Shown: piece after piece, positions 1-64,000 of the stretch
Numbering within the stretch: position 1 is the stretch's first letter
Layout of the letters: every line of letters starts with the position of its first letter
Assembly (NCBI GenBank): GCA_963713825.1
Contig: CAVQNG010000003.1
Location: forward strand, 1,568,001 to 1,632,000
Reading direction: 5' to 3'
Source: an uncultured Acidobacteriota bacterium
GTDB lineage: Bacteria; Acidobacteriota; Thermoanaerobaculia; Multivoradales; JAHEKO01
Length of the DNA: 64,000 bases
Position numbers and translations under genes: made by a program
The notes under the pieces: generated by a model
Told to the model about the DNA's origin: nothing
What the model saw: the letters and a program-made list of their open reading frames with translations, nothing else
Database searches by the model: none

Positions 1-117
1 GCCGTCGAGGTCGATCGGCTTCGAGCCGGAGACACCCTGTTGGTGAAGGGCTCGCGGGGCGTGGGTTTGGAGGTTGTTGTACAAGCGCTGCTGGCAGCGG
101 CGGAGGTGGTGGGCTGA
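1..117 (+). CDS. murF: UDP-N-acetylmuramoyl-tripeptide--D-Ala-D-Ala ligase, 3' end (partial)
   Basis: Frame 1 reads ...[18 protein letters not shown]..., the MurF C-terminal LVKGSRG motif; TGA at 115-117 overlaps the mraY ATG. Confidence 0.85.
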
Positions 118-1205
118 TGCTGTTTCATCTGCTCTATCCCCTCGCCGAGCAGTACCCGGTGTTCAATGTCTTTCGGTACATCACTTTCCGCACGGCGGGT
201 GCGGTCGTGACGGCGGTCCTACTGTCACTCTGGTTGGGCCCCTGGTTCATTCGAATGCTGCGCCGACTGTCGATCGGTCAGAACATCCGCGACGTAGGGC
301 CGGAGCGACATCAGGTCAAGGCTGGCACTCCGACCATGGGTGGGCTGCTGATTCTCTTCTCGGTGCTGCTCCCGACACTGCTGTGGGCCAACCTGGCCAA
401 CCCCTTCGTTTGGTTGGCAGTCGGAGTGATGACGGGTTTTGGCGCCATCGGGTTCCTGGATGACTACCTGAAGATCCGACGCCGACAGAATGAAGGCCTG
501 TCCGTGCGGTTGAAGCTGATGCTGCAGATCCTGGTCGCGGTGGGGGCCGGAGTCGCCGTGTTGTCCCTACCCGAGTCTTTCGGTTTCGAAGGCACGATCG
601 CATTTCCCTTCTTCAAGCGAGCCGTCTACAGCCTGGGCCTCCTCTACGTGCCGTTTGTGGCCGTTGTCCTGGTTGGATCGTCCAATGCGGTCAACCTGAC
701 GGATGGGCTCGACGGATTGGCGATTGGCGCCACGCTCATCGCCGCTGCAACATACGTGATCTTCACTTACATAGCGGGCAATTCGGTGGTCGCCGGCTAC
801 CTGCAGGTGCCGTATGTCAGGGGCGTGGGCGAAGTGGCTGTGTTTTGTGGTGCCCTGGTGGGTGCGAGCCTCGGCTTCCTGTGGTTCAACTCCCACCCGG
901 CGGAAGTCTTCATGGGAGACGTGGGCTCGCTGGCTATTGGCGGCGCCATCGGCATGGTGGCCGTGCTCTCGAAGCAGGAAGTAGTCCTGCTGTTGGTCGG
1001 AGGACTGTTCGTCATCGAGGCCCTGTCGGTGATCATCCAGGTCGGATTCTTCAAGGCTAGTGGGGGGCGGCGAGTATTTCGCATGGCCCCGTTGCATCAC
1101 CATTTCGAGTTGAGCGGCTGGGCGGAGCCCAAGATCATTGTCCGTTTCTGGATTCTGTCTGTCTTGTTCGCACTGATCGGTTTGTCGACGTTGAAGTTGA
1201 GATAG
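117..1205 (+). CDS. mraY: Phospho-N-acetylmuramoyl-pentapeptide transferase
   Basis: [28 protein letters not shown] and MAPLHHHFE motifs; polytopic membrane protein. Confidence 0.98.
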
Positions 1206-1207
1206 AG

Positions 1208-2563
1208 ATGAGCTCCGCAGCGGAAAACTGGCATCGCGCCCTGGTCTACGGCCTCGGAATCTCCGGCAAGGCCGCGGCTCGTCTGTTGCGATCGAGGGGT
1301 ATCGAAGTCGTAGGAGTGGATCGCCGAGGTGTCGAGGATCTGGATCTCGGTGAGTTGGCAGGTGATCCTGGCGTCGAGCTTCATCTCGGTCGAGAGCCCG
1401 AGGTGCTGCCCTCTGGCGTCGATGCAGTGGTCATCAGTCCTGGTGTACCGCCCGCGCAGCCGTTGCTGAAGGCGGCGCGGCAAGCCGGCCTCCCCGTCGT
1501 GGCGGAGATCGAGTTGGCCTCCTGGTATCTCAACGGTCCTATCGTTGGAATCACGGGCAGCAACGGTAAGAGCACCACGACAGCCCTGACGGGAGAGTTG
1601 CTCCGCGCCTCGGGATTCGACGTCGAGGTTTGTGGCAATATCGGGCTGCCGCTGAGTGCCTGTGTCGAAGGCGAGGCTGGGCGGATCTTCGTGACTGAGC
1701 TCTCCAGCTTCCAGCTGGAGGGTATCGACGGGCTCCGGCCACGAGCCGCAGCCCTCCTGAATCTGGCTGACGACCATCTCGATTGGCACGGCGGACAGCA
1801 AGGCTACTTTGCGGCCAAGGCAGCCATCTTCCGGAATCAGGCCGCCGACGATGCCGCTGTTCTCAACGCCGATGACTCCCGGGTCGTGAATCTCGATACG
1901 GCATCCCATCGTCGTGTCTTCTCTCGCCAGGCGCCGGTGGAGGACGGGTGCTACGTAGAGGGAGACATCGTTGTCGAGGTGGCCCCGGGTGAAGCGGCCA
2001 AGCCACTTTTCAGCTGCGACGACCTGGTCCTAGAAGGCGAGCACAATCTGGAGAACGCGATGGCAGCCGCGCTGCTGTCGAGGGCCATGGGAGCCGATGG
2101 CTCGGCGTTTCCGGCCGCCCTGGCGCTGTTTCGAGGTCTGCCGCATCGGCTGGAGAAGGTCGCGAGCCGACAGGGAGTGAAGTGGGTCGACGATTCCAAG
2201 GCGACCAACTTCGCAGCCGCACAGCGGTCCTTGGAGGGCTTTCCAGACAACAGTGTCCACATCATTCTCGGTGGCCGGAACAAAGGCGGCGACGCCACGG
2301 TGCTGTCAGACATCGCAGTACGCAAGGTCAAACGGGCCTACCTGGTCGGCGAAGCTGCGGAGGAGCTCGGTCGTGTGCTGGCTGGCAGTGTGCCGTGTCA
2401 GATGGTTGGGGACCTGTCGGGGGCGGTCGATGCGGCAGCGCAAAGAACCGTCGAAGGAGACGTCGTCCTGCTGTCCCCGGCCTGCGCCAGCTTCGATCAG
2501 TATCGGAGCTTCAATGAGCGTGGGGATCATTTCAAGCGGCTGGTGGAGGCCCTGAATGGCTAA
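1208..2563 (+). CDS. murD: UDP-N-acetylmuramoyl-L-alanine--D-glutamate ligase
   Basis: GITGSNGKSTT, ELSSFQL, DDSKATN and LSPACASFDQY motifs. Confidence 0.97.
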   Translation: MSSAAENWHRALVYGLGISGKAAARLLRSRGIEVVGVDRRGVEDLDLGELAGDPGVELHLGREPEVLPSGVDAVVISPGVPPAQPLLKAARQAGLPVVAEIELASWYLNGPIVGITGSNGKSTTTALTGELLRASGFDVEVCGNIGLPLSACVEGEAGRIFVTELSSFQLEGIDGLRPRAAALLNLADDHLDWHGGQQGYFAAKAAIFRNQAADDAAVLNADDSRVVNLDTASHRRVFSRQAPVEDGCYVEGDIVVEVAPGEAAKPLFSCDDLVLEGEHNLENAMAAALLSRAMGADGSAFPAALALFRGLPHRLEKVASRQGVKWVDDSKATNFAAAQRSLEGFPDNSVHIILGGRNKGGDATVLSDIAVRKVKRAYLVGEAAEELGRVLAGSVPCQMVGDLSGAVDAAAQRTVEGDVVLLSPACASFDQYRSFNERGDHFKRLVEALNG

Positions 2564-3638
2564 GAAGCTGGCCTACGACAAGGTGCTCTTCACCACGGTC
2601 ATTCTGCTGGTGGGATTGGGACTGATCTCGGTCTACTCGGCCAGTGCGGCCTTTGCCCGGGATCAGGGTAGCGGCTGGAACATGTACCTCGCCAAGCAGA
2701 GCGTCGCTGCCGTCATCGGCCTCGTCGGAATGTGGATCTTGATGCACATCGACTATCGGCATTTCCGCCGTCCGCAGGTGTTGTATCCGATCCTGGTCGG
2801 CTCACTGGTACTTCTCGTGGCGAGCCTCTTCGGTCCGGAGCTCAACAACACACGTCGGTGGCTCTTCGTAGGGGGGGTGTCGATTCAGCCCTCGGAGCTG
2901 GCCAAGCTGGCGGTCATCGCCTTCGTTGCCTACCAGATCGAGCGCACCGAGGACCGTGATAGCCGAGAGTTGGTCTTGCCGGTGTGCCTGCTCCTGGGCC
3001 TGATGGCCAGTTTGATTCTGATGCAGCCCGATCTGGGTACGGCGGTGCTCCTGTGCGGCTCCACCGTGTTCATGCTTTTCCTGGCTGGTGTGCGCTGGAG
3101 CTACTTCGTGGGCGGCGCACTGGCCTTGCTGCCGGCACTCTGGTTGGCGGTCTACTCGGTGCCCTATCGCCGACAGCGATTCATGTCCTTTCTGAACCCC
3201 GATCTGGAGCCGCTGCGATCCGGGTATCAGGCGCGTCAATCGCTCATCGCCGTCGGGTCCGGAGGCCTGATGGGACGAGGGCTGGGGGAGAGCCTTCAGA
3301 AGCTCTACTTCTTGCCGTATCCGCACTCGGACTTCATCTACTCGATCATCTCCGAGGAGCTCGGGCTGATCGGTGCGGTCGGCGTACTGATGTTGTTCGG
3401 CATCTTGTTTTGGAGAGGTATTCGGGCCGGTGTCAAGGCACCGGATACATTCGGACGCTATCTGGCTTGGGGCATTGCGGGACTGATCACTCTTCAGGCG
3501 CTGATCCATATCAGCGTGGCACTAGCCTTGATGCCCACCAAGGGAATCCCGTTGCCGTTCATCTCGTACGGTGGCTCCTCCCTTGTTGTCTGCCTGGCCG
3601 GGTCCGGGGTACTGCTGAATGTGTCGCAACATGGATGA
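2556..3638 (+). CDS. ftsW: Cell division SEDS peptidoglycan polymerase FtsW
   Basis: IQPSELAK, QPDLGT, HSDFIYS and PFISYGGSS motifs; position in dcw cluster. Confidence 0.96.
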   Translation: MAKKLAYDKVLFTTVILLVGLGLISVYSASAAFARDQGSGWNMYLAKQSVAAVIGLVGMWILMHIDYRHFRRPQVLYPILVGSLVLLVASLFGPELNNTRRWLFVGGVSIQPSELAKLAVIAFVAYQIERTEDRDSRELVLPVCLLLGLMASLILMQPDLGTAVLLCGSTVFMLFLAGVRWSYFVGGALALLPALWLAVYSVPYRRQRFMSFLNPDLEPLRSGYQARQSLIAVGSGGLMGRGLGESLQKLYFLPYPHSDFIYSIISEELGLIGAVGVLMLFGILFWRGIRAGVKAPDTFGRYLAWGIAGLITLQALIHISVALALMPTKGIPLPFISYGGSSLVVCLAGSGVLLNVSQHG

Positions 3639-3698
3639 GGGACTGGGGTCGAAGAGCCCGGTGGATGGTGAAGTTGGACTACGAACGGCGTGGAAACG

Positions 3699-4784
3699 AT
3701 GGCGAATGAGCATGCACTCATGGCTGGAGGCGGTAGTGGTGGACATGTGTTCCCCGCCCTGGCGGTCGCCGAGGAGCTGCGCCAACGGGGTTGGAAGGTG
3801 AGTTGGATGGGACGCATGTCGGGGATGGAGAGGGAGCTTGTCGAAGCCCATGGGCTGCCGTATCACGGCTTGCCGGCGAAGGCTGTCGTCGGCCGTGGAT
3901 GGACCCAGAAGGTGGGCGCTCTCGGAACCCTTGGAACCTCGTCCTGGCGAGCCCGCCAGAGGATTCGTGATCTACAGGCCGATGTGGTTTTGGGCACTGG
4001 TGGCTATGTCTCTGTACCAGGAGTTCTCGGTGCTGTCTTGAGCCAGCGCCCCATCGTTCTACTCGAACCGAATGCCGATGCCGGAGCGGCGAATCGATGG
4101 TTGTCGCGTTGGGCTTCCTCGGCCGCCGTCGCCCTTTCAGGAGTGGAGTCGCAGCTGCGTTGCCCCTCACGCGTAACGGGCGTGCCCGTTCGTCGGGAGT
4201 TCTTCGATGCTGGCGATCCCCGGTCTTTTGGTGGCCCAGTCCGCCTGCTGGTTCTTGGCGGTAGTCAGGGTGCGCGCCAGCTGAACGAATTGGTGCCGGC
4301 GGCCCTGAAGGTGCTCGGAGGCAGCCTGGGTGGTCTCGAAGTCGTCCATCAAACCGGCGAAGTGCTATTGGCAGAGGCGCAAGGCGCCTACCGGGAGAGC
4401 GAGCTCGGTACCGTCGATACACGGATCGTTCCCTTTCTGGACGACGTTGCTGGCGAGATGGCTGCCGCCGACCTGGTGATCTCACGAGCCGGTGCCATCA
4501 CGGTGGCCGAGATCTGCGCCGCGGGGCGGGCCGCATTGCTGGTGCCGCTGGCTCTGGCAGGCGGGCACCAGGTGGCGAACGCACGCCGATTGGAATCGAG
4601 CGGTGGCGCCGTCGTGTTGGAGCCCGAGGCGGCGGCAGCGGAAAGTCTCTCGCGGTTGCTGGCGTCGCTCCTCGAGGACCGACAGCAGCTTCGGACCATG
4701 GGTGACAAGCTGCGTGGGCTTGCCTGGCCTCGTGCCGCCGAATCCGTCGCTGACCTTCTGCAGCAAGCAGTGGAGGCTGCCTGA
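3699..4784 (+). CDS. murG: Lipid II GlcNAc transferase MurG (start could be GTG 3690)
   Basis: GGGSGGHVFP, GGYVS, GGSQGA, SRAGA and HQVANA motifs. Confidence 0.96.
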   Translation: MANEHALMAGGGSGGHVFPALAVAEELRQRGWKVSWMGRMSGMERELVEAHGLPYHGLPAKAVVGRGWTQKVGALGTLGTSSWRARQRIRDLQADVVLGTGGYVSVPGVLGAVLSQRPIVLLEPNADAGAANRWLSRWASSAAVALSGVESQLRCPSRVTGVPVRREFFDAGDPRSFGGPVRLLVLGGSQGARQLNELVPAALKVLGGSLGGLEVVHQTGEVLLAEAQGAYRESELGTVDTRIVPFLDDVAGEMAAADLVISRAGAITVAEICAAGRAALLVPLALAGGHQVANARRLESSGGAVVLEPEAAAAESLSRLLASLLEDRQQLRTMGDKLRGLAWPRAAESVADLLQQAVEAA

Positions 4785-6175
4785 TGTTCCGCCGCTTCAC
4801 CAATCTGGCCGCGGTCCACTTCATCGGTATCGGTGGTGCCGGCATGAGCGGCATAGCCGAGGTGCTTCTGGACTACGACCTGGAGGTGAGCGGTTGTGAT
4901 CAGTCCTTGAGCGAGACGACCGAGCGGCTGTCGAAGCTTGGGGTAACCATTCATCAGGGGCATTCTCCGGAGCATGTCGAGAGGGTCGATCTGGTCGTCA
5001 TCTCTTCGGCGGTATCGAAGGACAGCCCGGAGGTCGTGGCGGCCCGACGGAACAACATCACCGTGGTGCGGCGAGCCGAGATGCTGGGTGAGCTCATGCG
5101 GTTGAAGTACGGCATCGCGGTCGCCGGGACTCATGGCAAGACCACAACGACTTCCCTGATTGGCACGGTGTTGACAGAAGCGGGCCTGGATCCGACGGTC
5201 ATTGTCGGTGGCCGACTGCGAGTCTCCGGCACGGGCGCCCGCCTCGGGAAGAGCGAGTATCTGGTTGCCGAAGCCGACGAGTACGACCGCAGCTTTCTCC
5301 GGCTGCAGCCCATCGTCGCAGTAGTCACGTCAATTGATGAAGATCATCTGGACACGTATGCGAGCCTCGATGAGATCCGCGGTGCCTTCGTGACCTTTGC
5401 CGGCAAGGTGCCGTTCTTCGGGCAGGCCATTCTCTGCCTGGACGACGCCAACATTCAGGAGCTTCTACCACGGTTGAAGAAGGAGCACCGGGTCGTCACC
5501 TATGGACTCTCGCCTCAGGCCGATCTCAAAGCGACCGACTTCGAAAGCACTGCCTCTGGCTCGCGCTTCAACGTCGTCGATTCTCGCCAGGGTGAGTTGG
5601 GCACCGTCGAGCTGCCGATGCCGGGCTTGCACAACGTCCGCAACTCGCTGGCCGCAATCGCGGTGGCGCAGGCGATGGGAGTTCCCTTCGACAGTATCGC
5701 CCGGGCCCTGTCGGGCTTCTCGGGGGTGCACCGGAGGTTCGAGACCAGGGGTGTTTGGCGGGGTGCCAAGGTCATCGACGACTACGCGCATCATCCGACC
5801 GAGGTGACGGCGACTCTAGAGGCCGCCCGACAGGCATTCCCAGGCGCCGTCATTCATGCGGTCTTTCAACCCCACCTCTTCTCGCGAACGCGCCACCTGG
5901 CAGATGAGTTCGGCCGCTCGTTACTGGGCGCCGACAAGGCCGTTGTGACGAACATCTACCCGTCGAGGGAGCAGCCGGAGCCGGGAGTGACCTCTGATCT
6001 GGTGGTCGACGCGGCCAAGAGGAGCGGCCATCGTGACGTTCGGCTCTGTGCCGAGTGGCGAGAGGTTCCACCGATTCTGGCGGCCGACGTGCGAGAAGGA
6101 GACGTCATTCTGACGCTTGGTGCCGGCGATATCTACCGGCTCGCAGAGCTGCTCGTCGAGGAGGCTGCGGCATGA
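4784..6175 (+). CDS. murC: UDP-N-acetylmuramate--L-alanine ligase
   Basis: HFIGIGGAGMSGIA, AGTHGKTTT, EADEYD and DDYAHHPTE motifs. Confidence 0.98.
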   Translation: MFRRFTNLAAVHFIGIGGAGMSGIAEVLLDYDLEVSGCDQSLSETTERLSKLGVTIHQGHSPEHVERVDLVVISSAVSKDSPEVVAARRNNITVVRRAEMLGELMRLKYGIAVAGTHGKTTTTSLIGTVLTEAGLDPTVIVGGRLRVSGTGARLGKSEYLVAEADEYDRSFLRLQPIVAVVTSIDEDHLDTYASLDEIRGAFVTFAGKVPFFGQAILCLDDANIQELLPRLKKEHRVVTYGLSPQADLKATDFESTASGSRFNVVDSRQGELGTVELPMPGLHNVRNSLAAIAVAQAMGVPFDSIARALSGFSGVHRRFETRGVWRGAKVIDDYAHHPTEVTATLEAARQAFPGAVIHAVFQPHLFSRTRHLADEFGRSLLGADKAVVTNIYPSREQPEPGVTSDLVVDAAKRSGHRDVRLCAEWREVPPILAADVREGDVILTLGAGDIYRLAELLVEEAAA

Positions 6176-6978
6176 GTCGGCAGGAGATCCAGGTGTCGAG
6201 CCCGAGTCCGTTTCGGCGGCGACGATTCGTGGCGCCGCACCGGCGGCGAAGTCCGCTGCTGATGCTGGCGCGACCCTTCCTGACCGCACTGCTGCTGGTC
6301 GGTCTGCCGGTTGCCGGCGGAGCGTGGGTCATAACGTCGCCGCGGTTCCTGCTCAGCAGTATCGAGGTCAGTGGCACGAGCCGGGTGCAGCCCTCCGAGG
6401 TCGGAGAGGCCCTCGAGCCTCTCCGGGGGAAGCATCTTCTGCTGGTCTCCCTGGCGGACGTCGAGAATCGACTGGCGGAGAACCGGTGGATCGAAGGTGC
6501 CAACCTGCGCAAGAGAATGCCCGACAGTCTCGTGGTGGAGATCAGGGAACGACAACCGGTCATGCTGTTGAGGCGCGAAGAAGGGCTCTTCTATGTCGAT
6601 CGCGGCGGCACGGTGATCGACCTCTACGATCCAGCCCGAGAGGCCGATCTGCTCCTGCTGAGTATCGGCACGGGTGCCAGATTGGAAGTGGAGCCGGCGC
6701 TCGCGGTCGCCGCCGAGTTGGAATTGGTGGCGCCGGACTGGGCGACGGGGCTGTCCGAGGTGGAGGTTCTGGGAGGCGGCGATTTCCGTCTATTCACGGC
6801 GGCGCTGCCGTTTCCGGTTTTGGTGAGCCTCGGCGGAGTCGGTAGGCAGGTGAGGAAATTCAGGGAAGTGATGCCCGAGATTACCCGACGCTATGATCGG
6901 GTGGCGGCGGTAGACCTTCGCTTTTCGCGTCAAATTGTCATTCAACCCGCGGTGGACCCGCGTAGTCAGGAGGGGTGA
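6172..6978 (+). CDS. ftsQ: Cell division protein FtsQ/DivIB
   Basis: Basic N-terminus, single TM segment, POTRA-like region, C-terminal VDLRF; ATGA overlap with murC stop; lies between murC and ftsA. Confidence 0.88.
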   Translation: MSRQEIQVSSPSPFRRRRFVAPHRRRSPLLMLARPFLTALLLVGLPVAGGAWVITSPRFLLSSIEVSGTSRVQPSEVGEALEPLRGKHLLLVSLADVENRLAENRWIEGANLRKRMPDSLVVEIRERQPVMLLRREEGLFYVDRGGTVIDLYDPAREADLLLLSIGTGARLEVEPALAVAAELELVAPDWATGLSEVEVLGGGDFRLFTAALPFPVLVSLGGVGRQVRKFREVMPEITRRYDRVAAVDLRFSRQIVIQPAVDPRSQEG

Positions 6979-6983
6979 GGCTT

Positions 6984-8225
6984 ATGCCCAAGGCGGACTC
7001 ATACATCGTTGCCATCGATATCGGTTCTTCGAAGATCGGAGTATTGATCGGGCAACGAGACGAGCGAGGAGATCTCGAAGTGGTGGGCAAGGGCGTCGCC
7101 ATCAACCGAGGGACCCGAAGAGGGAACATCGTCAACGTCGAGGCGACGGTCGATGCACTCAAGCAGGCCACCGAGGAAGCGGAGGTCATGGCAGGCATCG
7201 AGGTGTCGCGAGCCTATGTCGGCGTTGCCGGCACCGATATCCGCAGCATCAATTCACGCGGCATGGTGTCGGTGGCGAAAAAGGACCAGGATCGAGAGAT
7301 CACCCGGCAGGATATCGGCAGAGTGCTCGAGGCAGCGCAGTCGGCCGCTCTGCCGTCGGACCGCGAGGTCCTGCACGCGATCCCGCAGGACTTCATCGTC
7401 GACGAGCAGGGGGGAATTTCGGATCCCTTGGGAATGCTGGGAAGTCGTCTCGAGGTCGCCGTGCACCTCGTGACCGGCAATATCACCCGGCGCAAGACAC
7501 TGTTGACCTGCATCAATCGAGCTGGCATCGAGGTCATCGAGTTGATCTTCGAGCCCCTGGCAACGGCCGAGGCGGTTCTCATGCATGACGAGAGAGAGCT
7601 CGGGGCCCTGCTGCTGGATATCGGCAGTGGGACCACGGAGTATGCGGTCTTTGGTGACGGGGAAGTGCAGCACAGCGCGGTCCTGCCCGTGGGTGCCGGG
7701 CATTTCACCAACGACATCGCCATGGTTCTGCGTACGCCTTTCGCGGAGGCCGAGCAGATCAAGATCAAGCATGGCTGTTGTCTGAGCGGCATGGTGGGAG
7801 AGGAAGAGGGGATCTCGGTGCCAACCGTGGCTGGTGGTCCGCCCAGGGTCGTACCCAAGCGGGAGCTTTGCGGCATCCTGCAACCGCGAGCCGAGGAGAT
7901 GCTGACGCTGGTGCGGGACGACCTGAGCAAGTATGGGTTGGAAGAAACGCTGCGGGGCGGCCTGGTACTGACCGGTGGCGGTGCGCAGCTCGACGGCTAC
8001 CTCGAACTGGCGGAGCAGGTATTCAACTGCACGGTCCGCTATGGCCTGCCTCAGGGCCTGGGTGGTCTGGTGGACGTCATCAGCTCACCGACCTGGACGG
8101 CAGCCTCTGGCCTCCTGCTCTACGGTCGGAGCTCAGAAGACAGGCACAGTAGGACAGTCAACACAGGTTTCAGCGTGCGGGGAGTAGTGACCAGTCTCCG
8201 CAGTATGTTTTCGGATTTGCTGTAG
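6984..8225 (+). CDS. ftsA: Cell division protein FtsA (start could be GTG 6975)
   Basis: [16 protein letters not shown] and VLTGGGA actin-fold motifs; C-terminal amphipathic helix. Confidence 0.97.
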
Positions 8226-8257
8226 GAAGTAGAACCACCCGGAAGGAGAGCAAGAAG

Positions 8258-9505
8258 ATGATTTTATTTGACGATCACGAGATGGAAGGTAGCCTCCCAA
8301 TCACCCTGGATGAGGCAGAGGGCACGGCGGCCAAGATCACCGTCGTCGGTGTCGGGGGTGGTGGGGGCAACGCGGTCAACCGGATGATCGACTGCCAGAT
8401 GCGGGGCATCGAGTTCATCGCTGGCAACACTGACATGCAGGCTCTGCGCAAGTGCAGTGCGCCGGTCAAGCTTCAGTTGGGCCCGACCCTGACCAGGGGT
8501 CTCGGCGCTGGCGGCGACCCGGAAGTCGGCCGCAAGTCGGCCCTCGAGGACACCGAGCGAATTCTGGAGCTCCTCGACGGGTCCGACATGGTCTTTCTCA
8601 CCGCCGGGATGGGTGGTGGAACGGGCACCGGTGCCATTCCGATTGTCGCGTCACTGGCCTCTGAGCTGGGCGCTCTGACCGTCGCTGTGGTGACGAAACC
8701 ATTCACTTTCGAGGGTCGCCGTCGGATGGAGTTGGCAGAGCGGGGTATTGAAGAGCTGCGAGGTGCTGTCGACACTCTGATCACGATTCCCAATGAAAGG
8801 CTGCTCAACTTCGTCGAGCGAGGTACTCCTCTCAACGAGGCCTTTCGCATTGCGGACGACGTCTTGCGCCAAGCGGTCCAGGGCATTTCCGATCTGATTA
8901 CGGTACCTGGCGAGGTCAACGTGGACTTTGCGGACGTCAAGACCATCATGACTGGCATGGGCATGGCGTTGATGGGCACGGGTGTGGCCAAGGGCGAGAG
9001 TCGAGCCATCGAGGCGGCACAACGCGCCATCTCCTCGCCCCTGCTGGAGGAGACTTCGGTCCAGGGCGCCAAAGGAGTGCTCATCAACATCTCTGGCGGC
9101 CCCGATCTGACTCTCCACGAGGTGGACGAGGCGGCAAAGGTCATCGCGGAGGCCGTGGATTCGGCGGCCAATATCATCTCCGGTCTCGTTATCGACGAGT
9201 CGATGGAGGAGGAGATGAAGGTCACAGTGATCGCGACTGGCTTCCAGGCAGCGAATGCACCGGTCTTCAGCCAGCCGTATCTGCCCACAGCGGAGCATGA
9301 GGAACCGGTCTACGCACCGGAGCCGGCGCCCGCCGAGAGGCAGGTGGAGCCAGAACCCGCTGCTGAGAAGAAGGAAGAGGACATACCGTTTTATCGCAAG
9401 GTCATCGCGCAGACTCAGCAGGACGACCCCAACGGGTACGGACCGAACTGGTCGAACGTCGATGACTTCGACATTCCGACAGTGCTGCGAAAGCAGATGG
9501 ACTAA
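8258..9505 (+). CDS. ftsZ: Cell division GTPase FtsZ
   Basis: [17 protein letters not shown] and NVDFADV motifs; C-terminal DIPTVLRK. Confidence 0.99.
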
Positions 9506-9616
9506 GAGGGAAGACAGGGAATATCAGGCGCATCGAGAGCAGCAGGCAGCAAGGCCAAGAACGCGGTTGTCACTCTCGACGACTCCAGACTTCCGGGTGG
9601 ATCGTCTCCAGGTGAA

Positions 9617-10222
9617 ATGGGCTTCACCTCCGCACGCGAACGACGACTGTGGCTCATGGCAGGCAGCTGCCTGCTGCTCATTTTTTCGACACTCTACATC
9701 GCCAGACCCATCACCAACTGGCTGCGGGACGCCAACCTTCTGCGCCTCGCGGTTGTGGGCTCCTTTGTTCTGGCGGCAGCATGGATTGGCCTGGTGCTCC
9801 TTCGGACTCGGCCCGGATGGCGGACGTGGGTCGTCTTGTCTGCGATCGCCACCGTTTATGTGCTTCTATTATCTCGATTCAAGCTTCCCGAAGAACGCCT
9901 TCACTTTCTCGAGTATGGAATTGTCGGCGGCCTGGTGTTCGCGGCGCTTCTCGAACGGCAGAAGAACACAGGTGACACCTCTGGCGGTACTCCAGGCCGC
10001 CGCGGTCCTCTGTGGCCAGCGGTGGGGGCCTTTCTGATCAACGGCGCCGCAGGATGGGTCGATGAAGGGATCCAGGAGATCATTCCGAACCGTTTCTACG
10101 ATCTCAGAGACGTCGCCATGAACGCGGCGGCTGGAGCTCTGGCCATAGGCTCGATTTGGATTCTCGGCCTTATCCGGCAGATCGAGGCAGGGTCACCGAG
10201 TCGAGGGCAGGGCAGAGGCTAG
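9617..10222 (+). CDS. VanZ-like membrane protein
   Basis: Hydrophobic segments with ERLHFLEYG, DEGIQ..IPNR and D..DVAMNAAAG, resembling the VanZ family. Confidence 0.7.
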   Translation: MGFTSARERRLWLMAGSCLLLIFSTLYIARPITNWLRDANLLRLAVVGSFVLAAAWIGLVLLRTRPGWRTWVVLSAIATVYVLLLSRFKLPEERLHFLEYGIVGGLVFAALLERQKNTGDTSGGTPGRRGPLWPAVGAFLINGAAGWVDEGIQEIIPNRFYDLRDVAMNAAAGALAIGSIWILGLIRQIEAGSPSRGQGRG

Positions 10223-10302
10223 AGCCTCGGCCCACAGGGTTTGTAGTAAGCGCTGTTTCGACCAAGGTCCCTTGCAGTTTGCCGAGAACCCGAAACTTCC
10301 TC

Positions 10303-10311
10303 TGGTAGACT
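10303..10311 (+). promoter_or_regulatory. Possible extended -10 promoter (TG-G-TAGACT) for the SPFH cluster
   Basis: TGnTAGACT lies 35 nt upstream of ATG 10347, which has a GGAGG Shine-Dalgarno. Confidence 0.35.
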
Positions 10312-10346
10312 TCGAGCGAATTTCCACTCTGTTTGGAGGTTTCTTC

Positions 10347-10877
10347 ATGGAACAAGGTTTCGACGAGGCAAAGGCCCAACGCAACTGGCTGGAGCGCCTG
10401 GGCGAGAAGATTCCCGGCTTTCGGGGTTTCCAGGATCGGGAGCTCCGAAGAGAGGTCGACAAGCTGCAGCGAGAGTACCTCGCCAGCCAGATAACACAGT
10501 ACAAGTCCTCCCTGCGCAAAGTTGCCGAGCGCTATACGGACGCAGGCAAGATCGGGGTCCTGCATCTGTTCGACCGACTCGACAAGCGATTGGACGGTCT
10601 GGCCCGAGCCGTGAAGTTCAGCGACTATGGAGCGACGGGCTTTTTCGATGTGATCAAAGTCGATGCAGGGGCTCTCGAGGAGCTCTATCAGTTCGATCTC
10701 GCGCTGATCGAGGAGCTGTCTGGGCTGGGTGATGACATTGCAGGGATCCCAGCGCCCGCCGCTGGCGACCCAACCGAAGCTCTGGAAGTGACCTTGGACC
10801 GTCTCCAGCGCATGGAAGACCGTTGGGCCGCTCGCGAAGGCGCAGTCAACAAAGTAGTAAAGACCGCAGGCGACTAA
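10347..10877 (+). CDS. Hypothetical, probably all-helical protein (IPGFRGF..RE.RR..D motif)
   Basis: GGAGG SD before ATG 10347; charged helical composition; first gene of the SPFH cluster. Confidence 0.8.
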   Translation: MEQGFDEAKAQRNWLERLGEKIPGFRGFQDRELRREVDKLQREYLASQITQYKSSLRKVAERYTDAGKIGVLHLFDRLDKRLDGLARAVKFSDYGATGFFDVIKVDAGALEELYQFDLALIEELSGLGDDIAGIPAPAAGDPTEALEVTLDRLQRMEDRWAAREGAVNKVVKTAGD

Positions 10878-10904
10878 GAACCTGCGTTCCCAGGAGGATT
10901 CTCG

Positions 10905-11942
10905 ATGAAGGTCATTCAATATGTAGATCCAACCGGTCAGACGATGGTGGCCAGGGTCCCACAACAGGGAACCGATGCCATCAAGATCGGCAGCCAGCTG
11001 ATTGTCGAAGAGAGCCAGGAAGCGGTGTTCTACCGTGATGGCAAGGCCCTCGACACGTTTGGTCCGGGACGCCACACCCTGGCGACGCAAAACCTGCCGT
11101 TCCTGACCGAGTTGCTCGGAGTACCATTCGAGGGCAAGTCCCCGTTCCAGGCAGCGGTCGTCTTCGTGTCGACCAAGACTTTCCTGGATCTCAAGTGGGG
11201 CACGAAAGAGCCGGTTGTCTACCGCGACAGCGAGTTGGCAATGGTGCGACTGCGGGCGTTTGGCAAGTTCGCGGTACGGATTGTCAATTCCCAGGTCTTC
11301 GTCAACGGGGTCGTCGGCACCATGGGCGTCTACACGACCGACGGCGTGGAGTCCTACTTCAAAGACGTCATCGTCGCCCGTTTGACCGATGTGCTGGGCG
11401 AGAACCTACAGTCGATCTTCGACCTGCCGCAGGTCTATGACGAGCTGTCGATGGCGCTCAAGGCCCGCGTTGCCGAGGATTTCTCGAAGTATGGCATCGA
11501 GTTGGTGGACCTCTACCTTGGCGCCATCACGCCGCCGACCGAGGTCCAAAAGCTGATCGACGAACGTGCCGGCATGGCGGCAGTGGGTGATATGAACGCC
11601 TACCTCAAGTTCAAAGCCGCCCAGGCCATGGGTGATGCAGCACAGCAGTCGGGAGGTGAGACTGGAGGCGGCGTCGGGGCCGGTCTCGGAGTTGGCATGG
11701 GGGCGGGAATGGGCATGATGCTGCCGCAGATGATGAAGGAAGCGATGACCGATTCCAGTGGCAGCCAGGCTGCGCCTGGTGAAGCGCCGGCCGAGGGCAA
11801 GCCTCAGGCGACCGACGAGGGTGCAGTCCCCGCAGCTGCGGGGACGGCAGCCGCGGCTGCGGCTTTCTGCCATTCCTGTGGTGGCAAGCTGCCAGAAGGC
11901 GCCCGGTTCTGTCCCAGCTGTGGCACCAAGGCTGCCGAGTGA
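10905..11942 (+). CDS. SPFH/band-7 domain protein (YdjI-like) with C-terminal zinc ribbon
   Basis: GSQLIVEESQEAVF..DGK.LD.FGPGRHTL and KWGT motifs, Gly-rich linker, CHSCG...FCPSCG; AGGAGG SD. Confidence 0.9.
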   Translation: MKVIQYVDPTGQTMVARVPQQGTDAIKIGSQLIVEESQEAVFYRDGKALDTFGPGRHTLATQNLPFLTELLGVPFEGKSPFQAAVVFVSTKTFLDLKWGTKEPVVYRDSELAMVRLRAFGKFAVRIVNSQVFVNGVVGTMGVYTTDGVESYFKDVIVARLTDVLGENLQSIFDLPQVYDELSMALKARVAEDFSKYGIELVDLYLGAITPPTEVQKLIDERAGMAAVGDMNAYLKFKAAQAMGDAAQQSGGETGGGVGAGLGVGMGAGMGMMLPQMMKEAMTDSSGSQAAPGEAPAEGKPQATDEGAVPAAAGTAAAAAAFCHSCGGKLPEGARFCPSCGTKAAE

Positions 11943-12006
11943 TCGCAAGACGACTGCGGAAAGAGTCCGTTGTCGAAGCCTGTCGACCGACTCGAGACAT
12001 TTTTGA

Positions 12007-12771
12007 ATGCCGCCGGAAGTGAACGATAGTCGCTTCGTTTGCACACAATGTGGTGGCGAAGGAGCCCTGGAGTCGGGGCAGCGTTTCCTGACATGCCGTT
12101 TCTGCGGGGCGACGCTGTTCGTCGACCGATCGGGCATCGTAGGGCACTACCGACTGCCGCGTCTGTTGGGAGCGGATGAGGCCAAAGCGGCCTGTCGACG
12201 GTGGATGGCCGGCAATGAGACCGTCAGGGATCTCGACACCAAGAGCACGATCGAGTCGATCGAAGCGGTCTCATTTCCGGTCTGGCTCTTTCGGCTCCAG
12301 GCCCAAGGTGGGGAGGAGGTCGTCATCGAGCCGGCGGCGGCCACGATGATGCCGCAGCTGGCCGATCTCAAGTTGCCTGCCGGTGAGCTCGAACCATTTC
12401 ATGCCGATGAAGAAGGGGTCACCGCTGTACCAGAGACGATTCCGCTGGAGACTGCGCGTGGGTGGCTAGAACAGCGCGGACAGGGACACCTGACCGAGAC
12501 TGCGTTGGTTCGTCTGCCCTTGTGGAGGTGCCGGTACAGCTTCGAGGGCGACACCTACCAGGTTCTGGTAGATGCCTCCACCGGTGCCGTCATGGCAGCT
12601 GTCTTCCCGGAGAAGGCGGAGAGTCCCTACTATCTCGTGGCCGGCCTCGGCCTCGTGCTCTTTGCCATCGAGGGGTTGGCAATCACGAATCCGGTCGTCA
12701 AGTTCGTCGCTTACGCGATCACTGCCGTGCCTCTGGTGTTACTTGCGTACTGGGTGGCTCGCAAGATATGA
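12007..12771 (+). CDS. Zinc-ribbon membrane protein, uncharacterised
   Basis: CTQCGG...CRFCG, PLWRCRY...YQVLVDASTG, two C-terminal TM helices. Confidence 0.8.
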   Translation: MPPEVNDSRFVCTQCGGEGALESGQRFLTCRFCGATLFVDRSGIVGHYRLPRLLGADEAKAACRRWMAGNETVRDLDTKSTIESIEAVSFPVWLFRLQAQGGEEVVIEPAAATMMPQLADLKLPAGELEPFHADEEGVTAVPETIPLETARGWLEQRGQGHLTETALVRLPLWRCRYSFEGDTYQVLVDASTGAVMAAVFPEKAESPYYLVAGLGLVLFAIEGLAITNPVVKFVAYAITAVPLVLLAYWVARKI

Positions 12772-13892
12772 GTGGGGCCACTGATTCCACTGGTGGGACG
12801 CTGGCACCCGATGAGGGGGTCGAGTCCGGGGTCTCGGGGCGGGTCGAGGGTCTGGGTTGTCCGAGTTGTGGAGGCACCCTCGACGTCGTCACAGGTCTGC
12901 GGGTGGTCACCTGCCCCTATTGCGAAAAGTCGCTGCTCGCCAGTCCGGAAGTGGGGGTTCGGCGCTGGGTGGTCAAGCCCCGACTCCGTCTCGACAAAGC
13001 CCGCGACATCGGCAGGCGCTGGCTATCCAAGGGATGGAACAAGGACTCGAGAGTCGGGCGTGAGGCCGAAATTGGCGAGACGATTCTTTGCTTCGTGCCG
13101 TTCTATCGGGTGGAAGCCGACTGTATCGGATTCGCTCTCGGCACCGAGGAACGCCGTCGATCGCGCGGCTCCGGAAACAAGCGCCGCGTCGAGGTGGAAG
13201 AAGTCGATGTGGAGCGCTCGGTGGCCAAGAGCTACGATGCTACGTTTCCCGCCCTCAATGTAGCCGAATGGGGTATCCAGAGGATCGATCTGCAGGGTGA
13301 TCAACTGGTGCCCTACGACAGCGTAGCGCTCGAGAGCCACGGAATGGTCTTCCCTCCTACGGGTTCGGAGACCATCGTCAAGAAGTCTGCGATCGAGCAG
13401 TTCAAGTGGCAGTCGGACCCGGCTCGCGGCCTCAAGAAAGTGCGATTCCGCTTCCTCGAGACCCTTCGGGAGCGCCTCAGTGTCATTTACTACCCTCTCT
13501 GGGTCGTGCGGTATCGCTTCAGGAATCGCTCCTACCAGGTGCTCGTCGATGCCGAAGACGGCACCCTGGCGTACGGCAAGTCCCCCGGCAACGACCTCTT
13601 TCGGGCGGCGATGCTCGTTGGGTCTCAAGCCGTGGCGTTGTTCTTCGGAACGACTGCTCTGCAGTTTGTCGGTGGTAGCCCCATGGGACTGCTCGTGATC
13701 GGCGCCGCCACAGTGCTGGCTCTGGCTTGGGGCTGGAAGCGCTTTCGCCACGGTGGAGTCGTTGTTGAAGGCTCGGGGGTCGACCCGGAACTGGATCTGG
13801 GTGAAGCTTGGAGCACACTGACGGACCAGAATACGCAGGAGCAGCTGCTGCGTGACCTCATGCAGGGGCGTCTGCCGGGGAGCGGTCGATGA
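12768..13892 (+). CDS. Zinc-ribbon membrane protein, uncharacterised (paralog of the upstream gene)
   Basis: ATGA overlap; CPSCGG...CPYCE, YYPLWVVRY...YQVLVDAEDG, two C-terminal TM helices. Confidence 0.8.
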   Translation: MSGATDSTGGTLAPDEGVESGVSGRVEGLGCPSCGGTLDVVTGLRVVTCPYCEKSLLASPEVGVRRWVVKPRLRLDKARDIGRRWLSKGWNKDSRVGREAEIGETILCFVPFYRVEADCIGFALGTEERRRSRGSGNKRRVEVEEVDVERSVAKSYDATFPALNVAEWGIQRIDLQGDQLVPYDSVALESHGMVFPPTGSETIVKKSAIEQFKWQSDPARGLKKVRFRFLETLRERLSVIYYPLWVVRYRFRNRSYQVLVDAEDGTLAYGKSPGNDLFRAAMLVGSQAVALFFGTTALQFVGGSPMGLLVIGAATVLALAWGWKRFRHGGVVVEGSGVDPELDLGEAWSTLTDQNTQEQLLRDLMQGRLPGSGR

Positions 13893-14515
13893 GCGGCGGG
13901 GCCGATTTTGCGCTGATACCGCTGGACTGTCCCACCTGCGGGGCGGGAATCCAAGCCCGCGGCGAGGACATCGTCTACTACTGTACGGCGTGTCGCAACG
14001 GCTATCTCCTCGACGAATTGGACTGGGGCCTGCATCGGATCGAGACGACCTTTGTGGCGGCTGCCCATATTCAGGCGCAGGAGTACAGGCCCTTCTGGCT
14101 CTTGCCTGCGACGATCAGATTCACCCGCCGGCAAGCCAGCGGCGGTGGATTCACGGGGCTCCTACGCTCCTTCTTTGGCGCGGAAGGGGTCGAGGATGTG
14201 GCGGGCGAAGGGATCTTCGCAGTGCCGGCATTCCATGCATCGCTAGAGTCTGTGACCCGTCTCGTCCGCAGCTACACAGAGGGTCTCCCAGAATTGAAAG
14301 AGAGGCTCGGAGAGCGGCTCTTGGGGGGGTGCTACGGCAGGCAGGACGCCGAAAAGCTGGCCCACTATGCTCTGATTGCCACCGAAGTGGCGAAGCCCGA
14401 CATGCTGCAGGACTTGCAGTACGAGCTCGAGTTCGGTGAACCTCGCCTTCTCGGAGTGCCGTTCTACAAGAAGGCCGATGCAACGCTGGACGCATTCTTC
14501 AATATCGAGGTCTGA
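13889..14515 (+). CDS. Zinc-ribbon protein, uncharacterised
   Basis: ATGA overlap; CPTCGA...CTACR, YRPFW motif. Confidence 0.75.
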   Translation: MSGGADFALIPLDCPTCGAGIQARGEDIVYYCTACRNGYLLDELDWGLHRIETTFVAAAHIQAQEYRPFWLLPATIRFTRRQASGGGFTGLLRSFFGAEGVEDVAGEGIFAVPAFHASLESVTRLVRSYTEGLPELKERLGERLLGGCYGRQDAEKLAHYALIATEVAKPDMLQDLQYELEFGEPRLLGVPFYKKADATLDAFFNIEV

Positions 14516-14636
14516 TCGTCCTTTACCCTGAGCTCGTGTCCTGGCAGTGGCTTGCAGGCTGTTGCCCACCTGGTTGCCGGGTCTGTTGGCAAGGGTGCAT
14601 GGGGATGACGAGACTCTCAGAAAGGCAAACGAAGCA

Positions 14637-15473
14637 GTGAGCGAAATCGAAAGTGTGAACATTGACGGCGTCGAGCTCTATCTGGGCTCTGCGGTAGAGC
14701 AGGTGCCGCCTTGGATCGGACAACGGGAAGTCCTGATGCAGCTGCTGGCCGCTTGGTCTCGGGTCGAACCGGCAGATCTGCCGCTGAACCCCCGCCTGCT
14801 GGGCAAACCGGGTGTGGGCAAGACTACTCTCGCGTGTGCCGCGGCACGAGAGCTGAGCCTCGATATCTATATCGCGCAGGCCACCATGGACACCCGTCCG
14901 GAAGATCTCATCGTCTCGCCGGTCCTGGCACCCGGTGGCGGCGTTCGATACATGGCTTCGCCCTTGGTCTGCGCCATGGTCCGAGGGGGCGCCCTGATCC
15001 TCGATGAGGGAAATCGCATGAGCGAGAAGTCGTGGGCCTCGCTGGCTCCGCTGCTCGATCATCGCCGCTACGTGGAGAGCCTGGTAGCAGGAATTCGCAT
15101 CCCGGCGCACGACGACTTCCGCTTCGTGACGACCATGAACGAAGATGCCTCGACCTACGAGCTGCCCGAGTACATCCACTCGCGGCTGATGCCGCAGATC
15201 TACATCGACTTCCCCGAGGAAGACGAAGAGAGGGAGATTCTCCGCGCCCAGGTGCCGTTTGCTGACGGGGAGGTTGTCGAGTACGTCTTGTCATTCCTCC
15301 GGGCCGCACATGATCGAGACCTCCGCTACACCGTTCGCGATGGCATCAATCTGGTCCGCTACGCCATGAAGGTCCTCAAACGGGGTGAAGCCGAGAGTGC
15401 GCCGGATGCCGTCGATCTGGCCTTGAGACTCTCTGTGGGTGACGACCAGTTGGAGGAGTTCGAAATCTCGTGA
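14637..15473 (+). CDS. MoxR/CbbQ-type AAA+ ATPase
   Basis: Walker A GKPGVGKT, Walker B LILDEGNR, FRFVTTMN sensor I; start estimated at GTG 14637. Confidence 0.88.
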   Translation: MSEIESVNIDGVELYLGSAVEQVPPWIGQREVLMQLLAAWSRVEPADLPLNPRLLGKPGVGKTTLACAAARELSLDIYIAQATMDTRPEDLIVSPVLAPGGGVRYMASPLVCAMVRGGALILDEGNRMSEKSWASLAPLLDHRRYVESLVAGIRIPAHDDFRFVTTMNEDASTYELPEYIHSRLMPQIYIDFPEEDEEREILRAQVPFADGEVVEYVLSFLRAAHDRDLRYTVRDGINLVRYAMKVLKRGEAESAPDAVDLALRLSVGDDQLEEFEIS

Positions 15474-17476
15474 CCCGGTCGAATGACGCTGACGCCGAGC
15501 TGGACCGGGTGGCTCCGGAGGTGAGGGAGGGCATTCGCCTGGTGCCGGTCGTTCACGAGCGCATCGAGCTGGCCAGTGTGGCGCGAGGAGTCTTGGAGGC
15601 TGTGGAACCGGCGGCGGTAGCCGTTGAGCTGCCGACGACCCTCCGAGAGGCCGCAGCCCGGGCCGTCGGGAGGTTACCGTTGATTTCTCTGGTGATCTCG
15701 GAGGAACCGGGGGAAGAAGCGCTGGTGTGGGTCGTGGCGCCCGGTGACCCCCTGGTGGAGGCCATCCGGTGGGCACTCGATCACCAGAGGCCCTTCCTCT
15801 GTATCGACCCCGATCTCTCCTACGAGGAACGACACGCCGACCGGGTTCCAGACCCTCACGCTCTGTGGCAAATGGGCGTCGGCGACTATCTCCAGAGCCT
15901 GCGACAGGGTCTGCGCAGCGGTGGAGTGTCCGCAGTGGATGATCGCCGAGAAGCAGGAATGGCCTTTCATTTGCGACAGGCGCAGGAAGAGATCGCGGCA
16001 CCGATCGTGGCATTCGTCGGGGCGGCCCACCTGGAGGGCGTCCGATCTCGGCTCGATGGACCACTGGCACACCCGTTCGCACGGACCCAGCGCAGCCGGG
16101 TTCTGGTGCGGCACCTGGCTCCCGACAGTCTCACGGCATTGCTGCCAGACGCTCCGTTGGCACACGCCGTCTGGGAGCGGGTCCGAGAGGGTCAGGCTCC
16201 CACTGACGCGGAGCTCGGATCCACCCTCTCGCGGCGCCAGTCTGTGGTGCGCTTCGGTCTTCGTGTTATCCATGGGGAGCGGGGAAGCGACGAAGCTGAT
16301 CGGAGCGAGAGGCTCGTGGACTATGCCAGCAAGCACGGCACCCGAGAGGGCTTCGGTGGCGGAGTCGCTCCGGACAGGGCCCGGCTTGGCGGTGTTGTCT
16401 GGCGGATCGCGGCAGGATCGTACACCGAGCAGACCGGGGAGACCGTGGCCGCCTGGCAGAGGAGACTGTTCTTCGACTTTTCGAGGCGCTGTGCCAGGGT
16501 ACAAGGCAATCTGATGCCAGGTCTCTACGAATGGGTGATCGCGGGACGGGGTGTCGGTGATGACAACCTGGCCTGGGAGATCTTCGATGTCTCTCGAACC
16601 TTCCCTTGGCAAGAAGACCAGGCGGAGATCGAGACCGTTTCCGTCGATGGAGAGGAACTGGATCTCGGCACTCGCAAGCTAAGGTTTCGGCGCCGTTTCC
16701 TGCGCGTCAAGCAGCGGCCCGTTGCCATCCCCGTTCGGGAGCACCCTCATCCCGACAGCCCGGAGGATTGGTTGCGGGCTTTCGATTCGACCGGCCTTTG
16801 CTCCTATCCTCCCGAAGACCTGGTGATCGAGGACTACGGGCGTTTTCTGCAGCAGAAGGCCCTGTCGGTGCTGTCAGCCGAACGCAAGAGGACCGAGCCC
16901 TTCGTTTGTAGCCTGTTGGACGGGATCGACATCCGAGAGACACTCCGCAATGTCCATGAGGACCGGATCTATGTGGAGGAGAAGGGCCGAGTGCCGGGAG
17001 ATGCGGGTTCGGTCGTCGTCGTCTTCGACCGCGACGTGGACAACGAGCGCTACCCCTTTGCCATGACCTGGCTGGGGGAGCATGATCAGGAGTCGGACAT
17101 GGCGTTCTATGCCACGAATCCGGCAGATCAGGTGGTGGGTCCCGGCATGATGCGGGCCACCTACGGCGGGTTCGTGCTGACCCAACCGAGAGGCAGGCTG
17201 TCCGACGTCTGGTCGGATCCGGACTATCGATTCGCCCGCAGCAGGGCGGAGATCTTGCTGATGGCGGCTATCGACTACAGCCTCGAGAAGATCGTGGTGC
17301 ATCTGGCCTCAGACCCTCCCGTCGAGAGACTGCGCCAGTACGCCGCCGTCCAGGGCAAGCAGATCCTCCACATTCCCCTAGCCTCGCTGTCTCCCGTGAC
17401 ACTCAAGAAGATCCGTGTCATGCACATCCTCGCCGGCCACGACAAGCGCGCCATGGCCAAGGACTACATCTGGTGA
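15470..17476 (+). CDS. Hypothetical AAA+ partner: TraB/Tiki-like N-terminus and degenerate VWA-like C-terminus
   Basis: GTGA overlap with the ATPase; VAVELP, RREAGMA and FVGAAHL motifs; later GIDIRETLRN...VVVVFD. Confidence 0.75.
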   Translation: MTRSNDADAELDRVAPEVREGIRLVPVVHERIELASVARGVLEAVEPAAVAVELPTTLREAAARAVGRLPLISLVISEEPGEEALVWVVAPGDPLVEAIRWALDHQRPFLCIDPDLSYEERHADRVPDPHALWQMGVGDYLQSLRQGLRSGGVSAVDDRREAGMAFHLRQAQEEIAAPIVAFVGAAHLEGVRSRLDGPLAHPFARTQRSRVLVRHLAPDSLTALLPDAPLAHAVWERVREGQAPTDAELGSTLSRRQSVVRFGLRVIHGERGSDEADRSERLVDYASKHGTREGFGGGVAPDRARLGGVVWRIAAGSYTEQTGETVAAWQRRLFFDFSRRCARVQGNLMPGLYEWVIAGRGVGDDNLAWEIFDVSRTFPWQEDQAEIETVSVDGEELDLGTRKLRFRRRFLRVKQRPVAIPVREHPHPDSPEDWLRAFDSTGLCSYPPEDLVIEDYGRFLQQKALSVLSAERKRTEPFVCSLLDGIDIRETLRNVHEDRIYVEEKGRVPGDAGSVVVVFDRDVDNERYPFAMTWLGEHDQESDMAFYATNPADQVVGPGMMRATYGGFVLTQPRGRLSDVWSDPDYRFARSRAEILLMAAIDYSLEKIVVHLASDPPVERLRQYAAVQGKQILHIPLASLSPVTLKKIRVMHILAGHDKRAMAKDYIW

Positions 17477-17950
17477 TTGGGGGGTTGAGGCATCCGGTGC
17501 GTTGCACCGGCTGATCCTTGAAGGCTTGGGGGTTGAGCCGGCAGCACTTCGTGTCGGCCGTTCTTTGAGGGCCTGGGGGTTGAGACGGCCGATCGGACCA
17601 GGGATCTCCCCCGTCTGCGGTCTCACCCGACCATGCCCCTCCGACGAGGGAGACCCATGGCCCGATCTACCACCTTCGACACACATCAATCATCGGATTG
17701 CTGACTCACTCCCTACGCCCTTAAGCCCCTACTACCCTCACCGGTGCCAGAGGTTCGCGCGGGTGGTTCGACAGGGGGCGCCGAGTCGAGCGCAGCGCAA
17801 GGGCCACGATAGAGCACCACCAATGGGGCGCGATGACGAGACGATGTGGCGGCCCCCCATTGCAGTCTGAGTCGCCGACACCGTCCGCCTGCGGACCACC
17901 CGAACGGACCTCCACGCGATGATAGTCGCCAGTTCAGGACCCAAGCCCCA
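17461..17950 (+). repeat. Modular structured intergenic repeat, copy 1 (A array, B, C, D, tail)
   Basis: Aligns by eye with copies at about 25.5, 35, 47.2 and 59.5 kb; fills a convergent gene gap. Confidence 0.95.
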
Positions 17951-17996
17951 AAGATCAGCTGGAAGGGACGCCCGGCTGCTTCAGCCAGTTGAGCTT

Positions 17997-18758
17997 TCAG
18001 CTCAACTGGCCGTAGTAGACGTGCGTGTCGTACTCGATGTTGACGTGATCGTCGACTTCGTGGGCTTCGAAAATTTCGCGCAGGGCTCGCAGCATGTCCG
18101 TATGGCGAGGATGATTCGGACCAGGGGTGTAGGAAGACGACAGGAGGCGTGCCTTCAAACCGTCGAAACGGAAGCTCTGGTGGTTGTCGAAGGCGGCGGT
18201 TGCATAGGTCTCACTGCCGTAGAAGGCCTGAATCTCCTTGGATCCGATCCGAGTGTGATCCACCTTTTCGTAGTCGGTTCCGTAGGCCAATAGCAACTCT
18301 TCGTAGGCTTGCAGAAATGGGCTACCCAGCTTTCTGCGATCGTTCCAGATGAGAACCACCCATCCTCGAGGCCGCAAGATTCTGGCGAACTCGCGGCGTG
18401 CCGCCTTGGCGTCGAACCAATGGTAGGCCTGGCCGGCCGCAATCAGGTCAGCGGAATCGTCGGGCAGCCCAGTGTCTTCGGCGGTGCCGTCGAGGCTGGC
18501 GAAGAGGCGGTAGGTTGCCAGCAAGGCCTCCCCGGCGCGCCGCATTTCGACGTTGGGCTCCACCCCATAGACTCGACAACCGTTGTCCAGGAAGAGTCGG
18601 CTCAGAATTCCGGTTCCAGAGCCGATGTCGGCCACGGCCCATCCCGGTGTGAGGCCGCATTCGACTTTCAAGAGCTCTGCGACTTCCTGTGGGTAGGCGG
18701 GCCGGGAGCGGACATAGCTCTCGACACGCCGGCCGAATCGATCTGCTGGTTTCGTCAT
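17997..18758 (-). CDS. Class I SAM-dependent methyltransferase
   Basis: VADIGSGTG motif I, GVEPN, AGQAYHWFD. Confidence 0.92.
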   Translation of the reverse strand: MTKPADRFGRRVESYVRSRPAYPQEVAELLKVECGLTPGWAVADIGSGTGILSRLFLDNGCRVYGVEPNVEMRRAGEALLATYRLFASLDGTAEDTGLPDDSADLIAAGQAYHWFDAKAARREFARILRPRGWVVLIWNDRRKLGSPFLQAYEELLLAYGTDYEKVDHTRIGSKEIQAFYGSETYATAAFDNHQSFRFDGLKARLLSSSYTPGPNHPRHTDMLRALREIFEAHEVDDHVNIEYDTHVYYGQLS

Positions 18759-18838
18759 GGTCCTCGTACTGGATGAGCTGCCACCGTCTTCGAGCAGGTA
18801 GCTCGTGTGCGGCGGCCTGGCCTCGGTCTGATTCGGTC

Positions 18839-19186
18839 CTACGGATCCTGTTCGGTCAGGGCGACCTTCAGCGCTTCGACATCTTCGGGCGTCAGGTCGA
18901 GAAACTGCAGCCCGACATCGTAGGACGCCGCTTCGCCTTCCGGTAGCTCCTGAACCCAGGCAACCTCCGTCAGGAGGGTCAGTGTCGACTCGTCCGGGAG
19001 CCTCAGCTCGACCTCAAGTCGCCGCCCAGGCTGCATCGGATCGTCGCTGTAGACCCGAACACCGCCAAGACCCAGATCGATGGGCTGCCCACCCTTCGCG
19101 GCCAGTGGTCCCACTGGGCGGCAGTAGGCCGGCACCTGCAGCCGAGGATAGCGCCTTCTCTCTTGGCGTTGCGCTTCGTCAGTCAT
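18839..19186 (-). CDS. Stand-alone PilZ domain protein
   Basis: ERRRYPR (RxxxR) and DLGLGG (D/NxSxxG-like) motifs; C-terminal GLQF. Confidence 0.85.
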   Translation of the reverse strand: MTDEAQRQERRRYPRLQVPAYCRPVGPLAAKGGQPIDLGLGGVRVYSDDPMQPGRRLEVELRLPDESTLTLLTEVAWVQELPEGEAASYDVGLQFLDLTPEDVEALKVALTEQDP

Positions 19187-19278
19187 GATGTTGCTCGAAC
19201 TCTCGCCCTTCGATTCAACAAGAGTTTACCATCTGAGCTCGAGGCTTCGGCACCAGGGTTGTGGCCGCCGGCCCAAGG

Positions 19279-21207
19279 CTACATCCTGTCTGGGAGAGGC
19301 AGTCCGAGAAGATCGCTGAGGATGGTGAGGCCCAGAACGAACACCTGCATCGTGGCGAGTCGGGCATTGCGTAGCCCCGGGTCGGACTCCTGCAGAATGG
19401 GATGACGATGGTAGATGGCGTGGAACTTCTGGGCCAGTTCGAGCGCATGCCGCGCCAGCAGTGATAGCTCCAGGGACTCCCCGGCTGCCCTGGCTTTCTG
19501 CGGGATCAGTGCGACTGCCAGAATCAGGTCCCAGAGATCGTCGGCCCAGACCTCCGGTGGCAGGGTGCCCACTGCCGATGGGGCGACCTCTGTGGGTAGG
19601 CCAGCCTCGCCGAGGCGGCGGCCGATGTTGAGTGCTCTGACCGCCGAGTACTGCAGGTAGGGTCCAGAGTCGCCCTCGAAGCTCAAAGCCTCATCGAGGT
19701 CGAAGGCGATGACCCGATTGGTCGTGGCCTTGACCATGAAGAAGCGCAGAGCCGCGATCGCGATCTGGCGTGCCAGGACGTCGAGGGCCTCCGGGCTGAG
19801 CTCACGATTCCGCGCGCTGATCTCCTCACGACTCTTGGCTTCCAGCTGGTCGATGAGATCGTCCGCTTTGACCCCGATGCCCTTGCGCCCGGACATCTCG
19901 AGATTGCTGGCCGACCCGTCGTCGTCCTCTTCGAGAAATCCGAACTGTCGGGCGGTGGACGGTGACAGAGTCACCATTTCATAGGCGAAGTGAATCGACT
20001 GTTGGGCCTGTTCCTGGTACCCGAGCGCTTCGAGTCCGGCTCGGACGATCTTCTGGAGATAACTCTGGCGGATGTCGATGACGTTGATCACGCGGTCCGC
20101 CTTGCCGAAGGCCGGGTGGCTGGGCACGCCACCGGCGACCGTGGTTTCCCATACGTCCTCTGCCTGCCAGAAGCGGTATTCGAAATCCCGGTCGAGCAGG
20201 CCGAACTTCCACAGCTGGTAGGCGATGTCTTTGCCGACATAGGTCACGGTGCCGTCGGAGCGGACGATCACCTTGTCGGGATCTTCGAGGCCGGCGAACT
20301 CCTCGCTGTCCGATAGCGGCATGACCCAGCAGCCTTTGTTCTTGCCATCGTCCTCGAGATGGACGGCGCCGGTCGACTTGAGCTGCTCGAAGGCCTCGGT
20401 AAAGAAATCGAGGCCCAGAACAGCTCCCTCGTGGGTCAAGAGGTCGTAGGCGATGCTCAGCCTCCGCATCGTTGCCAGGTGTCGGCTGACGACGCGGCGT
20501 GAGACGAGACGACCCATTTCGGCGCGGGGCCCAGAGCCCTCTTCGAGCTCTTTCAGTGTCTGGCGCCTGAGCTCCTGATTCTGTGGGTCCGCTTCGTACC
20601 ACTTGCCGACTTCACTGTAGAGGTCCCAACAATAGTAGTCGAACGGCTCAGGCAAGCCAGCCACTTCGTCGATGTTCATTTGCCGCAGGTCCATGAAGCC
20701 CACGATGACGTCGGCCAGCTGCACGCCGGTATCGTCGATGTAGTTCTCCACCTCGACCGTGTGGCCCAGGGCGCGTAGTACCTTGCTCAGCACATCTCCG
20801 AGAACTGCGTTGCGAAGATGACCGATGTGAGCGGCCTTGTTGGGGTTGATATTGGTGTGCTCGAGAACCACCCGCTCTCCAGCTCCCGCTTCGGGCCGAA
20901 TCAACGGTTCCGACAGCAGTTGACTGGCCACCAGGCTGCGGTCGAGGAAGAAGTTGAGATAGCCGGCTGCCTCGACTCGAAGGTCGCGAACAAAATCGGG
21001 CGAAGGGAAGTCTGCCGCCAGCTCTGCAGCGATACCGCGTGGATTCCGCTTCAAAGTGCGAGCCAGATGCAAAGCGGCCGGGAAAGCCAGATCGCCCAGA
21101 TCCCGGCGAGGTGGAACCTCGACGACTGGTTCGTAGTCGACTCCGTAGAGGGACTCGATTCGGTCGGCTAGAAGTCGCGACAACTCGCTCTTGAAGTCGC
21201 TCAGCAT
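19279..21207 (-). CDS. argS: Arginine--tRNA ligase
   Basis: NPNKAAHIGHLRN (HIGH), MSGRKG, GDSGPYLQY; ends PDRM. Confidence 0.96.
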   Translation of the reverse strand: MLSDFKSELSRLLADRIESLYGVDYEPVVEVPPRRDLGDLAFPAALHLARTLKRNPRGIAAELAADFPSPDFVRDLRVEAAGYLNFFLDRSLVASQLLSEPLIRPEAGAGERVVLEHTNINPNKAAHIGHLRNAVLGDVLSKVLRALGHTVEVENYIDDTGVQLADVIVGFMDLRQMNIDEVAGLPEPFDYYCWDLYSEVGKWYEADPQNQELRRQTLKELEEGSGPRAEMGRLVSRRVVSRHLATMRRLSIAYDLLTHEGAVLGLDFFTEAFEQLKSTGAVHLEDDGKNKGCWVMPLSDSEEFAGLEDPDKVIVRSDGTVTYVGKDIAYQLWKFGLLDRDFEYRFWQAEDVWETTVAGGVPSHPAFGKADRVINVIDIRQSYLQKIVRAGLEALGYQEQAQQSIHFAYEMVTLSPSTARQFGFLEEDDDGSASNLEMSGRKGIGVKADDLIDQLEAKSREEISARNRELSPEALDVLARQIAIAALRFFMVKATTNRVIAFDLDEALSFEGDSGPYLQYSAVRALNIGRRLGEAGLPTEVAPSAVGTLPPEVWADDLWDLILAVALIPQKARAAGESLELSLLARHALELAQKFHAIYHRHPILQESDPGLRNARLATMQVFVLGLTILSDLLGLPLPDRM

Positions 21208-21292
21208 GGCCAGCGGAGTCTATATCAACTAGCCCCAGCGGTCTGGCTTGATATGATTAGGCGTCTCCTGGACAGTGAGGAGAGAACAGCAC

Positions 21293-21847
21293 ATGGCCAA
21301 GAAGACCCAGAAGAACCTCGTCTCCATCCAGTTGAACGGGACCCGTCTCGAGCTCTTGGAGGGCGACATCACCGAGCTCGTGCTGGATGCCATCGTCAAT
21401 CCGGCCAACGAGAAGCTCGAATTGGGCACGGGTGTGGCGGGAGCGATTCGCGAGAAGGGCGGCCCTTCGATTCAGAAGGAGTGCGACCGGATTGGTGGGA
21501 CGGCAGTGGGAACAGCGGTCATCACAGGCGCTGGGGATCTGCCGATCAAACACGTCCTGCATGCCGTTGGCCCGCGAATGGGCGAAGGCGACGAAGATCG
21601 CAAGCTTGCCTCCGCCGTGCGCGCTTCGCTGGCGCTGGCCGATCGTCATGGCCTCAAGTCGATAGCGATTCCCGCTATTTCGACGGGGAACTTCGGGTTT
21701 CCGGTCAACCGGTGCGCGCGGGTGACCCTGACCGAGATCCACCGCTATCTGCAGGGAGGCACCAAGCTCGAGAGAGTCGTGGTCTGCCTGTTCGACAAAG
21801 ATACCTTCACGATCTTTCGGAACGAGCTCCGCAGAGGCTTCCGCTAG
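21293..21847 (+). CDS. Macro domain protein (ADP-ribose binding/hydrolase)
   Basis: GDIT, DAIVNPAN, GVAGAI, HAVGP and PAISTGNFGFP motifs. Confidence 0.93.
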   Translation: MAKKTQKNLVSIQLNGTRLELLEGDITELVLDAIVNPANEKLELGTGVAGAIREKGGPSIQKECDRIGGTAVGTAVITGAGDLPIKHVLHAVGPRMGEGDEDRKLASAVRASLALADRHGLKSIAIPAISTGNFGFPVNRCARVTLTEIHRYLQGGTKLERVVVCLFDKDTFTIFRNELRRGFR

Positions 21848-21850
21848 GAC

Positions 21851-23068
21851 TCAAGCTCCGAACTTGGCCAACCGACCCGCGTTGGCCAACAACAGTCCCA
21901 TCAACTCGCTGGCAGGAAATGTACCCAGGTGACCCTGGGTAGCTGCAGCTTCCGTGAACTCCTGACAGCTGTCGACAAAGCAGACCGGAGAATGCACCAA
22001 CAGGGGAACGGGGTGCCAGCTGTGCGCGGCCATGGGGGCCGGCGTAGAGTGGTCGCCCGTGATGGCCAGCACCGTTGGCTCCAGGGCGAGCAATTCGGGA
22101 AGGGCAGCGTCCACCTGTTCGAGCACTTGGATCTTGGTCTTCAGGTCGCCATCTTCACCGGCCTTGTCAGTCTGTTTGACATGCACAAAGAAGAAGTCGA
22201 AGTCGGACCAGTTCTCCCTGACCGTGGGGACGATCTCGCGGAAGTACTTGCCGCAGGGAATCACCTCCATGCCGCAAGCTCCAGCCACTCCCCGATAGAG
22301 TGGGTAGCCAGCAAAGGCTCCAGCTCGAAGGTTATAGAGATCCGGGAACTGCGGCAGACGGGGTAGCTGCGATACTCCCCTGAGCAGCACGGTATTGGCC
22401 CTCGGCTCGTCAGCGATGACGGCGTTCATCCTGGCGATGATCTTGGCGAGGAGTGCGGCAGTCGCCTCGGACTCGTTGGTCACTGGCTGCGGAGGCAATG
22501 GCGGCACGCCAGTCTTCTGGGGATCGGTGTCCGCCACGTCTACCGAGTATCCGTCGCCGCGAAGAATCAACACAAAGCGGTGCTCTTCGCCGGCGAAGAT
22601 CTCGACCCGAGCCTCCTCGAAGGAGCTCAAGTCCGCTTGCAGCTCATCGACAAGCCGCTGGCACTCTGCCGTTGGGATGCGACCAGCGCGGCGATCGGTC
22701 AGGTTGCCGTCGGCATCCACCGTGGCGAAGTTGCCGCGCGCTGTGAGATCCCCCGGGCCCACTGAGAGACCCAGTCCCAGTGCCTCGAGAACACCTCTTC
22801 CGATGTCGGCTTCGGGGAGCGTCGGCTCGTAGCCGAAAAGAGACAGGTGGCCAGGGCCGCTGCCTGGTGTGACGCCAACACTCACCGGCACGATTCGACC
22901 GAGGGCGGAGTTTCTGGCCAGGGAGTCCATATTGGGTAGCTCGGCCCGATCGAGAGCCGTCGCAGGTTGATCCGCGGTGCGAAGGTCGCCGACGCCGTCG
23001 AGGACCAGCAGCACGATTCGGCTGTCGTTCTCGATCGCCAAACGGGCCAGAAGATCGATGTGGTTCAT
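21851..23068 (-). CDS. apgM: 2,3-bisphosphoglycerate-independent phosphoglycerate mutase, archaeal type
   Basis: LDGVGD, PGSGPGHLSLFGY, DRRAGRI, TGDHSTP and HSWHPVP motifs. Confidence 0.93.
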   Translation of the reverse strand: MNHIDLLARLAIENDSRIVLLVLDGVGDLRTADQPATALDRAELPNMDSLARNSALGRIVPVSVGVTPGSGPGHLSLFGYEPTLPEADIGRGVLEALGLGLSVGPGDLTARGNFATVDADGNLTDRRAGRIPTAECQRLVDELQADLSSFEEARVEIFAGEEHRFVLILRGDGYSVDVADTDPQKTGVPPLPPQPVTNESEATAALLAKIIARMNAVIADEPRANTVLLRGVSQLPRLPQFPDLYNLRAGAFAGYPLYRGVAGACGMEVIPCGKYFREIVPTVRENWSDFDFFFVHVKQTDKAGEDGDLKTKIQVLEQVDAALPELLALEPTVLAITGDHSTPAPMAAHSWHPVPLLVHSPVCFVDSCQEFTEAAATQGHLGTFPASELMGLLLANAGRLAKFGA

Positions 23069-23125
23069 AGCGGACTCCGAGCTAGTTCTGCTTTGCAGGG
23101 TCGGGTGCGATGTCGAAGATGGAGA

Positions 23126-23548
23126 TCAGGCCACGAAGTAGGCTGTGGCTCGAATCTGCAGACGAGCGCGGGGATGGAAGCCACCCCCGGCCAGGGCGAA
23201 AGCGCTCTTCGCGGCGAAGACGGGCAGGACCAACCAACCATCGAACGAGTTCCCCGGTTCATAGGGTGGAACGACGGGCTCGATCTCTGCCAACTTGTAC
23301 CAGTGCTCTTCTTTGTTGTCGAACCAGCCTCGAACCTCGACATAAGCCCGGTCGAGGTCGATCGTCCGGCGGTTCGAGGGGTACCAGAGGGACATCAGCA
23401 GCCGCGTCTCGTCGTAGGTACCGGTCGGCACGTGACTGCCGCCATCGACCAGCAGCGGAAACCAGAAATTGCCGCCACTGTCGGTGGCGAAGATCTCGGG
23501 CGTCGGGTCGAAGTGGACCTGCTTCGGCTTCGCTGGAGGAGTGCTCAT
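23126..23548 (-). CDS. Hypothetical protein (140 aa, aromatic-rich)
   Basis: ATGA overlap with the aldolase stop; fills the gap in a co-oriented operon. Confidence 0.7.
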   Translation of the reverse strand: MSTPPAKPKQVHFDPTPEIFATDSGGNFWFPLLVDGGSHVPTGTYDETRLLMSLWYPSNRRTIDLDRAYVEVRGWFDNKEEHWYKLAEIEPVVPPYEPGNSFDGWLVLPVFAAKSAFALAGGGFHPRARLQIRATAYFVA

Positions 23549-24198
23549 GAGGCGCCCTGGACTCTTGCCAGCCGCAGCGCCTTGGCGATCTGCTGCCGGG
23601 TACCTTCTTCGTCATTGCCGAGCAGCGGAGCGCCGATCCCGAACGCCGCAGCTCCAGCGGCCCGGTACTCCGGGATCTCGTCGACAGTGAAGCCGCCCGC
23701 TGCCAGCATGGGAATGTCGCCCAAGGGCCCGCGGATCGTAGTGAGATAGCCCGCGCCGCCCACGGGTGGCAGGGGATAGACCTTGACGATATCGGCTCCC
23801 AGATCACGGGCTTCGACAATTTCGGTACAGGTGAGAGCCCCGAGAATCAGGTAGAGACCGGCTCGCCGGGCAACTGCGGTGACGACCGAGCTGACATTGG
23901 GCGAAACCAGGAACTCGGCACCGGCCTCGACCGCAGCCTCGGCTCGTGGCATATCGGTCACCGTTCCCATGCCGATCCAAGGAGGGCCAGAGTCAGGACG
24001 GCCGGACAGTAATTCCCTCACCAGGCTCAGAGCATCGGGGACCGTAAAAGTGACCTCGATCAACTCGATTCCATTGGCCATAAAGAGTCCCGCCTGGCGC
24101 CGGGCTTCTTTCATGCTGGAGGTCCGCACTACCCCGACGATTGGGGCTTTGGCCAGCGAAGTTGCGACCAGAGTTCGTGTGTCGATTGGCTCATTCAT
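23545..24198 (-). CDS. eda: KDPG/KHG aldolase family protein
   Basis: IEVTF, IGMGTV, GAEFLVSP, VKVYP (Schiff-base Lys) and AAGG motifs; start estimated. Confidence 0.88.
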   Translation of the reverse strand: MNEPIDTRTLVATSLAKAPIVGVVRTSSMKEARRQAGLFMANGIELIEVTFTVPDALSLVRELLSGRPDSGPPWIGMGTVTDMPRAEAAVEAGAEFLVSPNVSSVVTAVARRAGLYLILGALTCTEIVEARDLGADIVKVYPLPPVGGAGYLTTIRGPLGDIPMLAAGGFTVDEIPEYRAAGAAAFGIGAPLLGNDEEGTRQQIAKALRLARVQGAS

Positions 24199-24270
24199 AG
24201 GGCGACGCAGTCTATCATCGTGGCTGGTAAAGGTGGTCCACTGGCCGGGTCGGTTCGACGGCCTCAACGA

Positions 24271-25017
24271 TCATGTCTCGTCGCTTGAAGGGCTGCTCAG
24301 ATTGTGAAGGGCGCGACGACAGATCCCCCTGAGGAGGCTCACTTCGCGCTCGGTGAGGCCGGCTCTGGTTGACAGCTGACGCAACTCTCTCGACACGCCT
24401 GCAAAGGTGCTGTCGCGAGCGAAGCCGATTGCCGTCATGACTTCGGAGGCCTGGGACATGAGTCCTTCGACCTGCTCGGCGGGCGCAGCCGGTGGGCGGG
24501 TTACAAGGGAATCCTCTGCCCGTTGCCGCTTTTGAAATAGCTCCCAGGCCAGGATCAGCACGGCCTGACTGAGATTCAATGTTGGCTGCTTGGGCGAACA
24601 GGGGATTTGCACGACCTGGCCGCAGTGAGCCAGCTCTTCGTTCGTCAGGCCAGATGGCTCGGATCCGAAGACAAGCGCACTTCTGGAGTTCTCGCTCTCC
24701 CTGCTGAGGGTGTCGGCCAGCTCGCCGGGGGACAAGACGTGGGCCGTTGGCTCTCGGCTGCGAACCGAGCTGGTCCCGATGATTCGCTGAAAGGGCTCGA
24801 GAGCGCCGCTCAGAGAATCGGTCGTCATGGCATTGTCCAGAATTCCGCGGGCACCGACGGCGAATGCATAGGCAACCCGGCCGAGACCGGTGGCTGGCTG
24901 CACGAGACGTAGATGCTCGAGCCCCATGTTGGCCATCGCACGGGCGGTGGCGCCGATGTTGCCTTCCTCTTGAGGGCGGACGAGCACGATGGTGGGAGTC
25001 AACGGGCCGGAGCTCAT
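24271..25017 (-). CDS. trmJ: TrmJ/LasT SPOUT tRNA methyltransferase
   Basis: NIGATARAMANMG, FGSEPSGLTNEEL and LNLSQAV motifs. Confidence 0.9.
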   Translation of the reverse strand: MSSGPLTPTIVLVRPQEEGNIGATARAMANMGLEHLRLVQPATGLGRVAYAFAVGARGILDNAMTTDSLSGALEPFQRIIGTSSVRSREPTAHVLSPGELADTLSRESENSRSALVFGSEPSGLTNEELAHCGQVVQIPCSPKQPTLNLSQAVLILAWELFQKRQRAEDSLVTRPPAAPAEQVEGLMSQASEVMTAIGFARDSTFAGVSRELRQLSTRAGLTEREVSLLRGICRRALHNLSSPSSDET

Positions 25018-25065
25018 GGAGTGAATCTACCGCGGAGAATGGCTCGAGAGCGAGCCCGACAGCGC

Positions 25066-25094
25066 TTGACAGTCCAGGCGACCGAAGTTATACC
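25066..25094 (+). promoter_or_regulatory. Sigma70-type promoter TTGACA-N17-TATACC
   Basis: Perfect -35 box and 17-nt spacer, upstream of ORF 25174. Confidence 0.55.
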
Positions 25095-25173
25095 TTGATT
25101 GGCACAGGGCCGATTCCAGTCGCCCATCTCGCGGGAGGACCTCGCATCGGCACAGCTCAATGAGAGGAGAGCC

Positions 25174-25485
25174 ATGACGGAAGGCAAAACGCCGCAGACC
25201 TATCTCATCTTCACGGGCACTGGCCCGATTCTGGTTCTGTCGACTTATCCGGAGCTGACCGACGAACGGCTGCTGAAGAAACTCCGTTACAAGGGCATCA
25301 ACAAGTTCATCGCCTACGAAGTCGATACCGGAGCCGTTCAGAAGCGGTATCACGGCTCTTTCGAGGGCATCGCCGAAGACCTGCAGAGTGTCGAGGACAT
25401 TCGGGTGCTGGACTTCAATGGCCACCAGATCATGGCCAACTTCTCGCTCGACGAGCTCGGAGCACCCATCAAGTACAGCGGATGA
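25174..25485 (+). CDS. Small hypothetical cytosolic protein (103 aa)
   Basis: AGGAG SD before ATG 25174; globular composition (YLIFTGTGPILVL, KGINKFIAYEV, RVLDFNGH). Confidence 0.8.
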   Translation: MTEGKTPQTYLIFTGTGPILVLSTYPELTDERLLKKLRYKGINKFIAYEVDTGAVQKRYHGSFEGIAEDLQSVEDIRVLDFNGHQIMANFSLDELGAPIKYSG

Positions 25486-25494
25486 GCCCCCGTA

Positions 25495-25836
25495 GAGGTC
25501 CGTCCGGGCGGCCCGCCGGGGGACGGCGTCGGCTACTCAGACTGCAACGGGGGGCCGCCACCTCGTCTCGTCATCGCGCCCCGTCTCCTGTGCTCTATCA
25601 AGGACCTTGCGCAGCGCTCGACTCGGCGCCCCCTGTCGAACCACCCGAACGAACCTCTGACACCAACAGGGGCATAAGGGCTTAGGGCAGTAGGGGCGTA
25701 AGTGGTGTGGATCGGCTGCTCCCTCGAGCCCCAAAGGGCGGCCGACACGGAGTGCGGCCGGTTCAACCCCCAAGCCCTCAAGGATCGTCCGGAGGTACGA
25801 CCGGACGCCTCAACCCCCAAAGGACCGACTAGGTCC
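25495..25836 (-). repeat. Modular structured intergenic repeat, copy 2 (A array, remnant of B, C, D)
   Basis: Reverse complement matches the A and D modules of copy 1; convergent gap. Confidence 0.95.
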
Positions 25837-26434
25837 GAAAATCCAAGATGTCGTAGGACAACTGCTGGAACAGGGAGCGGGTCAGAGGCAAGGGCAGGCC
25901 CACGACGTTCGTGTAGTTGCCGACGACCCTTTCGACAAAAAGGGCACCGAGCCCCTGAATGGCATAGGAGCCGGCCTTGTCCAGAGGCTCGCCAGTCGAC
26001 ACGTACCAGGAGATCTCGTCTTTGTCGAGAGCGGCGATCCGCACCTCCGATCGGTCCGTGGCGGAGACCAGGGTGTCACGATCGGGCTCGAAAAGAGCGA
26101 CGCCCGTATAGACATCATGCTCTCGGCCGGTCAGACTGCTCAACATCTGGTGCGCCTCGGCTGTGTCGGCAGGCTTGCCGAGAATGCGGCCCTCCAGAAC
26201 GACAACGGTGTCAGCTGCCAGGACCAATTCGCCCGGCCGTGCCACGGCCTGAGCCTTGGCTCGGGCGAGGCGCAACACATGATCTTCGGGTAGCTCGTCG
26301 GTGAGGGCGCTCTCGTCGATCTCGGCCGATCGGACCTCGAAGTCGAGCTGGAGACCTGCAAGGAGATCTCGTCGTCGTGGTGAGGCTGAGGCCAACACCA
26401 GTTGCTCCGGCAGCCTTGGAATCGAGCGGATCAT
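25829..26434 (-). CDS. maf: Maf family nucleotide pyrophosphatase
   Basis: LASASPRR, AADTVV, DKAGSYAIQG and NVVGLP motifs. Confidence 0.95.
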   Translation of the reverse strand: MIRSIPRLPEQLVLASASPRRRDLLAGLQLDFEVRSAEIDESALTDELPEDHVLRLARAKAQAVARPGELVLAADTVVVLEGRILGKPADTAEAHQMLSSLTGREHDVYTGVALFEPDRDTLVSATDRSEVRIAALDKDEISWYVSTGEPLDKAGSYAIQGLGALFVERVVGNYTNVVGLPLPLTRSLFQQLSYDILDFRT

Positions 26435-26470
26435 GCGTCTCCTGACGGACTCCTTTTCCCTGAAGGGGAC

Positions 26471-29038
26471 TCAGGGATAGTAGCCGGGAACGGTCGTGGC
26501 CTCCAAGTCGGGCAGCGCAAGCTCGACCTCGACGCGGCGGAACTCGTCGCCCTGGCTATCGTTGGATTGGTAGGCCAACAGGTACTGGAACCGGAGCTCC
26601 TTCTCGATCGACTCGTAGATCGCCTCCAGCTCGCTGGCTCGACTGATGAAGAAGTAGCGTCCACCGGTGTCGGTGGCGATCCGCTGGAGTCGCATGCGAG
26701 CCTCCATCTCTCGACTGGCCCGTCCGAGGCCGATGCTGTAGATGGCAACACCGGAGCGCTTGGCGAACTCCAGGGTCTCGTCGAAACTGTAGCGGCTGGA
26801 AGAGTCCTCTCCGTCAGAAAGCACAATCAGTGCACGTTTCCCCTTGATTCCGGAGAAGTAGTGCAGCGCGAAAACCAGACTATCGAAGAGAGCTGTCTCG
26901 CCTTCGGCCTGCAGGTCCGCAAGCCCGCCGGCCAGCACCCGGTGGTTGCTGGTGAACGGCACCGCCAGTCTGGGCTCATCGTTGAACACCACCACAGCGG
27001 CCCGGTCTCTGGGCCTGACAGTACTCTCAAAGAACCGCAGCGCAGCCTCGACGGCCTCAGAAAGCTCCTCGACCATGGAGGTGGAGGTGTCCAGCAGGAC
27101 ACCGGCGTGAATCGGTAGGTCTCGGACCCGCTCGAAGCGGCGGATGGTCTGGGGCACGCCTGCCTCGAGAATCTGAAAGGCCTCGCTCCGCAGGCCCTCC
27201 ACTGGAGAGCCGGAGCGGTCGGAGACACTGGTGTAGAGCTCCACGAACTGGATCCGCAGGCGATCCATGTGATCCGGAGTGTTGATAAAGACCAGATCTT
27301 CCGACGAGTTGCCGTCCCGCAGGTAGGCGACGGCGCGAACATACGTGATGCGTTCCTGCTCGGGCAGTAGCAGAGGTTGGGCGTAGGGCGGTTGGAAGAG
27401 AGTCGCCAGGAGGTTGTTGTTGAGGTAGAGCTCGACTCGGTCGAGGACTTCGCCTCGAGGCACATCCACTTCGGCCAGAGCCTGAAGGCTGCTGACGAAC
27501 CGCTCTCCCTGTCGAGGCTGGATCAGGCGCACAGCGAAGCGGTGGGGACCGGCATTGATCGGCACGCGATCGCGAGCCAGTACGCCGCCGGCGTCATCGA
27601 AGGCCACCGCCTCCAGCCTGTGGAGCCGAGGTGAGGGCCCCAGATCGATCTCCACACTGTAGGGTGGGCGGGTTTTACTCATCACCGGTTGGCCGTTGAG
27701 GATGAATGTCACCTTGGCGATTGCCTCTCCCCTGGCGGTCGCTTCCACCCTGAGGCGATCCGTATGCAGCTCGTTGGAGGGAGTCAAGAGCTTGAGATCG
27801 TGATTTCCGGCGCTGAGTGCGGCATCGGCCTCTGCATACAGAATCCCGGTACGTTCCGACCCCTCGACGATCTGGGGCTCGGGCCCTGGTTTCGTGCCGT
27901 CCCGCGGCTGTGAGATGGCCAGTACCTGGATCTCTCGCTCATGGCGGGAGAAACGCTCGGAGTTTCGGTCCTGCACACGAAGGACGATCGTGTAGACCCG
28001 GGGTCGTAGGAATCGTTGGAAGACAAGCGGGATGAAGTCACCGGAGATCTCACCTGCTCGCAGCTCATATCGATAGCGAAAGCTCTCCAGGAGACGGTCA
28101 TCTCGAATGACTTCGCCGTCTACCTCGAATCGGTACCCCTGCTCGTCACCCATGTTGCTCGGAGTGGCCTCTGCGATCGGTATCGAGATCAGTCCCTGCA
28201 CGATCGTTTGGTGACGATGTCGGCCGGGATATTCGAGCTCGAGGGTCGTGGGCAGGGGATTCGTTGCGGAGGGCAGATCTGTCGAACGAGCGAGAAACTC
28301 GTCGGCCCACTGAGCGGAGGGCTGTGGAACGAGCTCGGAATCGGCTCTCAACTGATGCCAATCAGTGGCAATGGCCAGCGCGGCGAAGACCTCGGCACCA
28401 TCCCTACACTGACGGACCCAGGACGGCCTTCCGGATCGCTTCTCGAATGGCGAATCGACAGGTTGGCTCACGAGGGAGCCAAGGCCGTTCGTCGGCGCCC
28501 AGTGGACGAGGCTGCCGGGTGCTGCGGCAGACGTCTGTAGAAAGACCAGGGTAATGGGCTCGGGCAGCTGAGGGCTGGCGTTGAAGAGCCAGATCTCCAT
28601 GGGCTCGAGCTGCTGGGGACAGGGTCCCGTCAAGATCTGATGCGGTGGACCCGCTAGCAGCACCGTCTCGGCCCGATCATCTCTCCGGTCGGGAAAGCGC
28701 TCCTGCACGAGCTGCAGGCGCTGCTGCCAAACCTCGAGAAACTCGTTGTGGCTGGTCTCCTGAAATGGATCACGTTCGCCCCAAAATCGATCGATGAACG
28801 CCTGGCGTCGATAGTCGTGCTGCAGTGACCTGTAGACCGATGCCTCGAACGGGGTAATCAGAGAATCGACAGTGTCGAGCCAGGCGAGCGGATCGGGCGT
28901 CAGCTCATCGGCCGGTGGCAGATCGGCGGCTGCGGCTGAGCCGATTTGGACGGGGACCCAGACAGCGAGTAGAAGACAGAAGAACGCGGCAGCAGGTCCC
29001 GCTAGGTAGGCTGGAGACTCGACCCTGCCCTGTCGCAT
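26471..29038 (-). CDS. Secreted GWxTD-like, Ig-like and VWA domain protein
   Basis: Signal-like N-terminus, FIDRFWGERDP...NEF, MIDAS LLDTSTSM, GETALFD, LSDGED; ends PGYYP. Confidence 0.85.
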   Translation of the reverse strand: MRQGRVESPAYLAGPAAAFFCLLLAVWVPVQIGSAAAADLPPADELTPDPLAWLDTVDSLITPFEASVYRSLQHDYRRQAFIDRFWGERDPFQETSHNEFLEVWQQRLQLVQERFPDRRDDRAETVLLAGPPHQILTGPCPQQLEPMEIWLFNASPQLPEPITLVFLQTSAAAPGSLVHWAPTNGLGSLVSQPVDSPFEKRSGRPSWVRQCRDGAEVFAALAIATDWHQLRADSELVPQPSAQWADEFLARSTDLPSATNPLPTTLELEYPGRHRHQTIVQGLISIPIAEATPSNMGDEQGYRFEVDGEVIRDDRLLESFRYRYELRAGEISGDFIPLVFQRFLRPRVYTIVLRVQDRNSERFSRHEREIQVLAISQPRDGTKPGPEPQIVEGSERTGILYAEADAALSAGNHDLKLLTPSNELHTDRLRVEATARGEAIAKVTFILNGQPVMSKTRPPYSVEIDLGPSPRLHRLEAVAFDDAGGVLARDRVPINAGPHRFAVRLIQPRQGERFVSSLQALAEVDVPRGEVLDRVELYLNNNLLATLFQPPYAQPLLLPEQERITYVRAVAYLRDGNSSEDLVFINTPDHMDRLRIQFVELYTSVSDRSGSPVEGLRSEAFQILEAGVPQTIRRFERVRDLPIHAGVLLDTSTSMVEELSEAVEAALRFFESTVRPRDRAAVVVFNDEPRLAVPFTSNHRVLAGGLADLQAEGETALFDSLVFALHYFSGIKGKRALIVLSDGEDSSSRYSFDETLEFAKRSGVAIYSIGLGRASREMEARMRLQRIATDTGGRYFFISRASELEAIYESIEKELRFQYLLAYQSNDSQGDEFRRVEVELALPDLEATTVPGYYP

Positions 29039-29041
29039 TCT

Positions 29042-31573
29042 CTAAGGATAATAGCCCCTCAGGGTCTTTGCCTCGAGATCCTTGCCGGTGACATCGACCT
29101 GGACGAAACGAAACTCGTCGTCCTCGGCGGTATTGGTGGATTGATAGGCGATGTAGTAGCGGGATCGAAGCTCTTCCTGGATCGCGCTGTAGATTGCTGG
29201 CAGCTCTTCCGCGGCATCGACAAAGAAGCTGCGGCCTCCGGTCTCCTCGGCCAGCCGGGTGAGCTTCTTCTTGGCATCGCCGCTCTTCCGGTTCAGACCG
29301 AGCCCAATCGAATAGATGGCGACACCGGCCCGCCTCGCATACTCCATCGTGTCCTCAGACGTGAACCGACTGTGCTCGTCCTTACCGTCCGACAGGATGA
29401 TCAGAGCCCTCTGGCCCTTGATGCCGTTGAAGTAGTAGAGCGAGAAGACGACACTGTCGAAGAGCGCCGTTCCTCGCTCGGCTTTGAGGCCGGCCAGGCC
29501 GCCTGCCAGATCGGCCACCTCGTTGGTGAACTTCACCGCCAAATTGGGGTGGTCGTTGAAGGTCATCAGGGCCGCGCGGTCCTTCGGTGTCAGGTTATCC
29601 TGGAAGAACTCCAGGGCTGCCCGCTGCGCCATGTCGAGGCTCTCTTCCATGGAGGCCGAAATGTCGAGGAGAATCGCTGCGTGGATCGGCAGGTTGGTGA
29701 CGCGATCGAAACGCCGGATCTCCTGCGCCGCCTCGTCTTCGAACACGGTGAAGGCGCCCTGTTCCAACCCCAGTACAGGGTGCTTTTCCTTGTCGAGCAC
29801 GGTGATGAAGAGCTCGACGAATTGGACCTCGAGATTCTCCATGTAGTCGGGAGCGTTGACGAAGACCGTATCCTCGACGTAGTTGCCATCGGGGCGGTAG
29901 GCGACCACTCGCACGTAGGCCAACTCCCCAGCGGAGTCGAGGAAGATGGGCTGCGACCAGGGCTCCTGGTAGAGGGTGGAAACGAGGGTTTCATTGAGAT
30001 AGAACTCGACTCGCTCGACGGCGCCGCCGTCCGGCACCTCGATCTGCGCTTCGGCTCTCAGGCTGCGTTCGTACTGCCGGTTGCTCCGAGGCTCGACCAG
30101 TCGAGCGTCGAAACGATGGGATCCGGCATTGATCTCTTTCTGATCGCGCGCCACCTCGACACCCTGATCATCACGGGCAATTGCGGTCAACGTCCTCATG
30201 CGCGGCAGTGAGCCGAGATCGAGCTCCACGGTGAATGGTGGCACTCGCTTGATCAGCTGTTCGTGTCCGTCGAGGATGAAATCGACCGAGCTGATGTCCT
30301 TGCCAGTGGTCATGGTGTCGATGCGCAGCATGCCCGTCTGATACCGACCACGTGGCGGGACGATTTTGATGGTGTTGTCACCGGACGAGATCGCGGCATT
30401 GGCCTCGGCCAGGAGACGGGCGGTTTCTGGATCGGAAGGTGCGGGAGGCCTCAGGTGCTCGACCCGCGGTACGTCGATGTGAAGCATGACCCGATGGCTT
30501 CTTTCGGCATTGAGGTCATCGACCCTCAGCGCCAGTTCGTACTCTCCTGGTCTCAGATAGCGCTCGAATACCAGGGGAATCGTCTCGGTCTTCAGCTGCG
30601 TGGCCGGCAAGTTGTATTGATAGCGAAAAGAATCGAAGAGTCGGTCATCGCGGATGATCTCACCCGTGGCGACGAAGTTGTAGGAGGCGCCGATGTCACT
30701 CAGCTCGGACACCTGGACGGCGGATTTGTCCACGGAGATGACGCCCTGGGTGACCGTGCGATTCTGATGCCGCCCCGGATACTCGATCGCGACCTCGACC
30801 GGGAAGGTCTCAGCATCGTCGGGCAGGTCCGTGGAATAGGCGTTGAACGCGGAGACCCACTCCCCGGTGGGGGACTCCGGGGTGTCCATCAACTCGGCCA
30901 GCATGGTCATGAATCCCATGGGTCCAACCTTGTTCATCAGGGAAAAGGCCGCTCTGAGCGCATCGATCTCGCTCTGGCGACACTGCTGAATGCTGGACCA
31001 CGGATCCGAGCCCGGGAATCTGATCAGTCCGCTCAGCCCCGCTCCCGGATAGAAGATCCGATAGGAGCCCAGCCCACCTTGCTGGTAGAAGATCAGCGCC
31101 ATCTCGCTACCCAGATTCTCGGCCCTTTGGTAGTACCAGACCTCGGCCGGCCAGAGCTCGATGCACTTGATGAGTATGCGAGCCGTGGGAATCCCGTTGA
31201 GCAGCAGAATGCGGGAGCGATCTTCAGTCAGATTGCCAAAGAGCGTCTTCGCCTCGCGGACCCGCGCCAGCCAGCGTTCCTGCAGCTCGTTACGAGGCGT
31301 TTGCGGGTAGGGGTCGCGGCTGCGCCAGAACCGCTCGATGAAGGCATCCCGCTGGTAGTCCTTCTCGAGCTCGAGGAATGCCTTGAGCTCGTCGTCACTG
31401 ATGAGAATCCGCACAGACTCGACCCAAAGCCGGTACTCCTCGGGCAGCGCCTCCACCTTGGCCTTGATTTCCTTCTTTTCGCCATCCTTGGCTCGTGCCG
31501 GACTCACGGAGGCCAGAAGGCCGAGGCCCAGACCGATGGCGAGGACGAAAAGGACGAGTCTGCGGTGCATCAT
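29042..31573 (-). CDS. Secreted GWxTD-like, Ig-like and VWA domain protein (tandem paralog)
   Basis: Signal peptide, FIERFWRSRDP...NEL, MIDAS LLDISASM, GTALFD, LSDGKD; ends RGYYP. Confidence 0.87.
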   Translation of the reverse strand: MMHRRLVLFVLAIGLGLGLLASVSPARAKDGEKKEIKAKVEALPEEYRLWVESVRILISDDELKAFLELEKDYQRDAFIERFWRSRDPYPQTPRNELQERWLARVREAKTLFGNLTEDRSRILLLNGIPTARILIKCIELWPAEVWYYQRAENLGSEMALIFYQQGGLGSYRIFYPGAGLSGLIRFPGSDPWSSIQQCRQSEIDALRAAFSLMNKVGPMGFMTMLAELMDTPESPTGEWVSAFNAYSTDLPDDAETFPVEVAIEYPGRHQNRTVTQGVISVDKSAVQVSELSDIGASYNFVATGEIIRDDRLFDSFRYQYNLPATQLKTETIPLVFERYLRPGEYELALRVDDLNAERSHRVMLHIDVPRVEHLRPPAPSDPETARLLAEANAAISSGDNTIKIVPPRGRYQTGMLRIDTMTTGKDISSVDFILDGHEQLIKRVPPFTVELDLGSLPRMRTLTAIARDDQGVEVARDQKEINAGSHRFDARLVEPRSNRQYERSLRAEAQIEVPDGGAVERVEFYLNETLVSTLYQEPWSQPIFLDSAGELAYVRVVAYRPDGNYVEDTVFVNAPDYMENLEVQFVELFITVLDKEKHPVLGLEQGAFTVFEDEAAQEIRRFDRVTNLPIHAAILLDISASMEESLDMAQRAALEFFQDNLTPKDRAALMTFNDHPNLAVKFTNEVADLAGGLAGLKAERGTALFDSVVFSLYYFNGIKGQRALIILSDGKDEHSRFTSEDTMEYARRAGVAIYSIGLGLNRKSGDAKKKLTRLAEETGGRSFFVDAAEELPAIYSAIQEELRSRYYIAYQSTNTAEDDEFRFVQVDVTGKDLEAKTLRGYYP

Positions 31574-31718
31574 TGGCGAATCCTACGTCGCGACCCAATC
31601 ATGAACAAATCTCCAACGAGCCTCCGGAGCTAAGGCTCCGGTGGCGCGATGAAGCTCCTCTAGCGAGGTTCTGTTTGCAAAGTCGATGCCGGAGTGCCGC
31701 GATAGAATCGGCCATTCG

Positions 31719-32867
31719 ATGCCAGCGATCTATTTCGACCACAACGCGACGACGCCTCTGGACCCGCGGGTGAGAGCGGTCATGGAGCCGTGGCTGGGAG
31801 AGCAATACGGCAATCCGGCTTCCCTGCATGCCTTCGGGCAGGTGGCTCGTGATGCCACGGAGGTGGCACGGGAACAACTCGCGAGTCTGCTGGGAGCAAG
31901 GCCGGCCGAGCTGGTATTCACGGCATCCGGCACCGAAGCCAACAATGCCGTACTGCTCGGCCGCAGCTGGGAGGGAAATCTGGAGGGTCATTTGGTGGTC
32001 TCCGCGATCGAGCACCCATCCGTCTGGAAGGCGGCGCTGGCTCTGCAAGATGCGGGGATGGAAGTCAGCTGGGTCGAGCCCGATGGCCAAGGCCGGATGG
32101 TCGCGGCAGAGGTTCTAGCCGAAGTTCGAGAAGATACGAAGCTCGTGTGTCTGATGCTGGCCAACAATGAGGTCGGCACCCTCCAGCCGGTCGAGGCGGT
32201 TGGCAGGGACTGCCGGGAGCGGGGAGTCCCGGTCCTCTGCGATGCGGTGCAGGCGATAGGGAAGGTACCTGTCAGCACTGCGAATCTGAATGTGGACTAT
32301 CTGACGGTCGGCGCACACAAGTTCTACGGCCCGTTGGGCGCCGCGGCTCTATGGGTTCGAAAAGGTGTGAAGTACGAGCCATTTCTCAAGGGAGGCTCCC
32401 AGGAGCGTCAGCGCAGGGCCGGGACCGTCAACGTGCCCGCGGTCGTCGGGTTGGGCGAGGCAGCACGACTTGCCGCCGACGAACTGGGGCAGCGTGGCCC
32501 TCGGATGAAGGAGCTTCGGGAGCGATTCGAGACCGGTCTGCAGGCCATCGACAATGTGGTGGTGCATGGCCGGGATGCCGAGAGACTGCCCAATACTTCT
32601 CACGTCGCTCTGGTGGGGGCCGACAGCGAGTCTCTCTTGATCCGACTCGATCTCGCCGGATTTGCGGTCTCTTCTGGGTCCGCTTGTTCCTCGGGCACCG
32701 TTGAGCCCAGTCGTACGCTAAGGGCAATGAGGGTTCCAGAGGAGGAAGCTGCCTGTTCCTTGCGAATCAGCTTCGGGCACGGCAACACCGAACAGGAAGT
32801 CGATGCTTTTCTTGATGCTCTATCTCATGAGGTGACGGAGCTTCGCAGGCTCTCGTCGAGGCAATGA
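31719..32867 (+). CDS. iscS: Cysteine desulfurase (IscS/NifS type)
   Basis: YFDHNATTP, SGTEANN, NNEVGT, AHKFYGP and SSGSAC motifs. Confidence 0.94.
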   Translation: MPAIYFDHNATTPLDPRVRAVMEPWLGEQYGNPASLHAFGQVARDATEVAREQLASLLGARPAELVFTASGTEANNAVLLGRSWEGNLEGHLVVSAIEHPSVWKAALALQDAGMEVSWVEPDGQGRMVAAEVLAEVREDTKLVCLMLANNEVGTLQPVEAVGRDCRERGVPVLCDAVQAIGKVPVSTANLNVDYLTVGAHKFYGPLGAAALWVRKGVKYEPFLKGGSQERQRRAGTVNVPAVVGLGEAARLAADELGQRGPRMKELRERFETGLQAIDNVVVHGRDAERLPNTSHVALVGADSESLLIRLDLAGFAVSSGSACSSGTVEPSRTLRAMRVPEEEAACSLRISFGHGNTEQEVDAFLDALSHEVTELRRLSSRQ

Positions 32868-33970
32868 TGATGAAACCGACGATCGCAGTGGCCATGAGCG
32901 GAGGGCTCGACTCTTCCATGACGGCTTGGCTCCTGTCACGAGCCGGTTACCCCGTCATCGGCCTTTCGATGCTGCTATGGGATCGATCCGAGGACAACAC
33001 CTATGGCAGGTGCTGCGGTGCCCTGGACATGGGGGACGCGAAGCGGGTGGCCCAACAGTGCGAGATCCCGCACTACACCCTGCAGATGGAAAAGGAATTT
33101 CGTCGTACGGTGGTCGATCCCTTTGTCCAGGATTACCTCGACGGCAGAACCCCGATTCCCTGCACGCGCTGCAACACCTGGATCAAGTTCGACTTGTTTC
33201 TCGACAAGGCTCGCCAACTGGGAGCCGAGCGCATTGCCACGGGCCACTACGCTCGGATTCTCGAAGGAGCTGAAGGCTACGAGTTGCACGCGGCGGCCGA
33301 GCCGAGCAAGGACCAGAGCTACTATCTCTTCGAACTGACGCAGGACCAACTCGCGTCGACACTCTTTCCCCTCGGCGACAAGACCAAGCCGGAAGTCAGG
33401 CAGATGGCGCGGGAAGTCGGCCTGATGGTGGCGGAGAAGCCCGAGAGCATGGAGATCTGCTTCGTGGAAGGCGGTGTTCGGGAGTTCGTCGAGTCCCAGG
33501 TCGAAGCTCAGCCGATGCGCTTTCGAACCGAGTCGCTCCACCAGCCGAGCCGGGTCGTGGACCAGGACGGCGAAGTGCTGGGAGCCGGAGAGCCTTACTA
33601 TCGGTACACCGTAGGTCAGAGACGCGGCTTGGGGATAGCGGCCCCAGAGCCGCTATACGTGCTCGGGCTGGAGCCCGAGCACAATCAGGTAGTCGTGGGT
33701 CCAGAAGCCGCTCTGCGGGTGCGGGGTCTGATTGGCCGCGAAACGCATTGGATCGGAACGGAGCGCTGCGAGCCGGTCGAGGCTCTGGTGAAGATCCGCT
33801 CTCGTCACCCCGGGGTGATCTCGGTCGTCAAACCGCTCGGCGATGGCAGGGTAGAGGTCGTTTTCGAGAAGGCACAGAGCGGCGTCTCGCCCGGTCAGGC
33901 GGCGGTCTTCTACGAAGGCAGTCGAGTGCTCGGCGGCTGCTGGATCGACGCTCCGATGAGAGAGGACTAG
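32864..33970 (+). CDS. mnmA: tRNA 2-thiouridylase MnmA
   Basis: AMSGGLDSS PP-loop, PCTRCN, ATGHYA, KDQSY, TVGQRRG and PGQAAVFY motifs. Confidence 0.97.
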   Translation: MMMKPTIAVAMSGGLDSSMTAWLLSRAGYPVIGLSMLLWDRSEDNTYGRCCGALDMGDAKRVAQQCEIPHYTLQMEKEFRRTVVDPFVQDYLDGRTPIPCTRCNTWIKFDLFLDKARQLGAERIATGHYARILEGAEGYELHAAAEPSKDQSYYLFELTQDQLASTLFPLGDKTKPEVRQMAREVGLMVAEKPESMEICFVEGGVREFVESQVEAQPMRFRTESLHQPSRVVDQDGEVLGAGEPYYRYTVGQRRGLGIAAPEPLYVLGLEPEHNQVVVGPEAALRVRGLIGRETHWIGTERCEPVEALVKIRSRHPGVISVVKPLGDGRVEVVFEKAQSGVSPGQAAVFYEGSRVLGGCWIDAPMRED

Positions 33971-34020
33971 ACACTGGTCGTCCTTGGGAGAGTGCAAACC
34001 GATGGATGGAGTCTTCTGAG

Positions 34021-34899
34021 ATGAGGGTTCACATCGTCTGTCAGAGGTGGAAGCAGGACCGCGTACTGTCGCGGTTCGCGCGGTACCTCGTCGATCGCTG
34101 GGGTTGGACGGTGAGCCGGCGTCCCGACCGCAAGGCTGATCTGAACTACTGGATTGCGTTTCTGGAATGGGAACGGTTCAAGGGCTTCGATCGCACCCCG
34201 ACCGTGGCCTTCATGACCCATCCAGAAGACGAGATCGACAACCCCGAAAAGTACCGGCTGTACTTCGACGCCGCCCGGGAAGCCGACCTGAGGATTTGTA
34301 TGAACGAAGTCAGTCGGCTGGAGCTCGAGGCTCTCTACGGCCTGTCCATGCAGGCTCCTCTTCCCCTGGACTGCGAGCATTTTCCTCTCAAATCGGCGTC
34401 GCCAGGAGGATCGCCCCGCGTCGGCTTTTCGGGCAAGGCCTATCGAAGCGGTCGCAAGGGCGAAGACCTGGCCGAGCATCTTGTCGAGGACTTCCAGGAC
34501 CGCTGCGAGTTTGCGGCCTCGGGAAAGAAGTGGCCCTGTCCGACCCGGTGGTACAGCTGGGAAGAAATGCCACAGTTCTTCCAAAGTCTGGACATCTACG
34601 TCTCTACCTCGCTGGTCGAGGGCGGGCCCATGCCAACCCTGGAGGCTCTTGCTACCGGTCTACCGGTCGTCATTGCAGCAGGCGTTGGACTGCATGACGA
34701 GCTGCCAGCCGTGAAGGGCATCTATCGGTACGAGAAGGGCAACTACGAAGATCTACGAAGAGCCCTCGATCAGGCTCTAAGCGAGTACCGCGATATTGAC
34801 CGCGAGCTTCTCCGCCAGGCGACGAGCCCCCACGCTGTCGAGAATTGGTGCGTCGCGAACCGGAGTGCCTTCGAAGATCTACTGGCTCATCGGCCTTGA
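34021..34899 (+). CDS. GT-B/GT4-like glycosyltransferase
   Basis: STSLVEGGPMPTLEALATGLPVV (Ex7E motif); start estimated. Confidence 0.8.
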   Translation: MRVHIVCQRWKQDRVLSRFARYLVDRWGWTVSRRPDRKADLNYWIAFLEWERFKGFDRTPTVAFMTHPEDEIDNPEKYRLYFDAAREADLRICMNEVSRLELEALYGLSMQAPLPLDCEHFPLKSASPGGSPRVGFSGKAYRSGRKGEDLAEHLVEDFQDRCEFAASGKKWPCPTRWYSWEEMPQFFQSLDIYVSTSLVEGGPMPTLEALATGLPVVIAAGVGLHDELPAVKGIYRYEKGNYEDLRRALDQALSEYRDIDRELLRQATSPHAVENWCVANRSAFEDLLAHRP

Positions 34900-34932
34900 G
34901 GACTTGAAGCGATTCCGCCCACTCACCCGTCC

Positions 34933-35400
34933 TGGGGCTTGGGTCCTGAACAGACAACGATCTTCGTGTGGAGGCCCGTCCGGGTGGTCCGCAGGCGGAC
35001 GGTGGCAGTTTCACAGACTTTGACGGGGGACCGCCACCTCGTCTCGTCATCGCGCCCCGTCTCCTGTGCCCTATGAAGGATCTTGCGCTGCGCTCGACTC
35101 GGCGCCCCCTGTCGAACCACCCGAACGAACCTCTGGCACCAATGGGGCGTAGGGGGTGAGTCATCTGCCGGGGTCTCGATGTGTCTCGATGGCGGTAGAT
35201 CGGGTCATGGGTCTCCCTCGTCTGAGGGGCATGGTCGGGTGAGGCCGTAGACGGGGGAGATCCCTGGTTCGATCGGCCGTCTCAACCCCCAGGCCCTCAA
35301 GGACCGGCTGGAGCTGGCGACAGCCGCCTCAACCCCAAGCCCTCAGAGACCAACCGAAGGAACTTCGGCTGCCTCAACCCTCAGGGCGGGTGGGAGGTCC
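34933..35400 (-). repeat. Modular structured intergenic repeat, copy 3 (complete; overlaps the rsmI 3' end)
   Basis: Reverse complement is collinear with copy 1, including the tail TTCAGGACCCAAGCCCCA. Confidence 0.95.
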
Positions 35401-36063
35401 AATGACTGCGGTGAACTCACCCTTGATGGATGGGCGCGTGGCCAGGTCTGCGTGGATCTCGGAGATCCGGCCACGGAGTGTCTCTTCGTGCAGCTTGGTG
35501 AGCTCACGGCCAACCGCTGCTGGCCGGTCCCCCCAGGTCTCCTGAGCATCTTCGAGGCTCGCGACGATGCGGTGGGGCGACTCGAAGAAGACCAGGGTGT
35601 GCTCGAGATCGGAGAATCGAGCGAAGAACCGTCGTCGCTTGCCTTGGCGGGGTGGGGGAAAGCCGAGGAAGCTGAAGGGATAAGGGGGTAGCGCTGAGAC
35701 GACGAGGGCCGCAAGAATCGCCGAGGCTCCCGGCACGTGCTCCACAGGGATAGCCTTCGCCGCCGCCTCTCGAACCAGCACAAAGCCGGGGTCGGAGAGT
35801 AGTGGCGTTCCGGCGTCGCTGACCAGTGCTACCTGGAGTCCGGAGTCCAACTGTTCGAGAAGGTGTGGGACTCTCTGTCGCTCGTTGTGCTCGTGAAGGG
35901 AGATCAGCCTGGCCTCGATCCCGAGGCGAGCGAGCATGCGGCCGGTATGACGGGTGTCCTCGCAAGCGACGAGGTCGGCCTCGACGAGGGTGCTCCGAGC
36001 TCGCGGTGACAGGTCTTCCAGATTGCCGATGGGAGTGGCGACGATGGTCAGCTTTCCCGGCAT
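35374..36063 (-). CDS. rsmI: 16S rRNA C1402 2'-O-methyltransferase (short form)
   Basis: ATPIGNLED, CEDTR, VSDAGTP..SDPG, FESPHR and RELTKLHE motifs. Confidence 0.96.
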   Translation of the reverse strand: MPGKLTIVATPIGNLEDLSPRARSTLVEADLVACEDTRHTGRMLARLGIEARLISLHEHNERQRVPHLLEQLDSGLQVALVSDAGTPLLSDPGFVLVREAAAKAIPVEHVPGASAILAALVVSALPPYPFSFLGFPPPRQGKRRRFFARFSDLEHTLVFFESPHRIVASLEDAQETWGDRPAAVGRELTKLHEETLRGRISEIHADLATRPSIKGEFTAVIGPPTRPEG

Positions 36064-36069
36064 GCCGGG

Positions 36070-36912
36070 TCAGTCCCGGGGAATTTCCCGGTCCAGGTTG
36101 ATGGCGCTGTTGGAAAGTCGCGCGATGAGCATGAGACGTCGCTTGAAGCGGTTCTGCTCTTCGAGGGCGGTGATTCGGCTGACTACGCTGGCCGGGTAGC
36201 CCTGATCGACGACCTCACTGGGAGACAGACCCAGGTCGAACATCAGGCAGAGGACCTCGTCAGCGCTGGCGTAGTCGAATCCGAGCTCTCCCTCGTCGGT
36301 TTGGCCGGGCCACAGGTCCGCCGAAGGCTTCTTGTCGACGACCGCCTCGGGTACGCCCAGGTGTCGGGCCAGTTGCCAGACCTGCTGTTTGTAGAGATCT
36401 CCCAGCGGGTTGATGGAGCTGGCGTTGTCGCCGAAGATGGTCGAATAGCCGAGCAGAATCTCCGTCTTGTTGGAGGTCCCGAGTACCAGACAGCCGAGCT
36501 TCTTGGCCTGGTCGAAGAGGATCGACATCCGCTCACGAGCCATTTTGTTGCCGAGCCGCACCTTGTCGATCTCGCCTTCAGCGAGATTCTCGAAGTAGAG
36601 GTCGACCATGGGAGAGATATCGAACGTAGTCGTTTCGAGTTCGAAGGCTGTCGCTACCGCTTCTGCATCGGAGAGTGAGTCGGGATTGGAAGTGCGGTAG
36701 GGCAGCTGAAAGGCGTGAACCCGAGAGGCTCCCAGGGCTCTCGTTGCCAGCGCCGCCGCTAGCGCCGAGTCGACGCCGCCGCTCAGGCCGACGACGACGC
36801 CCTCGGTTCGTGAGGTCTCCACCGCATCCCGAATAAAACCGGCCAGCACCGTTACGGCCAGCTCGGCATTGAGCCACAAGCGGTCGCGGATCCAGAATTT
36901 CGTGTCGTTCAT
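36070..36912 (-). CDS. nadE: NAD+ synthetase (synthetase domain only)
   Basis: GLSGGVDS, GNKMARERM, GTSNKTE and KPSADLW.GQTDE motifs. Confidence 0.95.
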   Translation of the reverse strand: MNDTKFWIRDRLWLNAELAVTVLAGFIRDAVETSRTEGVVVGLSGGVDSALAAALATRALGASRVHAFQLPYRTSNPDSLSDAEAVATAFELETTTFDISPMVDLYFENLAEGEIDKVRLGNKMARERMSILFDQAKKLGCLVLGTSNKTEILLGYSTIFGDNASSINPLGDLYKQQVWQLARHLGVPEAVVDKKPSADLWPGQTDEGELGFDYASADEVLCLMFDLGLSPSEVVDQGYPASVVSRITALEEQNRFKRRLMLIARLSNSAINLDREIPRD

Positions 36913-37736
36913 TCAGGACCCTCGATGTCGCTGCGTTCGGCGCGCAGAAGGGGCAGCCGCCAGCGCAGGCGGTCTACTTCCCGGAGATCGAGAGTCGCTA
37001 CCAGAAAGTCCTCTTGGAGGCTGGCGGCTCGGCAGAGAATCTGGCCGCCGGGCCTCACGATATGGCTGCCGCCGGCGTAGAAGGAGCCTTCCTCCCATCC
37101 CACTCGGTTGCAGTAGAGAAGCCAACTCGTGTTGACGACGGCAGTCGAGCGAGTGATGCACTCCCACGTATCTTGGCTTTCCAGGCTCTCACCGGAGCCG
37201 ACTGTTCCCGGTCCGGCCGATAGCACCCCGATGATCTTGCCGCCACCTGCCGCCAAACGCTGAGCCAGTCGTGGATGCCAGAGGTCTTCGCAAACCAGCA
37301 GGCCGAGCTTCTCCCCCGCGACGGCCGCCAGGTCGAGGCGCTTTCCAGGGCCGAAGAAACGGCCCTCCTGGAAGATGCCATAGGTCGGGAGGTAGAGCTT
37401 CCGATGGACGTGGAGGATCTGACCCGCCCTGAGAAGGACGGCGCTGTTGTAGAGGACTCCCTGGCCGTCCTCTTCCACCAGGCCGACGACGACCGCCATT
37501 TCGCCGCTCGCCTCCGCCAGTCGCTGGACGTGCTCGGAAGCCTCGATACGACACGCCACCCGACTGGTGAGGTGCAAGAGTCGGTAGCCCGTCATGGAAA
37601 GCTCGGGGAAGAGCAGTAGCTCGACGCCTTCCTGCCGCGCCTTCTCGATCCACTCCAGGTGTTTCTGGACGTTTTCTTCGACGGCGCCCAGAGTGCAATC
37701 GATCTGCGCCAACCCGACGGTCAGTTTGTTCGCCAT
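36909..37736 (-). CDS. Nitrilase-family hydrolase, probable glutaminase subunit of NAD synthetase
   Basis: E-K-C triad (FPELS, HRKLYLPTYGIFQEGRFF, VCEDLW); ATGA overlap with nadE. Confidence 0.85.
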   Translation of the reverse strand: MANKLTVGLAQIDCTLGAVEENVQKHLEWIEKARQEGVELLLFPELSMTGYRLLHLTSRVACRIEASEHVQRLAEASGEMAVVVGLVEEDGQGVLYNSAVLLRAGQILHVHRKLYLPTYGIFQEGRFFGPGKRLDLAAVAGEKLGLLVCEDLWHPRLAQRLAAGGGKIIGVLSAGPGTVGSGESLESQDTWECITRSTAVVNTSWLLYCNRVGWEEGSFYAGGSHIVRPGGQILCRAASLQEDFLVATLDLREVDRLRWRLPLLRAERSDIEGPE

Positions 37737-37806
37737 GGAAACTCGAGATCCATTGGGTCCAACAGGTGAGTATCGACCCAGAAGGCTATGCTAGCATGCC
37801 GCCGCC

Positions 37807-38511
37807 ATGGGTCCTCTGAGGAAAACCACACTGTTTCTCGTCATTCTCTCGACTTTGGGGGCGCCCCGGCTGGCCTCTGCGAACGAGGAGCAACCGGTCG
37901 ATCGCCTGTTGGCGGTTGTCGACGACGACCCGATTCTGGAGTCACAGCTGGATCAGATGATCGGGATCGGGATGGTTGAACAGCACGATGGGGAGGACGA
38001 GGCTCGCTTTCGCCGCCGAATTCTCGATGGGCTGATCGAAGAGAAGCTCCGTTTTCACGAGGTCGACCGTTTCGGTTTCGCCGAGGTGCCGGTCGACGAG
38101 GTCGAAGAGCAGTTCGAGGCGGTTCGAGATCGATTCCCCGACGAGCAGAGTTTTCAGGCTCGCCTCCAGGAGCTCAACCTCAACGAACTGGGACTTCGAC
38201 AATTGCTGGCCAGGCAGGTCATGGTGTTGATTTACGTCGAAGAGCGACTGGGAGCACGGGTCTTCGTGGGACTGGAAGAGATCCAGGCCTACTATGACGC
38301 GGTGCTCGTACCGCAGCTCGAGGCCAGCAAGGAGCCCATCCCCCAGGTCCGCGAAGTTCGCGAGGCGATTCGGCAGGTCCTGAGAGAGGAACTGCTCAAC
38401 GAGGAGATCGAGCGTTGGACGGAGGAGCTGAGACGGGATGCTGACGTCGTCGACTACTTCGACCGGGAGCAGAGAATTCTACCGCCCGTCGTCCACCAGG
38501 TCGGCGGCTGA
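37807..38511 (+). CDS. SurA N-terminal-like periplasmic chaperone (no PPIase domain)
   Basis: Signal peptide, VDRLLAVVDDDPILES, LDGLIEEKL; ends WTEELRRDADV. Confidence 0.7.
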   Translation: MGPLRKTTLFLVILSTLGAPRLASANEEQPVDRLLAVVDDDPILESQLDQMIGIGMVEQHDGEDEARFRRRILDGLIEEKLRFHEVDRFGFAEVPVDEVEEQFEAVRDRFPDEQSFQARLQELNLNELGLRQLLARQVMVLIYVEERLGARVFVGLEEIQAYYDAVLVPQLEASKEPIPQVREVREAIRQVLREELLNEEIERWTEELRRDADVVDYFDREQRILPPVVHQVGG

Positions 38512-40773
38512 CAGGCTCGGCGCGGTCGGCGATCCGTAAACACCGTCGTACTGCAGCCAACTCCCGACGACCTTCTCGAGGTACCCTCGGGTTTGGGAGA
38601 ACCCCACTTTCGTGAAGTACTCAGCCGGTTCCTGGCTGTAGCAGTAGCTCTGCCAGAGATCGGCCTGATCCTCCCCGGCGTTGTAGGCGGCAATCGCCGG
38701 AAACGACCGACCGGAGTACCGGTTCTCGAGATCGGCCAGATAAACGGCACCCAGAGCGATGGCGATCTCCGGCCTGTGAAGATCAGCGGCCTCCAGGTTT
38801 GGAAGACCGATCCGAGGGCCATATCTGCGTGCGGTGCCGAGGACGAACTGCGTCAAACCCCGGGCCGAGGCGGCGGAGATGGCCAGCGGGTCGAAGCGGC
38901 TCTCTTCGCGAATGATGGATGCCAGCAGGTGGGGTTCGATCCCGGCGCTCGAGGCTTTCGAGTCGATCAACTCCCGATAGGGAATCGGGTAGAGCAGTCG
39001 TCGATAGGAGAGAGACAGGAATTGCTGCGGCAGCTCTTCGGGCAAGCGATCGGAGAGGATCTCCGCAAAGCGAAGAGACTGTCTGTAGAGACCCGATTCC
39101 GCAAGCAAATGGCTGGCGGTCAGGGCAAGGGAGTTGTCCGCGACGGGGAAGTGCTCGCCTACGGCTGGGGACATGTGCTCGACGATTCCGAGGGCGAGAA
39201 GAATCTCTTCGGGCCGGTCGATCTCGGCGTCCCAAATGGCCCACTTTTCAGCCGGCACCATCTCCATCTCCAGAAAGGGTCGGACTCTGGAGCTGCTCTG
39301 CATGTGACGCAGTAAGTGTTGCCGCGATTCAGAGCCGAGGGAATCCTGGTCGCCAAGCAGGATCCAGGCTTGATGGAGCTCCCGGGTGCGGTCGATTCCG
39401 GCCAGTCGCAACCCTTGCGCTCGTCTGGCTGCTGCCAGTTCGGGCTGGTCGAGTCGGGATCGGGCCGCAGCAGAAAGTGGATGGTAGGGATTTTGTCCCA
39501 GTGCGGTGACGTAGTGGTCGACAGCCGATGTGGTCTGGCCCTCCACCTCGGCCAGGCGGCCTCGCCAGTAGGCAATCTCGGGAGTCACGGAACCGGTTGC
39601 CCTGGCGCTCTGGTCCAGCCAGGCCCCGGCCTGACCAGCCTCTCCCGACACCAGGTCCGAGGCGGCCAGAAAGAGAGCTGCCCTCGCGAAAGTCCGCCTC
39701 CAGCTTCCCCTGCTACTCAACTGTTGATAGCGCTCGAGAGCCGATTCGGAGTTGCCCTGCCGCCAATGGATCCGCAGCGAGGACATGAGCGCCGCCGCAG
39801 ACCATCGTCCCGTCGGGTCGACGTTGAGTGTTTGCTCGAAGATCAGAACGGCAGCCTGCCAGTCGCCATCGAGCTCGTAGGAACGGGCCTGTTGATACAG
39901 GGCTCGAGCCGCCTCTTGCTGTGACTGCTCGGCCCCGGCGAGGCGAGCGAAGTGTGAAGCGGCGGTCGGATAGTCGCGTAGCCAGAAGTGACTGCGCGCC
40001 AGGGCAAACAGGGCTTCATCACGGGTGATCCCGAGGACCGCAGTGTCTTCGCCCTGTAGGTAATTCAGTCCTCTTTCCAGCGGCTCGACCGCCGCCTCGA
40101 ACTCTCGGTGGTGGTAGAAAGCCATCCCCAGAAGGAGCGATGTGCGGTCGTCAGGTGGGTCGGACAGCGACCGCGAAAGAAGGTTGGCTGCCCCTCGGCC
40201 GGTGTCATCAGATCGATCTTCCTCCAGCAGACGGATCAAGTTGCTGCGGCCACGGCGCACCCTACCCTGCAGCAGGTCACAGCGGGCTCGGGAAAGCTCC
40301 AGCATTCGAAGCTCCGGCGGTGGCAATTGCCAGGAGTCCAGCTCTGTGAGCAGACGACAATCTCCTCCCAGGATCAGGGAGTGGGCCAGGTAGCGGGCAG
40401 CCGGTGGGATCAGAGGGGGTGGGGGTTGGTTGGCGAGCAGATTGGCCAGAAGTCCGGCGGCGACCTCGGGGTGGCCCATACGATACTGATTCAGGGCGAG
40501 GCGGTACCGGCCGTAGCCGGCGAGCTGGGGTGTCGAGAGCATAGCCGACACAAAGGCCTCGGGTGCTTCGCCCTCCTGATGCAACGCTTCTAGAAGATGG
40601 CCCCGAAGGTAGTCCAGGCCCCATTGGTTTGCGGCCTCGGGGTCAGCTACCTCTGCCTCGTCGGTGCGGCGCAGGGCAGCCTCTCGGAGGCCCTGGAGCT
40701 GCAGGTCGACGAGGACCGGTCGGGGATCCTGCGCCGAGACAGCGACAGCTGCGAGTAGTAGAGTCGTGATCAT
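38479..40773 (-). CDS. TPR-containing soluble lytic transglycosylase (Slt-like)
   Basis: IIREESRFDP..IS.ASARGLTQ, AAYNAG and TRGY motifs; TPR-like helices. Confidence 0.9.
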   Translation of the reverse strand: MITTLLLAAVAVSAQDPRPVLVDLQLQGLREAALRRTDEAEVADPEAANQWGLDYLRGHLLEALHQEGEAPEAFVSAMLSTPQLAGYGRYRLALNQYRMGHPEVAAGLLANLLANQPPPPLIPPAARYLAHSLILGGDCRLLTELDSWQLPPPELRMLELSRARCDLLQGRVRRGRSNLIRLLEEDRSDDTGRGAANLLSRSLSDPPDDRTSLLLGMAFYHHREFEAAVEPLERGLNYLQGEDTAVLGITRDEALFALARSHFWLRDYPTAASHFARLAGAEQSQQEAARALYQQARSYELDGDWQAAVLIFEQTLNVDPTGRWSAAALMSSLRIHWRQGNSESALERYQQLSSRGSWRRTFARAALFLAASDLVSGEAGQAGAWLDQSARATGSVTPEIAYWRGRLAEVEGQTTSAVDHYVTALGQNPYHPLSAAARSRLDQPELAAARRAQGLRLAGIDRTRELHQAWILLGDQDSLGSESRQHLLRHMQSSSRVRPFLEMEMVPAEKWAIWDAEIDRPEEILLALGIVEHMSPAVGEHFPVADNSLALTASHLLAESGLYRQSLRFAEILSDRLPEELPQQFLSLSYRRLLYPIPYRELIDSKASSAGIEPHLLASIIREESRFDPLAISAASARGLTQFVLGTARRYGPRIGLPNLEAADLHRPEIAIALGAVYLADLENRYSGRSFPAIAAYNAGEDQADLWQSYCYSQEPAEYFTKVGFSQTRGYLEKVVGSWLQYDGVYGSPTAPSLSAADLVDDGR

Positions 40774-41114
40774 CCAGGTGGCCAGGTGAATGCTCGTCCC
40801 CCGAGCAGGTGCACGTGAAGGTGAAAGACCGACTGCCCAGCACCCGCCAGGCAGTTGGTGACGACCCGAAATCCTCCCTCGGCGAGTCCTTGCTGGCGGG
40901 CGATCTCGATCGCGGCTTGCTGGAGCTTGCCGAGCAGAAGCGTCTGGTCCTCATCCATGTCGAGCAGGGTGGAGAAGTGCTGCTTGGGAATCACCAGGAC
41001 ATGGGTTGGGGCCTGGGGTTCGAGGTCGTGAAAGGCGATCACATCGTCGTCTTCATAGGCGATGCTCGCGGGTAGGTCGCCTGCAGCGATTTGGCAGAAG
41101 ATGCACTCGGTCAT
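40770..41114 (-). CDS. HIT family nucleotide hydrolase
   Basis: CIFC, PQAPTHVLVIPK and HLHVH motifs; GGAG SD before ATG 41114. Confidence 0.95.
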   Translation of the reverse strand: MTECIFCQIAAGDLPASIAYEDDDVIAFHDLEPQAPTHVLVIPKQHFSTLLDMDEDQTLLLGKLQQAAIEIARQQGLAEGGFRVVTNCLAGAGQSVFHLHVHLLGGRAFTWPPG

Positions 41115-41158
41115 GGGGAGCTCCTTTTCGACCCGGTTCTTGGTGTTTAATCGGTCTC

Positions 41159-42424
41159 TCAGGCGGGCTCGGCGGGGAGTCTCTCCACCCTGGCGCCGAG
41201 CTGCTGCAATTTCAGTTCCATTTGCTCGTAGCCCCGATCGAGGTGATAGATGCGGCCGACGATCGTCTCCCCGGCAGCGGCGATTGCCGCCAGCACGAGG
41301 CAAGCAGAGGCCCTCAAGTCGGTCGCCATGACCCGGGCTCCGGAGAGGGGCGTGGGGCCACGCACGTGGGCGAAGGTGCCTTGAGTGTGGATATCAGCGC
41401 CCATCCGGGCGAGCTCTGGAACATGCTGGAAGCGGTTCTCGAACACCGTCTCGCAGATCGTTGCCTGTCCGGTCGCCTGAGTCATCAGGGCCATGTACTG
41501 AGCCTGCAGGTCGGTGGGGAAGCCCGGATGGGGCGCCGTCAGCACATCCCGTGGCTTGAGCTCCCCCACACGACTCAGGCTCAAACCGGTGTCGGAGACG
41601 GTCAAATCACAGCCACTCTCAGCCAGCTTTTCCAGCAGCGGTGCCAAATCGGCAGATGTAGCTCCCCGGACCAGGATCTCTCCGCCGGTTATGGCGGCCG
41701 CAATCAGGTAGGTGCCAATCTCGATCCGGTCGCGAATCACCTGATGCGAAGCGGAGCCCAGACTCTCGACGCCCTCGATCTCGATCCGCTCGGAACCGGC
41801 CCCCTGAATTCGCGCTCCCATCTTGCCGAGGAGAGTTGCCAGATCGCCGATTTCTGGCTCCATGGCGCAGTTTTCGAGGACCGTGGTACCCCGCGCGAGG
41901 CAGGCCGCCAGCATCAGGTTCTCGGTGCCGGTCACCGTCGGGACATTGAAGCGAAAAGAGCCTCCGGTCAGTCGGCGGGCCCGCGCCGAGACGTATCCAT
42001 GTTCGAGTTGGACTTTGGCACCCAGAGCCTCGAGGCCGGCGAGATGTTGGTCGATCGGTCGTACCCCGATCGCGCAGCCCCCGGGCAGGGAGACGCGGGC
42101 GTGGCCCAGCCGGGCCACCAGGGGTCCGAGAACGAGAATGCTCGCTCGCATGGTCTTGACGAGCTCGTAGGGAGCATCATCGGGTCGAGCCCGCTCCCCG
42201 GTCTGCAGATGGACGCTGTCGCCTCGCTCTTCACTCTCTACTCCGAGATGGGCCAGCAGGCGCCGCATGGTGCGAATGTCTCGTACGACAGGTAGACCTG
42301 CCAGCTCGAGCTCACCTTCAGTGAGAAGGCTGGCCGCCAGAGCCGGCAAAGCGGCGTTTTTGGCTCCACTGGCGGTGACCTCGCCCTGGATCCGGTTGGG
42401 TCCGACAATGCGAAAACACTCCAC
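41159..42424 (-). CDS. murA: UDP-N-acetylglucosamine 1-carboxyvinyltransferase
   Basis: GAKNAALP, LPGGCAIGVRP, FPTDLQ and DRGYE motifs. Confidence 0.98.
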   Translation of the reverse strand: MECFRIVGPNRIQGEVTASGAKNAALPALAASLLTEGELELAGLPVVRDIRTMRRLLAHLGVESEERGDSVHLQTGERARPDDAPYELVKTMRASILVLGPLVARLGHARVSLPGGCAIGVRPIDQHLAGLEALGAKVQLEHGYVSARARRLTGGSFRFNVPTVTGTENLMLAACLARGTTVLENCAMEPEIGDLATLLGKMGARIQGAGSERIEIEGVESLGSASHQVIRDRIEIGTYLIAAAITGGEILVRGATSADLAPLLEKLAESGCDLTVSDTGLSLSRVGELKPRDVLTAPHPGFPTDLQAQYMALMTQATGQATICETVFENRFQHVPELARMGADIHTQGTFAHVRGPTPLSGARVMATDLRASACLVLAAIAAAGETIVGRIYHLDRGYEQMELKLQQLGARVERLPAEPA

Positions 42425-42502
42425 GATCGACTCCTTGTCGCCTATTGTCTACCACTCACGAGGTGGAGGGTACAGCGGCAGGTGTCACGCAGCTGCTTGG
42501 CG

Positions 42503-43342
42503 TCAGCGGCGTCGGAGCTGGGCGATCCGATCAAAACCAGCCAGGTCCGGGTGTATGGCTTCGAGATCGAAGGTGGAAGCGCCAGCCGAGGCGGCGATCG
42601 ACTCCGCCTGGGCGGCGCCGATCTCGAGCAGAACCGGGGTACCACTTTGAAGCCCGGAGAGGGTGTCCAGCAGGCGCTCTAGAAGGGAGTGACCGGCAGG
42701 ATGTGAGAAAAGCGCTGTTTCGGGCTCGAACTCGGTGATTTCAGGCGAGAGAGAGGAGGCTTCCTCGCGGCCGACATAAGGCGGATTGCTGACGACCAGC
42801 TGGTAGTCCTCCAGATCGCAAGCCGAAGCGAGGTCCGTCGCCACCAGGGCCAGTCTCTCGCCGACTTCATGTCGTTGGGCATTGCGCTTGGCCACGCGGA
42901 GAGCTGCCTGCGAGACGTCCGTCGCGAGGACCCGACTCCCTGCAATCTCAGCGAGGAGAGTGACAGCCAAGCACCCTGAGCCCGTGCCGATGTCCAGGAT
43001 GCGGGGCTGGGATGGAAGGCCGAGTCGCAGAGCGATCTCGACGATGTGCTCCGTCTCGGGACGAGGGATGAGGACTCGGCGGTCGACAAGGAAGGCCCTG
43101 CCAAAGAACTCCTTCTCACCCAGGATGTAGGCAATGGGCTCTCCTGCGAGGCGCCTGTCCAGGAGCTTCTGGAACTTTCCGTGGAGACTGGGGTCGAGCT
43201 CGTCGTGACCGTGAGCGAGAAGGTGCGCTTCGGACCAGTTCAGGGTCCAGGCCAGCAGGAGGTTGGCTTCACGAAGGGCGGGTTGGAAGGGAGCTGCTGC
43301 GAGCCGCTCCCGAGCCGAGATCAGCGTCTGATCGATCTTCAA
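42503..43342 (-). CDS. prmC: Release factor glutamine methyltransferase
   Basis: [15 protein letters not shown] and SNPPY motifs; follows prfA. Confidence 0.96.
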
Positions 43343-44424
43343 CCCTGGGCCTGTTCGGCGGTCTGCTTCATGAGCTCCGCCTGGAAGTGGGCCGACAAGG
43401 GCTCGATCAGGCTGTCGAGCTCACCCTCGAGGATGATCGGCAACTTGTGCACAGTCAGTCCGATCCGATGGTCGGTGACCCGATTCTGAGGGAAGTTGTA
43501 CGTGCGGATCTTCTCGGAGCGGTCGCCACTGCCGACCATCTTGCGCCGCTCGGAGCTGGCCTCCGACTCCGCCTTCTCCCGCTCGATCTCCAGCAACCTC
43601 GACTTCAGAACCCGCATGGCCTTGGCCCGGTTCTTGATCTGGCTTCGCTCGTCCTGGCAGCTGACGACGATGCCGGTGGGCAGATGCGTGATGCGCACCG
43701 CCGAGTAGGTCGTGTTGACTCCCTGGCCTCCTGGGCCGGAGGAGCAGAAGCGATCGATCCGGAGATCCTTCTCCTCGATCGAGACCTCGACGTCCTCGGC
43801 CTCCGGCAGGATCGCGACGGTTACGGCCGAAGTGTGGATTCGACCAGACGCCTCGGTCTCGGGAACGCGCTGTACGCGATGGACACCGGCCTCGTGCTTG
43901 AGGCGGCTGAAAGCCCCCTTGCCTTCGATGATGGCTGAGACCTCCTTGACGCCCTTGATGCCCGATTCGGAGAGGTCGATGATCTCCACGCGCCAGCGCT
44001 GTTGCTCCGCGTAGCGGCTGTACATGCGAAAGAGCTCTCCCGCGAAGAGGGTGGCCTCGTCACCACCCGTTCCAGCCCGGATTTCCAGCACCACGTTGCG
44101 GGCGTCGTTGGGATCTTTTGGAGTCAGCTCGATGCGGAGCTTCTCTTCGAGATCCTGAAGCTCCTGGTCGAGGCGGTCCTTCTCCTCTTGGGCCATCTCG
44201 AAGAGCTCTTCGTCTTTGCTGAGCGTACCGAGCAACTCTTCGGTCTGCTGGAGCTCCTCCCTCGTGGCCTTGAACTGTTGAAACAGCTCGATCACTGGCG
44301 AAATCTCGGCCAGCTTCTTGCTGGTCTCGCGGAACGCCTCCTGATCGGCGTGGATCTCCGGATCGGACAACCGGGCCGTCAGGTCTTCGTGAGTCTTTTC
44401 GAGCTCTTGCAGTTGCTCCAGCAT
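43339..44424 (-). CDS. prfA: Peptide chain release factor 1
   Basis: GGQ, PET (PxT) anticodon motif, [10 protein letters not shown]; start estimated at ATG 44424. Confidence 0.97.
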
Positions 44425-44499
44425 GGTGATTCGAGCCTCTCCACTTTCCCCAGGCACACTTCGGCCCGGATACGACAGAAGGAATGGGGGTTGGAGGGG

Positions 44500-44700
44500 C
44501 TAGCGCTCGCCGTAGCGCTGCTTGAAACGCTCGACTCGACCGGCGGTGTCTACAAACTTCTGCTTGCCCGTGAAGAACGGGTGGCAGGCGTTGCAGATCT
44601 CCAACCGCAAGTTCTCTTTGGTCGAGTAGGTCTCGAACGTATTGCCGCAGGCGCAGGCGGCCGTCACCAAGTGCAGCTGGGGATGAATGTCCTTCTTCAT
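44500..44700 (-). CDS. rpmE: 50S ribosomal protein L31 (Zn-binding type)
   Basis: MKKDIHP, CACG...[16 protein letters not shown]. Confidence 0.97.
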
Positions 44701-44778
44701 GATGTCGACCTCGATTGACTGGCTTCTCGAGAGCGCTTGAGACACAATAGTGCGTCTTGTCGAAGCCGAGAAGCGGGA

Positions 44779-44807
44779 AGAATACTCAATTCCTCCTGAA
44801 AGAACAA
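44779..44807 (-). promoter_or_regulatory. Sigma70-type promoter TTGTTC-N17-TATTCT for rpmE-prfA-prmC
   Basis: 17-nt spacing; lies about 80 nt upstream of the rpmE ATG. Confidence 0.55.
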
Positions 44808-44941
44808 CCTCCTAAGCTCCAGTATTCCTGCCAATAGCATCGTTCTAGGGACTTCGGTCGACCAAGTAGTTGGAGAATCGACATGTGGAGCCTCGAGGAA
44901 ACCTGCAAGCGGAAGTCGCGTAAAGGACCTCTGAGTGGAGT

Positions 44942-47206
44942 TTGTCTGTGTTCGTCGCACCTGAGATAGGACCGCGGCTATCGGTCGGTCTTTGCGTCAG
45001 CCTTCTTGTGCTGACTGCTGCTGGTGTGTTGGCGCAGGCAAGCCCCAGGCCCAGAACCGAGTACTCGATCCCCCGCACGGAGTCACCGATCAATGTCGAT
45101 GCCAAGCTCGACGAGCCGGCGTGGCAGGAAGCTGCCCGAATCGACCTGCAGTATGAGACCCACCCTGGCGAGAACATCCCCGCACCGGTAGAGACCGAGT
45201 GTCTGGTTACCTACGACAGCAGCCACGTCTATATCGCTTTCAGGGCCTACGATGAGAATCCGCAAGCGATTCGAGCCCACATGGTCGACCGGGACACGGC
45301 GTTCAATGACGATTTCGTCGGCGTCGTGCTGGACACCTTCAACGACGAGCGCCGGGCCTTCGAGTTCTTCGTCAATCCTCTCGGCGTACAGATGGATCTG
45401 TTCAACGACGATCTGAGCCACGATGAGACAACGTCCTGGGACGCGATCTGGTCCTCGGCAGGTCGCATCACCGAAGAGGGGTATGTTGTCGAGTTGGCGA
45501 TTCCCTTCCATCAGCTTCGATTTCCGAGTGGTGGTGAGGAGCTGACCTGGGGCTTCGACGCGGTGCGCTTCTATCCGCGCAGTGACCGGGTCCGGATCGC
45601 TAGCCAGCCCATGGATCGAGGAGTGAGCTGCTACCTCTGTCAGATCTCGAAGGCCACCGGCTTCGAGGGCGCCAGCGCCGGGCGCAACATCGAGCTGGTG
45701 CCGACGCTGACCGCGGGTCGAACCGATGAAAGAGAGGACTTTCCCGAGGGCGACCTACAGGACGGCAGCGCAGAGACTGAGCTGGGTTTGACGGCCAAAT
45801 GGGGCATTACCCCGAGCCTGACCGGAAATCTGGCTCTGAACCCCGACTTCTCTCAGGTCGAAGCCGATGTCGCTCAGCTGGATGTCAACAACCCATTTGC
45901 CCTGTTCTACCCGGAACAGAGACCCTTCTTCCTCGAGGGAGCCGACATCTTCTCGACTCCACTCGATACGGTGTTCACACGCAATGTGGCGGACCCGTTG
46001 TGGGGAGGCAAGATCTCCGGCAAGCAGAGCATCCATGGTCTCGGAGTCTTCGTGGCTCAAGACCAGGTCACCAACCTGCTGTTTCCTGGCAGCGAAGGTT
46101 CTGACAGTGATTCCTTTGACTTCAAGACGATCGACTCGGTCTTGCGATACCGCCGCGACTTCGGAAACGCATCAGCCATAGGGGCCCTGTTTACAGGCCG
46201 GGAGGGTGACAACTACCACAACCGGGTGGCTGGCGTCGACGGCGTCTATCGCATCACCGATACCCACTCCCTACGATTCCAGGCCCTCGGTTCTCAGAGC
46301 CTCTACCCAGACGACATTGCCGAGGACTACGACCAGCCAATGGGTAGCTTCAGCGACCAGGCGTACCTCTTGGGGTACAGCCATGACTCGAGGAACTGGC
46401 GGGGCTGGGCGCGGTACCAGGACATCGGTGAGGATTTCCGCGCCGACATGGGCTTCATGCCTCAAGTCGACTTTCGAGAGGGCTCGACCGGCTTCGAACA
46501 CAATTGGTGGGGAAAGGAAGGCGACTGGTACAACCGCATCGAGCTCGGTAGCGAGCTCGAGCGCAACGAAGACCAGACAGGGCAGCTGTTGCAGCAGGAG
46601 TGGAGAGTGTGGAGTGGTGTCGGCGGTCCTCTACAGTCCTTTGTCTGGCTCAATCTGTCCCTCGCAGAGCAGGGGTACGAAGGCGAAGTCTTTAACGCCA
46701 ACGCTGTGCGAACCTTCTTTCGAATTCAACCGAGCGGCATGTTCTCGTTCGATATGTTCTCTCGCATTGGCGGGCAGGTGGATTTCGACAATGTTCAGCA
46801 AGGCGATGCTGTGAGGCTCGTGCCGAATTTTAGGCTCAACCTGGGGCGCCATGTTCAGGCGCAACTACGCCACACCTATGAGCAGCTGGACGTCGACGAT
46901 GGACGGCTCTTCACCGCCAACTTGAGTCAGTTGCGCTTCGTCTATCAGTTCAACATCCGCACCTTCGTTCGGGCGATTGTCCAATACACCGACATCGATC
47001 GGGACTTGAGTCTCTATGACGATCCCGAGGATGTAGACGCCAAGACCAATCAGGTCTTCAGTCAGTTGCTGTTCTCTTACAAGGTGAATCCGCGCACCGT
47101 CCTCTTCCTGGGCTACTCGGACAACCGGGAAGGCGACGAGAACAACGACCTCCTACAAGAAGACCGATCCGTCTTCCTGAAGATCGGCTACGCCTGGAAT
47201 CTGTAG
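44942..47206 (+). CDS. CBM9-like plus DUF5916-type outer membrane protein
   Basis: DAKLDEPAW, FEFFVNPLGVQMD, LNPDFSQVEAD and EQRPFFLEG motifs; aromatic barrel-type C-terminus; start uncertain. Confidence 0.8.
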   Translation: MSVFVAPEIGPRLSVGLCVSLLVLTAAGVLAQASPRPRTEYSIPRTESPINVDAKLDEPAWQEAARIDLQYETHPGENIPAPVETECLVTYDSSHVYIAFRAYDENPQAIRAHMVDRDTAFNDDFVGVVLDTFNDERRAFEFFVNPLGVQMDLFNDDLSHDETTSWDAIWSSAGRITEEGYVVELAIPFHQLRFPSGGEELTWGFDAVRFYPRSDRVRIASQPMDRGVSCYLCQISKATGFEGASAGRNIELVPTLTAGRTDEREDFPEGDLQDGSAETELGLTAKWGITPSLTGNLALNPDFSQVEADVAQLDVNNPFALFYPEQRPFFLEGADIFSTPLDTVFTRNVADPLWGGKISGKQSIHGLGVFVAQDQVTNLLFPGSEGSDSDSFDFKTIDSVLRYRRDFGNASAIGALFTGREGDNYHNRVAGVDGVYRITDTHSLRFQALGSQSLYPDDIAEDYDQPMGSFSDQAYLLGYSHDSRNWRGWARYQDIGEDFRADMGFMPQVDFREGSTGFEHNWWGKEGDWYNRIELGSELERNEDQTGQLLQQEWRVWSGVGGPLQSFVWLNLSLAEQGYEGEVFNANAVRTFFRIQPSGMFSFDMFSRIGGQVDFDNVQQGDAVRLVPNFRLNLGRHVQAQLRHTYEQLDVDDGRLFTANLSQLRFVYQFNIRTFVRAIVQYTDIDRDLSLYDDPEDVDAKTNQVFSQLLFSYKVNPRTVLFLGYSDNREGDENNDLLQEDRSVFLKIGYAWNL

Positions 47207-47710
47207 GACCTTCGCCCTACCGGCGAAAGGTCCCGAGGGTTGAGGCGGCCGCCGTGCCTTCGGCCGGTCTATGAGGGCCTGGGGTTGAGGCGGCTGTCGC
47301 TTGCTCGAGTTGGCCTTTGGGGGCTTGGGGATCGAGACGGCCGATCGAACCAGGGATCTCCTTCGTCTGCGGCCTCACCCGACCATGCCCCTCCGACGAG
47401 GGAGACCCATGGCCCGATCTACCACGCTCGAGACACATTGAGAATCCGACTGCTGACGCGCCCCCTACGCCCCTAAGCCCTTACGCTCCTAAGGGTGCCG
47501 AAGGTTCGTTCGGGTGTTTCGACAGGGGGTGTGCCGAGTCGCGCGCAGCACAAGGGCCATCAAAGGGCAAGGAGGATGACGCGCGATGACGAGACAAGGT
47601 GGCGGCCCACCTCAATGAAGGGGAGGGGCTTGCCCCCTCCCGTGGGAGCCCGCAAGGGGCTCCCCTACAAAGCCGACGCCGTCCCCCAGCGAGCCACCCG
47701 GACGAACCTC
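47206..47710 (+). repeat. Modular structured intergenic repeat, copy 4 (carries an inserted REP doublet)
   Basis: A, B, C and D modules match copies 1 and 3; convergent gap. Confidence 0.95.
47617..47668. repeat. Inverted doublet of GTAG-family REP-like palindromes
   Basis: GAAGGGGAGGGGCTTGCCCCCTCCC followed by the reverse complement of GTAGGGGAGCCCCTTGCGGGCTCCC. Confidence 0.75.
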
Positions 47711-47737
47711 AGAAGACTCTAGTTGTGCAGGCTGAGC

Positions 47738-49117
47738 TCAGTTTGGAACGCGGTCGACCGAGATCTCGAGGCGCTTCATCATCTCGTGGAGCGTCGTCGG
47801 CTTGACCTTCAGCAGCTCGGCTGCGGCCTTTTGCACGCCGCCGGCGGCTTCGAGCGCCTTGACGATGAGCTGACGCTCGTAAGAGCTGACGGCCTCTTTG
47901 AAGGCGACCCCATTGCTGGGCAGCATCGCGGTCGGTGCCGGCAGGGAGTCGGGTTCGCGAACGCTGGGTGGCAGCAGATCCACGTCCAGAACGGAGCCTG
48001 ATGACAACACGACGGCGCGCTCGATCACGTTCTCGAGCTCCCGAACATTGCCGGGCCAGCGGTAGTCGAGTAGCAGCTCCATGGCCGCGGAGGAGATCTC
48101 TTCCAGAGCTTTGTCGTTCTCTTGTGCGTACTTGGTAAGGAAAGTACGGACCAGCAGAGGAATGTCCTCACTACGCTGTCGCAATGGCGGCAGCTGGATG
48201 GTAATGACGTTCAGTCGGTAGTACAGATCTTCGCGGAAAACGCCCTCCTGCACCGACTCTTCGATCCGGGCGTTGGTCGCCGCGATGATCCGGACATCGG
48301 CCTTGAGCGTCTCGACTCCGCCCAGGCGCATGAACTCCTTTTCTTGGATGACTCGCAACAGTTTGGCTTGTGTATCCAGGGGGATGTTGCCGATCTCATC
48401 GAAGAAGATCGAGCCGCTATTGGCGAGCTCGAAGAGTCCCTTCTTGTTGGAGACCGCCCCGGTGAACGACCCCTTGACGTGCCCGAAGAGGTTGCTCTCG
48501 AGCAGATCAGCGGGCATGGACCCCGAGTTGACGGTCACGAATGGGCCACCGGCGCGGCGCGAATGGTGATGAATGGCCTTGGAGACCAGCTCCTTGCCCG
48601 TGCCGCTCTCACCAAGGATCAGGATGTTGCTCTTCGCCGGCGCCGCCAGCTGGATGAGCTCGAAGACTTTCTGCATCGGCTTGCTCTTGCCGATGATGTT
48701 GTCGAAGCCGTAGCGTTGGCGCAGCTGCTCCTTCAACGATCGGTTCTCCGAGGTCAATCGATGCTGGTCGAGGCCCTTGCGGATCGTCAGCAGCACTTCC
48801 TCGTTCTTGAAGGGCTTCGGGATGTAGTGGAAGGCACCTTCTCGCATCGCCTCGATGGCGCCTTCGATGGAAGAGAACGCCGTGATTACGATGACGACCT
48901 GATCCGGGTCCGAGGCCCTGACCCGTTTCAATACTTCCAGGCCAGAGGTGTCGGGAAGCATCAGGTCCAACAGGATGAGCTCGACCTCTTCCTTGGCCAG
49001 CAAGTCGAGAGCCTCGCGCCCGGTTCCCGCACTGAGCGTCGAATAGCCCTCCTTGGTCAGTAGGGAGGTCAGGACGTCTTGCAGGATCTCTTCGTCGTCG
49101 ACGATCAGAATGCTCAT
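47738..49117 (-). CDS. Sigma54-dependent response regulator (NtrC/AtoC family)
   Basis: Receiver domain, GESGTGKE, GSFTGA, WPGNVRELEN, C-terminal HTH. Confidence 0.95.
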   Translation of the reverse strand: MSILIVDDEEILQDVLTSLLTKEGYSTLSAGTGREALDLLAKEEVELILLDLMLPDTSGLEVLKRVRASDPDQVVIVITAFSSIEGAIEAMREGAFHYIPKPFKNEEVLLTIRKGLDQHRLTSENRSLKEQLRQRYGFDNIIGKSKPMQKVFELIQLAAPAKSNILILGESGTGKELVSKAIHHHSRRAGGPFVTVNSGSMPADLLESNLFGHVKGSFTGAVSNKKGLFELANSGSIFFDEIGNIPLDTQAKLLRVIQEKEFMRLGGVETLKADVRIIAATNARIEESVQEGVFREDLYYRLNVITIQLPPLRQRSEDIPLLVRTFLTKYAQENDKALEEISSAAMELLLDYRWPGNVRELENVIERAVVLSSGSVLDVDLLPPSVREPDSLPAPTAMLPSNGVAFKEAVSSYERQLIVKALEAAGGVQKAAAELLKVKPTTLHEMMKRLEISVDRVPN

Positions 49118-51891
49118 GAGGCTTGCTCGGGTCGCGACTCGAGGCGGGGCAGCTCGACAATGAACCGACTTCCCTCACCTCTGTGGCTTACGACACGGAG
49201 CTCGCCGCCGTGGCGCCGGACGATGTTGTAGCTGATGGACAGACCTAGTCCGGTGCCACCTTCGGCCAGCTTTGTGGAGTAGAAGGGCTGGAAGATCTTG
49301 TCCAGTTCCTTCGTTCCAATTCCAGGACCGTTGTCATCCACGGAGACCACGATCCACTTGTCTCGGAGCTCGAGCTCCACTCGCAGCTTACCCTGCCTGC
49401 CAGTTTGAGCCATGGCATCGAGGGCATTGATGACGAGATTGGTGAAGACCTGCTGCAGCTCACCCTCGTGACCCAGAACGAGGCTTTCCTCTTCGGGCGC
49501 GTTCCATTCGAGCAGGGTGTCGCTCTCCAACAATCTTTCCTTGAGCAACTCCAGGCTCTCTCCGATCAGTGGTCGAAGTGAGACGGGAGCCTCGGCGTGC
49601 TGCCGGTCTCGCGCGAAATCCAGCAGGCTGTTGACGATGCGGGCTGCCCTGAACGTCTGCTTCTCTACCTTCTCCAGCAACTGCCGCCGTGGGTCACCCT
49701 CGGGCGTCTCGGACAAGAGCATCTGAGCGTAGCTGGAAATCCCGGTGATCGGAGTGTTGACCTCGTGCGCAACTCCGGCCGCCAGCATTCCAAGGGAAGC
49801 CAGACGCTCCTTTTCCTTCAGAGTGTTCTCCATGGCTACACGTTGACTGACATCCTGGACAATGAGAACCCGCTGATCATCGGGTCCCTCTTCCAATGGC
49901 GCCATGGAGATCTGTAGATAGCGCTCCTGGCCTTCTGGATCTTGAAATCGGACTTCCCGAATGCCGTCGCCAGGGTTGGGAAAAGACTCGAGCGGCAGAA
50001 GCTCTTGCAGACTCCGCCCCGCAACTTCCTCGATTCGCAGGCCCACGAGGGAGCCAAACGCCTGGTTGATGGAGTGCAGCTCACCGTTGCCATCGACCAC
50101 GGCGATGCCCGCCGGGGAGGATTCGATGATCTGACGGGTATAGCGCTGCAGTCGGTCGACCTCTTCCAGTTGTGTGCTGACCTGCTCGAGGAGCTGAGCA
50201 TTCTCGATCGCCAGTGCCGCCTGATTGAGTACCGATCGAATCAGCTCGAGATCGTCACTGCTCAGCGGCAGATCGCTCTGCTTGTAACCGGTCAGAAAGA
50301 TGCCGATGTAGTCGTCGCGCACGCGCAACGGGAACGCATAACGGTAACCGGAGGAGAAGAGTCGCTGTTTGGTCGTGAGCTCGTCGGTCGGGAACTCGAC
50401 CCCACTGAGCGCTTCCGATTCGATGGCCCAGAAATCGGCGTCGAAATCCTCGAAGCTCAGGGTTGGAGGTAAACCCCTCTGAGGGCGATAGGGCAGCAGT
50501 CGGTCGCCATTGGCCAGAAACAGGGTGGCGTGGTCGAGCTCCAGAGCGAGCTCGAGTTGGTCGAGCAAACTGGAGCAGAGTCGACCCAGCGACCGCTCTT
50601 CCAACATCTGCTGGCCAAAGCGGCCCAGCGCTCGGCGCTTACTCCAGGTTGTCCGGTGCTGGAACCGCTCGAGCGAGGAGCTCACGCCACGCCTGGTCGG
50701 CACGAGAAGGCCCGCAATGACCAGGCCCGACAAGAAAGAGGCCATCGTGCGAGCGATGTTGAGCTCGGTGGGAACCACCCGAGTTACCAGCATATTGGCT
50801 AGCGAGAAGCCCACGACGCCGACCAGGATCGTAACGCTCAGAGAGACCGTGTCACGGACGATGGCACCGATATCCCACAGCTTGTACCGCAGGATGGCAT
50901 AGGCGAACGTCAAGGGCACCAGGGCCAATGGCAGGACGGCGAGCGAGGTCACCGGGGTCGGCCACTGCGCTCCAAAGGTCAAAGGCAGGACATAGAGCCC
51001 GAGAAACGGCAGGTATCCGGCCGCCATTCCCACCGCGATCCAAGTGGCCTGACGGTGGGGTTCGGGTTGGCTGATGCTCCTGAGCCGCCAGACCAGAACC
51101 GTGACAGCCGCCAGTGCGAACAGCACCAGATGATAGAGCTCCAGTTGGTCGAGAATTCCGAGAGCCGCCTCGACCTGGCCACCCAGCAGCCAGCGACCGT
51201 TCGAGAAGATCAAGTCGGCTTGCAGCGCCAGGAGGAATGCACTGGGGAGGTAGAGGAAAGGAATCAGGCGAGATAGCTTTTCCTTGCGGACGAGGGGTCG
51301 GGGAAAGACCAGGAACAGATGAAGAGTCAGGGGTGCGAGGAGAATCCTGGCCACCTCGTCGAAAAGATAGATCGTCCTTCCAGCCAGATCGTAGGGCGGT
51401 GCCGGCGAAGCAATGTACAAGACTGCGGAAGCCAGGCACCAGAGGTAGAACAGGAACGATGGTCGGCGCTGGTCCCGAAGAAGGGTGTAGATGCCGATCA
51501 ACAGGTAGGCGATACCGATCAGCGCAAGAATCAGGTACGGAAGATCGACGGCCAGGGAGGGCAGCTCGTAGCTCACTCTCGCCATCTGCTCGCCGCGCAG
51601 GATCACCAGCTCGCTCGAAACCCTCTGTCTCAGGGCGCTGGTCGGATCGGCAAGTTGCCCGAATTCCTGGCCATTGATCAGGAGGATCTGATCTCCGATC
51701 AGGAGACCGCTGTCCTCATGGTCGATGGCGGTGACCTGCCAGTAGGCGCCCTTGTCGTCGGCGCTGAAACCAAGAGGTTGGAACGAAGAGGCTTTGCGGG
51801 AAAAACTCAGACCCGCAAAAGCAATGACCACGGCGGCCAGAATCAGGGCCGCGATCAGGGGTCTTGCACGAGTTGGCGTGGTTCTTGGCAT
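49114..51891 (-). CDS. Membrane sensor histidine kinase (PDZ-like, multi-TM, GAF, PAS, HisKA, HATPase)
   Basis: AHEVNTP H-box, NLVINA, DNGPG and GTGLGL motifs; ATGA-coupled to the regulator. Confidence 0.93.
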   Translation of the reverse strand: MPRTTPTRARPLIAALILAAVVIAFAGLSFSRKASSFQPLGFSADDKGAYWQVTAIDHEDSGLLIGDQILLINGQEFGQLADPTSALRQRVSSELVILRGEQMARVSYELPSLAVDLPYLILALIGIAYLLIGIYTLLRDQRRPSFLFYLWCLASAVLYIASPAPPYDLAGRTIYLFDEVARILLAPLTLHLFLVFPRPLVRKEKLSRLIPFLYLPSAFLLALQADLIFSNGRWLLGGQVEAALGILDQLELYHLVLFALAAVTVLVWRLRSISQPEPHRQATWIAVGMAAGYLPFLGLYVLPLTFGAQWPTPVTSLAVLPLALVPLTFAYAILRYKLWDIGAIVRDTVSLSVTILVGVVGFSLANMLVTRVVPTELNIARTMASFLSGLVIAGLLVPTRRGVSSSLERFQHRTTWSKRRALGRFGQQMLEERSLGRLCSSLLDQLELALELDHATLFLANGDRLLPYRPQRGLPPTLSFEDFDADFWAIESEALSGVEFPTDELTTKQRLFSSGYRYAFPLRVRDDYIGIFLTGYKQSDLPLSSDDLELIRSVLNQAALAIENAQLLEQVSTQLEEVDRLQRYTRQIIESSPAGIAVVDGNGELHSINQAFGSLVGLRIEEVAGRSLQELLPLESFPNPGDGIREVRFQDPEGQERYLQISMAPLEEGPDDQRVLIVQDVSQRVAMENTLKEKERLASLGMLAAGVAHEVNTPITGISSYAQMLLSETPEGDPRRQLLEKVEKQTFRAARIVNSLLDFARDRQHAEAPVSLRPLIGESLELLKERLLESDTLLEWNAPEEESLVLGHEGELQQVFTNLVINALDAMAQTGRQGKLRVELELRDKWIVVSVDDNGPGIGTKELDKIFQPFYSTKLAEGGTGLGLSISYNIVRRHGGELRVVSHRGEGSRFIVELPRLESRPEQAS

Positions 51892-51923
51892 CCGAGTGCC
51901 TGCGCTAATCCGAAGGCATTAGT

Positions 51924-51939
51924 AGCAGGAATCGTGCCA
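51924..51939 (-). promoter_or_regulatory. Sigma54 -24/-12 promoter TGGCACGATTCCTGCT
   Basis: GG-N10-GC with TGGCACG consensus, 33 nt upstream of the kinase ATG; AT-rich tract further upstream. Confidence 0.75.
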
Positions 51940-52156
51940 CAAAAACAGATCTTTGAACCAGTGATGAGGCTATGTTTTCAGTGGTTTGCGTGTTTTGGTC
52001 CAAGATTTTGGCGGAACTCAACAATTTGGATTCAACAAATTGACGCCGGGCTCGGGGGCGTCGGGCCATCGACCCATCGATAGTCGTGGCTCCATCCGGG
52101 CTTGCTGCCCTCGAATCGAGCAGAGTCGCTTGAAATGGGAGAGGGGGGGGCGAGGC

Positions 52157-54124
52157 TCAGAACTTGACTGCCACGCCGCCGGTGATCCGTTTGCGGAGCT
52201 CGTCGTCGTTCTCAGCGATCGTCGGTACCGCTTCGGGCATGCCGCGGCTGACTTCCATGCTGAGCTGCACGGCCCAGTCGGAAATGGCGTCGCCGAAGAT
52301 CACCAAATCCTGGCTCAGAAGGAGCTGCAGGCGCTCGAGCTCGACGAGGGTAGGCTGAGCCGCTCGGCGGCGCCATCGGCCCTGAGCCTGCTGTACCGGT
52401 GTCAACTCCTGTGCCATGTGATGGAAGGCCAGCAATACACCCGTAGAGGTCTGCCGGAACTGGGTATCGAGGGAGGTAACGAGATACCGCACTTCGTTCT
52501 CGTATCGAGAGCGGTCCGCGGCGAGCAGAATACCCCCTCCACCGACTGCAACACTGGATCTCAAGGTTGCCAAGATCATCGGAGTGAACTGATGACTGGC
52601 GGAGAACTGCATCTCAGGAATCTCGTCGCCACTGACCAGGTAGAGACTCTCGAGACGGTTGAAGAAATCCTCATTGAAGTAGAGGTGGAGCGTCTCGTCG
52701 AAGCGCCTGTGGGTAAAGCCCAGGCTCATCTGGTCGAAGTTCTCGCCCTTGCGCGCCACCAGCAGTTGATAGCAGTACTCTTCCGAGTAGCCGCACGCGC
52801 TGCTGTGCTCTTCAAACAGAACCGGGGTGAATCCCTGGTGGATCGTGTCCAATTGCAGGTTGTGAACCTGGTAGCTACCGGAGGCGTGAGCCCGCCAGTT
52901 CTGTCCAAGGCTGACAACCATTCCGCCGGTTGGAGAGACTGCCGACAGGTTGCCGTCCCGCATTGAGGAGAGGAATCCGGCCTCGACAATGATTGCCGGA
53001 CTGACCTGCACCCCAGCCTTGCCGAAGACATCCACTCTCTCGGTGGGCAGCGGCGCGACGAGTCCTCCGACGGTCGGTCTGGCCCCGAAGAACTCTGTCT
53101 GGCGGTCCAGGTAGCGGACACCTGTCTCGAAATTCGTGCGCGACGTCAGCGCTGTACTGTAGTTGCCTTCGATCCGCCATGAACGCGAGGCGTCCGGTAT
53201 GCCGATCGGCTCGATGGGAGCCTGGCGGTAGAAGTTGTTCTCTTCGGTGTAGTGCACCGCGAAATCGGACTGTCCGGTCTCGCCGACGCTTTGAGTCCAG
53301 CTGACACTGTGAGACTCCAGCCCGATATTGGAGAGGCCGGAGCTCTTCGTGCCAGGGGACACCATCCGGTTGCTCAGGGATGTCACCCGTACGGCAGATT
53401 GGTCGGAGTTCTCGACCTGGACCGAGACCAGCTGCGTTCTTCCATTCGAGGCGGATGCCGCGGACTGGGAGCTCGCTGTTGGCTGCAGCTCGACAAAGTT
53501 GCCAGTCAGGCCAATGTAGAGGTCGTTCACCTCTCCCTGAATCCCGACGCTGCCTCCAGCCATCTGGGCGTTGCCGACCTCGAGGCCTTCCTGCATGCCT
53601 GCGAGCGCGTGCATCTCGGTCTCGACATTTCGCGGCGCGAGGCGATGATCGAGAATTGCGTTGTTGACGTCGGCTTGGGATTCAGCTGCGGCAGTCTCGA
53701 TATCTCTCAGAACGTCGGACGGAATGCGGTCTCGAACGGTCCAGAAGTTGTTCTCGTCGGAGGGCTCTGTGGCCGAGTCCTCTTGCAGCTCCATGTCCAG
53801 AAACTGCTGCGCTTGGGCGCTGGCTCGTGTCAGCAGGGCAATACTGGGGACAAAGCCGTCCCGAAAAGCGATGACCTTGTACAAGCCAGCGGGGAGGCTG
53901 TTGAAACGGAAGTTGCCCTCGAGGTCACTGACGACTTTGCGCAAGCTGGTATCACCAAGGTGATACGCGTAGACCATGGATTGCGGCAGGGGAGAGGTCA
54001 GGCTTTGTACATGCCCGCTGAGTGCACCGCTTGCGGGACCGATGCCCTCATCGGCAGACACCACCCCGCCACCCAGAATGGACAGGGTCAGAACGGCAAG
54101 TAAGGTCTTCTTGGAATAGAGCAT
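52157..54124 (-). CDS. Outer membrane protein with a carboxypeptidase-regulatory-like N-terminal domain
   Basis: Signal peptide (KKTLLAVLTL), G.F.F..LPAGLYKV motif, beta-rich, ends GVAVKF; start estimated. Confidence 0.7.
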   Translation of the reverse strand: MLYSKKTLLAVLTLSILGGGVVSADEGIGPASGALSGHVQSLTSPLPQSMVYAYHLGDTSLRKVVSDLEGNFRFNSLPAGLYKVIAFRDGFVPSIALLTRASAQAQQFLDMELQEDSATEPSDENNFWTVRDRIPSDVLRDIETAAAESQADVNNAILDHRLAPRNVETEMHALAGMQEGLEVGNAQMAGGSVGIQGEVNDLYIGLTGNFVELQPTASSQSAASASNGRTQLVSVQVENSDQSAVRVTSLSNRMVSPGTKSSGLSNIGLESHSVSWTQSVGETGQSDFAVHYTEENNFYRQAPIEPIGIPDASRSWRIEGNYSTALTSRTNFETGVRYLDRQTEFFGARPTVGGLVAPLPTERVDVFGKAGVQVSPAIIVEAGFLSSMRDGNLSAVSPTGGMVVSLGQNWRAHASGSYQVHNLQLDTIHQGFTPVLFEEHSSACGYSEEYCYQLLVARKGENFDQMSLGFTHRRFDETLHLYFNEDFFNRLESLYLVSGDEIPEMQFSASHQFTPMILATLRSSVAVGGGGILLAADRSRYENEVRYLVTSLDTQFRQTSTGVLLAFHHMAQELTPVQQAQGRWRRRAAQPTLVELERLQLLLSQDLVIFGDAISDWAVQLSMEVSRGMPEAVPTIAENDDELRKRITGGVAVKF

Positions 54125-54239
54125 CCGCTGCATGTAGCTATACAACCGTGCATTATATTTGGATGTGGAGTCGGGTGTCAAAGTCTCCTTTCCGTTGTTC
54201 AAGCCACTAGGCGCAATGACTTGCAAGACCTGCGCCATC

Positions 54240-54959
54240 TCAGATCGGCTCGGGCGTCCTTCCTCCGGTGAGGCAGATAACCGAGTTGGCGCCCGATTTC
54301 AGGAGGCATTGGGTTGCGGTGGCCAATGTGTTACGAGTTGTAACAACATCGTCGACAAGTAACACTCGGCTTGCCTTTACCCGCTGCAGGCCCGCGCGGG
54401 TTGTGATGAAGGCCCGGCGGAGGTTTCTTTCCCGCGAAGGTCGATTCAGAGCGGCCTGGGGCCGAGTCGCAGACCTGCGGCGCAGGGCTCGAACCAGGGG
54501 AAGTTCGAGGCCGTTGGCTACCGGCCGAGCGATCTCTTCCGCCTGATTGAAGCCGCGGCTCACTTGCCGGCGCCAATGCAGAGGCACTGGAACGACCAGG
54601 TCGACGTCCTCGATCAGGCATCTGTATCGGTGGCTCAGAGCACGGCCGAGATCGGCGCCCAGAAACGAGAGGCGTTGGAACTTCAACGCATGAATCACCT
54701 CGACGAGGGGTGGCTCGTAGGCCCAGCCGGAGTAGAGACACTCGAACGGGGGTGGATCTCGTCGACAGGCACTGCAGTGATAGCCAGCGGGCAGCGGATC
54801 GACTGCCAGTGGCTTGCTACAGCCGGTGCACACCGTCCTGGGGGTTGGGCGGAGCCCTGACGTGCACTCGGAGCATAGGCCCAGATTCAGGGCGATGATG
54901 CCTTCGATTCGATGGCAGGCTACGCAGACGGGTGGCAGCACCAACGAAAGCAGCCGCAT
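54240..54959 (-). CDS. comF: ComF family protein (double zinc ribbon plus PRTase-like domain)
   Basis: Four CxxC pairs, VPVPLH..R..RGFNQA, LVDDVVTT; start estimated. Confidence 0.88.
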   Translation of the reverse strand: MRLLSLVLPPVCVACHRIEGIIALNLGLCSECTSGLRPTPRTVCTGCSKPLAVDPLPAGYHCSACRRDPPPFECLYSGWAYEPPLVEVIHALKFQRLSFLGADLGRALSHRYRCLIEDVDLVVPVPLHWRRQVSRGFNQAEEIARPVANGLELPLVRALRRRSATRPQAALNRPSRERNLRRAFITTRAGLQRVKASRVLLVDDVVTTRNTLATATQCLLKSGANSVICLTGGRTPEPI

Positions 54960-55184
54960 GCCGGTCTCTTCGAGCTCTTTCTTCCAGATCTGTGACAATC
55001 AGGGTACTCCAGCGTACGAAACAGGTGACAGTAGTCGATCTCTGATCCCGAGTGGCCTTTCAGTCCAGCCCTGCCGTCGGTATAGACGGGAAAAAGGTCG
55101 ATATACTTGCGATTCGAATTGGTCCCGGGAATCGGTCGCCCTCACGAACGAGTGAGGTGCAGCGGTCCAAGAGTGGGGGAAAAC

Positions 55185-55745
55185 GTGAGACGAAAGCAGA
55201 TTCTGGTCGTCCTTCTTCTGGCAGGCTTGCTATTGACTCCAGTGGCCACCAGGGCCCAGGAGCTCTACTCTTTTACCGGCAGTCTCATGCTCGGATTGGG
55301 CGGATCTTTTGACGAAAGCGAGGCAGGCTTCGGAAACCCCTCGTTCCAACTGGGCTTCTCCCATGTTCTCGAGAACAGGACTCATGTGGGTTTTCGACTC
55401 GGTTACCTTGGCTTCGGTTCGAACGATTACGTGGGTGAGCTCAAAGGAGCCGATCTGACCTACCTCAACGTCAGTGGCGAGTACCGGGCGGCGAAAGGCT
55501 CCTTCTCCGGCAGTCTCATGGAATCCGGTGTCTACATCGGCCTCGGTGGCTACCAATTGAGCGGCGATACCGACGATGGCCGGAGTGAGAACGGCACCTC
55601 CATCGGTTTGGTTCTGGGACTCACGGGTGACATCGAGATTTCCCCCAGCTTCGCCGTCAGGATCGAGCTCAGCGGCCACATCCTGAGCTCCGATGTGGCC
55701 CGTTACTTTGGCCTCGCACAGGTCGGCGTGACCTATCGCTTCTAG
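55185..55745 (+). CDS. Small outer membrane beta-barrel protein
   Basis: Signal peptide, Gly/aromatic strands, ends GVTYRF. Confidence 0.78.
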   Translation: MRRKQILVVLLLAGLLLTPVATRAQELYSFTGSLMLGLGGSFDESEAGFGNPSFQLGFSHVLENRTHVGFRLGYLGFGSNDYVGELKGADLTYLNVSGEYRAAKGSFSGSLMESGVYIGLGGYQLSGDTDDGRSENGTSIGLVLGLTGDIEISPSFAVRIELSGHILSSDVARYFGLAQVGVTYRF

Positions 55746-55768
55746 CAAGCAGCTCTCGGCAGTCGATC

Positions 55769-56899
55769 TTGTTCTCCGAAAACCAGTCTCCATCGTCGGA
55801 CCAACGCAGCGCAGTTCTGGTGGGCTTGAGCCTGCCAGGTCAACCCGGCTGGTTGGTCGAAGAGCACCTGGACGAGTTGGCCGAGCTCACCCGTAGCGCT
55901 GGGGTCGAGGTGGCAGCTCGGGCCATGCAGCAGCGCAAGACGCCTCACGCTGGCACCTTCATCGGCCGGGGCAAGGCGGAGGAGGTCGGCGCAGCTGCTC
56001 GGGAGCTGGGCGCCGATCTGGCGATCTTCGATGACGACCTGTCGGCCAGCCAGGTCAAGAACCTAGAGGAGATTCTCGACCTGCAGGTCATCGACCGGAG
56101 CGGGTTGATTCTCGAGATCTTCGTGCAGAGAGCCCGTACCGGGGAGGCCCGGACCCAGGTCGAGCTGGCGCGCCTCGAGTACCTCCTACCACGCCTGACG
56201 CGTCGTTGGACTCACCTCTCTCGACAGGTGGGTGGTATCGGTGTGCGGGGAGGCGAGGGAGAAACGCAGCTGGAAGCCGATCGGCGGATGTTGCGCCAGC
56301 GGATCCGTCAGCTGAAACGGGATTTGGAGAAGATCGAACGGACACGTCAGGTCCAGAGGCGAGGGCGCCGCGATGCTCTGCAGATTGCACTGGCTGGTTA
56401 CACCAACGCGGGTAAGTCAACGCTCTTCAATCAGCTCACCAAAGCAGGCGCCCGAGTCGAAGACCGGCTCTTTGCGACGTTGGACTCGAAGCTGCGCCGG
56501 GGGGCTTTGAGTCCGGACACAGTGGCGGTCTTCGCCGACACGGTTGGGTTCATTCGCAAGCTCCCGCATCATCTGGTCGCCTCGTTCAAGAGCACGCTGG
56601 AAGAGATCACATACGCCGACCTGGTGCTCCACGTCGTCGATCGCAGTCATCCCCAGTGGCAGGATCAACTCGAAGTAGGCGAGGCCGTCCTCCAGGACCT
56701 GGGAGTCGATGGCGACCGCGTCGTGACGCTGTTCAACAAGTCCGACCTCGCTGGCGACCCGGCACGTTCCACCGAGGGTGCTCTGTGGATCTCTGCGCGG
56801 ACGGGCTCGGGACTGGAAGGTATGAAGAAGGCCATCCTCGAGCGCTTGGTGCCAGCCAAGGCCGATTCCGACTCCACCGAGCTCACCGCCGATTCCTGA
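55769..56899 (+). CDS. hflX: Ribosome rescue GTPase HflX
   Basis: GETQLE.DRR, GYTNAGKST, LFATLD, DTVGFI and NKSD motifs. Confidence 0.96.
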   Translation: MFSENQSPSSDQRSAVLVGLSLPGQPGWLVEEHLDELAELTRSAGVEVAARAMQQRKTPHAGTFIGRGKAEEVGAAARELGADLAIFDDDLSASQVKNLEEILDLQVIDRSGLILEIFVQRARTGEARTQVELARLEYLLPRLTRRWTHLSRQVGGIGVRGGEGETQLEADRRMLRQRIRQLKRDLEKIERTRQVQRRGRRDALQIALAGYTNAGKSTLFNQLTKAGARVEDRLFATLDSKLRRGALSPDTVAVFADTVGFIRKLPHHLVASFKSTLEEITYADLVLHVVDRSHPQWQDQLEVGEAVLQDLGVDGDRVVTLFNKSDLAGDPARSTEGALWISARTGSGLEGMKKAILERLVPAKADSDSTELTADS

Positions 56900-56998
56900 T
56901 CGCCGCACTCCAGGTCGCTCCCGGCTGGGCCTCGCACCAAGCCATCGTTAGCTAGTTCATACCCAGTGCGCTCGTGCTCTGCCTAGACTTTGTTTGTC

Positions 56999-59443
56999 GT
57001 GAGAGATCCAGTGCATCTGTTGTCTCTGCTGGCGTTCCTGGTGACCGGCTTCCATCTGGCGCTTGGCGTCTACCTCTTGAAGTCCAACCCACGGGCAGCG
57101 CTGAACCGGATCTTCTTTCTGATCTGCGTCAGCTTGGCTTTCTGGTCGTTCGGATTCTCCTTTCTCCAGGGCGCTCCGACCAAGGAGGAGGCCTGGTTCT
57201 GGTTCAAGGTGTCGTCACCGGGATGGACGCTGACACCGTCGCTTCTCCTGCACTTTCTGATTCTTCTGGTGCGGAAGGAGAAGCTCCTCGATCGGCGGGG
57301 CGCCTACGTGGCGCTCTACGCACCGGCTTTCTACTTCTTCGGGCGGGCACTGTTCGGAGAAATGGGGGTCGTCGATTTCGTGGAGACCCCATTCGGCTGG
57401 TCGGACGTCTACGGTCCACTCTCGGTCGGCTACGCGATCTACCTGGTCTACTTCTCGAGCTACATCCTTTATGGGCTGTGGCTGGTCTGGCAGTTTGGAC
57501 GCCAGAGCGAGGTGATTGCCGAGCGGCGGCAGGCGGCTGTGCTCGTCTATTCGGGGGCCCCTGTCCTGGCAGCGGTCGCCATTTCAGGGATCTTCCTGCC
57601 CTGGGCCGGGATTCGCAATCCTCCGGAAGTGGCGCACCTGATCGCCCTGCTCTGGGTCCTGGTGATCTGGAATGCGGTGTCGAAATACAAGCTGATGTTG
57701 ATGACCCCTGCGGCGGTCGCACCGAACATCCTGCGGACCATGGTAGACGCCGTGATCCTTCTGGGACGCGACAGGACGATCGTGACGTCCAACAAGGCTG
57801 CTCGTAGACTTTTCGCAGCTTCGGGCCGGAAGCTCGAGGGTCTCAGCCTGGGGCAGGTCTTCGGCGGCCCCGATTCGGAGACGGCACTCGAAACGGAGCG
57901 CTTCCTTCTCGACGGCGGGGAGAACCTCGAGGTCTCCTTTCGGCCTGAGGATGGCGATGAGGTAGTGCTCAGGGTCTCGACCTCCGAAGTTCTCGACTAC
58001 TTCGAGCAGCCCATGGGCGAGGTACTGGTGTTTCGGGACGTGACTGCCGAGAAGAGGGCCGAAGCCGATCTACGCTACCTGGCAACGCACGATTCGCTGA
58101 CGGATTTGCCGAACCGGTCGCTCCTACAAGATCGACTCGACAGAGCGGTGAGCCGATCGCAACGAGAGAGCGTCGGTTTCGCGGTCATCATGTTCGATCT
58201 CGACGATTTCAAGCGGGTCAACGACGACATCGACCATGTGGTTGGCGATGCGGTTCTGAAAACGACCGCCAGGCGCCTGGCACACTGCGTTCGTGGTCTC
58301 GACACGGTCTGTCGATTGGGCGGTGACGAATTCCTGCTCGTGGTCGAAGACCTGGTCGAGGTTGATGAGGCAGACATCATCGCCCGGCGAATCATGCGGT
58401 CGTTTGAAGAACCCATGAACGCCCTGGGTCACTCGATCACCGTGACGGGGAGCATCGGAATCAGCACCTATCCGGCCGACTCCGACGAGCCGACCACCCT
58501 GGTGAAGATGGCTGATCTGGCACTCAACACCGCGAAACAGGCGGGGCGGGGGCTGTATCGCTTCTTCTCACCGAATATGGAGGCTTCGAACCGTCAGCGG
58601 ATCCAGATCGAGAACGGGCTGCAGGACGCCATCGGGAAGGAAGAGCTCTACCTCGCATACCAACCCCTCTTCGACTTCGAGGCGGGTCATATCGCGGGTG
58701 TCGAGGCCCTGATTCGCTGGAACTCTCCTGAGCTGGGCCAACTCGCCCCGATGGAGTTCATTCCGGTGGCCGAGCGCTCGGGACTCATCGTCAAGGTAGG
58801 GGAGTGGGTGTTGCGCACAGCCTGTCAGCAGAACGTGGCCTGGCAGGAGGCTGGACTTCCCAAGGTACCGATCAGTGTCAACGTCTCGGCCCGGCAACTT
58901 CGCGAGGAAGACTTCGCCCAGAGGGTGGTCGAGATCATCGAAGAAACCGGACTCGATCCCAGGTTGCTCGAGATCGAGTTGACCGAGACCGCTGTCATGG
59001 AGAACCTCAGTCGGTCGCGAAAGATCCTGGATGCGCTGGCTGATGCAGGGGTCCGATTGGTCATCGATGACTTCGGTACGGGTTACTCCTCACTCGCCCG
59101 ACTGCGACAGTTACCCATCGAGGCCATCAAAGTGGACCGCTCGTTCATCGAGAACATCTGTGAAGACGAACGGGACCTGTCCCTGGTGATGGCCATCGTG
59201 GCCATGGCCAGGAACCTGGGTCTTCAGGTCGTCGCCGAAGGCGTCGAGACACTCGATCAGCTCAAGGCGCTCAATGGCCTGGAAGACATGCCTCTGCCCA
59301 GATTCCATTGTGACCGGGTACAGGGTTTCCTCTTTAGCAAACCGGTCGAGGGTGCCGAGCTGGCGCGTTTGTTCACCCGCAGCGAAAGCGAAGTCGAGCC
59401 CTTCCGCAGCATCCGACGCGTCCTGCACGAAACAGCAGCGTAG
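56999..59443 (+). CDS. 7TM-PAS-GGDEF-EAL c-di-GMP enzyme (start 56990 or 56999)
   Basis: N-terminal hydrophobic helices, HDSLTDLPNR, intact GGDEF, EAL, DDFGTGYSS, KVDRSF and EGVE motifs. Confidence 0.93.
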   Translation: MRDPVHLLSLLAFLVTGFHLALGVYLLKSNPRAALNRIFFLICVSLAFWSFGFSFLQGAPTKEEAWFWFKVSSPGWTLTPSLLLHFLILLVRKEKLLDRRGAYVALYAPAFYFFGRALFGEMGVVDFVETPFGWSDVYGPLSVGYAIYLVYFSSYILYGLWLVWQFGRQSEVIAERRQAAVLVYSGAPVLAAVAISGIFLPWAGIRNPPEVAHLIALLWVLVIWNAVSKYKLMLMTPAAVAPNILRTMVDAVILLGRDRTIVTSNKAARRLFAASGRKLEGLSLGQVFGGPDSETALETERFLLDGGENLEVSFRPEDGDEVVLRVSTSEVLDYFEQPMGEVLVFRDVTAEKRAEADLRYLATHDSLTDLPNRSLLQDRLDRAVSRSQRESVGFAVIMFDLDDFKRVNDDIDHVVGDAVLKTTARRLAHCVRGLDTVCRLGGDEFLLVVEDLVEVDEADIIARRIMRSFEEPMNALGHSITVTGSIGISTYPADSDEPTTLVKMADLALNTAKQAGRGLYRFFSPNMEASNRQRIQIENGLQDAIGKEELYLAYQPLFDFEAGHIAGVEALIRWNSPELGQLAPMEFIPVAERSGLIVKVGEWVLRTACQQNVAWQEAGLPKVPISVNVSARQLREEDFAQRVVEIIEETGLDPRLLEIELTETAVMENLSRSRKILDALADAGVRLVIDDFGTGYSSLARLRQLPIEAIKVDRSFIENICEDERDLSLVMAIVAMARNLGLQVVAEGVETLDQLKALNGLEDMPLPRFHCDRVQGFLFSKPVEGAELARLFTRSESEVEPFRSIRRVLHETAA

Positions 59444-59673
59444 GACTCCCCCTCCCACCCTGAGGGTTGAGGCGGTCGGCCAAGGAGTGCCGACCGGTCC
59501 TCGAAGGCTTGGGGGTTGAAGCGGCCGGACCTGTGCCGGCCGGTCTTTGAGGTAGTGGGGCAGTGAGGGAGACCCCTTGCCCGATCTACGTACCGGCTGG
59601 GTGCATCAAGACTCCCTTAGGAGAGTCACACTACACCCCTACGCCCCTAGGCCCTTTACGCCCCTTTACGCCC
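59443..59673 (+). repeat. Modular structured intergenic repeat, copy 5 (A array, 3' arm of B, expanded C; no D)
   Basis: GAGGGTTGAGGC...GGCTTGGGGGTTGAA units, GAGGGAGACCC..GCCCGATCTAC and a CCCCTACG tract. Confidence 0.88.
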
Positions 59674-61017
59674 TCAACTCAATGGCAAGCGGAGTCGAGC
59701 GCAGCAGCCGCGGCGATCGGCACGGTTCTCGAGGGTCAGGCTGCCGCCGTGCGCTTCCGCGATCTGCCGGCTCAAGACCAGGCCGATGCCGGAGCCTCCC
59801 GGTTTCGTCGTAAAGAATGGGACGAAGAGATTGGCGCTCGCGGGCAGGCCTGGCCCCTCGTCGCGGACCAGCACCTCGCAGCTGTCGGCTCGGCGCGACC
59901 AGCTGATCTGGACACCACCGCCCGTCTCGAGTGAGGCCTCGACGGCGTTCTTGACGATGTTGATCAGGGCCTGCTCGACCTGGGCCCGGTCGGCTTGTAC
60001 GCTGAGCGTTGGGCCCTCGGTGACCTCGACGCGTAGTCGGGACTCCATCGCGGCGGCGTGCTTGACCGCGCCCGGGATGGGCAGCGACTCGAGAGTGGGC
60101 TCCGGCAGGCGCGCCAGCTGCGAGTACGACGCCATGAATCGGCTCAAGGCCTCCGATCGCTGGCGAATCACATCGAGGCCACTGCGAAGGTCCTCATGCC
60201 ACTCTTCGGCCCCGGGCTGCTTGTCGGTGAGTCGGTGCAAGGTGTCGGCGGTGGACTTGATCGGGCCGAGGGAATTGTTGAGCTCGTGTCCCAGGACTCG
60301 GATCAGACGCTGCCAGGTCTGGCGTTCTTCCTGTCGCAGCGTCTTGCTCAGATCGGTGATGACCAGCAGCTGATGGGGCATGCCTTCCTGCCTGAAGGTA
60401 CTTCGCCGGACCCTCCAACGTCCGACGGCGCCTGGAAAGGCGCGCTCGACTGTGCCGGGAAGCTCGCCGTCGAGCCAGTCTTCCAGACCCAACTCCTCCG
60501 CCGAGCTACCGAGCAGCCGGGACGAGGGGCGAGCCAGGATTCTCTCGCCGGCACGATTGACCAGTCGCAGCCGGTGCTCCGGGTCGAAGGTGAAGACCGC
60601 GACGTCGATCTCGGCCATCACGGCACGTAGTAGAGCCGAGGCCTCGAGCGCGCCGAGGCGTTGATCGCTCAGGCTCTCGCTCAGCAGGTTGATCTCCCGA
60701 AAGACGTCGTCCAGTGCGTCGTTGACATCCTGTCGGTGGCCTCGCAAGGAATAGTCTTCCTGTCGCAGGGCCTCGAGAAGGCTTGAAATGGTGCGCAGGG
60801 AGTAGACGGCTCGGCGCCGCACCAGGACGGCCAGGCCGACCCAGGAGATCGCCAGGAGGATCGTCAGCGTCCACTGCGTCGAAGGCGGGAGGTTCGAGGT
60901 CCAGAGGAGAGCCAGGCCGAGGATGGAGCCTGGCAGCCCCACTGCCAGTGCCAGCAGAAACAGGCGTCGCTCGCTGCTCAGGTGAAAGCGGGGACTCGGC
61001 CGCATACCGGACCCCAT
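59674..61017 (-). CDS. Sensor histidine kinase
   Basis: Two TM segments, PAS, GHELNNSL H-box, KNA.EA, DEGPG and GSGIGL motifs. Confidence 0.93.
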   Translation of the reverse strand: MGSGMRPSPRFHLSSERRLFLLALAVGLPGSILGLALLWTSNLPPSTQWTLTILLAISWVGLAVLVRRRAVYSLRTISSLLEALRQEDYSLRGHRQDVNDALDDVFREINLLSESLSDQRLGALEASALLRAVMAEIDVAVFTFDPEHRLRLVNRAGERILARPSSRLLGSSAEELGLEDWLDGELPGTVERAFPGAVGRWRVRRSTFRQEGMPHQLLVITDLSKTLRQEERQTWQRLIRVLGHELNNSLGPIKSTADTLHRLTDKQPGAEEWHEDLRSGLDVIRQRSEALSRFMASYSQLARLPEPTLESLPIPGAVKHAAAMESRLRVEVTEGPTLSVQADRAQVEQALINIVKNAVEASLETGGGVQISWSRRADSCEVLVRDEGPGLPASANLFVPFFTTKPGGSGIGLVLSRQIAEAHGGSLTLENRADRRGCCARLRLPLS

Positions 61018-61022
61018 TCTAG

Positions 61023-62387
61023 TCAGTTGAGGCCGTGCTTCTCGAGGCGGCGGTAGAGGGCGCTGCGACTGAGCCCCAGATCCTCGGCGGCCAGGCTGAC
61101 ATTGCCGTCGCTCTTGTCCAGCGCCTTTTGGATGAGCAGTCGCTCGGCGTCTTCCAGGGTCATCTGGTCGAGATGTGCTGCCGCCTCGCCCCCGGATTCG
61201 AGGCCGAGGTCCGCGGTAGCGATCAGCGGCCTCTGTGCCATTAGGACACCGCGCTCCACGGCGTGGTCCAACTCCCTGACATTGCCAGGCCAGCTGTGCT
61301 TCCGCATCGCCGTCCGAGCCGACTCGTCGAAGCCCTCGAGCTGTTTGCCGTACCTGGACACGTGCTTTTCGAAGAAGTGGCTGGAGAGGGGCTCGAGATC
61401 CTCACCGCGCTCGCGCAGCGGAGGGATAGGAATCTCGACCGTTCGCAGTCGGTACAGGAGGTCCTTGCGAAATCGGCCTGCAGCGACGGCAGCTTCGAGG
61501 TCGGCGTTGGTGGCCGACAGAATCCGCACGTCGGCCGATTGCGTTCGGGAGGCCCCGACACGCTCGAAATCTCCAGTCTCCACGACGCGTAGGAGCTTGG
61601 CCTGCTGAGCCGCCGGCAGGTTGCCGATCTCGTCCAGAAAGAGGGTGCCGCCGTCGGCCATCTCGAAGCGTCCGATCCGGTCCCCTTTGGCGTCGGTAAA
61701 GGCGCCTTTGACGTGTCCGAAGAGCTCACTCTCGAAAATGGACTCGGAGAGACCGCCTGTGTTGACGGTGACGAGGGGCATGTCCGCGCGGTCCGAGACG
61801 GAGTGCAGCAACTGGGCGACGATGCCTTTGCCGGTGCCGTTCTCGCCGGTGATCAGGACGTTGGCGTCGGATGGGCCGACCCGTTCGATCAGGTCCAGAA
61901 CCGGCTGCATGGAGCGTGAGCCGGCGATGAAGTCGATCTCCGCACCGCCTCGCAGCAGTCGATTCTCCGCCTCGAGCCTGTCGCCCTTGCGCCGCGCCCG
62001 CCGCAGCTCGATTTGATTGCGCAGGATGGCCAGGACCCGTTCGTTGTCCCACGGCTTCTCGAAGAAATCACTGGCGCCCAGCCGCATGGCCTCGACGGCG
62101 AGCTCGATGCTGCCCCAGGCGGTCATCACCACCAGCGCGAGGCTCGAGTCGAGCGTGCGCAGCTTGGTCAACAGATCGAGGCCTTCCTTGCCCGAGGTCG
62201 TGTCTCGCGTGTAGTTCAGATCCATCAGGACGGCGTCGAACTCGCGCCGGGTGGCGGCCGCCAGAGCCTCTTCTGGAGAGCTGACGAGCTCCACTGTGTA
62301 GCCCTCGCCCTTGAGCAGCAGGCGCATGGACTCCAAGATGTCCGGCTGGTCGTCGGCGACCAGGATCGATGGAGCGGGCACGCTCAC
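61023..62387 (-). CDS. Sigma54-type response regulator
   Basis: Receiver domain, GENGTGK, GAFTDA, WPGNVREL, Fis-type HTH. Confidence 0.94.
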   Translation of the reverse strand: MSVPAPSILVADDQPDILESMRLLLKGEGYTVELVSSPEEALAAATRREFDAVLMDLNYTRDTTSGKEGLDLLTKLRTLDSSLALVVMTAWGSIELAVEAMRLGASDFFEKPWDNERVLAILRNQIELRRARRKGDRLEAENRLLRGGAEIDFIAGSRSMQPVLDLIERVGPSDANVLITGENGTGKGIVAQLLHSVSDRADMPLVTVNTGGLSESIFESELFGHVKGAFTDAKGDRIGRFEMADGGTLFLDEIGNLPAAQQAKLLRVVETGDFERVGASRTQSADVRILSATNADLEAAVAAGRFRKDLLYRLRTVEIPIPPLRERGEDLEPLSSHFFEKHVSRYGKQLEGFDESARTAMRKHSWPGNVRELDHAVERGVLMAQRPLIATADLGLESGGEAAAHLDQMTLEDAERLLIQKALDKSDGNVSLAAEDLGLSRSALYRRLEKHGLN

Positions 62388-62406
62388 TTCAGTGATCGTA
62401 ACTCAC

Positions 62407-63138
62407 CTACGACGGCACTGCCATCGGCTCGATGGCGGGCTCTGAGAGAACCTCCTCCGAGACGATCCGGCCGTCGAAGAGCTCGATGTTGCGGTTGGCG
62501 TGGCGGGCCCAACGGGGGTCGTGGGTCACCATGCAGATCGTCGCTCCCTGCGCATGCAGGTCGTCGAGCAGCTCCATGACCGCCTCGCTGTTCTTGGAAT
62601 CGAGATTACCCGTCGGCTCGTCGGCGAGCAGAATCGAAGGCGATCCGACGACGGCGCGCGCTACGGCGACGCGCTGCTGCTGACCTCCGGAGAGTTGCGA
62701 CGGGTAGTGCTTGGTGCGATGGGACATGGCGACACGCTCGAGCGCTTCCATGACCCGGACCTTGGATTCGGCAGAGCTCATGCCTCGATAGGTGAGAGGC
62801 AGCTCGACGTTCTCGTAGACCGTCAGGTCGCCAATGAGGTTGAAAGCCTGGAAGATGAAGCCGATCTCACGGTTGCGGATGCGCGCCCTTTCGGCGAAGC
62901 GAAGTCCATCGACTGCCTGCTCGTTGAGCACGTAGTCGCCGTCGGTTGGCGTGTCGAGTAGACCCAGGATCGAAAGCAGAGTCGTCTTGCCACAGCCGGA
63001 GGGCCCGGAGATAGAAACGTAGTCGCCTTTCCCGATCGTGAGGTGCACGTTGGTCAGGGCGTGGGTCTCCACCTCGTCGGTAAAGAAGACCTTCTTGATG
63101 CCCTTCATCTGAATCAGGGGATCTTGGTTCGAGCTCAT
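62407..63138 (-). CDS. ABC transporter ATP-binding protein (LolD/MacB type)
   Basis: GPSGCGKTT, LSGGQQQR, LADEPTGNLD and VTHD motifs. Confidence 0.95.
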   Translation of the reverse strand: MSSNQDPLIQMKGIKKVFFTDEVETHALTNVHLTIGKGDYVSISGPSGCGKTTLLSILGLLDTPTDGDYVLNEQAVDGLRFAERARIRNREIGFIFQAFNLIGDLTVYENVELPLTYRGMSSAESKVRVMEALERVAMSHRTKHYPSQLSGGQQQRVAVARAVVGSPSILLADEPTGNLDSKNSEAVMELLDDLHAQGATICMVTHDPRWARHANRNIELFDGRIVSEEVLSEPAIEPMAVPS

Positions 63139-63189
63139 GGTTTCTCCCGTCCTGGTTTCAAACGTCTGATGCCTGAGATTGTTTCGTTG

Positions 63190-64000
63190 TCACTCGATTC
63201 GAATGCGGTCGAAGTCGTCCCACTTCGATGTGTCGGAGAGGATCACGCGATCGCCTTCCCGCAGGCCATCGACGACCTCCACGGTAGAGACCGAGCTACG
63301 TCCCAGTCGCACCTGGACTCGGCGCGCCCCGTCCTCCTCCTCGTTCACGACAAAGAGGCTCACGGTCTGGTTGGCCTGGCCATAGGCTGGGCGGCCGACG
63401 TAGAGGACGTCCTCGAGGCGCTCGATCTCAATGGTGCCGTCGACCCGAAGATCGGGTCGGGCCCCCTGGGGCAGAGCCCCTTCCAGCGCCACGTCCACCG
63501 TTACACTGCCTTCACGCACGGCAGGATCGACGCGGCTCAGTCGACCTGGAACGATTCCGTTGCGGGTGTCGATGGAGACGGCGAGTCCGACCCGCAGATC
63601 CTTGGCCTGGGTTTCGGGGATGCGCAGCTCGGCCTTGAGCTGATCGGGCTGCGCCACCTGGGCGAGGGTGGAGCCGGCCGTGACCCTCTGGCCCTCCTCG
63701 ACCCGCACTTCCTGGAGGACCCCTCCCATTCCGGCCCGGACCTGCAGTGAAGCGAACTGCTGTTGGCGCAGGTTCATGAGCGCTCGCTGCTGCTCCAGGC
63801 GGCTGCGGCCGGCCTGCAATTGGGCTTCTGTGGAACGGCCCGCCTTCTCTAGTCGGACGCGCTCGATCTGTTCGAGCTTCTCTAGCTGGTCTGTAACCAG
63901 CTGAGACCTTTTGAAGTCGATCTCCGGTAGGAGCCCCTCGGCCGTGAGACGCTCGTTGGCTTCCAGTTGGAGTTTGGCCTGGCTGTGCTCCGAGATGACC
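63190..64000 (-). CDS. HlyD/MacA-type periplasmic adaptor, 3' part (5' end outside the window)
   Basis: Frame is open to the window edge; coiled coil, VRA..GV...VEEGQRV..G lipoyl-like motif, C-terminal GLREGDRVI. Confidence 0.88.
   Translation of the reverse strand, partial: VISEHSQAKLQLEANERLTAEGLLPEIDFKRSQLVTDQLEKLEQIERVRLEKAGRSTEAQLQAGRSRLEQQRALMNLRQQQFASLQVRAGMGGVLQEVRVEEGQRVTAGSTLAQVAQPDQLKAELRIPETQAKDLRVGLAVSIDTRNGIVPGRLSRVDPAVREGSVTVDVALEGALPQGARPDLRVDGTIEIERLEDVLYVGRPAYGQANQTVSLFVVNEEEDGARRVQVRLGRSSVSTVEVVDGLREGDRVILSDTSKWDDFDRIRIE

What the first reader, a model, noticed from the sequence alone, without database searches (positions are those of the whole stretch)
17461..59673. Five-copy modular structured non-coding element confined to convergent gene junctions
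Seen: homologous sequence at 17461-17950(+), 25495-25836(-), 34933-35400(-), 47206-47710(+) and 59443-59673(+). It occupies 5 of the 7 tail-to-tail junctions in the window. The other two (21847/21851, 38479/38511) have no gap, and no full copy lies at tandem or divergent junctions. Module order is fixed (A mini-array, B fold-back, C 8-mer tract, D fold-back, tail), but modules are lost or expanded independently. There is no conserved ORF and no adjacent transposase. Inference: at this density it could have many copies genome-wide. It may be an undescribed BIME/REPIN-like mosaic element mobilised in trans, or a family of structured 3'-UTR/ncRNAs controlling termination or stability of converging transcripts. 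I do not recognise it as a known RNA family.
Basis: partly seen in the sequence, partly recalled or inferred. Interest (0 to 1): 0.88.

Follow-up and report, generated by a model that had tools for sequence, protein, structure and literature searches.

The report
Mosaic gene-end repeats with Y-shaped element
The five look-alike stretches are copies of a genome-wide mosaic of small folded non-coding repeats that pile up where genes end in an uncultured sediment acidobacterium; one 172-base module is a Y-shaped folded element, absent from RNA catalogues, whose shape is kept across several related genera.

Summary
All five copies sit at the stated places, in 5 of the window's 7-8 convergent junctions. 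They belong to about 175 loci (about 40 kb) in this 5.4-Mb Acidobacteriota genome.

It is not one element but a mosaic of separate repeat families:
- A: a 47-nt REP-like hairpin unit, 237 copies in 150 arrays.
- B: a 116-nt long hairpin, about 36 copies.
- C: a C-rich 8-mer tract.
- D: a 172-nt Y-shaped module, about 82 copies.
- H: a 51-nt GTAG-tagged hairpin nested in some D copies.

"Confined to convergent junctions" fails genome-wide. D is enriched there (39 of 82 copies, against 17% of junctions) but also lies in tandem junctions on either strand (15 versus 17).

The sharper rule concerns A. Arrays start at or within the stop codon of a gene on the same strand (116 of 150), and in 20 cases they supply that stop.

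D matches no Rfam family. It recurs in 11 of 20 genera of the family with strong compensatory change. Orthologous junctions in five congeners differ in content and in D orientation.

Best reading: a REP/BIME-like, trans-mobilised, recombining repeat system, probably transcribed as 3' ends. An earlier scan note (e1-1535619) had already described D elsewhere in this genome.

The parts
17482..17577 (+). Locus 1: two head-to-tail A units (47-nt REP-like hairpin units with a GGGTTGAGG head). They start 5 nt after the stop codon of the + strand gene 15470-17476.
   Evidence: nhmmer profile hits; sequence read
17578..17693 (+). Locus 1: B, a 116-nt imperfect long hairpin that opens with an A-like head.
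   Evidence: nhmmer 112 bits; the reverse strand folds better in 36 of 36 copies
17711..17741 (+). Locus 1: C, a C-rich 8-mer tract (CCCTACGC/CCCTAAGC type) running directly into D.
   Evidence: Read; flank consensus of 74 D copies
17743..17913 (+). Locus 1: D, the 172-nt Y-shaped structured module.
   Evidence: nhmmer 154.6 bits; covariance model R1 178.6 bits
17933..17985 (-). Locus 1: tail (reverse complement of the A-array linker) plus one decayed inverted A unit belonging to the convergent gene 17997-18758(-).
   Evidence: nhmmer A hit 17940-17985(-); read
25722..25820 (-). Locus 2: A array following the stop of the Maf gene 25829-26434(-). One clear unit at 25769-25816 and one degenerate unit.
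   Evidence: one hit; second unit read by eye
25666..25702 (-). Locus 2: C tract.
   Evidence: Read
25493..25664 (-). Locus 2: D. There is no B here.
   Evidence: nhmmer 166.4 bits
35288..35393 (-). Locus 3: C-rich leader (CCCACCCGCCC type) plus two A units. The TGA inside the first GGGTTGAGG head (35374-35376) is the stop codon of gene 35374-36063(-).
35174..35287 (-). Locus 3: B.
   Evidence: nhmmer 107.6 bits
34970..35156 (-). Locus 3: short C tract (35143-35156) and D (34970-35140).
   Evidence: nhmmer 159.9 bits; RNA fold -89.4 kcal/mol, z -3.37, against -79.1, z -1.65 for the other strand
34916..34969 (-). Locus 3: 3' extension, tail and inverted leader, reaching into the 3' end region of gene 34006-34899(+).
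   Evidence: Read; recurrent 3' flank of D
47237..47329 (+). Locus 4: two A units. They come 30 nt after the stop of gene 44942-47206(+), behind an unrelated small hairpin at 47206-47233.
47332..47446 (+). Locus 4: B.
   Evidence: nhmmer 111.6 bits
47461..47710 (+). Locus 4: C tract (47461-47493) and D (47494-47710), with D interrupted by H.
   Evidence: nhmmer 125.8 bits over 217 nt
47619..47669 (+). Locus 4: H, a 51-nt GTAG...CTAC-tagged double hairpin nested in arm 2 of D.
   Evidence: nhmmer 58.6 bits. H sits at the same D site in 7 copies found by pattern (the H profile placed 10 hits inside D hits), and those 7 are not each other's nearest relatives
59449..59558 (+). Locus 5: C-rich leader and two A units (59464-59511 by eye, 59513-59558 by profile) after the stop of gene 56990-59443(+).
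59563..59676 (+). Locus 5: remnant of the right half of B and a C tract that runs into the stop of gene 59674-61017(-). No D.
   Evidence: Read; no D or B profile hit here

Best explanation
The five copies are local instances of a genome-wide mosaic built from several independent, non-autonomous, fold-defined repeat families. They accumulate and recombine at gene 3' ends.

A units are REP-like hairpins. They form head-to-tail arrays that begin at, or a few bases inside, the stop codon of a gene on the same strand.

B (a long hairpin), the C tract and D (a Y-shaped three-way junction with a roughly 20-bp closing stem) lie distal to the A arrays. They therefore end up in the middle of convergent junctions, where each gene contributes its own inward-pointing A array. 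H is a GTAG-tagged hairpin that has entered the same loop of D more than once.

Shown: the families, their copy numbers, their positions relative to genes, the conserved fold of D, and the turnover between species.

Inferred: (1) the modules spread as DNA through a trans-acting enzyme that recognises folded single strands; the candidates present are four RAYT-like Y1 transposase paralogues and IS110-type recombinases. (2) Selection against promoter damage and against long C-terminal extensions leaves them at gene ends in the sense orientation. (3) Recombination between the many copies flips and swaps the inner modules. (4) They are co-transcribed as structured 3' ends, as REP elements are.
For: Scale and modularity.
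- 182 BLAST loci totalling 39.5 kb.
- 237 A units, 43 de-duplicated B hits (36 above 90 bits) and 100 D hits (82 above 90 bits, 76 full length) in 173 clusters with many different architectures.

Position relative to genes.
- D: 39 convergent, 32 tandem and 7 divergent. The background is 720, 2825 and 716 junctions.
- A: 116 of 150 arrays lie 3' of a co-oriented gene. 92 are within 30 nt of its stop. 20 overlap the gene so that the element's own TGA is the stop.
- All 93 A units within 200 nt of a D point towards it.
- Sense-strand doublet arrays close 2-3 reading frames in 75 of 86 cases. Antisense arrays close 0-1 frames in 80 of 86.

Fold.
- The A stem shows compensatory variants, for example CG to AU or UA at four pairs.
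- D: alifold -53 against -14 kcal/mol for the two strands.
- Within the genus, 97.4% of cells pair, but only 3 pairs change on both sides.
- Across genera, 39 of 41 pairs change on both sides. The covariation score is 0.621 against 0.177 in shuffles (0 of 500 reach it) and 0.06-0.11 when partners are slid.

Mobility and turnover.
- At three orthologous junctions the six congeners differ in which modules are present and in the orientation of D.
- H sits at the same D site in copies whose nearest relatives lack H.
- The D family is patchy: 21 of 45 genomes of the family and 10 of 121 of the order.
- A heads occur only in loci of the genus: 56 of the 95 earlier loci, which also include ten G000 transposase loci and two loci from other genera, against 0 of 31 later loci, all from other genera apart from the last two, fetched after the count.

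No linked gene.
- 0 of 53 proteins flanking 28 distant D loci is a transposase, integrase or RT.

Precedent.
- REPs lie downstream of ORFs, between unidirectional and convergent ORFs. Their termini supply stop codons, and G-T pairs are frequent in their stems (PMC3733652, passages read).
Against: - No mobilising enzyme is tied to the repeats. The four RAYT-like genes have unique, repeat-free flanks. Y1_Tnp genes are in 37 of 45 family genomes whether D is found (19 of 21) or not (18 of 24).
- No TnpB and no reverse transcriptase was found.
- No target-site duplication or clean empty/filled site pair was found.
- Copies are old: median pairwise identity of D is 81.5%, and the only identical pairs lie on apparently redundant contigs. 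Recent transposition is therefore not shown.
- The strict polarity of A arrays to gene direction is unusual for REPs. It is explained by selection only for the 20 arrays that overlap a stop codon.
- D keeps its fold and several unpaired motifs across genera. This fits a host-useful RNA as well as it fits a recognition structure for a transposase.
- Gene positions come from my own crude caller, so context counts carry some error.
Confidence: 0.6

Rival explanations
1. Host-function first. The A arrays, and perhaps the whole A-B-C-D cassette, are cis-acting 3'-end RNA elements. The hairpins, laid directly behind the stop codon in the sense orientation, would protect the mRNA 3' end or stop transcription. 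Between converging genes the C-rich tracts and D would insulate the two transcription units from each other. Mobility would be secondary.
For: A arrays are co-oriented with the upstream gene and abut it in 116 of 150 cases; 92 are within 30 nt of the stop. The far end of an array is almost never near a gene (2 of 150 within 30 nt). Arrays recur at the same gene ends in several congeners, although the units differ. Linkers are G-rich on the sense strand. The C tract carries a canonical G-quadruplex motif on the strand opposite D in 33 of 82 copies and on the D strand in 0 of 82. Canonical hairpin-plus-T-run terminators are not enriched in this region (8 found, 10.5 expected), so the organism may end its transcripts by other means. 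REPs are thought to act as RNA elements (PMC3733652).
Against: Only about 116 of about 4300 called genes carry an array. The A hairpin shows no strand asymmetry (G-U 15 cells, A-C 20). Only 1 of the A units in the scanned 20 kb looks like an intrinsic terminator. D has no strand bias in tandem junctions (15 same, 17 opposite). B folds best on the strand antisense to the upstream gene (36 of 36). No expression data could settle it.
Confidence: 0.25
2. D is a stand-alone structured RNA gene family (a multi-copy small RNA or ribozyme-like RNA) with its own transcription. The surrounding A, B and C repeats are unrelated neighbours that share the same permissive sites.
For: Strong compensatory change across genera (39 of 41 pairs). 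Conserved unpaired motifs across genera, such as CGAGCGC and CGGCGCGA. The D strand folds better in 63 of 69 copies, with z -3.37 against -1.65. G-U exceeds A-C, 124 to 45 cells. D is wider in distribution than A.
Against: No promoter-like sequence lies upstream: the 5' flank is a C-rich tract, and the promoter scan found 1 site in 20 kb, not at an element. There are 82 diverged copies per genome with high positional turnover. D is inverted relative to its flanks in some copies. It has a terminal inverted repeat of 21-28 bp, typical of mobile DNA. Its distribution among genomes is patchy. The alignment used for the covariation count was fitted to the model's structure, which favours that structure.
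Confidence: 0.12
3. The pattern is an artefact of metagenome assembly or binning: collapsed or chimeric repeats.
For: This is a 38-contig MAG with redundant contigs (C13, C14 and C16 carry the same D region; C26 and C27 are 98% alike). One 475-bp stretch is 99.4% identical to another species' assembly while its flanks are about 79% identical.
Against: The same families are present in six separately assembled congeners and in other genera, at hundreds of distinct loci with unique flanks. Contigs of four public runs also carry them. The copies differ from one another by about 18%.
Confidence: 0.02

Closest known systems
REP elements and their BIME clusters (enterobacteria, pseudomonads and many others; survey PMC3733652, passages read)
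   Same: Short hairpin units in hundreds of copies. They are extragenic, lie mostly downstream of ORFs and between unidirectional or convergent genes, are clustered and reiterated in tandem, sometimes supply the stop codon of the neighbouring ORF, and have stems kept by compensatory change. H even carries the GTAG...CTAC tag of the GTAG REP superfamily.
   Different: A units carry no GTAG or CGTC tag. Their constant parts are long unpaired flanks around a variable stem. Arrays are head-to-tail and polar to the gene, not alternating in orientation as in BIMEs (the BIME layout is recalled, not read). The mosaic also includes a 116-nt hairpin and a 172-nt three-way junction, both far larger than any REP.
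REPIN-RAYT systems (REP doublets mobilised by a REP-associated Y1 tyrosine transposase). This was also the closest-known choice of scan note e1-1535619.
   Same: Non-autonomous, fold-defined repeats that persist in a lineage, with RAYT-like genes present in the genome (4 paralogues; NCBIfam REP_Tyr_transpos 51.5 bits, below the cut-off of 80).
   Different: The RAYT-like genes are not flanked by any of these repeats. Their presence does not track D across the family. The units are not inverted doublets.
Structured MITE-like repeats such as Correia/NEMIS of Neisseria, ERIC of enterobacteria, and BOX/RUP of pneumococci (recalled from general knowledge; named in other scan notes)
   Same: 100-200-nt non-coding elements with terminal inverted repeats that fold into long stems, are scattered between genes and are often co-transcribed.
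   Different: D shows no target-site duplication that I could find, and no related IS. Its fold, a three-way junction, is kept across genera while its stem sequences are replaced.

Membership tests
REP (repetitive extragenic palindrome) | Short imperfect palindrome, high copy number, extragenic | tested here: met
   A: 237 units of 45-49 nt with a covarying hairpin core. H: 48 profile hits.
REP (repetitive extragenic palindrome) | GTAG or CGTC tag at one end (the superfamilies of PMC3733652) | tested here: not met
   The A head is GGGTTGAGG and carries no tag. H does carry GTAG...CTAC, so H alone meets this feature.
REP (repetitive extragenic palindrome) | Located downstream of ORFs, between unidirectional or convergent ORFs, sometimes supplying the stop codon | tested here: met
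   116 of 150 arrays lie 3' of a co-oriented gene; 20 supply the stop.
BIME | Clusters of REPs in alternating orientation separated by defined linkers (layout recalled, not read) | tested here: not met
   Arrays are head-to-tail on one strand (85 doublets and 1 triplet). Inverted arrays occur only because each convergent gene carries its own.
REPIN-RAYT | RAYT gene flanked by the REPs it mobilises | tested here: not met
   Four Y1_Tnp/RAYT-like genes. No inverted repeats were found within 1.5 kb, and their flanks match nothing else in the genome except each other.
MITE | Terminal inverted repeats | tested here: met
   D has a closing stem of 18-21 bp, extended to about 28 bp in symmetrical copies.
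MITE | Target-site duplication and a related autonomous IS | tested here: inconclusive
   No consistent direct repeat flanks 76 copies. No clean filled/empty pair was found at three orthologous junctions. No IS with D-like ends was found; an IS110-type gene on contig C26 lies next to an H copy and a D fragment only.
IS200/IS605-derived elements (PATE) or TnpB omega-RNA ends | TnpB or IS200-type TnpA partner; strand bias following replication | tested here: not met
   No TnpB domain in the genome. D strands are mixed along contig C3 and within the window.
Any Rfam family (release 15) | Covariance-model score at or above the gathering threshold | tested here: not met
   0 matches in the window. 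The best sub-threshold hit on copy 1 scores 22.7 bits against a threshold of 80.
Intrinsic terminator | GC-rich hairpin followed by a T run | tested here: not met
   8 sites in 20 kb against 10.5 expected; only one of them is an A unit.
Retron or other RT-dependent non-coding element | Reverse transcriptase in the genome | tested here: not met
   No RVT_1 match in the 96%-complete genome.

The most novel reading that the evidence does not exclude
D is a new class of structured nucleic acid: a roughly 175-nt three-way junction with conserved unpaired motifs, present in several to about 100 copies per genome across an order of Acidobacteriota. The A arrays are a gene-polar '3'-end cassette' laid down at stop codons. 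This cassette supplies stops in several frames plus hairpins. Together with the C-rich/G-quadruplex tract and D, it would work as a two-sided insulator of transcription and translation between neighbouring genes. On this reading a repeat system has been taken over as the lineage's way of ending genes.
Probability: 0.18. Interest if true: 0.8.

Novelty: new variant of a known kind. Interest (0 to 1): 0.6.

Why it matters
Three reasons.

First, it adds an undescribed, well-populated repeat system for a phylum (Acidobacteriota) whose non-coding DNA is almost unstudied. About 0.7% of this genome is made of it.

Second, the rule that A arrays begin at the stop codon on the gene's own strand is sharper than what is reported for REPs. 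It gives a direct, testable link between a repeat family and gene 3'-end formation, in an organism whose sequence shows few classical terminators.

Third, D is a covariation-supported fold that is missing from Rfam and spread over several genera. That makes it a concrete candidate for a new structured RNA, or for a structure-recognised mobile DNA. Either way it offers a handle for finding the enzyme that moves such elements.

On a practical level, these repeats break assemblies and seem to serve as crossover points between species, which matters for reading MAGs of this group.

Tried and rejected
- Rfam at gathering thresholds and at E up to 10 on copy 1: only chance-level miRNA/snoRNA hits. 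tRNA/tmRNA scan: none.
- Plasmid and phage collections, distant BLASTN of copy 1: no match.
- TnpB and reverse transcriptase in the genome: none found.
- RAYT link: four RAYT-like genes exist, but their flanks are unique. Y1_Tnp presence across 45 family genomes does not track D: 19 of 21 D-positive against 18 of 24 D-negative. These tallies include the unpublished genome G006.
- IS110 link: one IS110-type gene on contig C26 abuts an H copy and the last 40 nt of a D. Comparison with the variant contig C27 did not show a simple insertion into D. Not followed further.
- Large gene-free gaps beside elements were checked for missed transposases. The ORFs looked like ordinary genes cut by my context rule. 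They were not searched against Pfam.
- Expression: two metatranscriptome runs (X1, X2) hold contigs that cover the elements. Summed depth over element bins was 8.7-37.7 in X1 and 1.2-9.5 in X2. The same bins are raised in a run of unrecorded kind (X3, 36-75), as multi-copy DNA would be, and only contigs were available, so neither strand nor transcript ends can be read. No conclusion was drawn.
- Stop-codon targeting: genes followed by a non-overlapping A array use TGA 35, TAG 31 and TAA 6 times. The background is 2342, 1637 and 307, so there is no TGA preference.
- Small ORF inside D: not conserved.
- H-bearing D copies as one subfamily: rejected. The smallest clade holding all 7 contains 61 of 76 tips, and each one's nearest relative lacks H.
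- Replication-strand bias of D: none visible by eye in the hit list. Not tested formally.
- Literature searches ('repetitive extragenic palindromic' + Acidobacteria; Thermoanaerobaculia + repeat; Acidobacteria + MITE) listed nothing that describes these elements. I read only the listings, plus passages of PMC3733652. One search failed on a syntax error and was not repeated.
Full report
WHAT IS THERE

The window is G000:C3:1568001-1632000 of a 5.42-Mb, 38-contig genome with 62% G+C. Earlier notes of this scan place it in Acidobacteriota, class Thermoanaerobaculia; I did not test that name myself.

After a stop codon come one or two 47-nt units, each with a GGGTTGAGG head, a hairpin whose stem differs from unit to unit, and a TCTTTGAGGGCTTGG-type linker (A). 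Then follow a 116-nt long hairpin (B), a run of C-rich 8-mers (C), a 172-nt block (D) and a short C-rich tail.

Rfam has no match at curated thresholds and none of note at E up to 10. There are no tRNA or tmRNA genes in the window.

GENOME-WIDE PICTURE

BLASTN of the five copies gives 798 hits, which merge into 182 loci totalling 39.5 kb. Coverage along the query is uneven: about 40 loci cover B, about 82 cover D and 50-70 cover A. The modules therefore have separate copy numbers.

Iterated nhmmer profiles give these counts:
- 237 A units.
- 43 de-duplicated B hits, 36 of them above 90 bits.
- 100 D hits, 82 of them above 90 bits and 76 full length.
- 173 clusters in all.

The architectures include A-A alone, D alone, A-A-D in both relative orientations, A-B-D, and inverted A arrays with nothing between them. 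D lies downstream of B on the same strand in 28 cases and on the opposite strand in 2; six B copies have no D.

POSITION RELATIVE TO GENES

No gene caller was available, so I wrote a codon-usage caller. It gives 4299 genes and 88% coding, and it reproduces the plausible genes of the window. It yields 720 convergent, 716 divergent and 2825 tandem junctions.

D lies in 39 convergent, 32 tandem and 7 divergent junctions, with 2 genic and 2 at contig edges. In tandem junctions it is on the genes' strand 15 times and on the other strand 17 times. The element is therefore about three-fold enriched at convergent junctions, not confined to them, and D has no polarity.

A is different. Of 150 arrays (85 doublets, 64 singles, 1 triplet), 116 lie directly 3' of a gene on the same strand. 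92 of these are within 30 nt of its stop, 44 within 5 nt, and 20 overlap the gene end; in 15 of the 20 the TGA inside GGGTTGAGG is the stop codon. Only 2 arrays have a gene within 30 nt of their far end. Window copy 3 is such a case: its stop is at 35374-35376.

Non-overlapping cases show no preference for TGA stops.

Sense-strand doublets close two or three reading frames in 75 of 86 cases, while the antisense strand is nearly stop-free. This would favour survival of sense insertions that clip a gene's end.

Every A unit within 200 nt of a D points towards it (93 of 93). A convergent junction thus looks like one composite element simply because each gene brings its own inward-pointing array, with B-C-D in the middle. 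The 'tail' is the reverse complement of the end of the opposite gene's array.

FOLDS

The A hairpin core keeps pairing through compensatory variants and shows no strand asymmetry.

B folds better on the strand antisense to A in 36 of 36 copies. Alifold gives -55.3 against -31.9 kcal/mol, with 142 G-U cells against 6 A-C.

D folds better on its own strand in 63 of 69 copies. Alifold gives -53 against -14 kcal/mol. Window copy 3 folds at -89.4 kcal/mol (z -3.37), against -79.1 (z -1.65) for the other strand.

The consensus D fold is a Y: a closing stem of about 20 bp and two arms. Within the genus the copies are too alike to prove it. 97.4% of cells pair, but only 3 pairs change on both sides.

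A covariance model built from 40 genus copies finds full-length matches in other genera. It hits 21 of 45 genomes and 11 of 20 genera of the family. In the order it hits 10 of 121 genomes at E up to 1e-4, in families f1, f3, f7, f8 and f10.

In these distant copies the stem sequences are replaced but remain paired, while a few unpaired motifs stay constant. On 38 aligned matches:
- 39 of 41 pairs change on both sides (311 cells).
- 91% of cells pair.
- The covariation score is 0.621, against 0.177 in shuffles (0 of 500 reach it) and 0.06-0.11 with slid partners.
- G-U cells outnumber A-C cells, 124 to 45.

The caveat is that this alignment was fitted to the model's structure.

D has no conserved ORF.

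TURNOVER

A, B and D all occur in the five other species of the genus; D has 50-99 first-look candidates per genome. A heads occur only in loci of this genus.

I fetched three orthologous junctions through their flanking proteins and read them.

Junction 1:
- G000 has A-A-B-C-D(+).
- G003 has D on the other strand.
- G004 has a different, roughly 200-nt module in D's place.
- G001 has only a D fragment.
- G002 has just two inverted A units.

Junction 2:
- D is present in G000, inverted in G002, and absent in G003 and G004.

Junction 3:
- G000 and G004 share A-B-C-D.
- G003 has the other module.
- G005 has D with H.
- G002 has D inverted.
- G001 has fragments only.

Some G000 copies carry D flipped between the same kinds of flank, with the inverted repeat extended to about 28 bp.

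The nested hairpin H (48 profile hits, GTAG...CTAC ends) sits at one and the same D site in copies that are not each other's closest relatives. These facts show repeated insertion, inversion and replacement. I could not define target duplications or exact mobile units.

WHO MOVES THEM

- No TnpB and no reverse transcriptase was found.
- Four RAYT-like Y1 transposase paralogues exist; NCBIfam REP_Tyr_transpos scores 51.5 bits, below its cut-off. Their flanks are unique.
- Y1_Tnp genes are almost universal in the family (37 of 45 genomes), so they do not discriminate.
- Three IS110-type genes exist. One lies next to an H copy and a D fragment.
- Of 53 proteins flanking 28 distant D loci, all are ordinary housekeeping or metabolic proteins.

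The mobilising enzyme therefore remains an inference.

The tallies include genome G006, which is flagged unpublished. No specific claim rests on it.

EXPRESSION

Two metatranscriptome runs hold contigs over the elements. A run of unrecorded kind shows the same excess, and only contigs were available, so nothing can be concluded.

Classical terminator-like and promoter-like sites are not enriched in 20 kb around three of the copies.

COMPARISON WITH KNOWN KINDS

The closest kind is REP/BIME. The survey PMC3733652 (passages read) reports REPs downstream of ORFs, between unidirectional and convergent ORFs, reiterated in tandem, supplying stop codons, and with G-T pairs.

This system differs in several ways:
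- A has no GTAG or CGTC tag.
- Arrays are head-to-tail and polar to the gene.
- No RAYT gene is flanked by the repeats.
- It includes much larger folded modules, above all D, which is an order-wide fold family absent from Rfam.

Three literature searches listed nothing on these elements. Distant BLASTN against the plasmid and phage collections found nothing.

My results agree with it and add three things: the mosaic context, the gene-end polarity of A, and the cross-genus covariation count.

VERDICT

The most likely reading (0.6) is a set of trans-mobilised, fold-defined selfish repeats that survive at gene ends and recombine. A host role at mRNA 3' ends is a live rival (0.25), and D as an RNA gene family is a further one (0.12).

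It is a new variant of a known kind, of moderate to high interest.

Noticed in passing
window 34817-35291 versus L060 (G004:C174): A 475-bp tract is 99.4% identical (3 mismatches) between G000 and congener G004, while both flanks are about 79% identical. The tract covers the last ~83 nt of gene 34006-34899, the tail, D, C and B. Its right edge is exactly the A|B border. This is either recent inter-species recombination using the repeats as a crossover point, or assembly cross-talk.
   Followed up: partly
window 47619-47669; genome-wide, e.g. C3:447278-501989: H is a 51-nt GTAG...CTAC-tagged double hairpin with 48 profile hits and compensatory changes in its second hairpin. It is a repeat family of its own. 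Nine copies, all on the minus strand, lie within 55 kb of contig C3. It also enters one specific loop of D repeatedly.
   Followed up: partly
G000:C26:21300-22670 (L043) versus C27:21245-21357: An IS110-family recombinase gene (333-aa frame) has, upstream of it, about 190 nt that recur at C3:471673-471865 and C3:966804-966928. This stretch ends in an H copy whose GTAG end is replaced, followed by the last 40 nt of a D. The layout fits an IS110-type element that targets H-like hairpins. Contigs C26 and C27 are 98% identical variants up to this point.
   Followed up: partly
L046:2790-3040 (G004, junction 1); L058 (G003, junction 3); L055 (G005, junction 3): Another non-coding module of about 200 nt, absent from the window, occupies D's slot between the C tract and the tail in sister species. 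In the G004 copy it shares D's last ~35 nt.
   Followed up: no
G000:C3:1031156-1032097, C3:1152153-1153149 region, C3:1296537-1296782, C5:483534-483791: Four diverged paralogues of a 313-364-aa RAYT-like Y1 transposase lie in unique, repeat-free surroundings. Similar genes occur in 37 of 45 genomes of the family, which suggests domesticated copies.
   Followed up: partly
5' flank of D copies genome-wide (e.g. window 17711-17741, 47461-47493): The C tract gives a canonical G-quadruplex motif on the strand opposite D in 33 of 82 copies, and never on the D strand.
   Followed up: no
window 47206-47233: A separate small GC hairpin (GGACCTTCGCC...GGCGAAAGGTCC) sits directly on the stop codon of gene 44942-47206, ahead of the A array. 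A similar stop-proximal hairpin precedes the A unit in G004 at junction 1.
   Followed up: no
G000 contigs C13:33136-33308, C14:15407-15579, C16:16485-16657: Three contigs carry an identical D copy with identical flanks. This points to redundant contig ends in the assembly, so copy counts are slightly inflated.
   Followed up: no

What the first reader, a model, noticed from the sequence alone, without database searches (positions are those of the whole stretch)
17479..17590. Module A: mini-array of conserved linkers around sequence-variable but always self-complementary spacers
Seen: a linker of about G(G/A)TC(C/T)TTGAGGGC(C/T)TGGGGGTTGAG recurs at a 45-49 nt period. TTGA positions: 17485/17533/17580; 47240/47285/47332 (last is TCGA); 59467/59516; on the minus strand 25810/25763 and 35374/35329/35282. 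The ten intervening segments differ in sequence yet nearly all fold: CCGGTGC-gtt-GCACCGG, GTCCGG-n8-CCGGAC, AGCCGAAG-ttc-CTTCGGTT, CGGCTG-n10-CAGCCG, CGGCCG-n9-CGGCCG, CGGTCGGC-n8-GCCGACCG, CGGCCGG-n7-CCGGCCG. This is the inverse of CRISPR, where the repeat folds and the spacer does not. Inference: selection keeps hairpin shape and length plus a fixed single-stranded motif, as expected for repeated protein-binding or processing sites on RNA or ssDNA.
Basis: partly seen in the sequence, partly recalled or inferred. Interest (0 to 1): 0.8.

Follow-up and report, generated by a model that had tools for sequence, protein, structure and literature searches.

The report
Stop-codon-hugging hairpin repeat arrays
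This is the gene-proximal part of a genus-specific family of small intergenic repeats, GC-rich hairpins joined by a conserved G-rich linker, that sit directly after stop codons and look like a new relative of the REP/BIME and BOX repeats of other bacteria rather than a new kind of system.

Summary
The genome (5.4 Mb, 62% GC, placed in Thermoanaerobaculia) holds 267 units in 165 arrays of 1 to 4 hairpins, usually 2.

- **Conservation.** Linkers are much better conserved than hairpins.
- **Pairing.** Stems pair more often than shuffled or slid controls and show two-sided changes. However, only 7 of the 10 window spacers fold better than shuffles. About 40% of units carry a mismatch at stem pair 3.
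- **Hairpin diversity.** The "variable" hairpins fall into about six recurrent families built on a shared CGnCCG/CGGnCG stem base.
- **Position.** Arrays begin a median of 15 nt after the stop codon of a same-strand gene. In 20 genes the stop is the linker's own TGA. Arrays are enriched between convergent genes.
- **Distribution.** The family is restricted to one genus, where hairpin number and sequence change quickly at orthologous gene ends.
- **What it is not.** I found no match to any Rfam family and no REP-type transposase arrangement.

My best reading is a REP/BIME- or BOX-like mosaic repeat acting as a 3'-UTR stem-loop element (terminator or RNA stabiliser). That function is inferred, not shown.

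The parts
17480..17584 (+). Array 1 with two units. Linker head 17480-17489, hairpin 17490-17514, linker 17515-17537, hairpin 17538-17561, linker 17562-17584. It starts 4 nt after the TGA stop (17474-17476) of the 668-aa ORF 15470-17476.
   Evidence: (z -3.10 and -2.00)
17935..17985 (-). CTGAAG head 17984-17979, imperfect hairpin 17978-17955, linker-like tail 17954-17935. It follows the TGA stop (17999-17997) of the convergent methyltransferase ORF 17997-18758 (-).
   Evidence: nhmmer E 2.3e-5
25719..25820 (-). Array 2 with two units. Hairpins 25808-25785 and 25761-25738, full linker 25784-25762. It starts 8 nt after the TAG stop (25831-25829) of a Maf-like gene.
   Evidence: (z -2.93, -3.69)
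35281..35383 (-). Array 3 with two units. Hairpins 35372-35349 and 35327-35303, linkers 35348-35328 and 35302-35281. The TGA inside the first GGGTTGAGG (35376-35374) is the stop codon of the tetrapyrrole-methylase ORF 35374-36063 (-).
   Evidence: (z -4.47, -0.79)
47235..47336 (+). Array 4 with two units. Hairpins 47245-47268 and 47290-47314 (the second is decayed and does not fold), linkers 47269-47289 and 47315-47336. A gene-specific hairpin (47207-47233) precedes it, directly after the TAG stop at 47204-47206.
   Evidence: (z -0.24, +1.57)
59461..59571 (+). Array 5 with two units. Hairpins 59472-59498 and 59521-59544, linker 59499-59520, then a run of G-rich octamers 59545-59571. A C-rich leader (59444-59460) lies between the TAG stop (59441-59443) of a GGDEF-EAL gene and the array.
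   Evidence: (z -3.53, -2.23)
47337..47711 (+). Context only: other repeat modules that often follow module A. B is about 47337-47460, C is the octamer run 47462-47493, D is 47494-47608, E is 47612-47670, and F is 47671-47711. Each has its own copy number and occurs with or without A.

Best explanation
**What it is.** Module A is a genus-restricted, dispersed mosaic repeat of the REP/BIME/BOX kind. Each unit is 45-49 nt. It consists of a G+T-rich, C-poor linker and a GC-rich imperfect palindrome. The linker is itself a short run of degenerate G-rich 7-8-mers, yTTGAGGGC-yTGGGGG-TTGAGGC. The palindrome has a stem base of CGnCCG...CGGnCG with variable upper stems and loops. Units stand head to tail, usually two per array.

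**Shown here.** The arrays sit in the sense orientation immediately 3' of stop codons, and sometimes supply the stop codon. They lie mostly at the ends of transcription units.

**Inferred.** The arrays are transcribed as the start of the 3' UTR. There the stem-loops would act like REP or BOX hairpins, attenuating or terminating transcription and blocking 3'->5' exonucleases. The organism rarely has canonical hairpin-plus-U-tract terminators.

**Inferred.** Copies spread and turn over by copying and by recombination or slippage between the conserved linkers, which swaps, adds and removes hairpin "cassettes". Pairing of the stems is maintained either by selection or by the copying mechanism.
For: **Repeat family.** 267 units in 165 arrays. 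The linker with up to 2 mismatches occurs 47 times in this genome and 96 times in a congener, against 0-1 in each of the other 299 genomes of the class that were sampled. The composite element matches 5 of 5 same-genus genomes and only 2 of 25 other genomes, both weakly.

**Polarity** (using my own crude ORF calls, 3726 ORFs):
- 153 of 165 arrays are intergenic. They occupy 79 of 760 convergent, 62 of 2176 co-directional and 12 of 752 divergent intergenic regions.
- In convergent regions the array's 5' end is nearer to the sense gene's stop than its 3' end is to the other gene in 72 of 79 cases. In short regions this holds in 17 of 17.
- In co-directional regions 42 arrays are sense and 20 antisense (p 0.007).
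- Of 121 arrays with a same-strand gene upstream, 95 start within 30 nt of its stop. In 20 the stop lies inside GGGT[TGA]GG, and 16 more abut it.
- The rule is replicated in loci from other species: 29 of 32 convergent cases, 16 sense against 8 antisense, median distance 18 nt.
- Where one intergenic region holds two or more arrays, 26 of 27 are arranged "+ then -", each facing away from its own gene.

**Turnover at orthologous gene ends.** 0 to 5 hairpins of different sequence occur at the same gene end in six species whose flanking genes are 76-86% identical.

**Terminators.** Canonical terminator-like sites follow only 250 of 3724 gene ends, and 79 of 104 array-bearing 3' regions have none.

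**RNA hint.** One 141-nt insert in an RNA-library contig spans 47210-47350.

**Upstream genes.** They are unrelated ordinary genes.

**Known analogues.** REPs lie downstream of ORFs between convergent or unidirectional genes (PMC3733652, passages read). A model REP acts as both terminator and stabiliser (bioRxiv 10.64898/2026.03.23.713779, abstract read). BOX elements carry a variable tandem number of boxB modules (PMC3049150, passages read).
Against: - **No sign of sense-RNA wobble tolerance.** In stems, G-T against A-C cells number 33 against 38 in this genome and 15 against 34 in other species.
- **No consensus fold.** RNAalifold on the 135-unit alignment predicts no consensus pairs at all.
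- **Many units fold poorly.** Three of 10 window spacers fold no better than shuffles. Only 65 of 185 and 56 of 143 distinct cores have a fully paired 6-bp base. Stem pair 3 is unpaired in 55 of 135 units.
- **Weak terminator signature.** The hairpins lack a proper U-tract. The terminator scan flags 1 window hairpin, and my own scan flags 21 of 104 arrays.
- **Thin RNA evidence.** It is a single low-depth contig that could be carried-over DNA.
- **Gene calls are crude.** They are my own GC3-filtered ORFs, not a gene finder's.
- **No mobilising enzyme identified.**
Confidence: 0.55

Rival explanations
1. Selfish DNA with no host function. On this reading module A is a MITE-like or REP-like mobile or recombining repeat. 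It accumulates where insertions are tolerated, at gene 3' ends without promoters. Its palindromes are needed, or generated, at the DNA level, for example as ssDNA or cruciform substrates or by templated arm-to-arm correction.
For: - The family is restricted to one genus and turns over fast.
- There is no G-U excess over A-C in stems, so the pairing looks strand-symmetric.
- Many copies are decayed.
- Arrays cluster with other repeat modules in the same intergenic regions.
- 13 hairpin cores are identical across species.
Against: - Simple tolerance does not explain why the 5' end, and not the 3' end, abuts the sense gene's stop in 72 of 79 and 29 of 32 convergent cases.
- Nor does it explain why neighbouring free G-rich octamer runs show no such polarity (20 of 44).
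- I found no terminal inverted repeats, target-site duplication or sharp 5' boundary.
- The Y1 transposase genes are not near arrays and are not flanked by repeats.
Confidence: 0.25
2. The conserved single-stranded linker is a repeated binding or processing site presented between hairpins whose only requirement is their shape. The binding partner could be a dedicated RNA- or ssDNA-binding protein, or the ribosome's anti-Shine-Dalgarno sequence through the linker's GAGG and GGGGG motifs.
For: - The linker consensus is identical in this genome and in five other species' loci, while hairpins vary.
- Not only the G runs but also TTGA is near-invariant.
- The position is fixed, directly after stop codons.
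- Pairing is kept through changes on both sides.
Against: - No partner has been identified.
- Arrays are very short, and 67 of 165 are single units.
- Linker conservation can also come from continuing copying and recombination.
- No processed about 47-nt RNA species was seen. The data could not have shown one, because they were contigs only.
Confidence: 0.12
3. G-quadruplex and hairpin hybrids. The G runs of successive linkers would form a quadruplex, with the hairpin as a duplex-containing loop. That would explain fixed G tracts beside hairpins of free sequence.
For: - Linkers are 47% G and 12% C on the sense strand.
- They grade into runs of G-rich octamers such as (GGGGCTTA)n. There are 174 such runs against 13 in a reversed control, and these fit the canonical quadruplex pattern. 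That pattern is recalled, not tested here.
- At one orthologous gene end an octamer run takes the place of the array.
Against: - Non-G positions (TTGA) are as conserved as the G runs.
- The standard linker has only one run of 5 G and one of 3 G.
- Free octamer runs show no gene polarity.
- No quadruplex prediction or assay was run.
Confidence: 0.04

Closest known systems
REP sequences and BIMEs (bacterial interspersed mosaic elements) of Proteobacteria
   Same: - High-copy, short, GC-rich imperfect palindromes in intergenic DNA.
- Mosaic combinations of a few palindrome types with conserved linker motifs.
- Located downstream of ORFs, between convergent and co-directional genes.
- Compensatory changes keep the stems paired.
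- Proposed roles as 3'-UTR terminators and stabilisers.

Sources: PMC2817692 and PMC3733652 (passages read); bioRxiv 10.64898/2026.03.23.713779 (abstract read).
   Different: - Units stand head to tail. Classical REPs form inverted dimers or alternate in orientation, and head-to-tail dimers are called negligible in PMC3733652.
- There is no unpaired GTAG or CGTC tag.
- No RAYT gene is flanked by the repeats.
- The linker, not the palindrome, is the best-conserved part.
- The 5' end is strictly next to the stop codon.
Pneumococcal BOX elements (boxA-boxB(n)-boxC)
   Same: - A modular composite repeat in which a module of about 45 nt is tandemly repeated a variable number of times, and the number changes between strains or species.
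- Predicted stem-loops if transcribed.
- Clusters with other small repeats in intergenic regions.

Source: PMC3049150 (passages read). Here.
   Different: - A different phylum, and no sequence relation was shown.
- BOX has boxA and boxC ends with inverted-repeat character, and its boxB copies are alike. Here the tandem units differ in their hairpins, and no flanking A/C-type ends were found.
MIRU-type tandem intergenic repeats of mycobacteria (recalled, no paper read)
   Same: Tandem intergenic units of about 46-100 nt at gene ends within or between operons, varying in number, with overlap of stop codons. These properties are recalled.
   Different: As recalled, MIRUs are near-identical direct repeats with no defined hairpin-plus-linker anatomy. 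No comparison was run here.
CRISPR arrays
   Same: Regular alternation of a conserved segment and a variable segment.
   Different: - At most 4 units per array, and 165 dispersed loci.
- The variable segments are palindromes drawn from recurrent families, not unique spacers.
- Arrays are tied to stop codons.

Sources.

Membership tests
REP / BIME (REP-RAYT system) | Short (20-40 bp) imperfect palindrome, high copy number, extragenic | tested here: met
   267 units; 153 of 165 arrays are intergenic; the hairpins are about 24-27 nt.
REP / BIME (REP-RAYT system) | Conserved unpaired GTAG or CGTC tag at one end of the palindrome (PMC3733652, PMC2817692) | tested here: not met
   The head next to the stem is GGGTTGAGGC in the consensus of this genome and of other species. 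CGTC occurs only as one of several stem variants: the CGTCCG arm appears in 32 of 185 distinct cores.
REP / BIME (REP-RAYT system) | A RAYT (Y1 transposase) gene flanked by two inverted copies of the repeat | tested here: not met
   There are four PF01797 loci in the genome. None lies within 6 kb of an array, and their 350-nt flanks hold no repeated sequence.
REP / BIME (REP-RAYT system) | Palindromes in inverted or alternating orientation within clusters | tested here: not met
   Units within an array are direct, head to tail. Inverted pairs exist only as separate arrays, each next to its own gene.
REP / BIME (REP-RAYT system) | Location downstream of ORFs, between convergent or co-directional genes | tested here: met
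   10.4% of convergent, 2.8% of co-directional and 1.6% of divergent intergenic regions carry an array.
BOX-type modular repeat | Internal module of about 45 nt in a variable tandem number between conserved end modules with inverted-repeat character | tested here: inconclusive
   A variable tandem number is seen: 1-4 units here and 0-5 at orthologous sites. No conserved boxA/boxC-like end modules were found, and the 5' boundary is ragged.
Intrinsic (Rho-independent) terminator | GC-rich stem-loop followed directly by a U-tract | tested here: inconclusive
   The stem is followed by AUCUUUGAGGG. The scan tool flags 1 window hairpin, and my own scan flags 21 of 104 arrays. Termination itself cannot be tested here.
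CRISPR | Long arrays of an identical repeat with unique spacers | tested here: not met
   Arrays hold at most 4 units. The "spacers" belong to recurrent families, and 13 are shared between species. I did not search for cas genes.
Any curated RNA family (Rfam 15) | Covariance-model match | tested here: not met
   0 matches at gathering score over the whole window. 0 matches at E<=1 over 47150-47760.

The most novel reading that the evidence does not exclude
The arrays could be a genus-wide 3'-UTR signal read by a dedicated factor or by the ribosome. On this reading a near-invariant single-stranded G/U-rich linker (UUGAGGGCyUGGGGGUUGAGG) is displayed between hairpins whose only requirement is to pair. 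It is placed so that it begins at, or even contains, the stop codon. It would mark about 3% of genes for a shared post-termination fate, such as ribosome handling, 3'-end processing or protection. The hairpin "cassettes" would be exchanged freely through the linkers. The evidence does not exclude this. The linker consensus is identical across species that differ by about 20% in their genes, the polarity is strict, and stems change on both sides.
Probability: 0.12. Interest if true: 0.8.

Novelty: new variant of a known kind. Interest (0 to 1): 0.45.

Why it matters
Small dispersed repeats of the REP, BIME and BOX type have mostly been studied in Proteobacteria and Firmicutes. This family extends the kind to Thermoanaerobaculia (Acidobacteriota), a class known mainly from metagenomes.

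It also has an unusually clean rule. The arrays start at the stop codon, run in the sense direction, and have a conserved linker between hairpins that are free to change. That makes the old question of what such repeats do directly testable with sense and antisense constructs and with unit-number series.

There is a practical side as well. These arrays and their companion modules fill many intergenic regions, supply the stop codons of about 20 genes, and probably break metagenome assemblies of this genus.

Tried and rejected
- **Fuzzy-regex census of the linker**. I replaced it with an nhmmer profile.
- **CRISPR-like reading.** Rejected because arrays are short, dispersed and built from recurrent hairpins.
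- **Integron attC or gene-cassette reading.** Rejected because the upstream genes are unrelated ordinary genes with orthologues at the same places in congeners. No integrase search was run.
- **SECIS or recoding reading** (a hairpin after TGA). Rejected because stop-to-array distances take many values and all three stop codons occur.
- **REP-RAYT membership.** Rejected.
- **Module A arrays as terminal inverted repeats of one larger element.** In paired cases the left and right arrays carry different hairpins and each abuts its own gene, so I read them as two separate 3' arrays.
- **Replication-strand explanation of the polarity.** GC skew is positive across the whole window, and the six window arrays split 3 plus to 3 minus, so polarity follows genes rather than the replication strand. 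This rests on the window only.
- **RNA against DNA level from wobble pairs.** No G-T excess over A-C was found, so the question is not settled.
- **Loop asymmetry.** TTCG sits at 35 hairpin centres against CGAA at 2, among 407 distinct cores. Units are directional copies, so this carries no information on RNA folding.
- **RNAalifold** gave no consensus structure.
- **RNA-library contigs**. Only run X18 covers the array, with one contig. X17, X19 and X20 cover only flanking genes or short conserved pieces. The absence of cover elsewhere is not evidence.
- **Literature.** Searches for Thermoanaerobaculia plus repeat, Acidobacteria plus extragenic palindromic and Acidobacteriota plus miniature inverted-repeat found no description of this family. 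A search for the report that REPs close to stop codons affect translation found nothing, so that point is recalled only. Supplementary files of papers were not consulted.

Full report
**1. The observation**

The sequence at 17479-17590 reads as follows: stop codon TGA (17474-17476), three bases, then GGGGGTTGAG, a 25-nt palindrome, the linker TCCTTGAAGGCTTGGGGGTTGAG, a 24-nt palindrome, and the linker TCTTTGAGGGCCTGGGGGTTGAG.

- The 20-nt linker has 6 matches with up to 3 mismatches in the window, against 0.01 expected.
- In the whole genome (5,419,041 bases in 38 contigs; the window is C3:1568001-1632000), 62 of the 77 neighbouring GGGTTGA pairs that lie under 200 nt apart are spaced 45-49 nt.
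- A profile built from the 63 units defined by that spacing finds 267 units at E<=1, a lenient cut whose 90th percentile of E is 0.05. They group into 165 arrays: 67 with one unit, 95 with two, 2 with three and 1 with four.
- Six arrays lie in the window, one more than reported. The extra one is a single unit at about 17935-17985 on the minus strand.

**2. Do the spacers fold, and are they variable?**

Seven of the ten window spacers fold with z between -2.0 and -4.5 against 200 dinucleotide shuffles. Three do not (z -0.79, -0.24 and +1.57). Over all 267 units the mean energy is -10.6 against -6.6 kcal/mol for shuffles, and 133 of 267 are matched by at most 5 of 100 shuffles.

I then aligned the spacers by their two linkers only, so that the alignment did not lean on structure. 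This anchored 200 of 267 units, giving 185 distinct spacers.
- Stem positions 1-7 pair in 1018 of 1295 cells (78.6%), against 21-46% when the partner is slid.
- The six-pair base is fully paired in 65 of 185 spacers, against a permutation mean of 30 and a maximum of 47 in 2000 permutations.
- Rarer 5' arms go with their own complements: CGGCTG with CAGCCG, CGCTCG with CGAGCG, CGGTCG with CGACCG, and CACCCG with CGGGTG.

An independent set from other species gives 56 of 143 fully paired, against a mean of 25.9 and a maximum of 40.

The session's pair counter was run on 135 units. These were the 10 window units plus the 125 best-scoring of 186 distinct units from other species, so they are the better-preserved ones.
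- 89.6% of cells are paired, against 82.3% in shuffles.
- All 7 pairs show changes on both sides.
- 61 cells are changed on both sides, against 14.0 in shuffles (0 of 500 shuffles reach any of these values).
- Slid versions pair at 16-52%.

Results against a strong structural reading:
- RNAalifold predicts no consensus pair on the same alignment.
- Stem pair 3 is unpaired in 55 of 135 units.
- G-T cells do not exceed A-C cells: 33 against 38, and 15 against 34.

The spacers are not free sequence either. They share the stem base and fall into about six loop families. These families have positional preferences in two-unit arrays:
- TCGCTTGCTC occurs 23 times in second position and 2 times in first.
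- Y-T-Y-C-G tips occur 20 times in second position and 5 times in first.
- GCTCACCGC occurs 14 times in first position and once in second.

Thirteen cores are identical between this genome and other species. Per-position information is high in the linker (about 1.4-2 bits) and low to moderate in the hairpin. The consensus is the same in this genome and in the other species.

**3. Context**

Module A is one of several repeat modules that occur together or apart. A blastn search with the copy at 47200-47720 covers module A about 87 times, B about 40, C about 72, D about 83-91, E about 40 and F about 75 times. Fifty-three of 195 clusters hold A alone.

For gene context I used my own crude gene calls: ORFs of at least 100 aa with a coding-like GC pattern, 3726 ORFs covering 83% of the genome.
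- 153 of 165 arrays are intergenic.
- They sit in 79 of 760 convergent, 62 of 2176 co-directional and 12 of 752 divergent intergenic regions.
- The array's 5' end lies a median of 15 nt from the stop of a same-strand gene.
- In convergent regions the 5' end is the nearer end in 72 of 79 cases, and in 17 of 17 short regions. In co-directional regions 42 arrays are sense and 20 antisense.
- In 20 genes the stop codon is the TGA of GGGTTGAGG, and in 16 more the stop abuts the array.
- A C-rich leader (CCCACCCGCCCACCC-like) or a gene-specific hairpin often lies between stop and array.
- Where a region has two or more arrays, 26 of 27 are arranged plus-then-minus, each next to its own gene.

The upstream genes in the window are unrelated: a Maf-like protein, a tetrapyrrole methylase, a GGDEF-EAL protein, a CBM9/DUF5916 protein, a methyltransferase, and one with no family match.

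**4. Distribution and evolution**

An exact-match scan of one genome per species found the linker many times in contigs of five Thermoanaerobaculia/Acidobacteriota assemblies and only once each elsewhere.
- The composite element matches 5 of 5 genomes of the same genus. Of 25 other relatives it matches 2, both weakly.
- The linker with up to 2 mismatches occurs 47 times here and 96 times in a congener. It occurs 0-1 times in each of the other 299 sampled genomes of the class, the same as the reversed control.

In the fetched loci from other species I found 195 units. Of these, 192 were kept (3 ran off a locus end), giving 102 arrays: 28 with one unit, 61 with two, 10 with three and 3 with four. 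Of the 102 arrays, 30 lay at a locus edge and 11 lay inside a called ORF. Among the remaining 61, the same polarity holds: 29 of 32 convergent cases, 16 sense against 8 antisense, and a median distance of 18 nt.

At the five orthologous gene ends of the window, the flanking genes are 76-86% identical to congeners but the arrays differ in number and sequence.
- After the gene ending at 47206, the six-species series has 2, 3, 3 and 4-5 hairpins where sequence was available. The first hairpin is GGCCGG/CCGGCC in two species and GGTCGG/CCGACC in two others.
- After the gene ending at 25829, one species has lost its own stop and uses the element's TGA. Two others carry a run of G-rich octamers that starts inside the stop codon, in place of hairpins.
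- Linkers can be longer and are then plainly runs of 7-8-mers such as TGAGGCAG, TGAGGGCT and TAGGGGCT.
- Such runs occur 174 times in the genome against 13 in a reversed control. When free of hairpins they show no gene polarity.

**5. What it is not**
- No Rfam family matches.
- The four Y1-transposase genes are not near arrays and are not flanked by repeats.
- Canonical hairpin-plus-T-run terminators are rare in this genome (250 of 3724 gene ends) and are absent from 79 of 104 array-bearing 3' regions. The consensus scan flags only one window hairpin.

**6. RNA evidence**

Four RNA-library runs, held as contigs, were laid on 46300-48300. One run has a 161-nt contig made of adapter, window 47210-47350 with two differences, and adapter. 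That is a 141-nt insert starting 4 nt after the stop codon and spanning the gene-specific hairpin and the array. It is a single low-depth record and DNA carry-over cannot be excluded. I treat it as a hint only.

**7. Reading**

- **Shown:** a genus-restricted, polar, stop-codon-proximal repeat of hairpins and G-rich linkers, with excess pairing and fast turnover.
- **Inferred:** it is transcribed as the start of the 3' UTR and works as REP and BOX hairpins are thought to work (terminator or attenuator, and exonuclease barrier). It spreads and reshuffles through its conserved linkers.

The closest known kinds are REP/BIME and BOX. It fails the REP membership tests on tag, transposase association and orientation. 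I therefore call it a new variant of that kind, not a member of those families (PMC2817692, PMC3733652 and PMC3049150, passages read; bioRxiv 10.64898/2026.03.23.713779, abstract read).

Noticed in passing
window 47494-47711 (also 25690-25500 minus, 17760-17900): Modules D to F look like a separate MITE-like element. By eye, the start of D (GAGGTTCGTTCGGGTGGTTCG...) and the end of F (...CCGCCCGGACGGACCTC) are inverted repeats of about 40 nt. The module appears in the opposite orientation at orthologous sites in congeners. I ran no repeat tool on it.
   Followed up: partly
genome-wide; window 47462-47493, 59545-59571, 59631-59674: Runs of G-rich octamers, such as (GGGGCTTA)n, GGGGCGTA and GGCAGTGA. 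There are 174 runs of at least 3 units against 13 in a reversed control, and 154 are intergenic (TRF rows). The module A linker is a short member of this class. Free runs have no gene polarity.
   Followed up: partly
window 34801-35300 against L120 (G004:C174): A tract of about 500 nt is 98-100% identical between this genome and a congener, while the flanking genes are 76-80% identical. It covers the last module A linker, modules B to F and the last 100 nt or so of the convergent gene. It could be recent exchange between species or an assembly or binning artefact. One edge falls in the linker.
   Followed up: partly
window 59444-59460, 35385-35400; many genomic sites: A C-rich leader (CCCACCCGCCCACCC-like) lies between the stop codon and the first linker in roughly a dozen arrays. 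Its role is unknown.
   Followed up: no
window 17986-18008 (minus strand): A perfect hairpin, CCAGTTGAGC-tgaaa-GCTCAACTGG, spans the stop codon of the methyltransferase ORF. It is followed directly by the missed module A unit.
   Followed up: no
genome-wide: Canonical hairpin-plus-T-run terminators follow only 250 of 3724 crude gene ends, so this organism probably relies on other ways of ending transcripts.
   Followed up: partly
L111-L114 (G000:C3:1031156-1032097 and three others): There are four solitary Y1 (IS200-like) transposase-domain genes of about 311-314 aa. They have weak PF01797 scores (27-35 bits) and no repeated flanks.
   Followed up: partly

Follow-up and report, generated by a model that had tools for sequence, protein, structure and literature searches.

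Module D is a non-coding unit of about 170 nt that is dispersed in many copies through the genome of a sediment acidobacterium. It is probably a gene-less, non-autonomous mobile element that is copied through a folded single strand, with the fold selected at copying. Its sense strand adopts the shape of a Y, a three-way junction with covarying helices and strand-specific mismatches, the occupied sites turn over among sister species, and variants shared by several copies keep the pairing while private ones do not. From this last contrast we infer that copying needs the fold. The window, which is the whole stretch of 64 kb analyzed in this study, corresponds to G000:C3:1568001-1632000 in the host assembly (G000), which comprises 5.42 Mb in 38 contigs with about 61% G+C.

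A total of 107 blastn matches were obtained from the host genome with copy 2 of the window as query. They chain into 98 places, 78 of them full length; discounting two identical duplicates located at contig ends leaves 76 distinct full-length loci. For alignment A1 a copy lacking 50 nt was dropped as well, so that it comprises 75 of the 78. A search with R1, a covariance model of A1, at E<=0.001 returned 96 matches, nine of which were read as antisense echoes, leaving about 87 loci including degenerate ones. The copies lie singly, in both orientations, with a mean spacing of about 70 kb. Contig C1 (414 kb) holds none, against about six predicted from the genome average, and may be another replicon or a mis-binned contig. 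Among the partial matches in this genome, lone 3'-terminal pieces (about ten) outnumber lone 5' pieces (about four). At G000:C3:766479-767980 a copy is split by a 1.3-kb insertion sequence (IS) within an extra hairpin of the P4 loop; the protein encoded by this IS has 347 aa and an rve-type integrase core. No Rfam 15 family matched the 64-kb window at gathering score, and six copies scanned at E<=10 returned chance hits alone (6-19 bits). No description of the element was found in the open-access full-text literature, and viral contigs gave no match to two core patterns.

Four copies are present in the window (Table 1). Pattern search and reading of the sequence place them where the preliminary description of this DNA had located them, and the interior core quoted there was also recovered. 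The 21-nt pattern of the 5' arm, with at most three mismatches, matched six times in the window and never in 100 shuffles; the matches comprise all four 5' arms and, on the opposite strand, two of the 3' arms. The 5' arm, described there as nearly invariant, matches the quoted sequence exactly in copies 2 and 3 but not in the other two: CG replaces TT at arm positions 9-10 of copy 1, so that its P1 contains a C.A and a G.A mismatch, and the arm of copy 4 carries two changes. Likewise, the statement that all differences are A/G exchanges opposite T is right for the four 3' arms, which match the quoted sequences exactly, but does not extend to the stem of every copy. In 7 of the 75 aligned copies most of the P4 loop is replaced by an additional double hairpin, about 45 nt long (GGGGAGGGGCTTGCCCCCTCCC GTGGGAGCCCGCAAGGGGCTCCC; 47611-47660 in the window), a form that also occurs in the related genome G005.

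Table 1. Module D copies in the 64-kb window and the parts of copy 1 (window coordinates)
Feature	Position	Strand	Basis
Copy 1, whole fold from P1 foot to P1 foot	17750..17912	+	Covariance model R1, 176.9 bits (G000:C3:1585739-1585919)
Copy 1, 5' leader: module C octamers (CCCYTANG) plus conserved GGTGCCA immediately before P1	17700..17749	+	Sequence; 63/75 copies with at least one CCYTA within 90 nt upstream
Copy 1, P1 5' arm, pairs with 17892-17912; C.A and G.A at arm positions 9-10	17750..17770	+	Alignment columns 13-34 with 233-253
Copy 1, P2 5' strand (CA GGGGG), pairs with 17885-17891, extends P1 past bulged A	17772..17778	+	Columns 36-45 with 225-232
Copy 1, P3 5' strand, pairs with 17828-17843; two tandem G.A sites	17779..17793	+	Columns 46-60 with 99-114; 46/114 covaries C-G/U-A/G-C
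Copy 1, variable hairpin capping P3; register varies by subfamily	17794..17827	+	Top rate of rare variants, 3.5%
Copy 1, P3 3' strand (GCGCGAUGACGAGACG)	17828..17843	+	Alignment
Copy 1, P4 hairpin, stem 17845-17853 with 17874-17882; loop has conserved AGUCUGAGU	17845..17882	+	Columns 116-124 with 211-219
Copy 1, P1 3' arm	17892..17912	+	Alignment pairing with 5' arm
Copy 2	25495..25657	-	R1, 189.8 bits
Copy 3	34971..35133	-	R1, 195.5 bits
Copy 4, extra hairpin of ~45 nt in P4 loop (~47611-47660)	47501..47710	+	R1, 135.1 bits; insert in 7/75 aligned copies

As read from A1, the sense strand forms 51 pairs in five helices. The closing stem, P1, has 21-28 pairs (21 among these 51) and is continued past a bulged A by P2, a G/C helix in which columns 41/227 are G.G in 27 of 75 copies. 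The P3 arm contains two tandem G.A sites and bears the variable hairpin on top, and P4 has nine pairs closing a conserved loop of about 20 nt that contains AGUCUGAGUA. The arms of module D pair as had been proposed, but the structure is a three-way junction and not a simple long fold-back. With RNAalifold the sense strand reached -40.2 kcal/mol and its reverse complement -11.6; another run gave -50.6. Standard pairs fill 92.3% of 3820 cells in A1, against 36.6-49.8% when the 3' partners are slid by one to three columns. Thirteen pairs change on both sides, and none of 500 shuffles reached the observed values on four of five measures. Columns 46/114 covary with C-G in 40 copies, U-A in 27 and G-C in six, and at columns 50-51 with 109-110 the tandem G.A form (GA/GA) alternates with Watson-Crick AC/GU and UC/GA. 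A subfamily of seven copies has a different P3 sequence and retains its self-complementarity.

The mismatches give the fold a polarity. Over the 51 pairs of 75 copies there are 3153 Watson-Crick, 372 G-U and 32 A-C cells, and P1 alone (21 pairs) accounts for 1293, 230 and 21 of them, respectively. The split between G-U and A-C, set beforehand as the test of strand specificity, is therefore not equal in this genus. In the same cells G.A mismatches outnumber C.U by 199 to 15. Since a G.A mismatch reads as C.U on the complementary strand, this too indicates polarity. The base opposite is A or G at each of the seven P1 pairs whose 5' base is T, substantially so at five; opposite C, at three pairs, it is G in 72-73 of 75 copies. 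Variation between A and G opposite T combined with fixed G opposite C is what pairing predicts, and neither double-stranded inverted repeats nor mutation bias does. Mutation bias was thus ruled out as the source of the G-U excess, the purines opposite C being fixed and those opposite T variable. The wobble is even the majority state at four pairs, with U-G in 56, 60 and 57 of 75 copies at 18/248, 22/244 and 118/217, and G-U in 51 at 132/205.

In this genus the opposite strand also folds worse, as had been asked of a strand-specific structure. With RNA parameters 68 of the 75 copies have their lower free minimum energy (MFE) on the sense strand, and with DNA parameters 73 do. When the energy of the family fold is compared with that of its antisense mirror, the sense strand is better in 74 of 75 copies of this genus, 29 of 33 from other genera and 67 of 67 of the type found in Candidatus Multivorans. 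The earlier proposal that selection acts on a strand-specific single-stranded molecule, and not on the terminal inverted repeats of a duplex, is supported for this genus, in which the inner helices covary too. The G-U excess over A-C weakens to 59 against 22 in other genera of the family and is absent from the 67 Multivorans-type copies (30 against 33). The latter have a lower unconstrained MFE for the antisense strand in 66 of 67 copies, because their sense loops are C-rich (G-C skew -0.108) and the antisense strand gains alternative pairings; in these copies the polarity shows in G.A mismatches and in the family-fold energy. These results support a polarity that holds throughout the family and a wobble signature that belongs to this genus.

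Relatives of the element were searched for in two samples of genomes. R1 detected it in 15 of 41 related genomes, namely the host and all five of its congeners, with at least 27-40 matches each among up to 65 candidates scored per genome, 8 of 19 from other genera of the family, and 1 of 16 from other families of the order. A second model, R2, was built from alignment A3 and scanned over 151 genomes sampled from the class Thermoanaerobaculia. The 25 positive genomes all belong to one order and are distributed as 5/5 plus the host in family f1, 1/1 in f10 and 18/23 in f8, the family that includes Candidatus Multivorans; no match was found in seven genomes from four other families of the order, nor in 114 from other orders. 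A pattern scan found carrier MAGs labelled, as deposited, Thermoanaerobaculia, Acidobacteria or Holophagales. Outside the genus the sequence of P1 is replaced yet still paired and the core is kept, reading GGGG..CGAGCGC..GGCGCGA.G..AGGCG..GCC..AGUCYGAG.AGC..CGCCGUCCCC. In A3 (36 copies from 10 genera), which was aligned to the model and hence leans towards the structure, 46 of the 51 pairs change on both sides across genera, and 90.8% of cells are paired, compared with 62.4% after shuffling and 38.5-44.0% after sliding. Conservation across these genera, all of one order, extends to the bases of the junction and the tandem G.A sites. The likeness between copies ends at the P1 foot in genera g16, g19, g15 and g13, so that module D alone is the repeated unit there, and its neighbours in them are unrelated housekeeping genes.

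The P1 arms form inverted repeats of 21-28 bp at the ends of the unit, as the terminal repeats of a MITE do. If module D were an ordinary double-stranded MITE, a DDE transposase would bind these arms and the fold would be incidental. The intergenic placement resembles that of MITEs, and in this genus the unit often lies inside a larger mosaic bounded by inverted copies of another module, A. However, the variation of the arms fits pairing rather than end binding, being limited in the 3' arm to purines opposite T, and the inner helices covary. Recognition of the ends predicts that arms are kept and the interior is free to change, and the reverse was found between genera. Moreover, no longer element with the same ends was found around a transposase gene; no pair of arms encloses a gene except in the copy split by the 1.3-kb IS, which is of the unrelated rve type. 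A MITE of this kind is the least probable of the explanations weighed here, and we regard it as very improbable.

The three window sites of copies 1-3 were compared with those of the five congeners. At the copy 1 site a complete copy lies reversed in G003, G001 has no more than a 3' fragment, likewise reversed, and G004 has a fragment of the 3' arm adjoining a different fold-back. This other fold-back (GAGGTCAGCCCAGGGGTCAGG ... CCTGCCCCCCGGACCGACCTC; L099 2560-2700, G004:C174) replaces module D there, and its arms resemble P1 in outline. The copy 2 site is occupied in G002 and G005, and gave no match in G003 and G004, where the gaps are about 310 nt. At the copy 3 site the element is present in G004 and G005, partial in G002 at a contig end, represented by a weak match of 25.8 bits in G003, and without a match in G001. 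Occupancy thus differs between species, and orientation differs at one site, which requires insertion, loss or inversion. Copies common to two or three species at the same site could reflect retention rather than repeated insertion. One contig from a DNA run joins 17466 to 17990, skipping 523 nt and with them the whole mosaic between two convergent genes, and may represent an empty site in a related population.

Copies at the same site in different species were also compared as a test of selection. Across species, the element at the copy 2 site is kept no better than its coding flank. At copy 3 (window 34600-35500 against L141, G004:C174) about 600 nt covering modules B, C and D and the end of the next gene are nearly identical between G000 and G004, with flanks about 80% alike. 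Judged from this pattern of identity, the tract looks like a recent recombination, and the identity at copy 3 is then uninformative on selection.

A contrast emerged when single transitions at Watson-Crick pairs were sorted by the number of the 75 copies that share each of them. Private transitions, present in one copy, lead to G-U in nine cases and to A-C in 19. Those shared by at least two copies lead to G-U in 25 and to A-C in three (362 against 12 cells), which differs from the private ones with Fisher p = 2e-5. Private changes arise in place and shared ones have passed through copying, so the sense fold appears to be filtered at copying while resting copies drift. The contrast rests on small numbers, and singletons in a MAG may include assembly errors. 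Private substitutions average 1.41 per copy over 163 columns, and gene conversion between copies could be an alternative source of this low private divergence and of the many shared variants. The sense-strand Y would accordingly be the selected feature at the step of copying to a new site, and not in resting copies. A fold filtered at copying rather than in place most likely means that a folded single strand of sense polarity is an intermediate of the element or is needed by it. A trans-acting enzyme would recognize the shape of this strand together with the conserved bases of the junction and loop.

Gene context was examined with a codon-usage ORF caller made for this study (4045 genes, 85.7% coding), which is crude, so the following counts are approximate. 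Three of the 76 copies overlap a predicted gene. Thirty-eight lie between convergent genes, 27 in tandem gaps and 11 between divergent genes. Convergent gaps account for 18% of all gaps and 19% of the intergenic length, and half of the copies is far more than these shares predict (p about 1e-9). The tandem-gap copies are sense to the flanking genes in 14 cases and antisense in 13. Such a placement is typical of tolerated selfish DNA. No replication-strand bias was seen by G-C skew in a hand count (39 leading, 36 lagging), which fits poorly to a lagging-strand mechanism like that of IS608.

The usual mosaic of this genus has module A at about -180 to -250, B at about -100, C directly upstream of D, and often an inverted A downstream. 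Module A forms a separate hairpin family, with a conserved loop (TCTTTGAGGGCTTGGGGGTTGAG) and short stems that vary by copy yet remain complementary; it occurs in the window at 17507-17547, 17554-17594, 17926-17988, 47306-47346 and 59490-59530, and its 15-nt core has 123 matches in the genome at up to two mismatches. Module C consists of one to seven tandem octamers CCCYTANG directly upstream of D in 63 of 75 copies (17700-17740, 25672-25720, 35134-35160 and 47455-47495 in the window). A scan for sigma-70-like promoters around copy 1 found none. No terminator adjoins this copy either, and the one terminator-like hairpin upstream is located in module A.

The location of half of the copies at the 3' ends of convergent genes would suit structured non-coding RNA genes, or cis-acting RNA elements, that serve the host in 3'-end processing or stabilizing or in protein binding and were multiplied secondarily. 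The wobble as majority state at four pairs and the tandem G.A sites and junction bases shared by genera of one order are also what such RNAs would show, and element sequences are present in contigs of one metatranscriptome library. That metatranscriptome run contained 5% of the sampled words. In the RNA-library contigs the depth is about 50 over the element and 0-9 over its flanks; the corresponding ratio is about 40-fold and about 200-fold in two DNA runs, and contigs show neither strand nor level. RNA-library coverage was therefore not used as support for expression, the DNA-run ratios being the same or larger. That the RNA ratio is no higher than the DNA ratios counts against a host function, as do the unbiased orientation in tandem gaps, the lack of an adjoining sigma-70-like promoter or terminator at copy 1, and the different sites in sister species. 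An RNA working in place should also keep its pairs in each copy, and the private variants show no such bias. We consider a host function of this sort unlikely, and copying through a folded strand remains the preferred reading.

Partner enzymes were sought with the profiles PF01797, PF00078, PF02371 and PF07282 over the 41 genomes, and none of the last three tracks the element. PF01797 (Y1/HUH) was found in 37 of 41 genomes, comprising 14 of 15 carriers and 23 of 26 non-carriers, and the carrier without it, G017, is 99% complete. In the host genome, four paralogues of about 313 aa match Y1_Tnp (HUH) weakly and contain an HUH-like motif (G000:C3:1031156-1032097, C3:1152154-1153095, C3:1296426-1297361 and C5 near 483534). 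No repeated DNA was found within 700 nt of these four loci. When 10 kb were checked around the three with a called gene, the nearest module D lay 8 kb from one, and none was found near the other two. The reverse transcriptase profile PF00078 (RVT_1) had no match in G000 (96% complete), G001, G004 (100%), G005, G017, G019 and G020. By eye, the flanks of six copies of genus g16 showed no consistent direct repeat that could be a target-site duplication.

Two of these profiles bear on a further explanation, in which the fold is an RNA cofactor of its own mobilization, in the style of an IS110 bridge RNA or a TnpB/IscB omega RNA, and module D is a gene-less derivative served in trans. Such a cofactor would be selected at the copying step, as the fold appears to be, and the fold is RNA-like with internal loops that could hold guide segments. 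IS110-type genes (PF02371) exist in the host genome; they occur in only 9 of the 15 R1 carriers and are absent from G019 and G023, which are 98-99% complete. PF07282 (TnpB) is present in none of the 15 carriers, its sole match among the 41 genomes being in G006, a non-carrier by R1. No copy was seen adjoining a gene of either kind. We consider such a cofactor highly unlikely, though a shade less so than the MITE.

For an element copied through a folded strand, that strand could be ssDNA or RNA. RNA is favoured by the majority wobble pairs, the tandem G.A sites and the complex junction with conserved unpaired bases. ssDNA is favoured by the lack of orientation preference relative to transcription and of a promoter at copy 1, and also because many carriers have no reverse transcriptase. 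To our knowledge, the small bacterial repeats whose mover is known all move as DNA. Taken together, the two kinds of intermediate seem about equally probable.

Module D works most like bcr1 and the REPINs, and it is a member of neither. The bcr1 element of the Bacillus cereus group is a gene-less, dispersed repeat of about 155 bp among the group A bcr repeats, and it shares with module D the small size, sites that are not conserved between close relatives, and a multi-helix fold with compensatory changes (PMC3184786). Transcription of bcr1 is known, and 5-bp direct repeats flank it; for module D, no direct repeats were seen in the flanks of the six g16 copies, and the RNA-library contigs cover it no more than its copy number predicts. 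In addition, module D resides in another phylum, forms a three-way junction, and has a core conserved across a whole order. REPINs are likewise non-autonomous, intergenic, numerous and persistent in their lineages, with a hairpin in ssDNA or mRNA (PMC3116915). Each, however, pairs two short REP palindromes in a simple hairpin and lies near its RAYT gene, whereas module D is a 170-nt Y. The REPIN unit is a doublet of REPs of 20-40 nt with one hairpin; module D has five helices around its junction, and none of the four PF01797 loci is a RAYT (Y1/HUH) gene flanked by its copies. The combination of an order-wide core with rewritten stems, which sets it apart from both bcr1 and the REPINs, is the pattern of a structured-RNA family.

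Other mobile systems resemble module D in single respects. The omega RNA or HEARO of IS605 elements and the bridge RNA of IS110 elements have a conserved multi-helix fold of 150-200 nt, are carried on mobile DNA and are needed for its spread, features that are seen or proposed in module D too. However, these RNAs adjoin their own protein gene and module D stands alone among housekeeping genes. A bridge RNA lies at the non-coding end of an IS110 element, and 6 of the 15 carriers have no PF02371 match; an omega RNA lies beside tnpB or iscB, and the carriers have housekeeping genes at this place and no PF07282. Retron ncRNAs and group II introns have an adjacent reverse transcriptase, for which the seven genomes listed above, including the host, gave no match. 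Integron attC sites offer another likeness, in that a folded single DNA strand of one polarity is the recombination substrate and structure is conserved above sequence. They form cassette arrays of one orientation, whereas module D is scattered singly in both.

In its boldest form, the likeness to RNA families would make the Y fold a new class of functional RNA that spreads its own gene-less DNA, either as a guide- or bridge-like recombinase cofactor or as a catalytic RNA long kept across one Acidobacteriota order. Its active or protein-binding core would then consist of the conserved junction, the P4 loop and both tandem G.A sites. We hold this to be improbable, if somewhat less so than a cofactor in the style of those of IS110 or TnpB/IscB.

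Small structured repeats are common in bacteria, and what moves them and why they have their shape are mostly obscure. Module D has useful traits in this respect, with many copies per genome, a clear polarity, and relatives throughout the order whose stems are rewritten around a fixed core. Because of these traits, selection at the copying step can be separated from selection in place, and the data point to the copying step. The elements also matter for genome annotation, since many intervals between convergent genes in these genomes consist mostly of them, and metagenome assemblies break at them. The hunt for the enzyme and for the intermediate, ssDNA or RNA, becomes a well-posed problem in a phylum that is almost without genetics.
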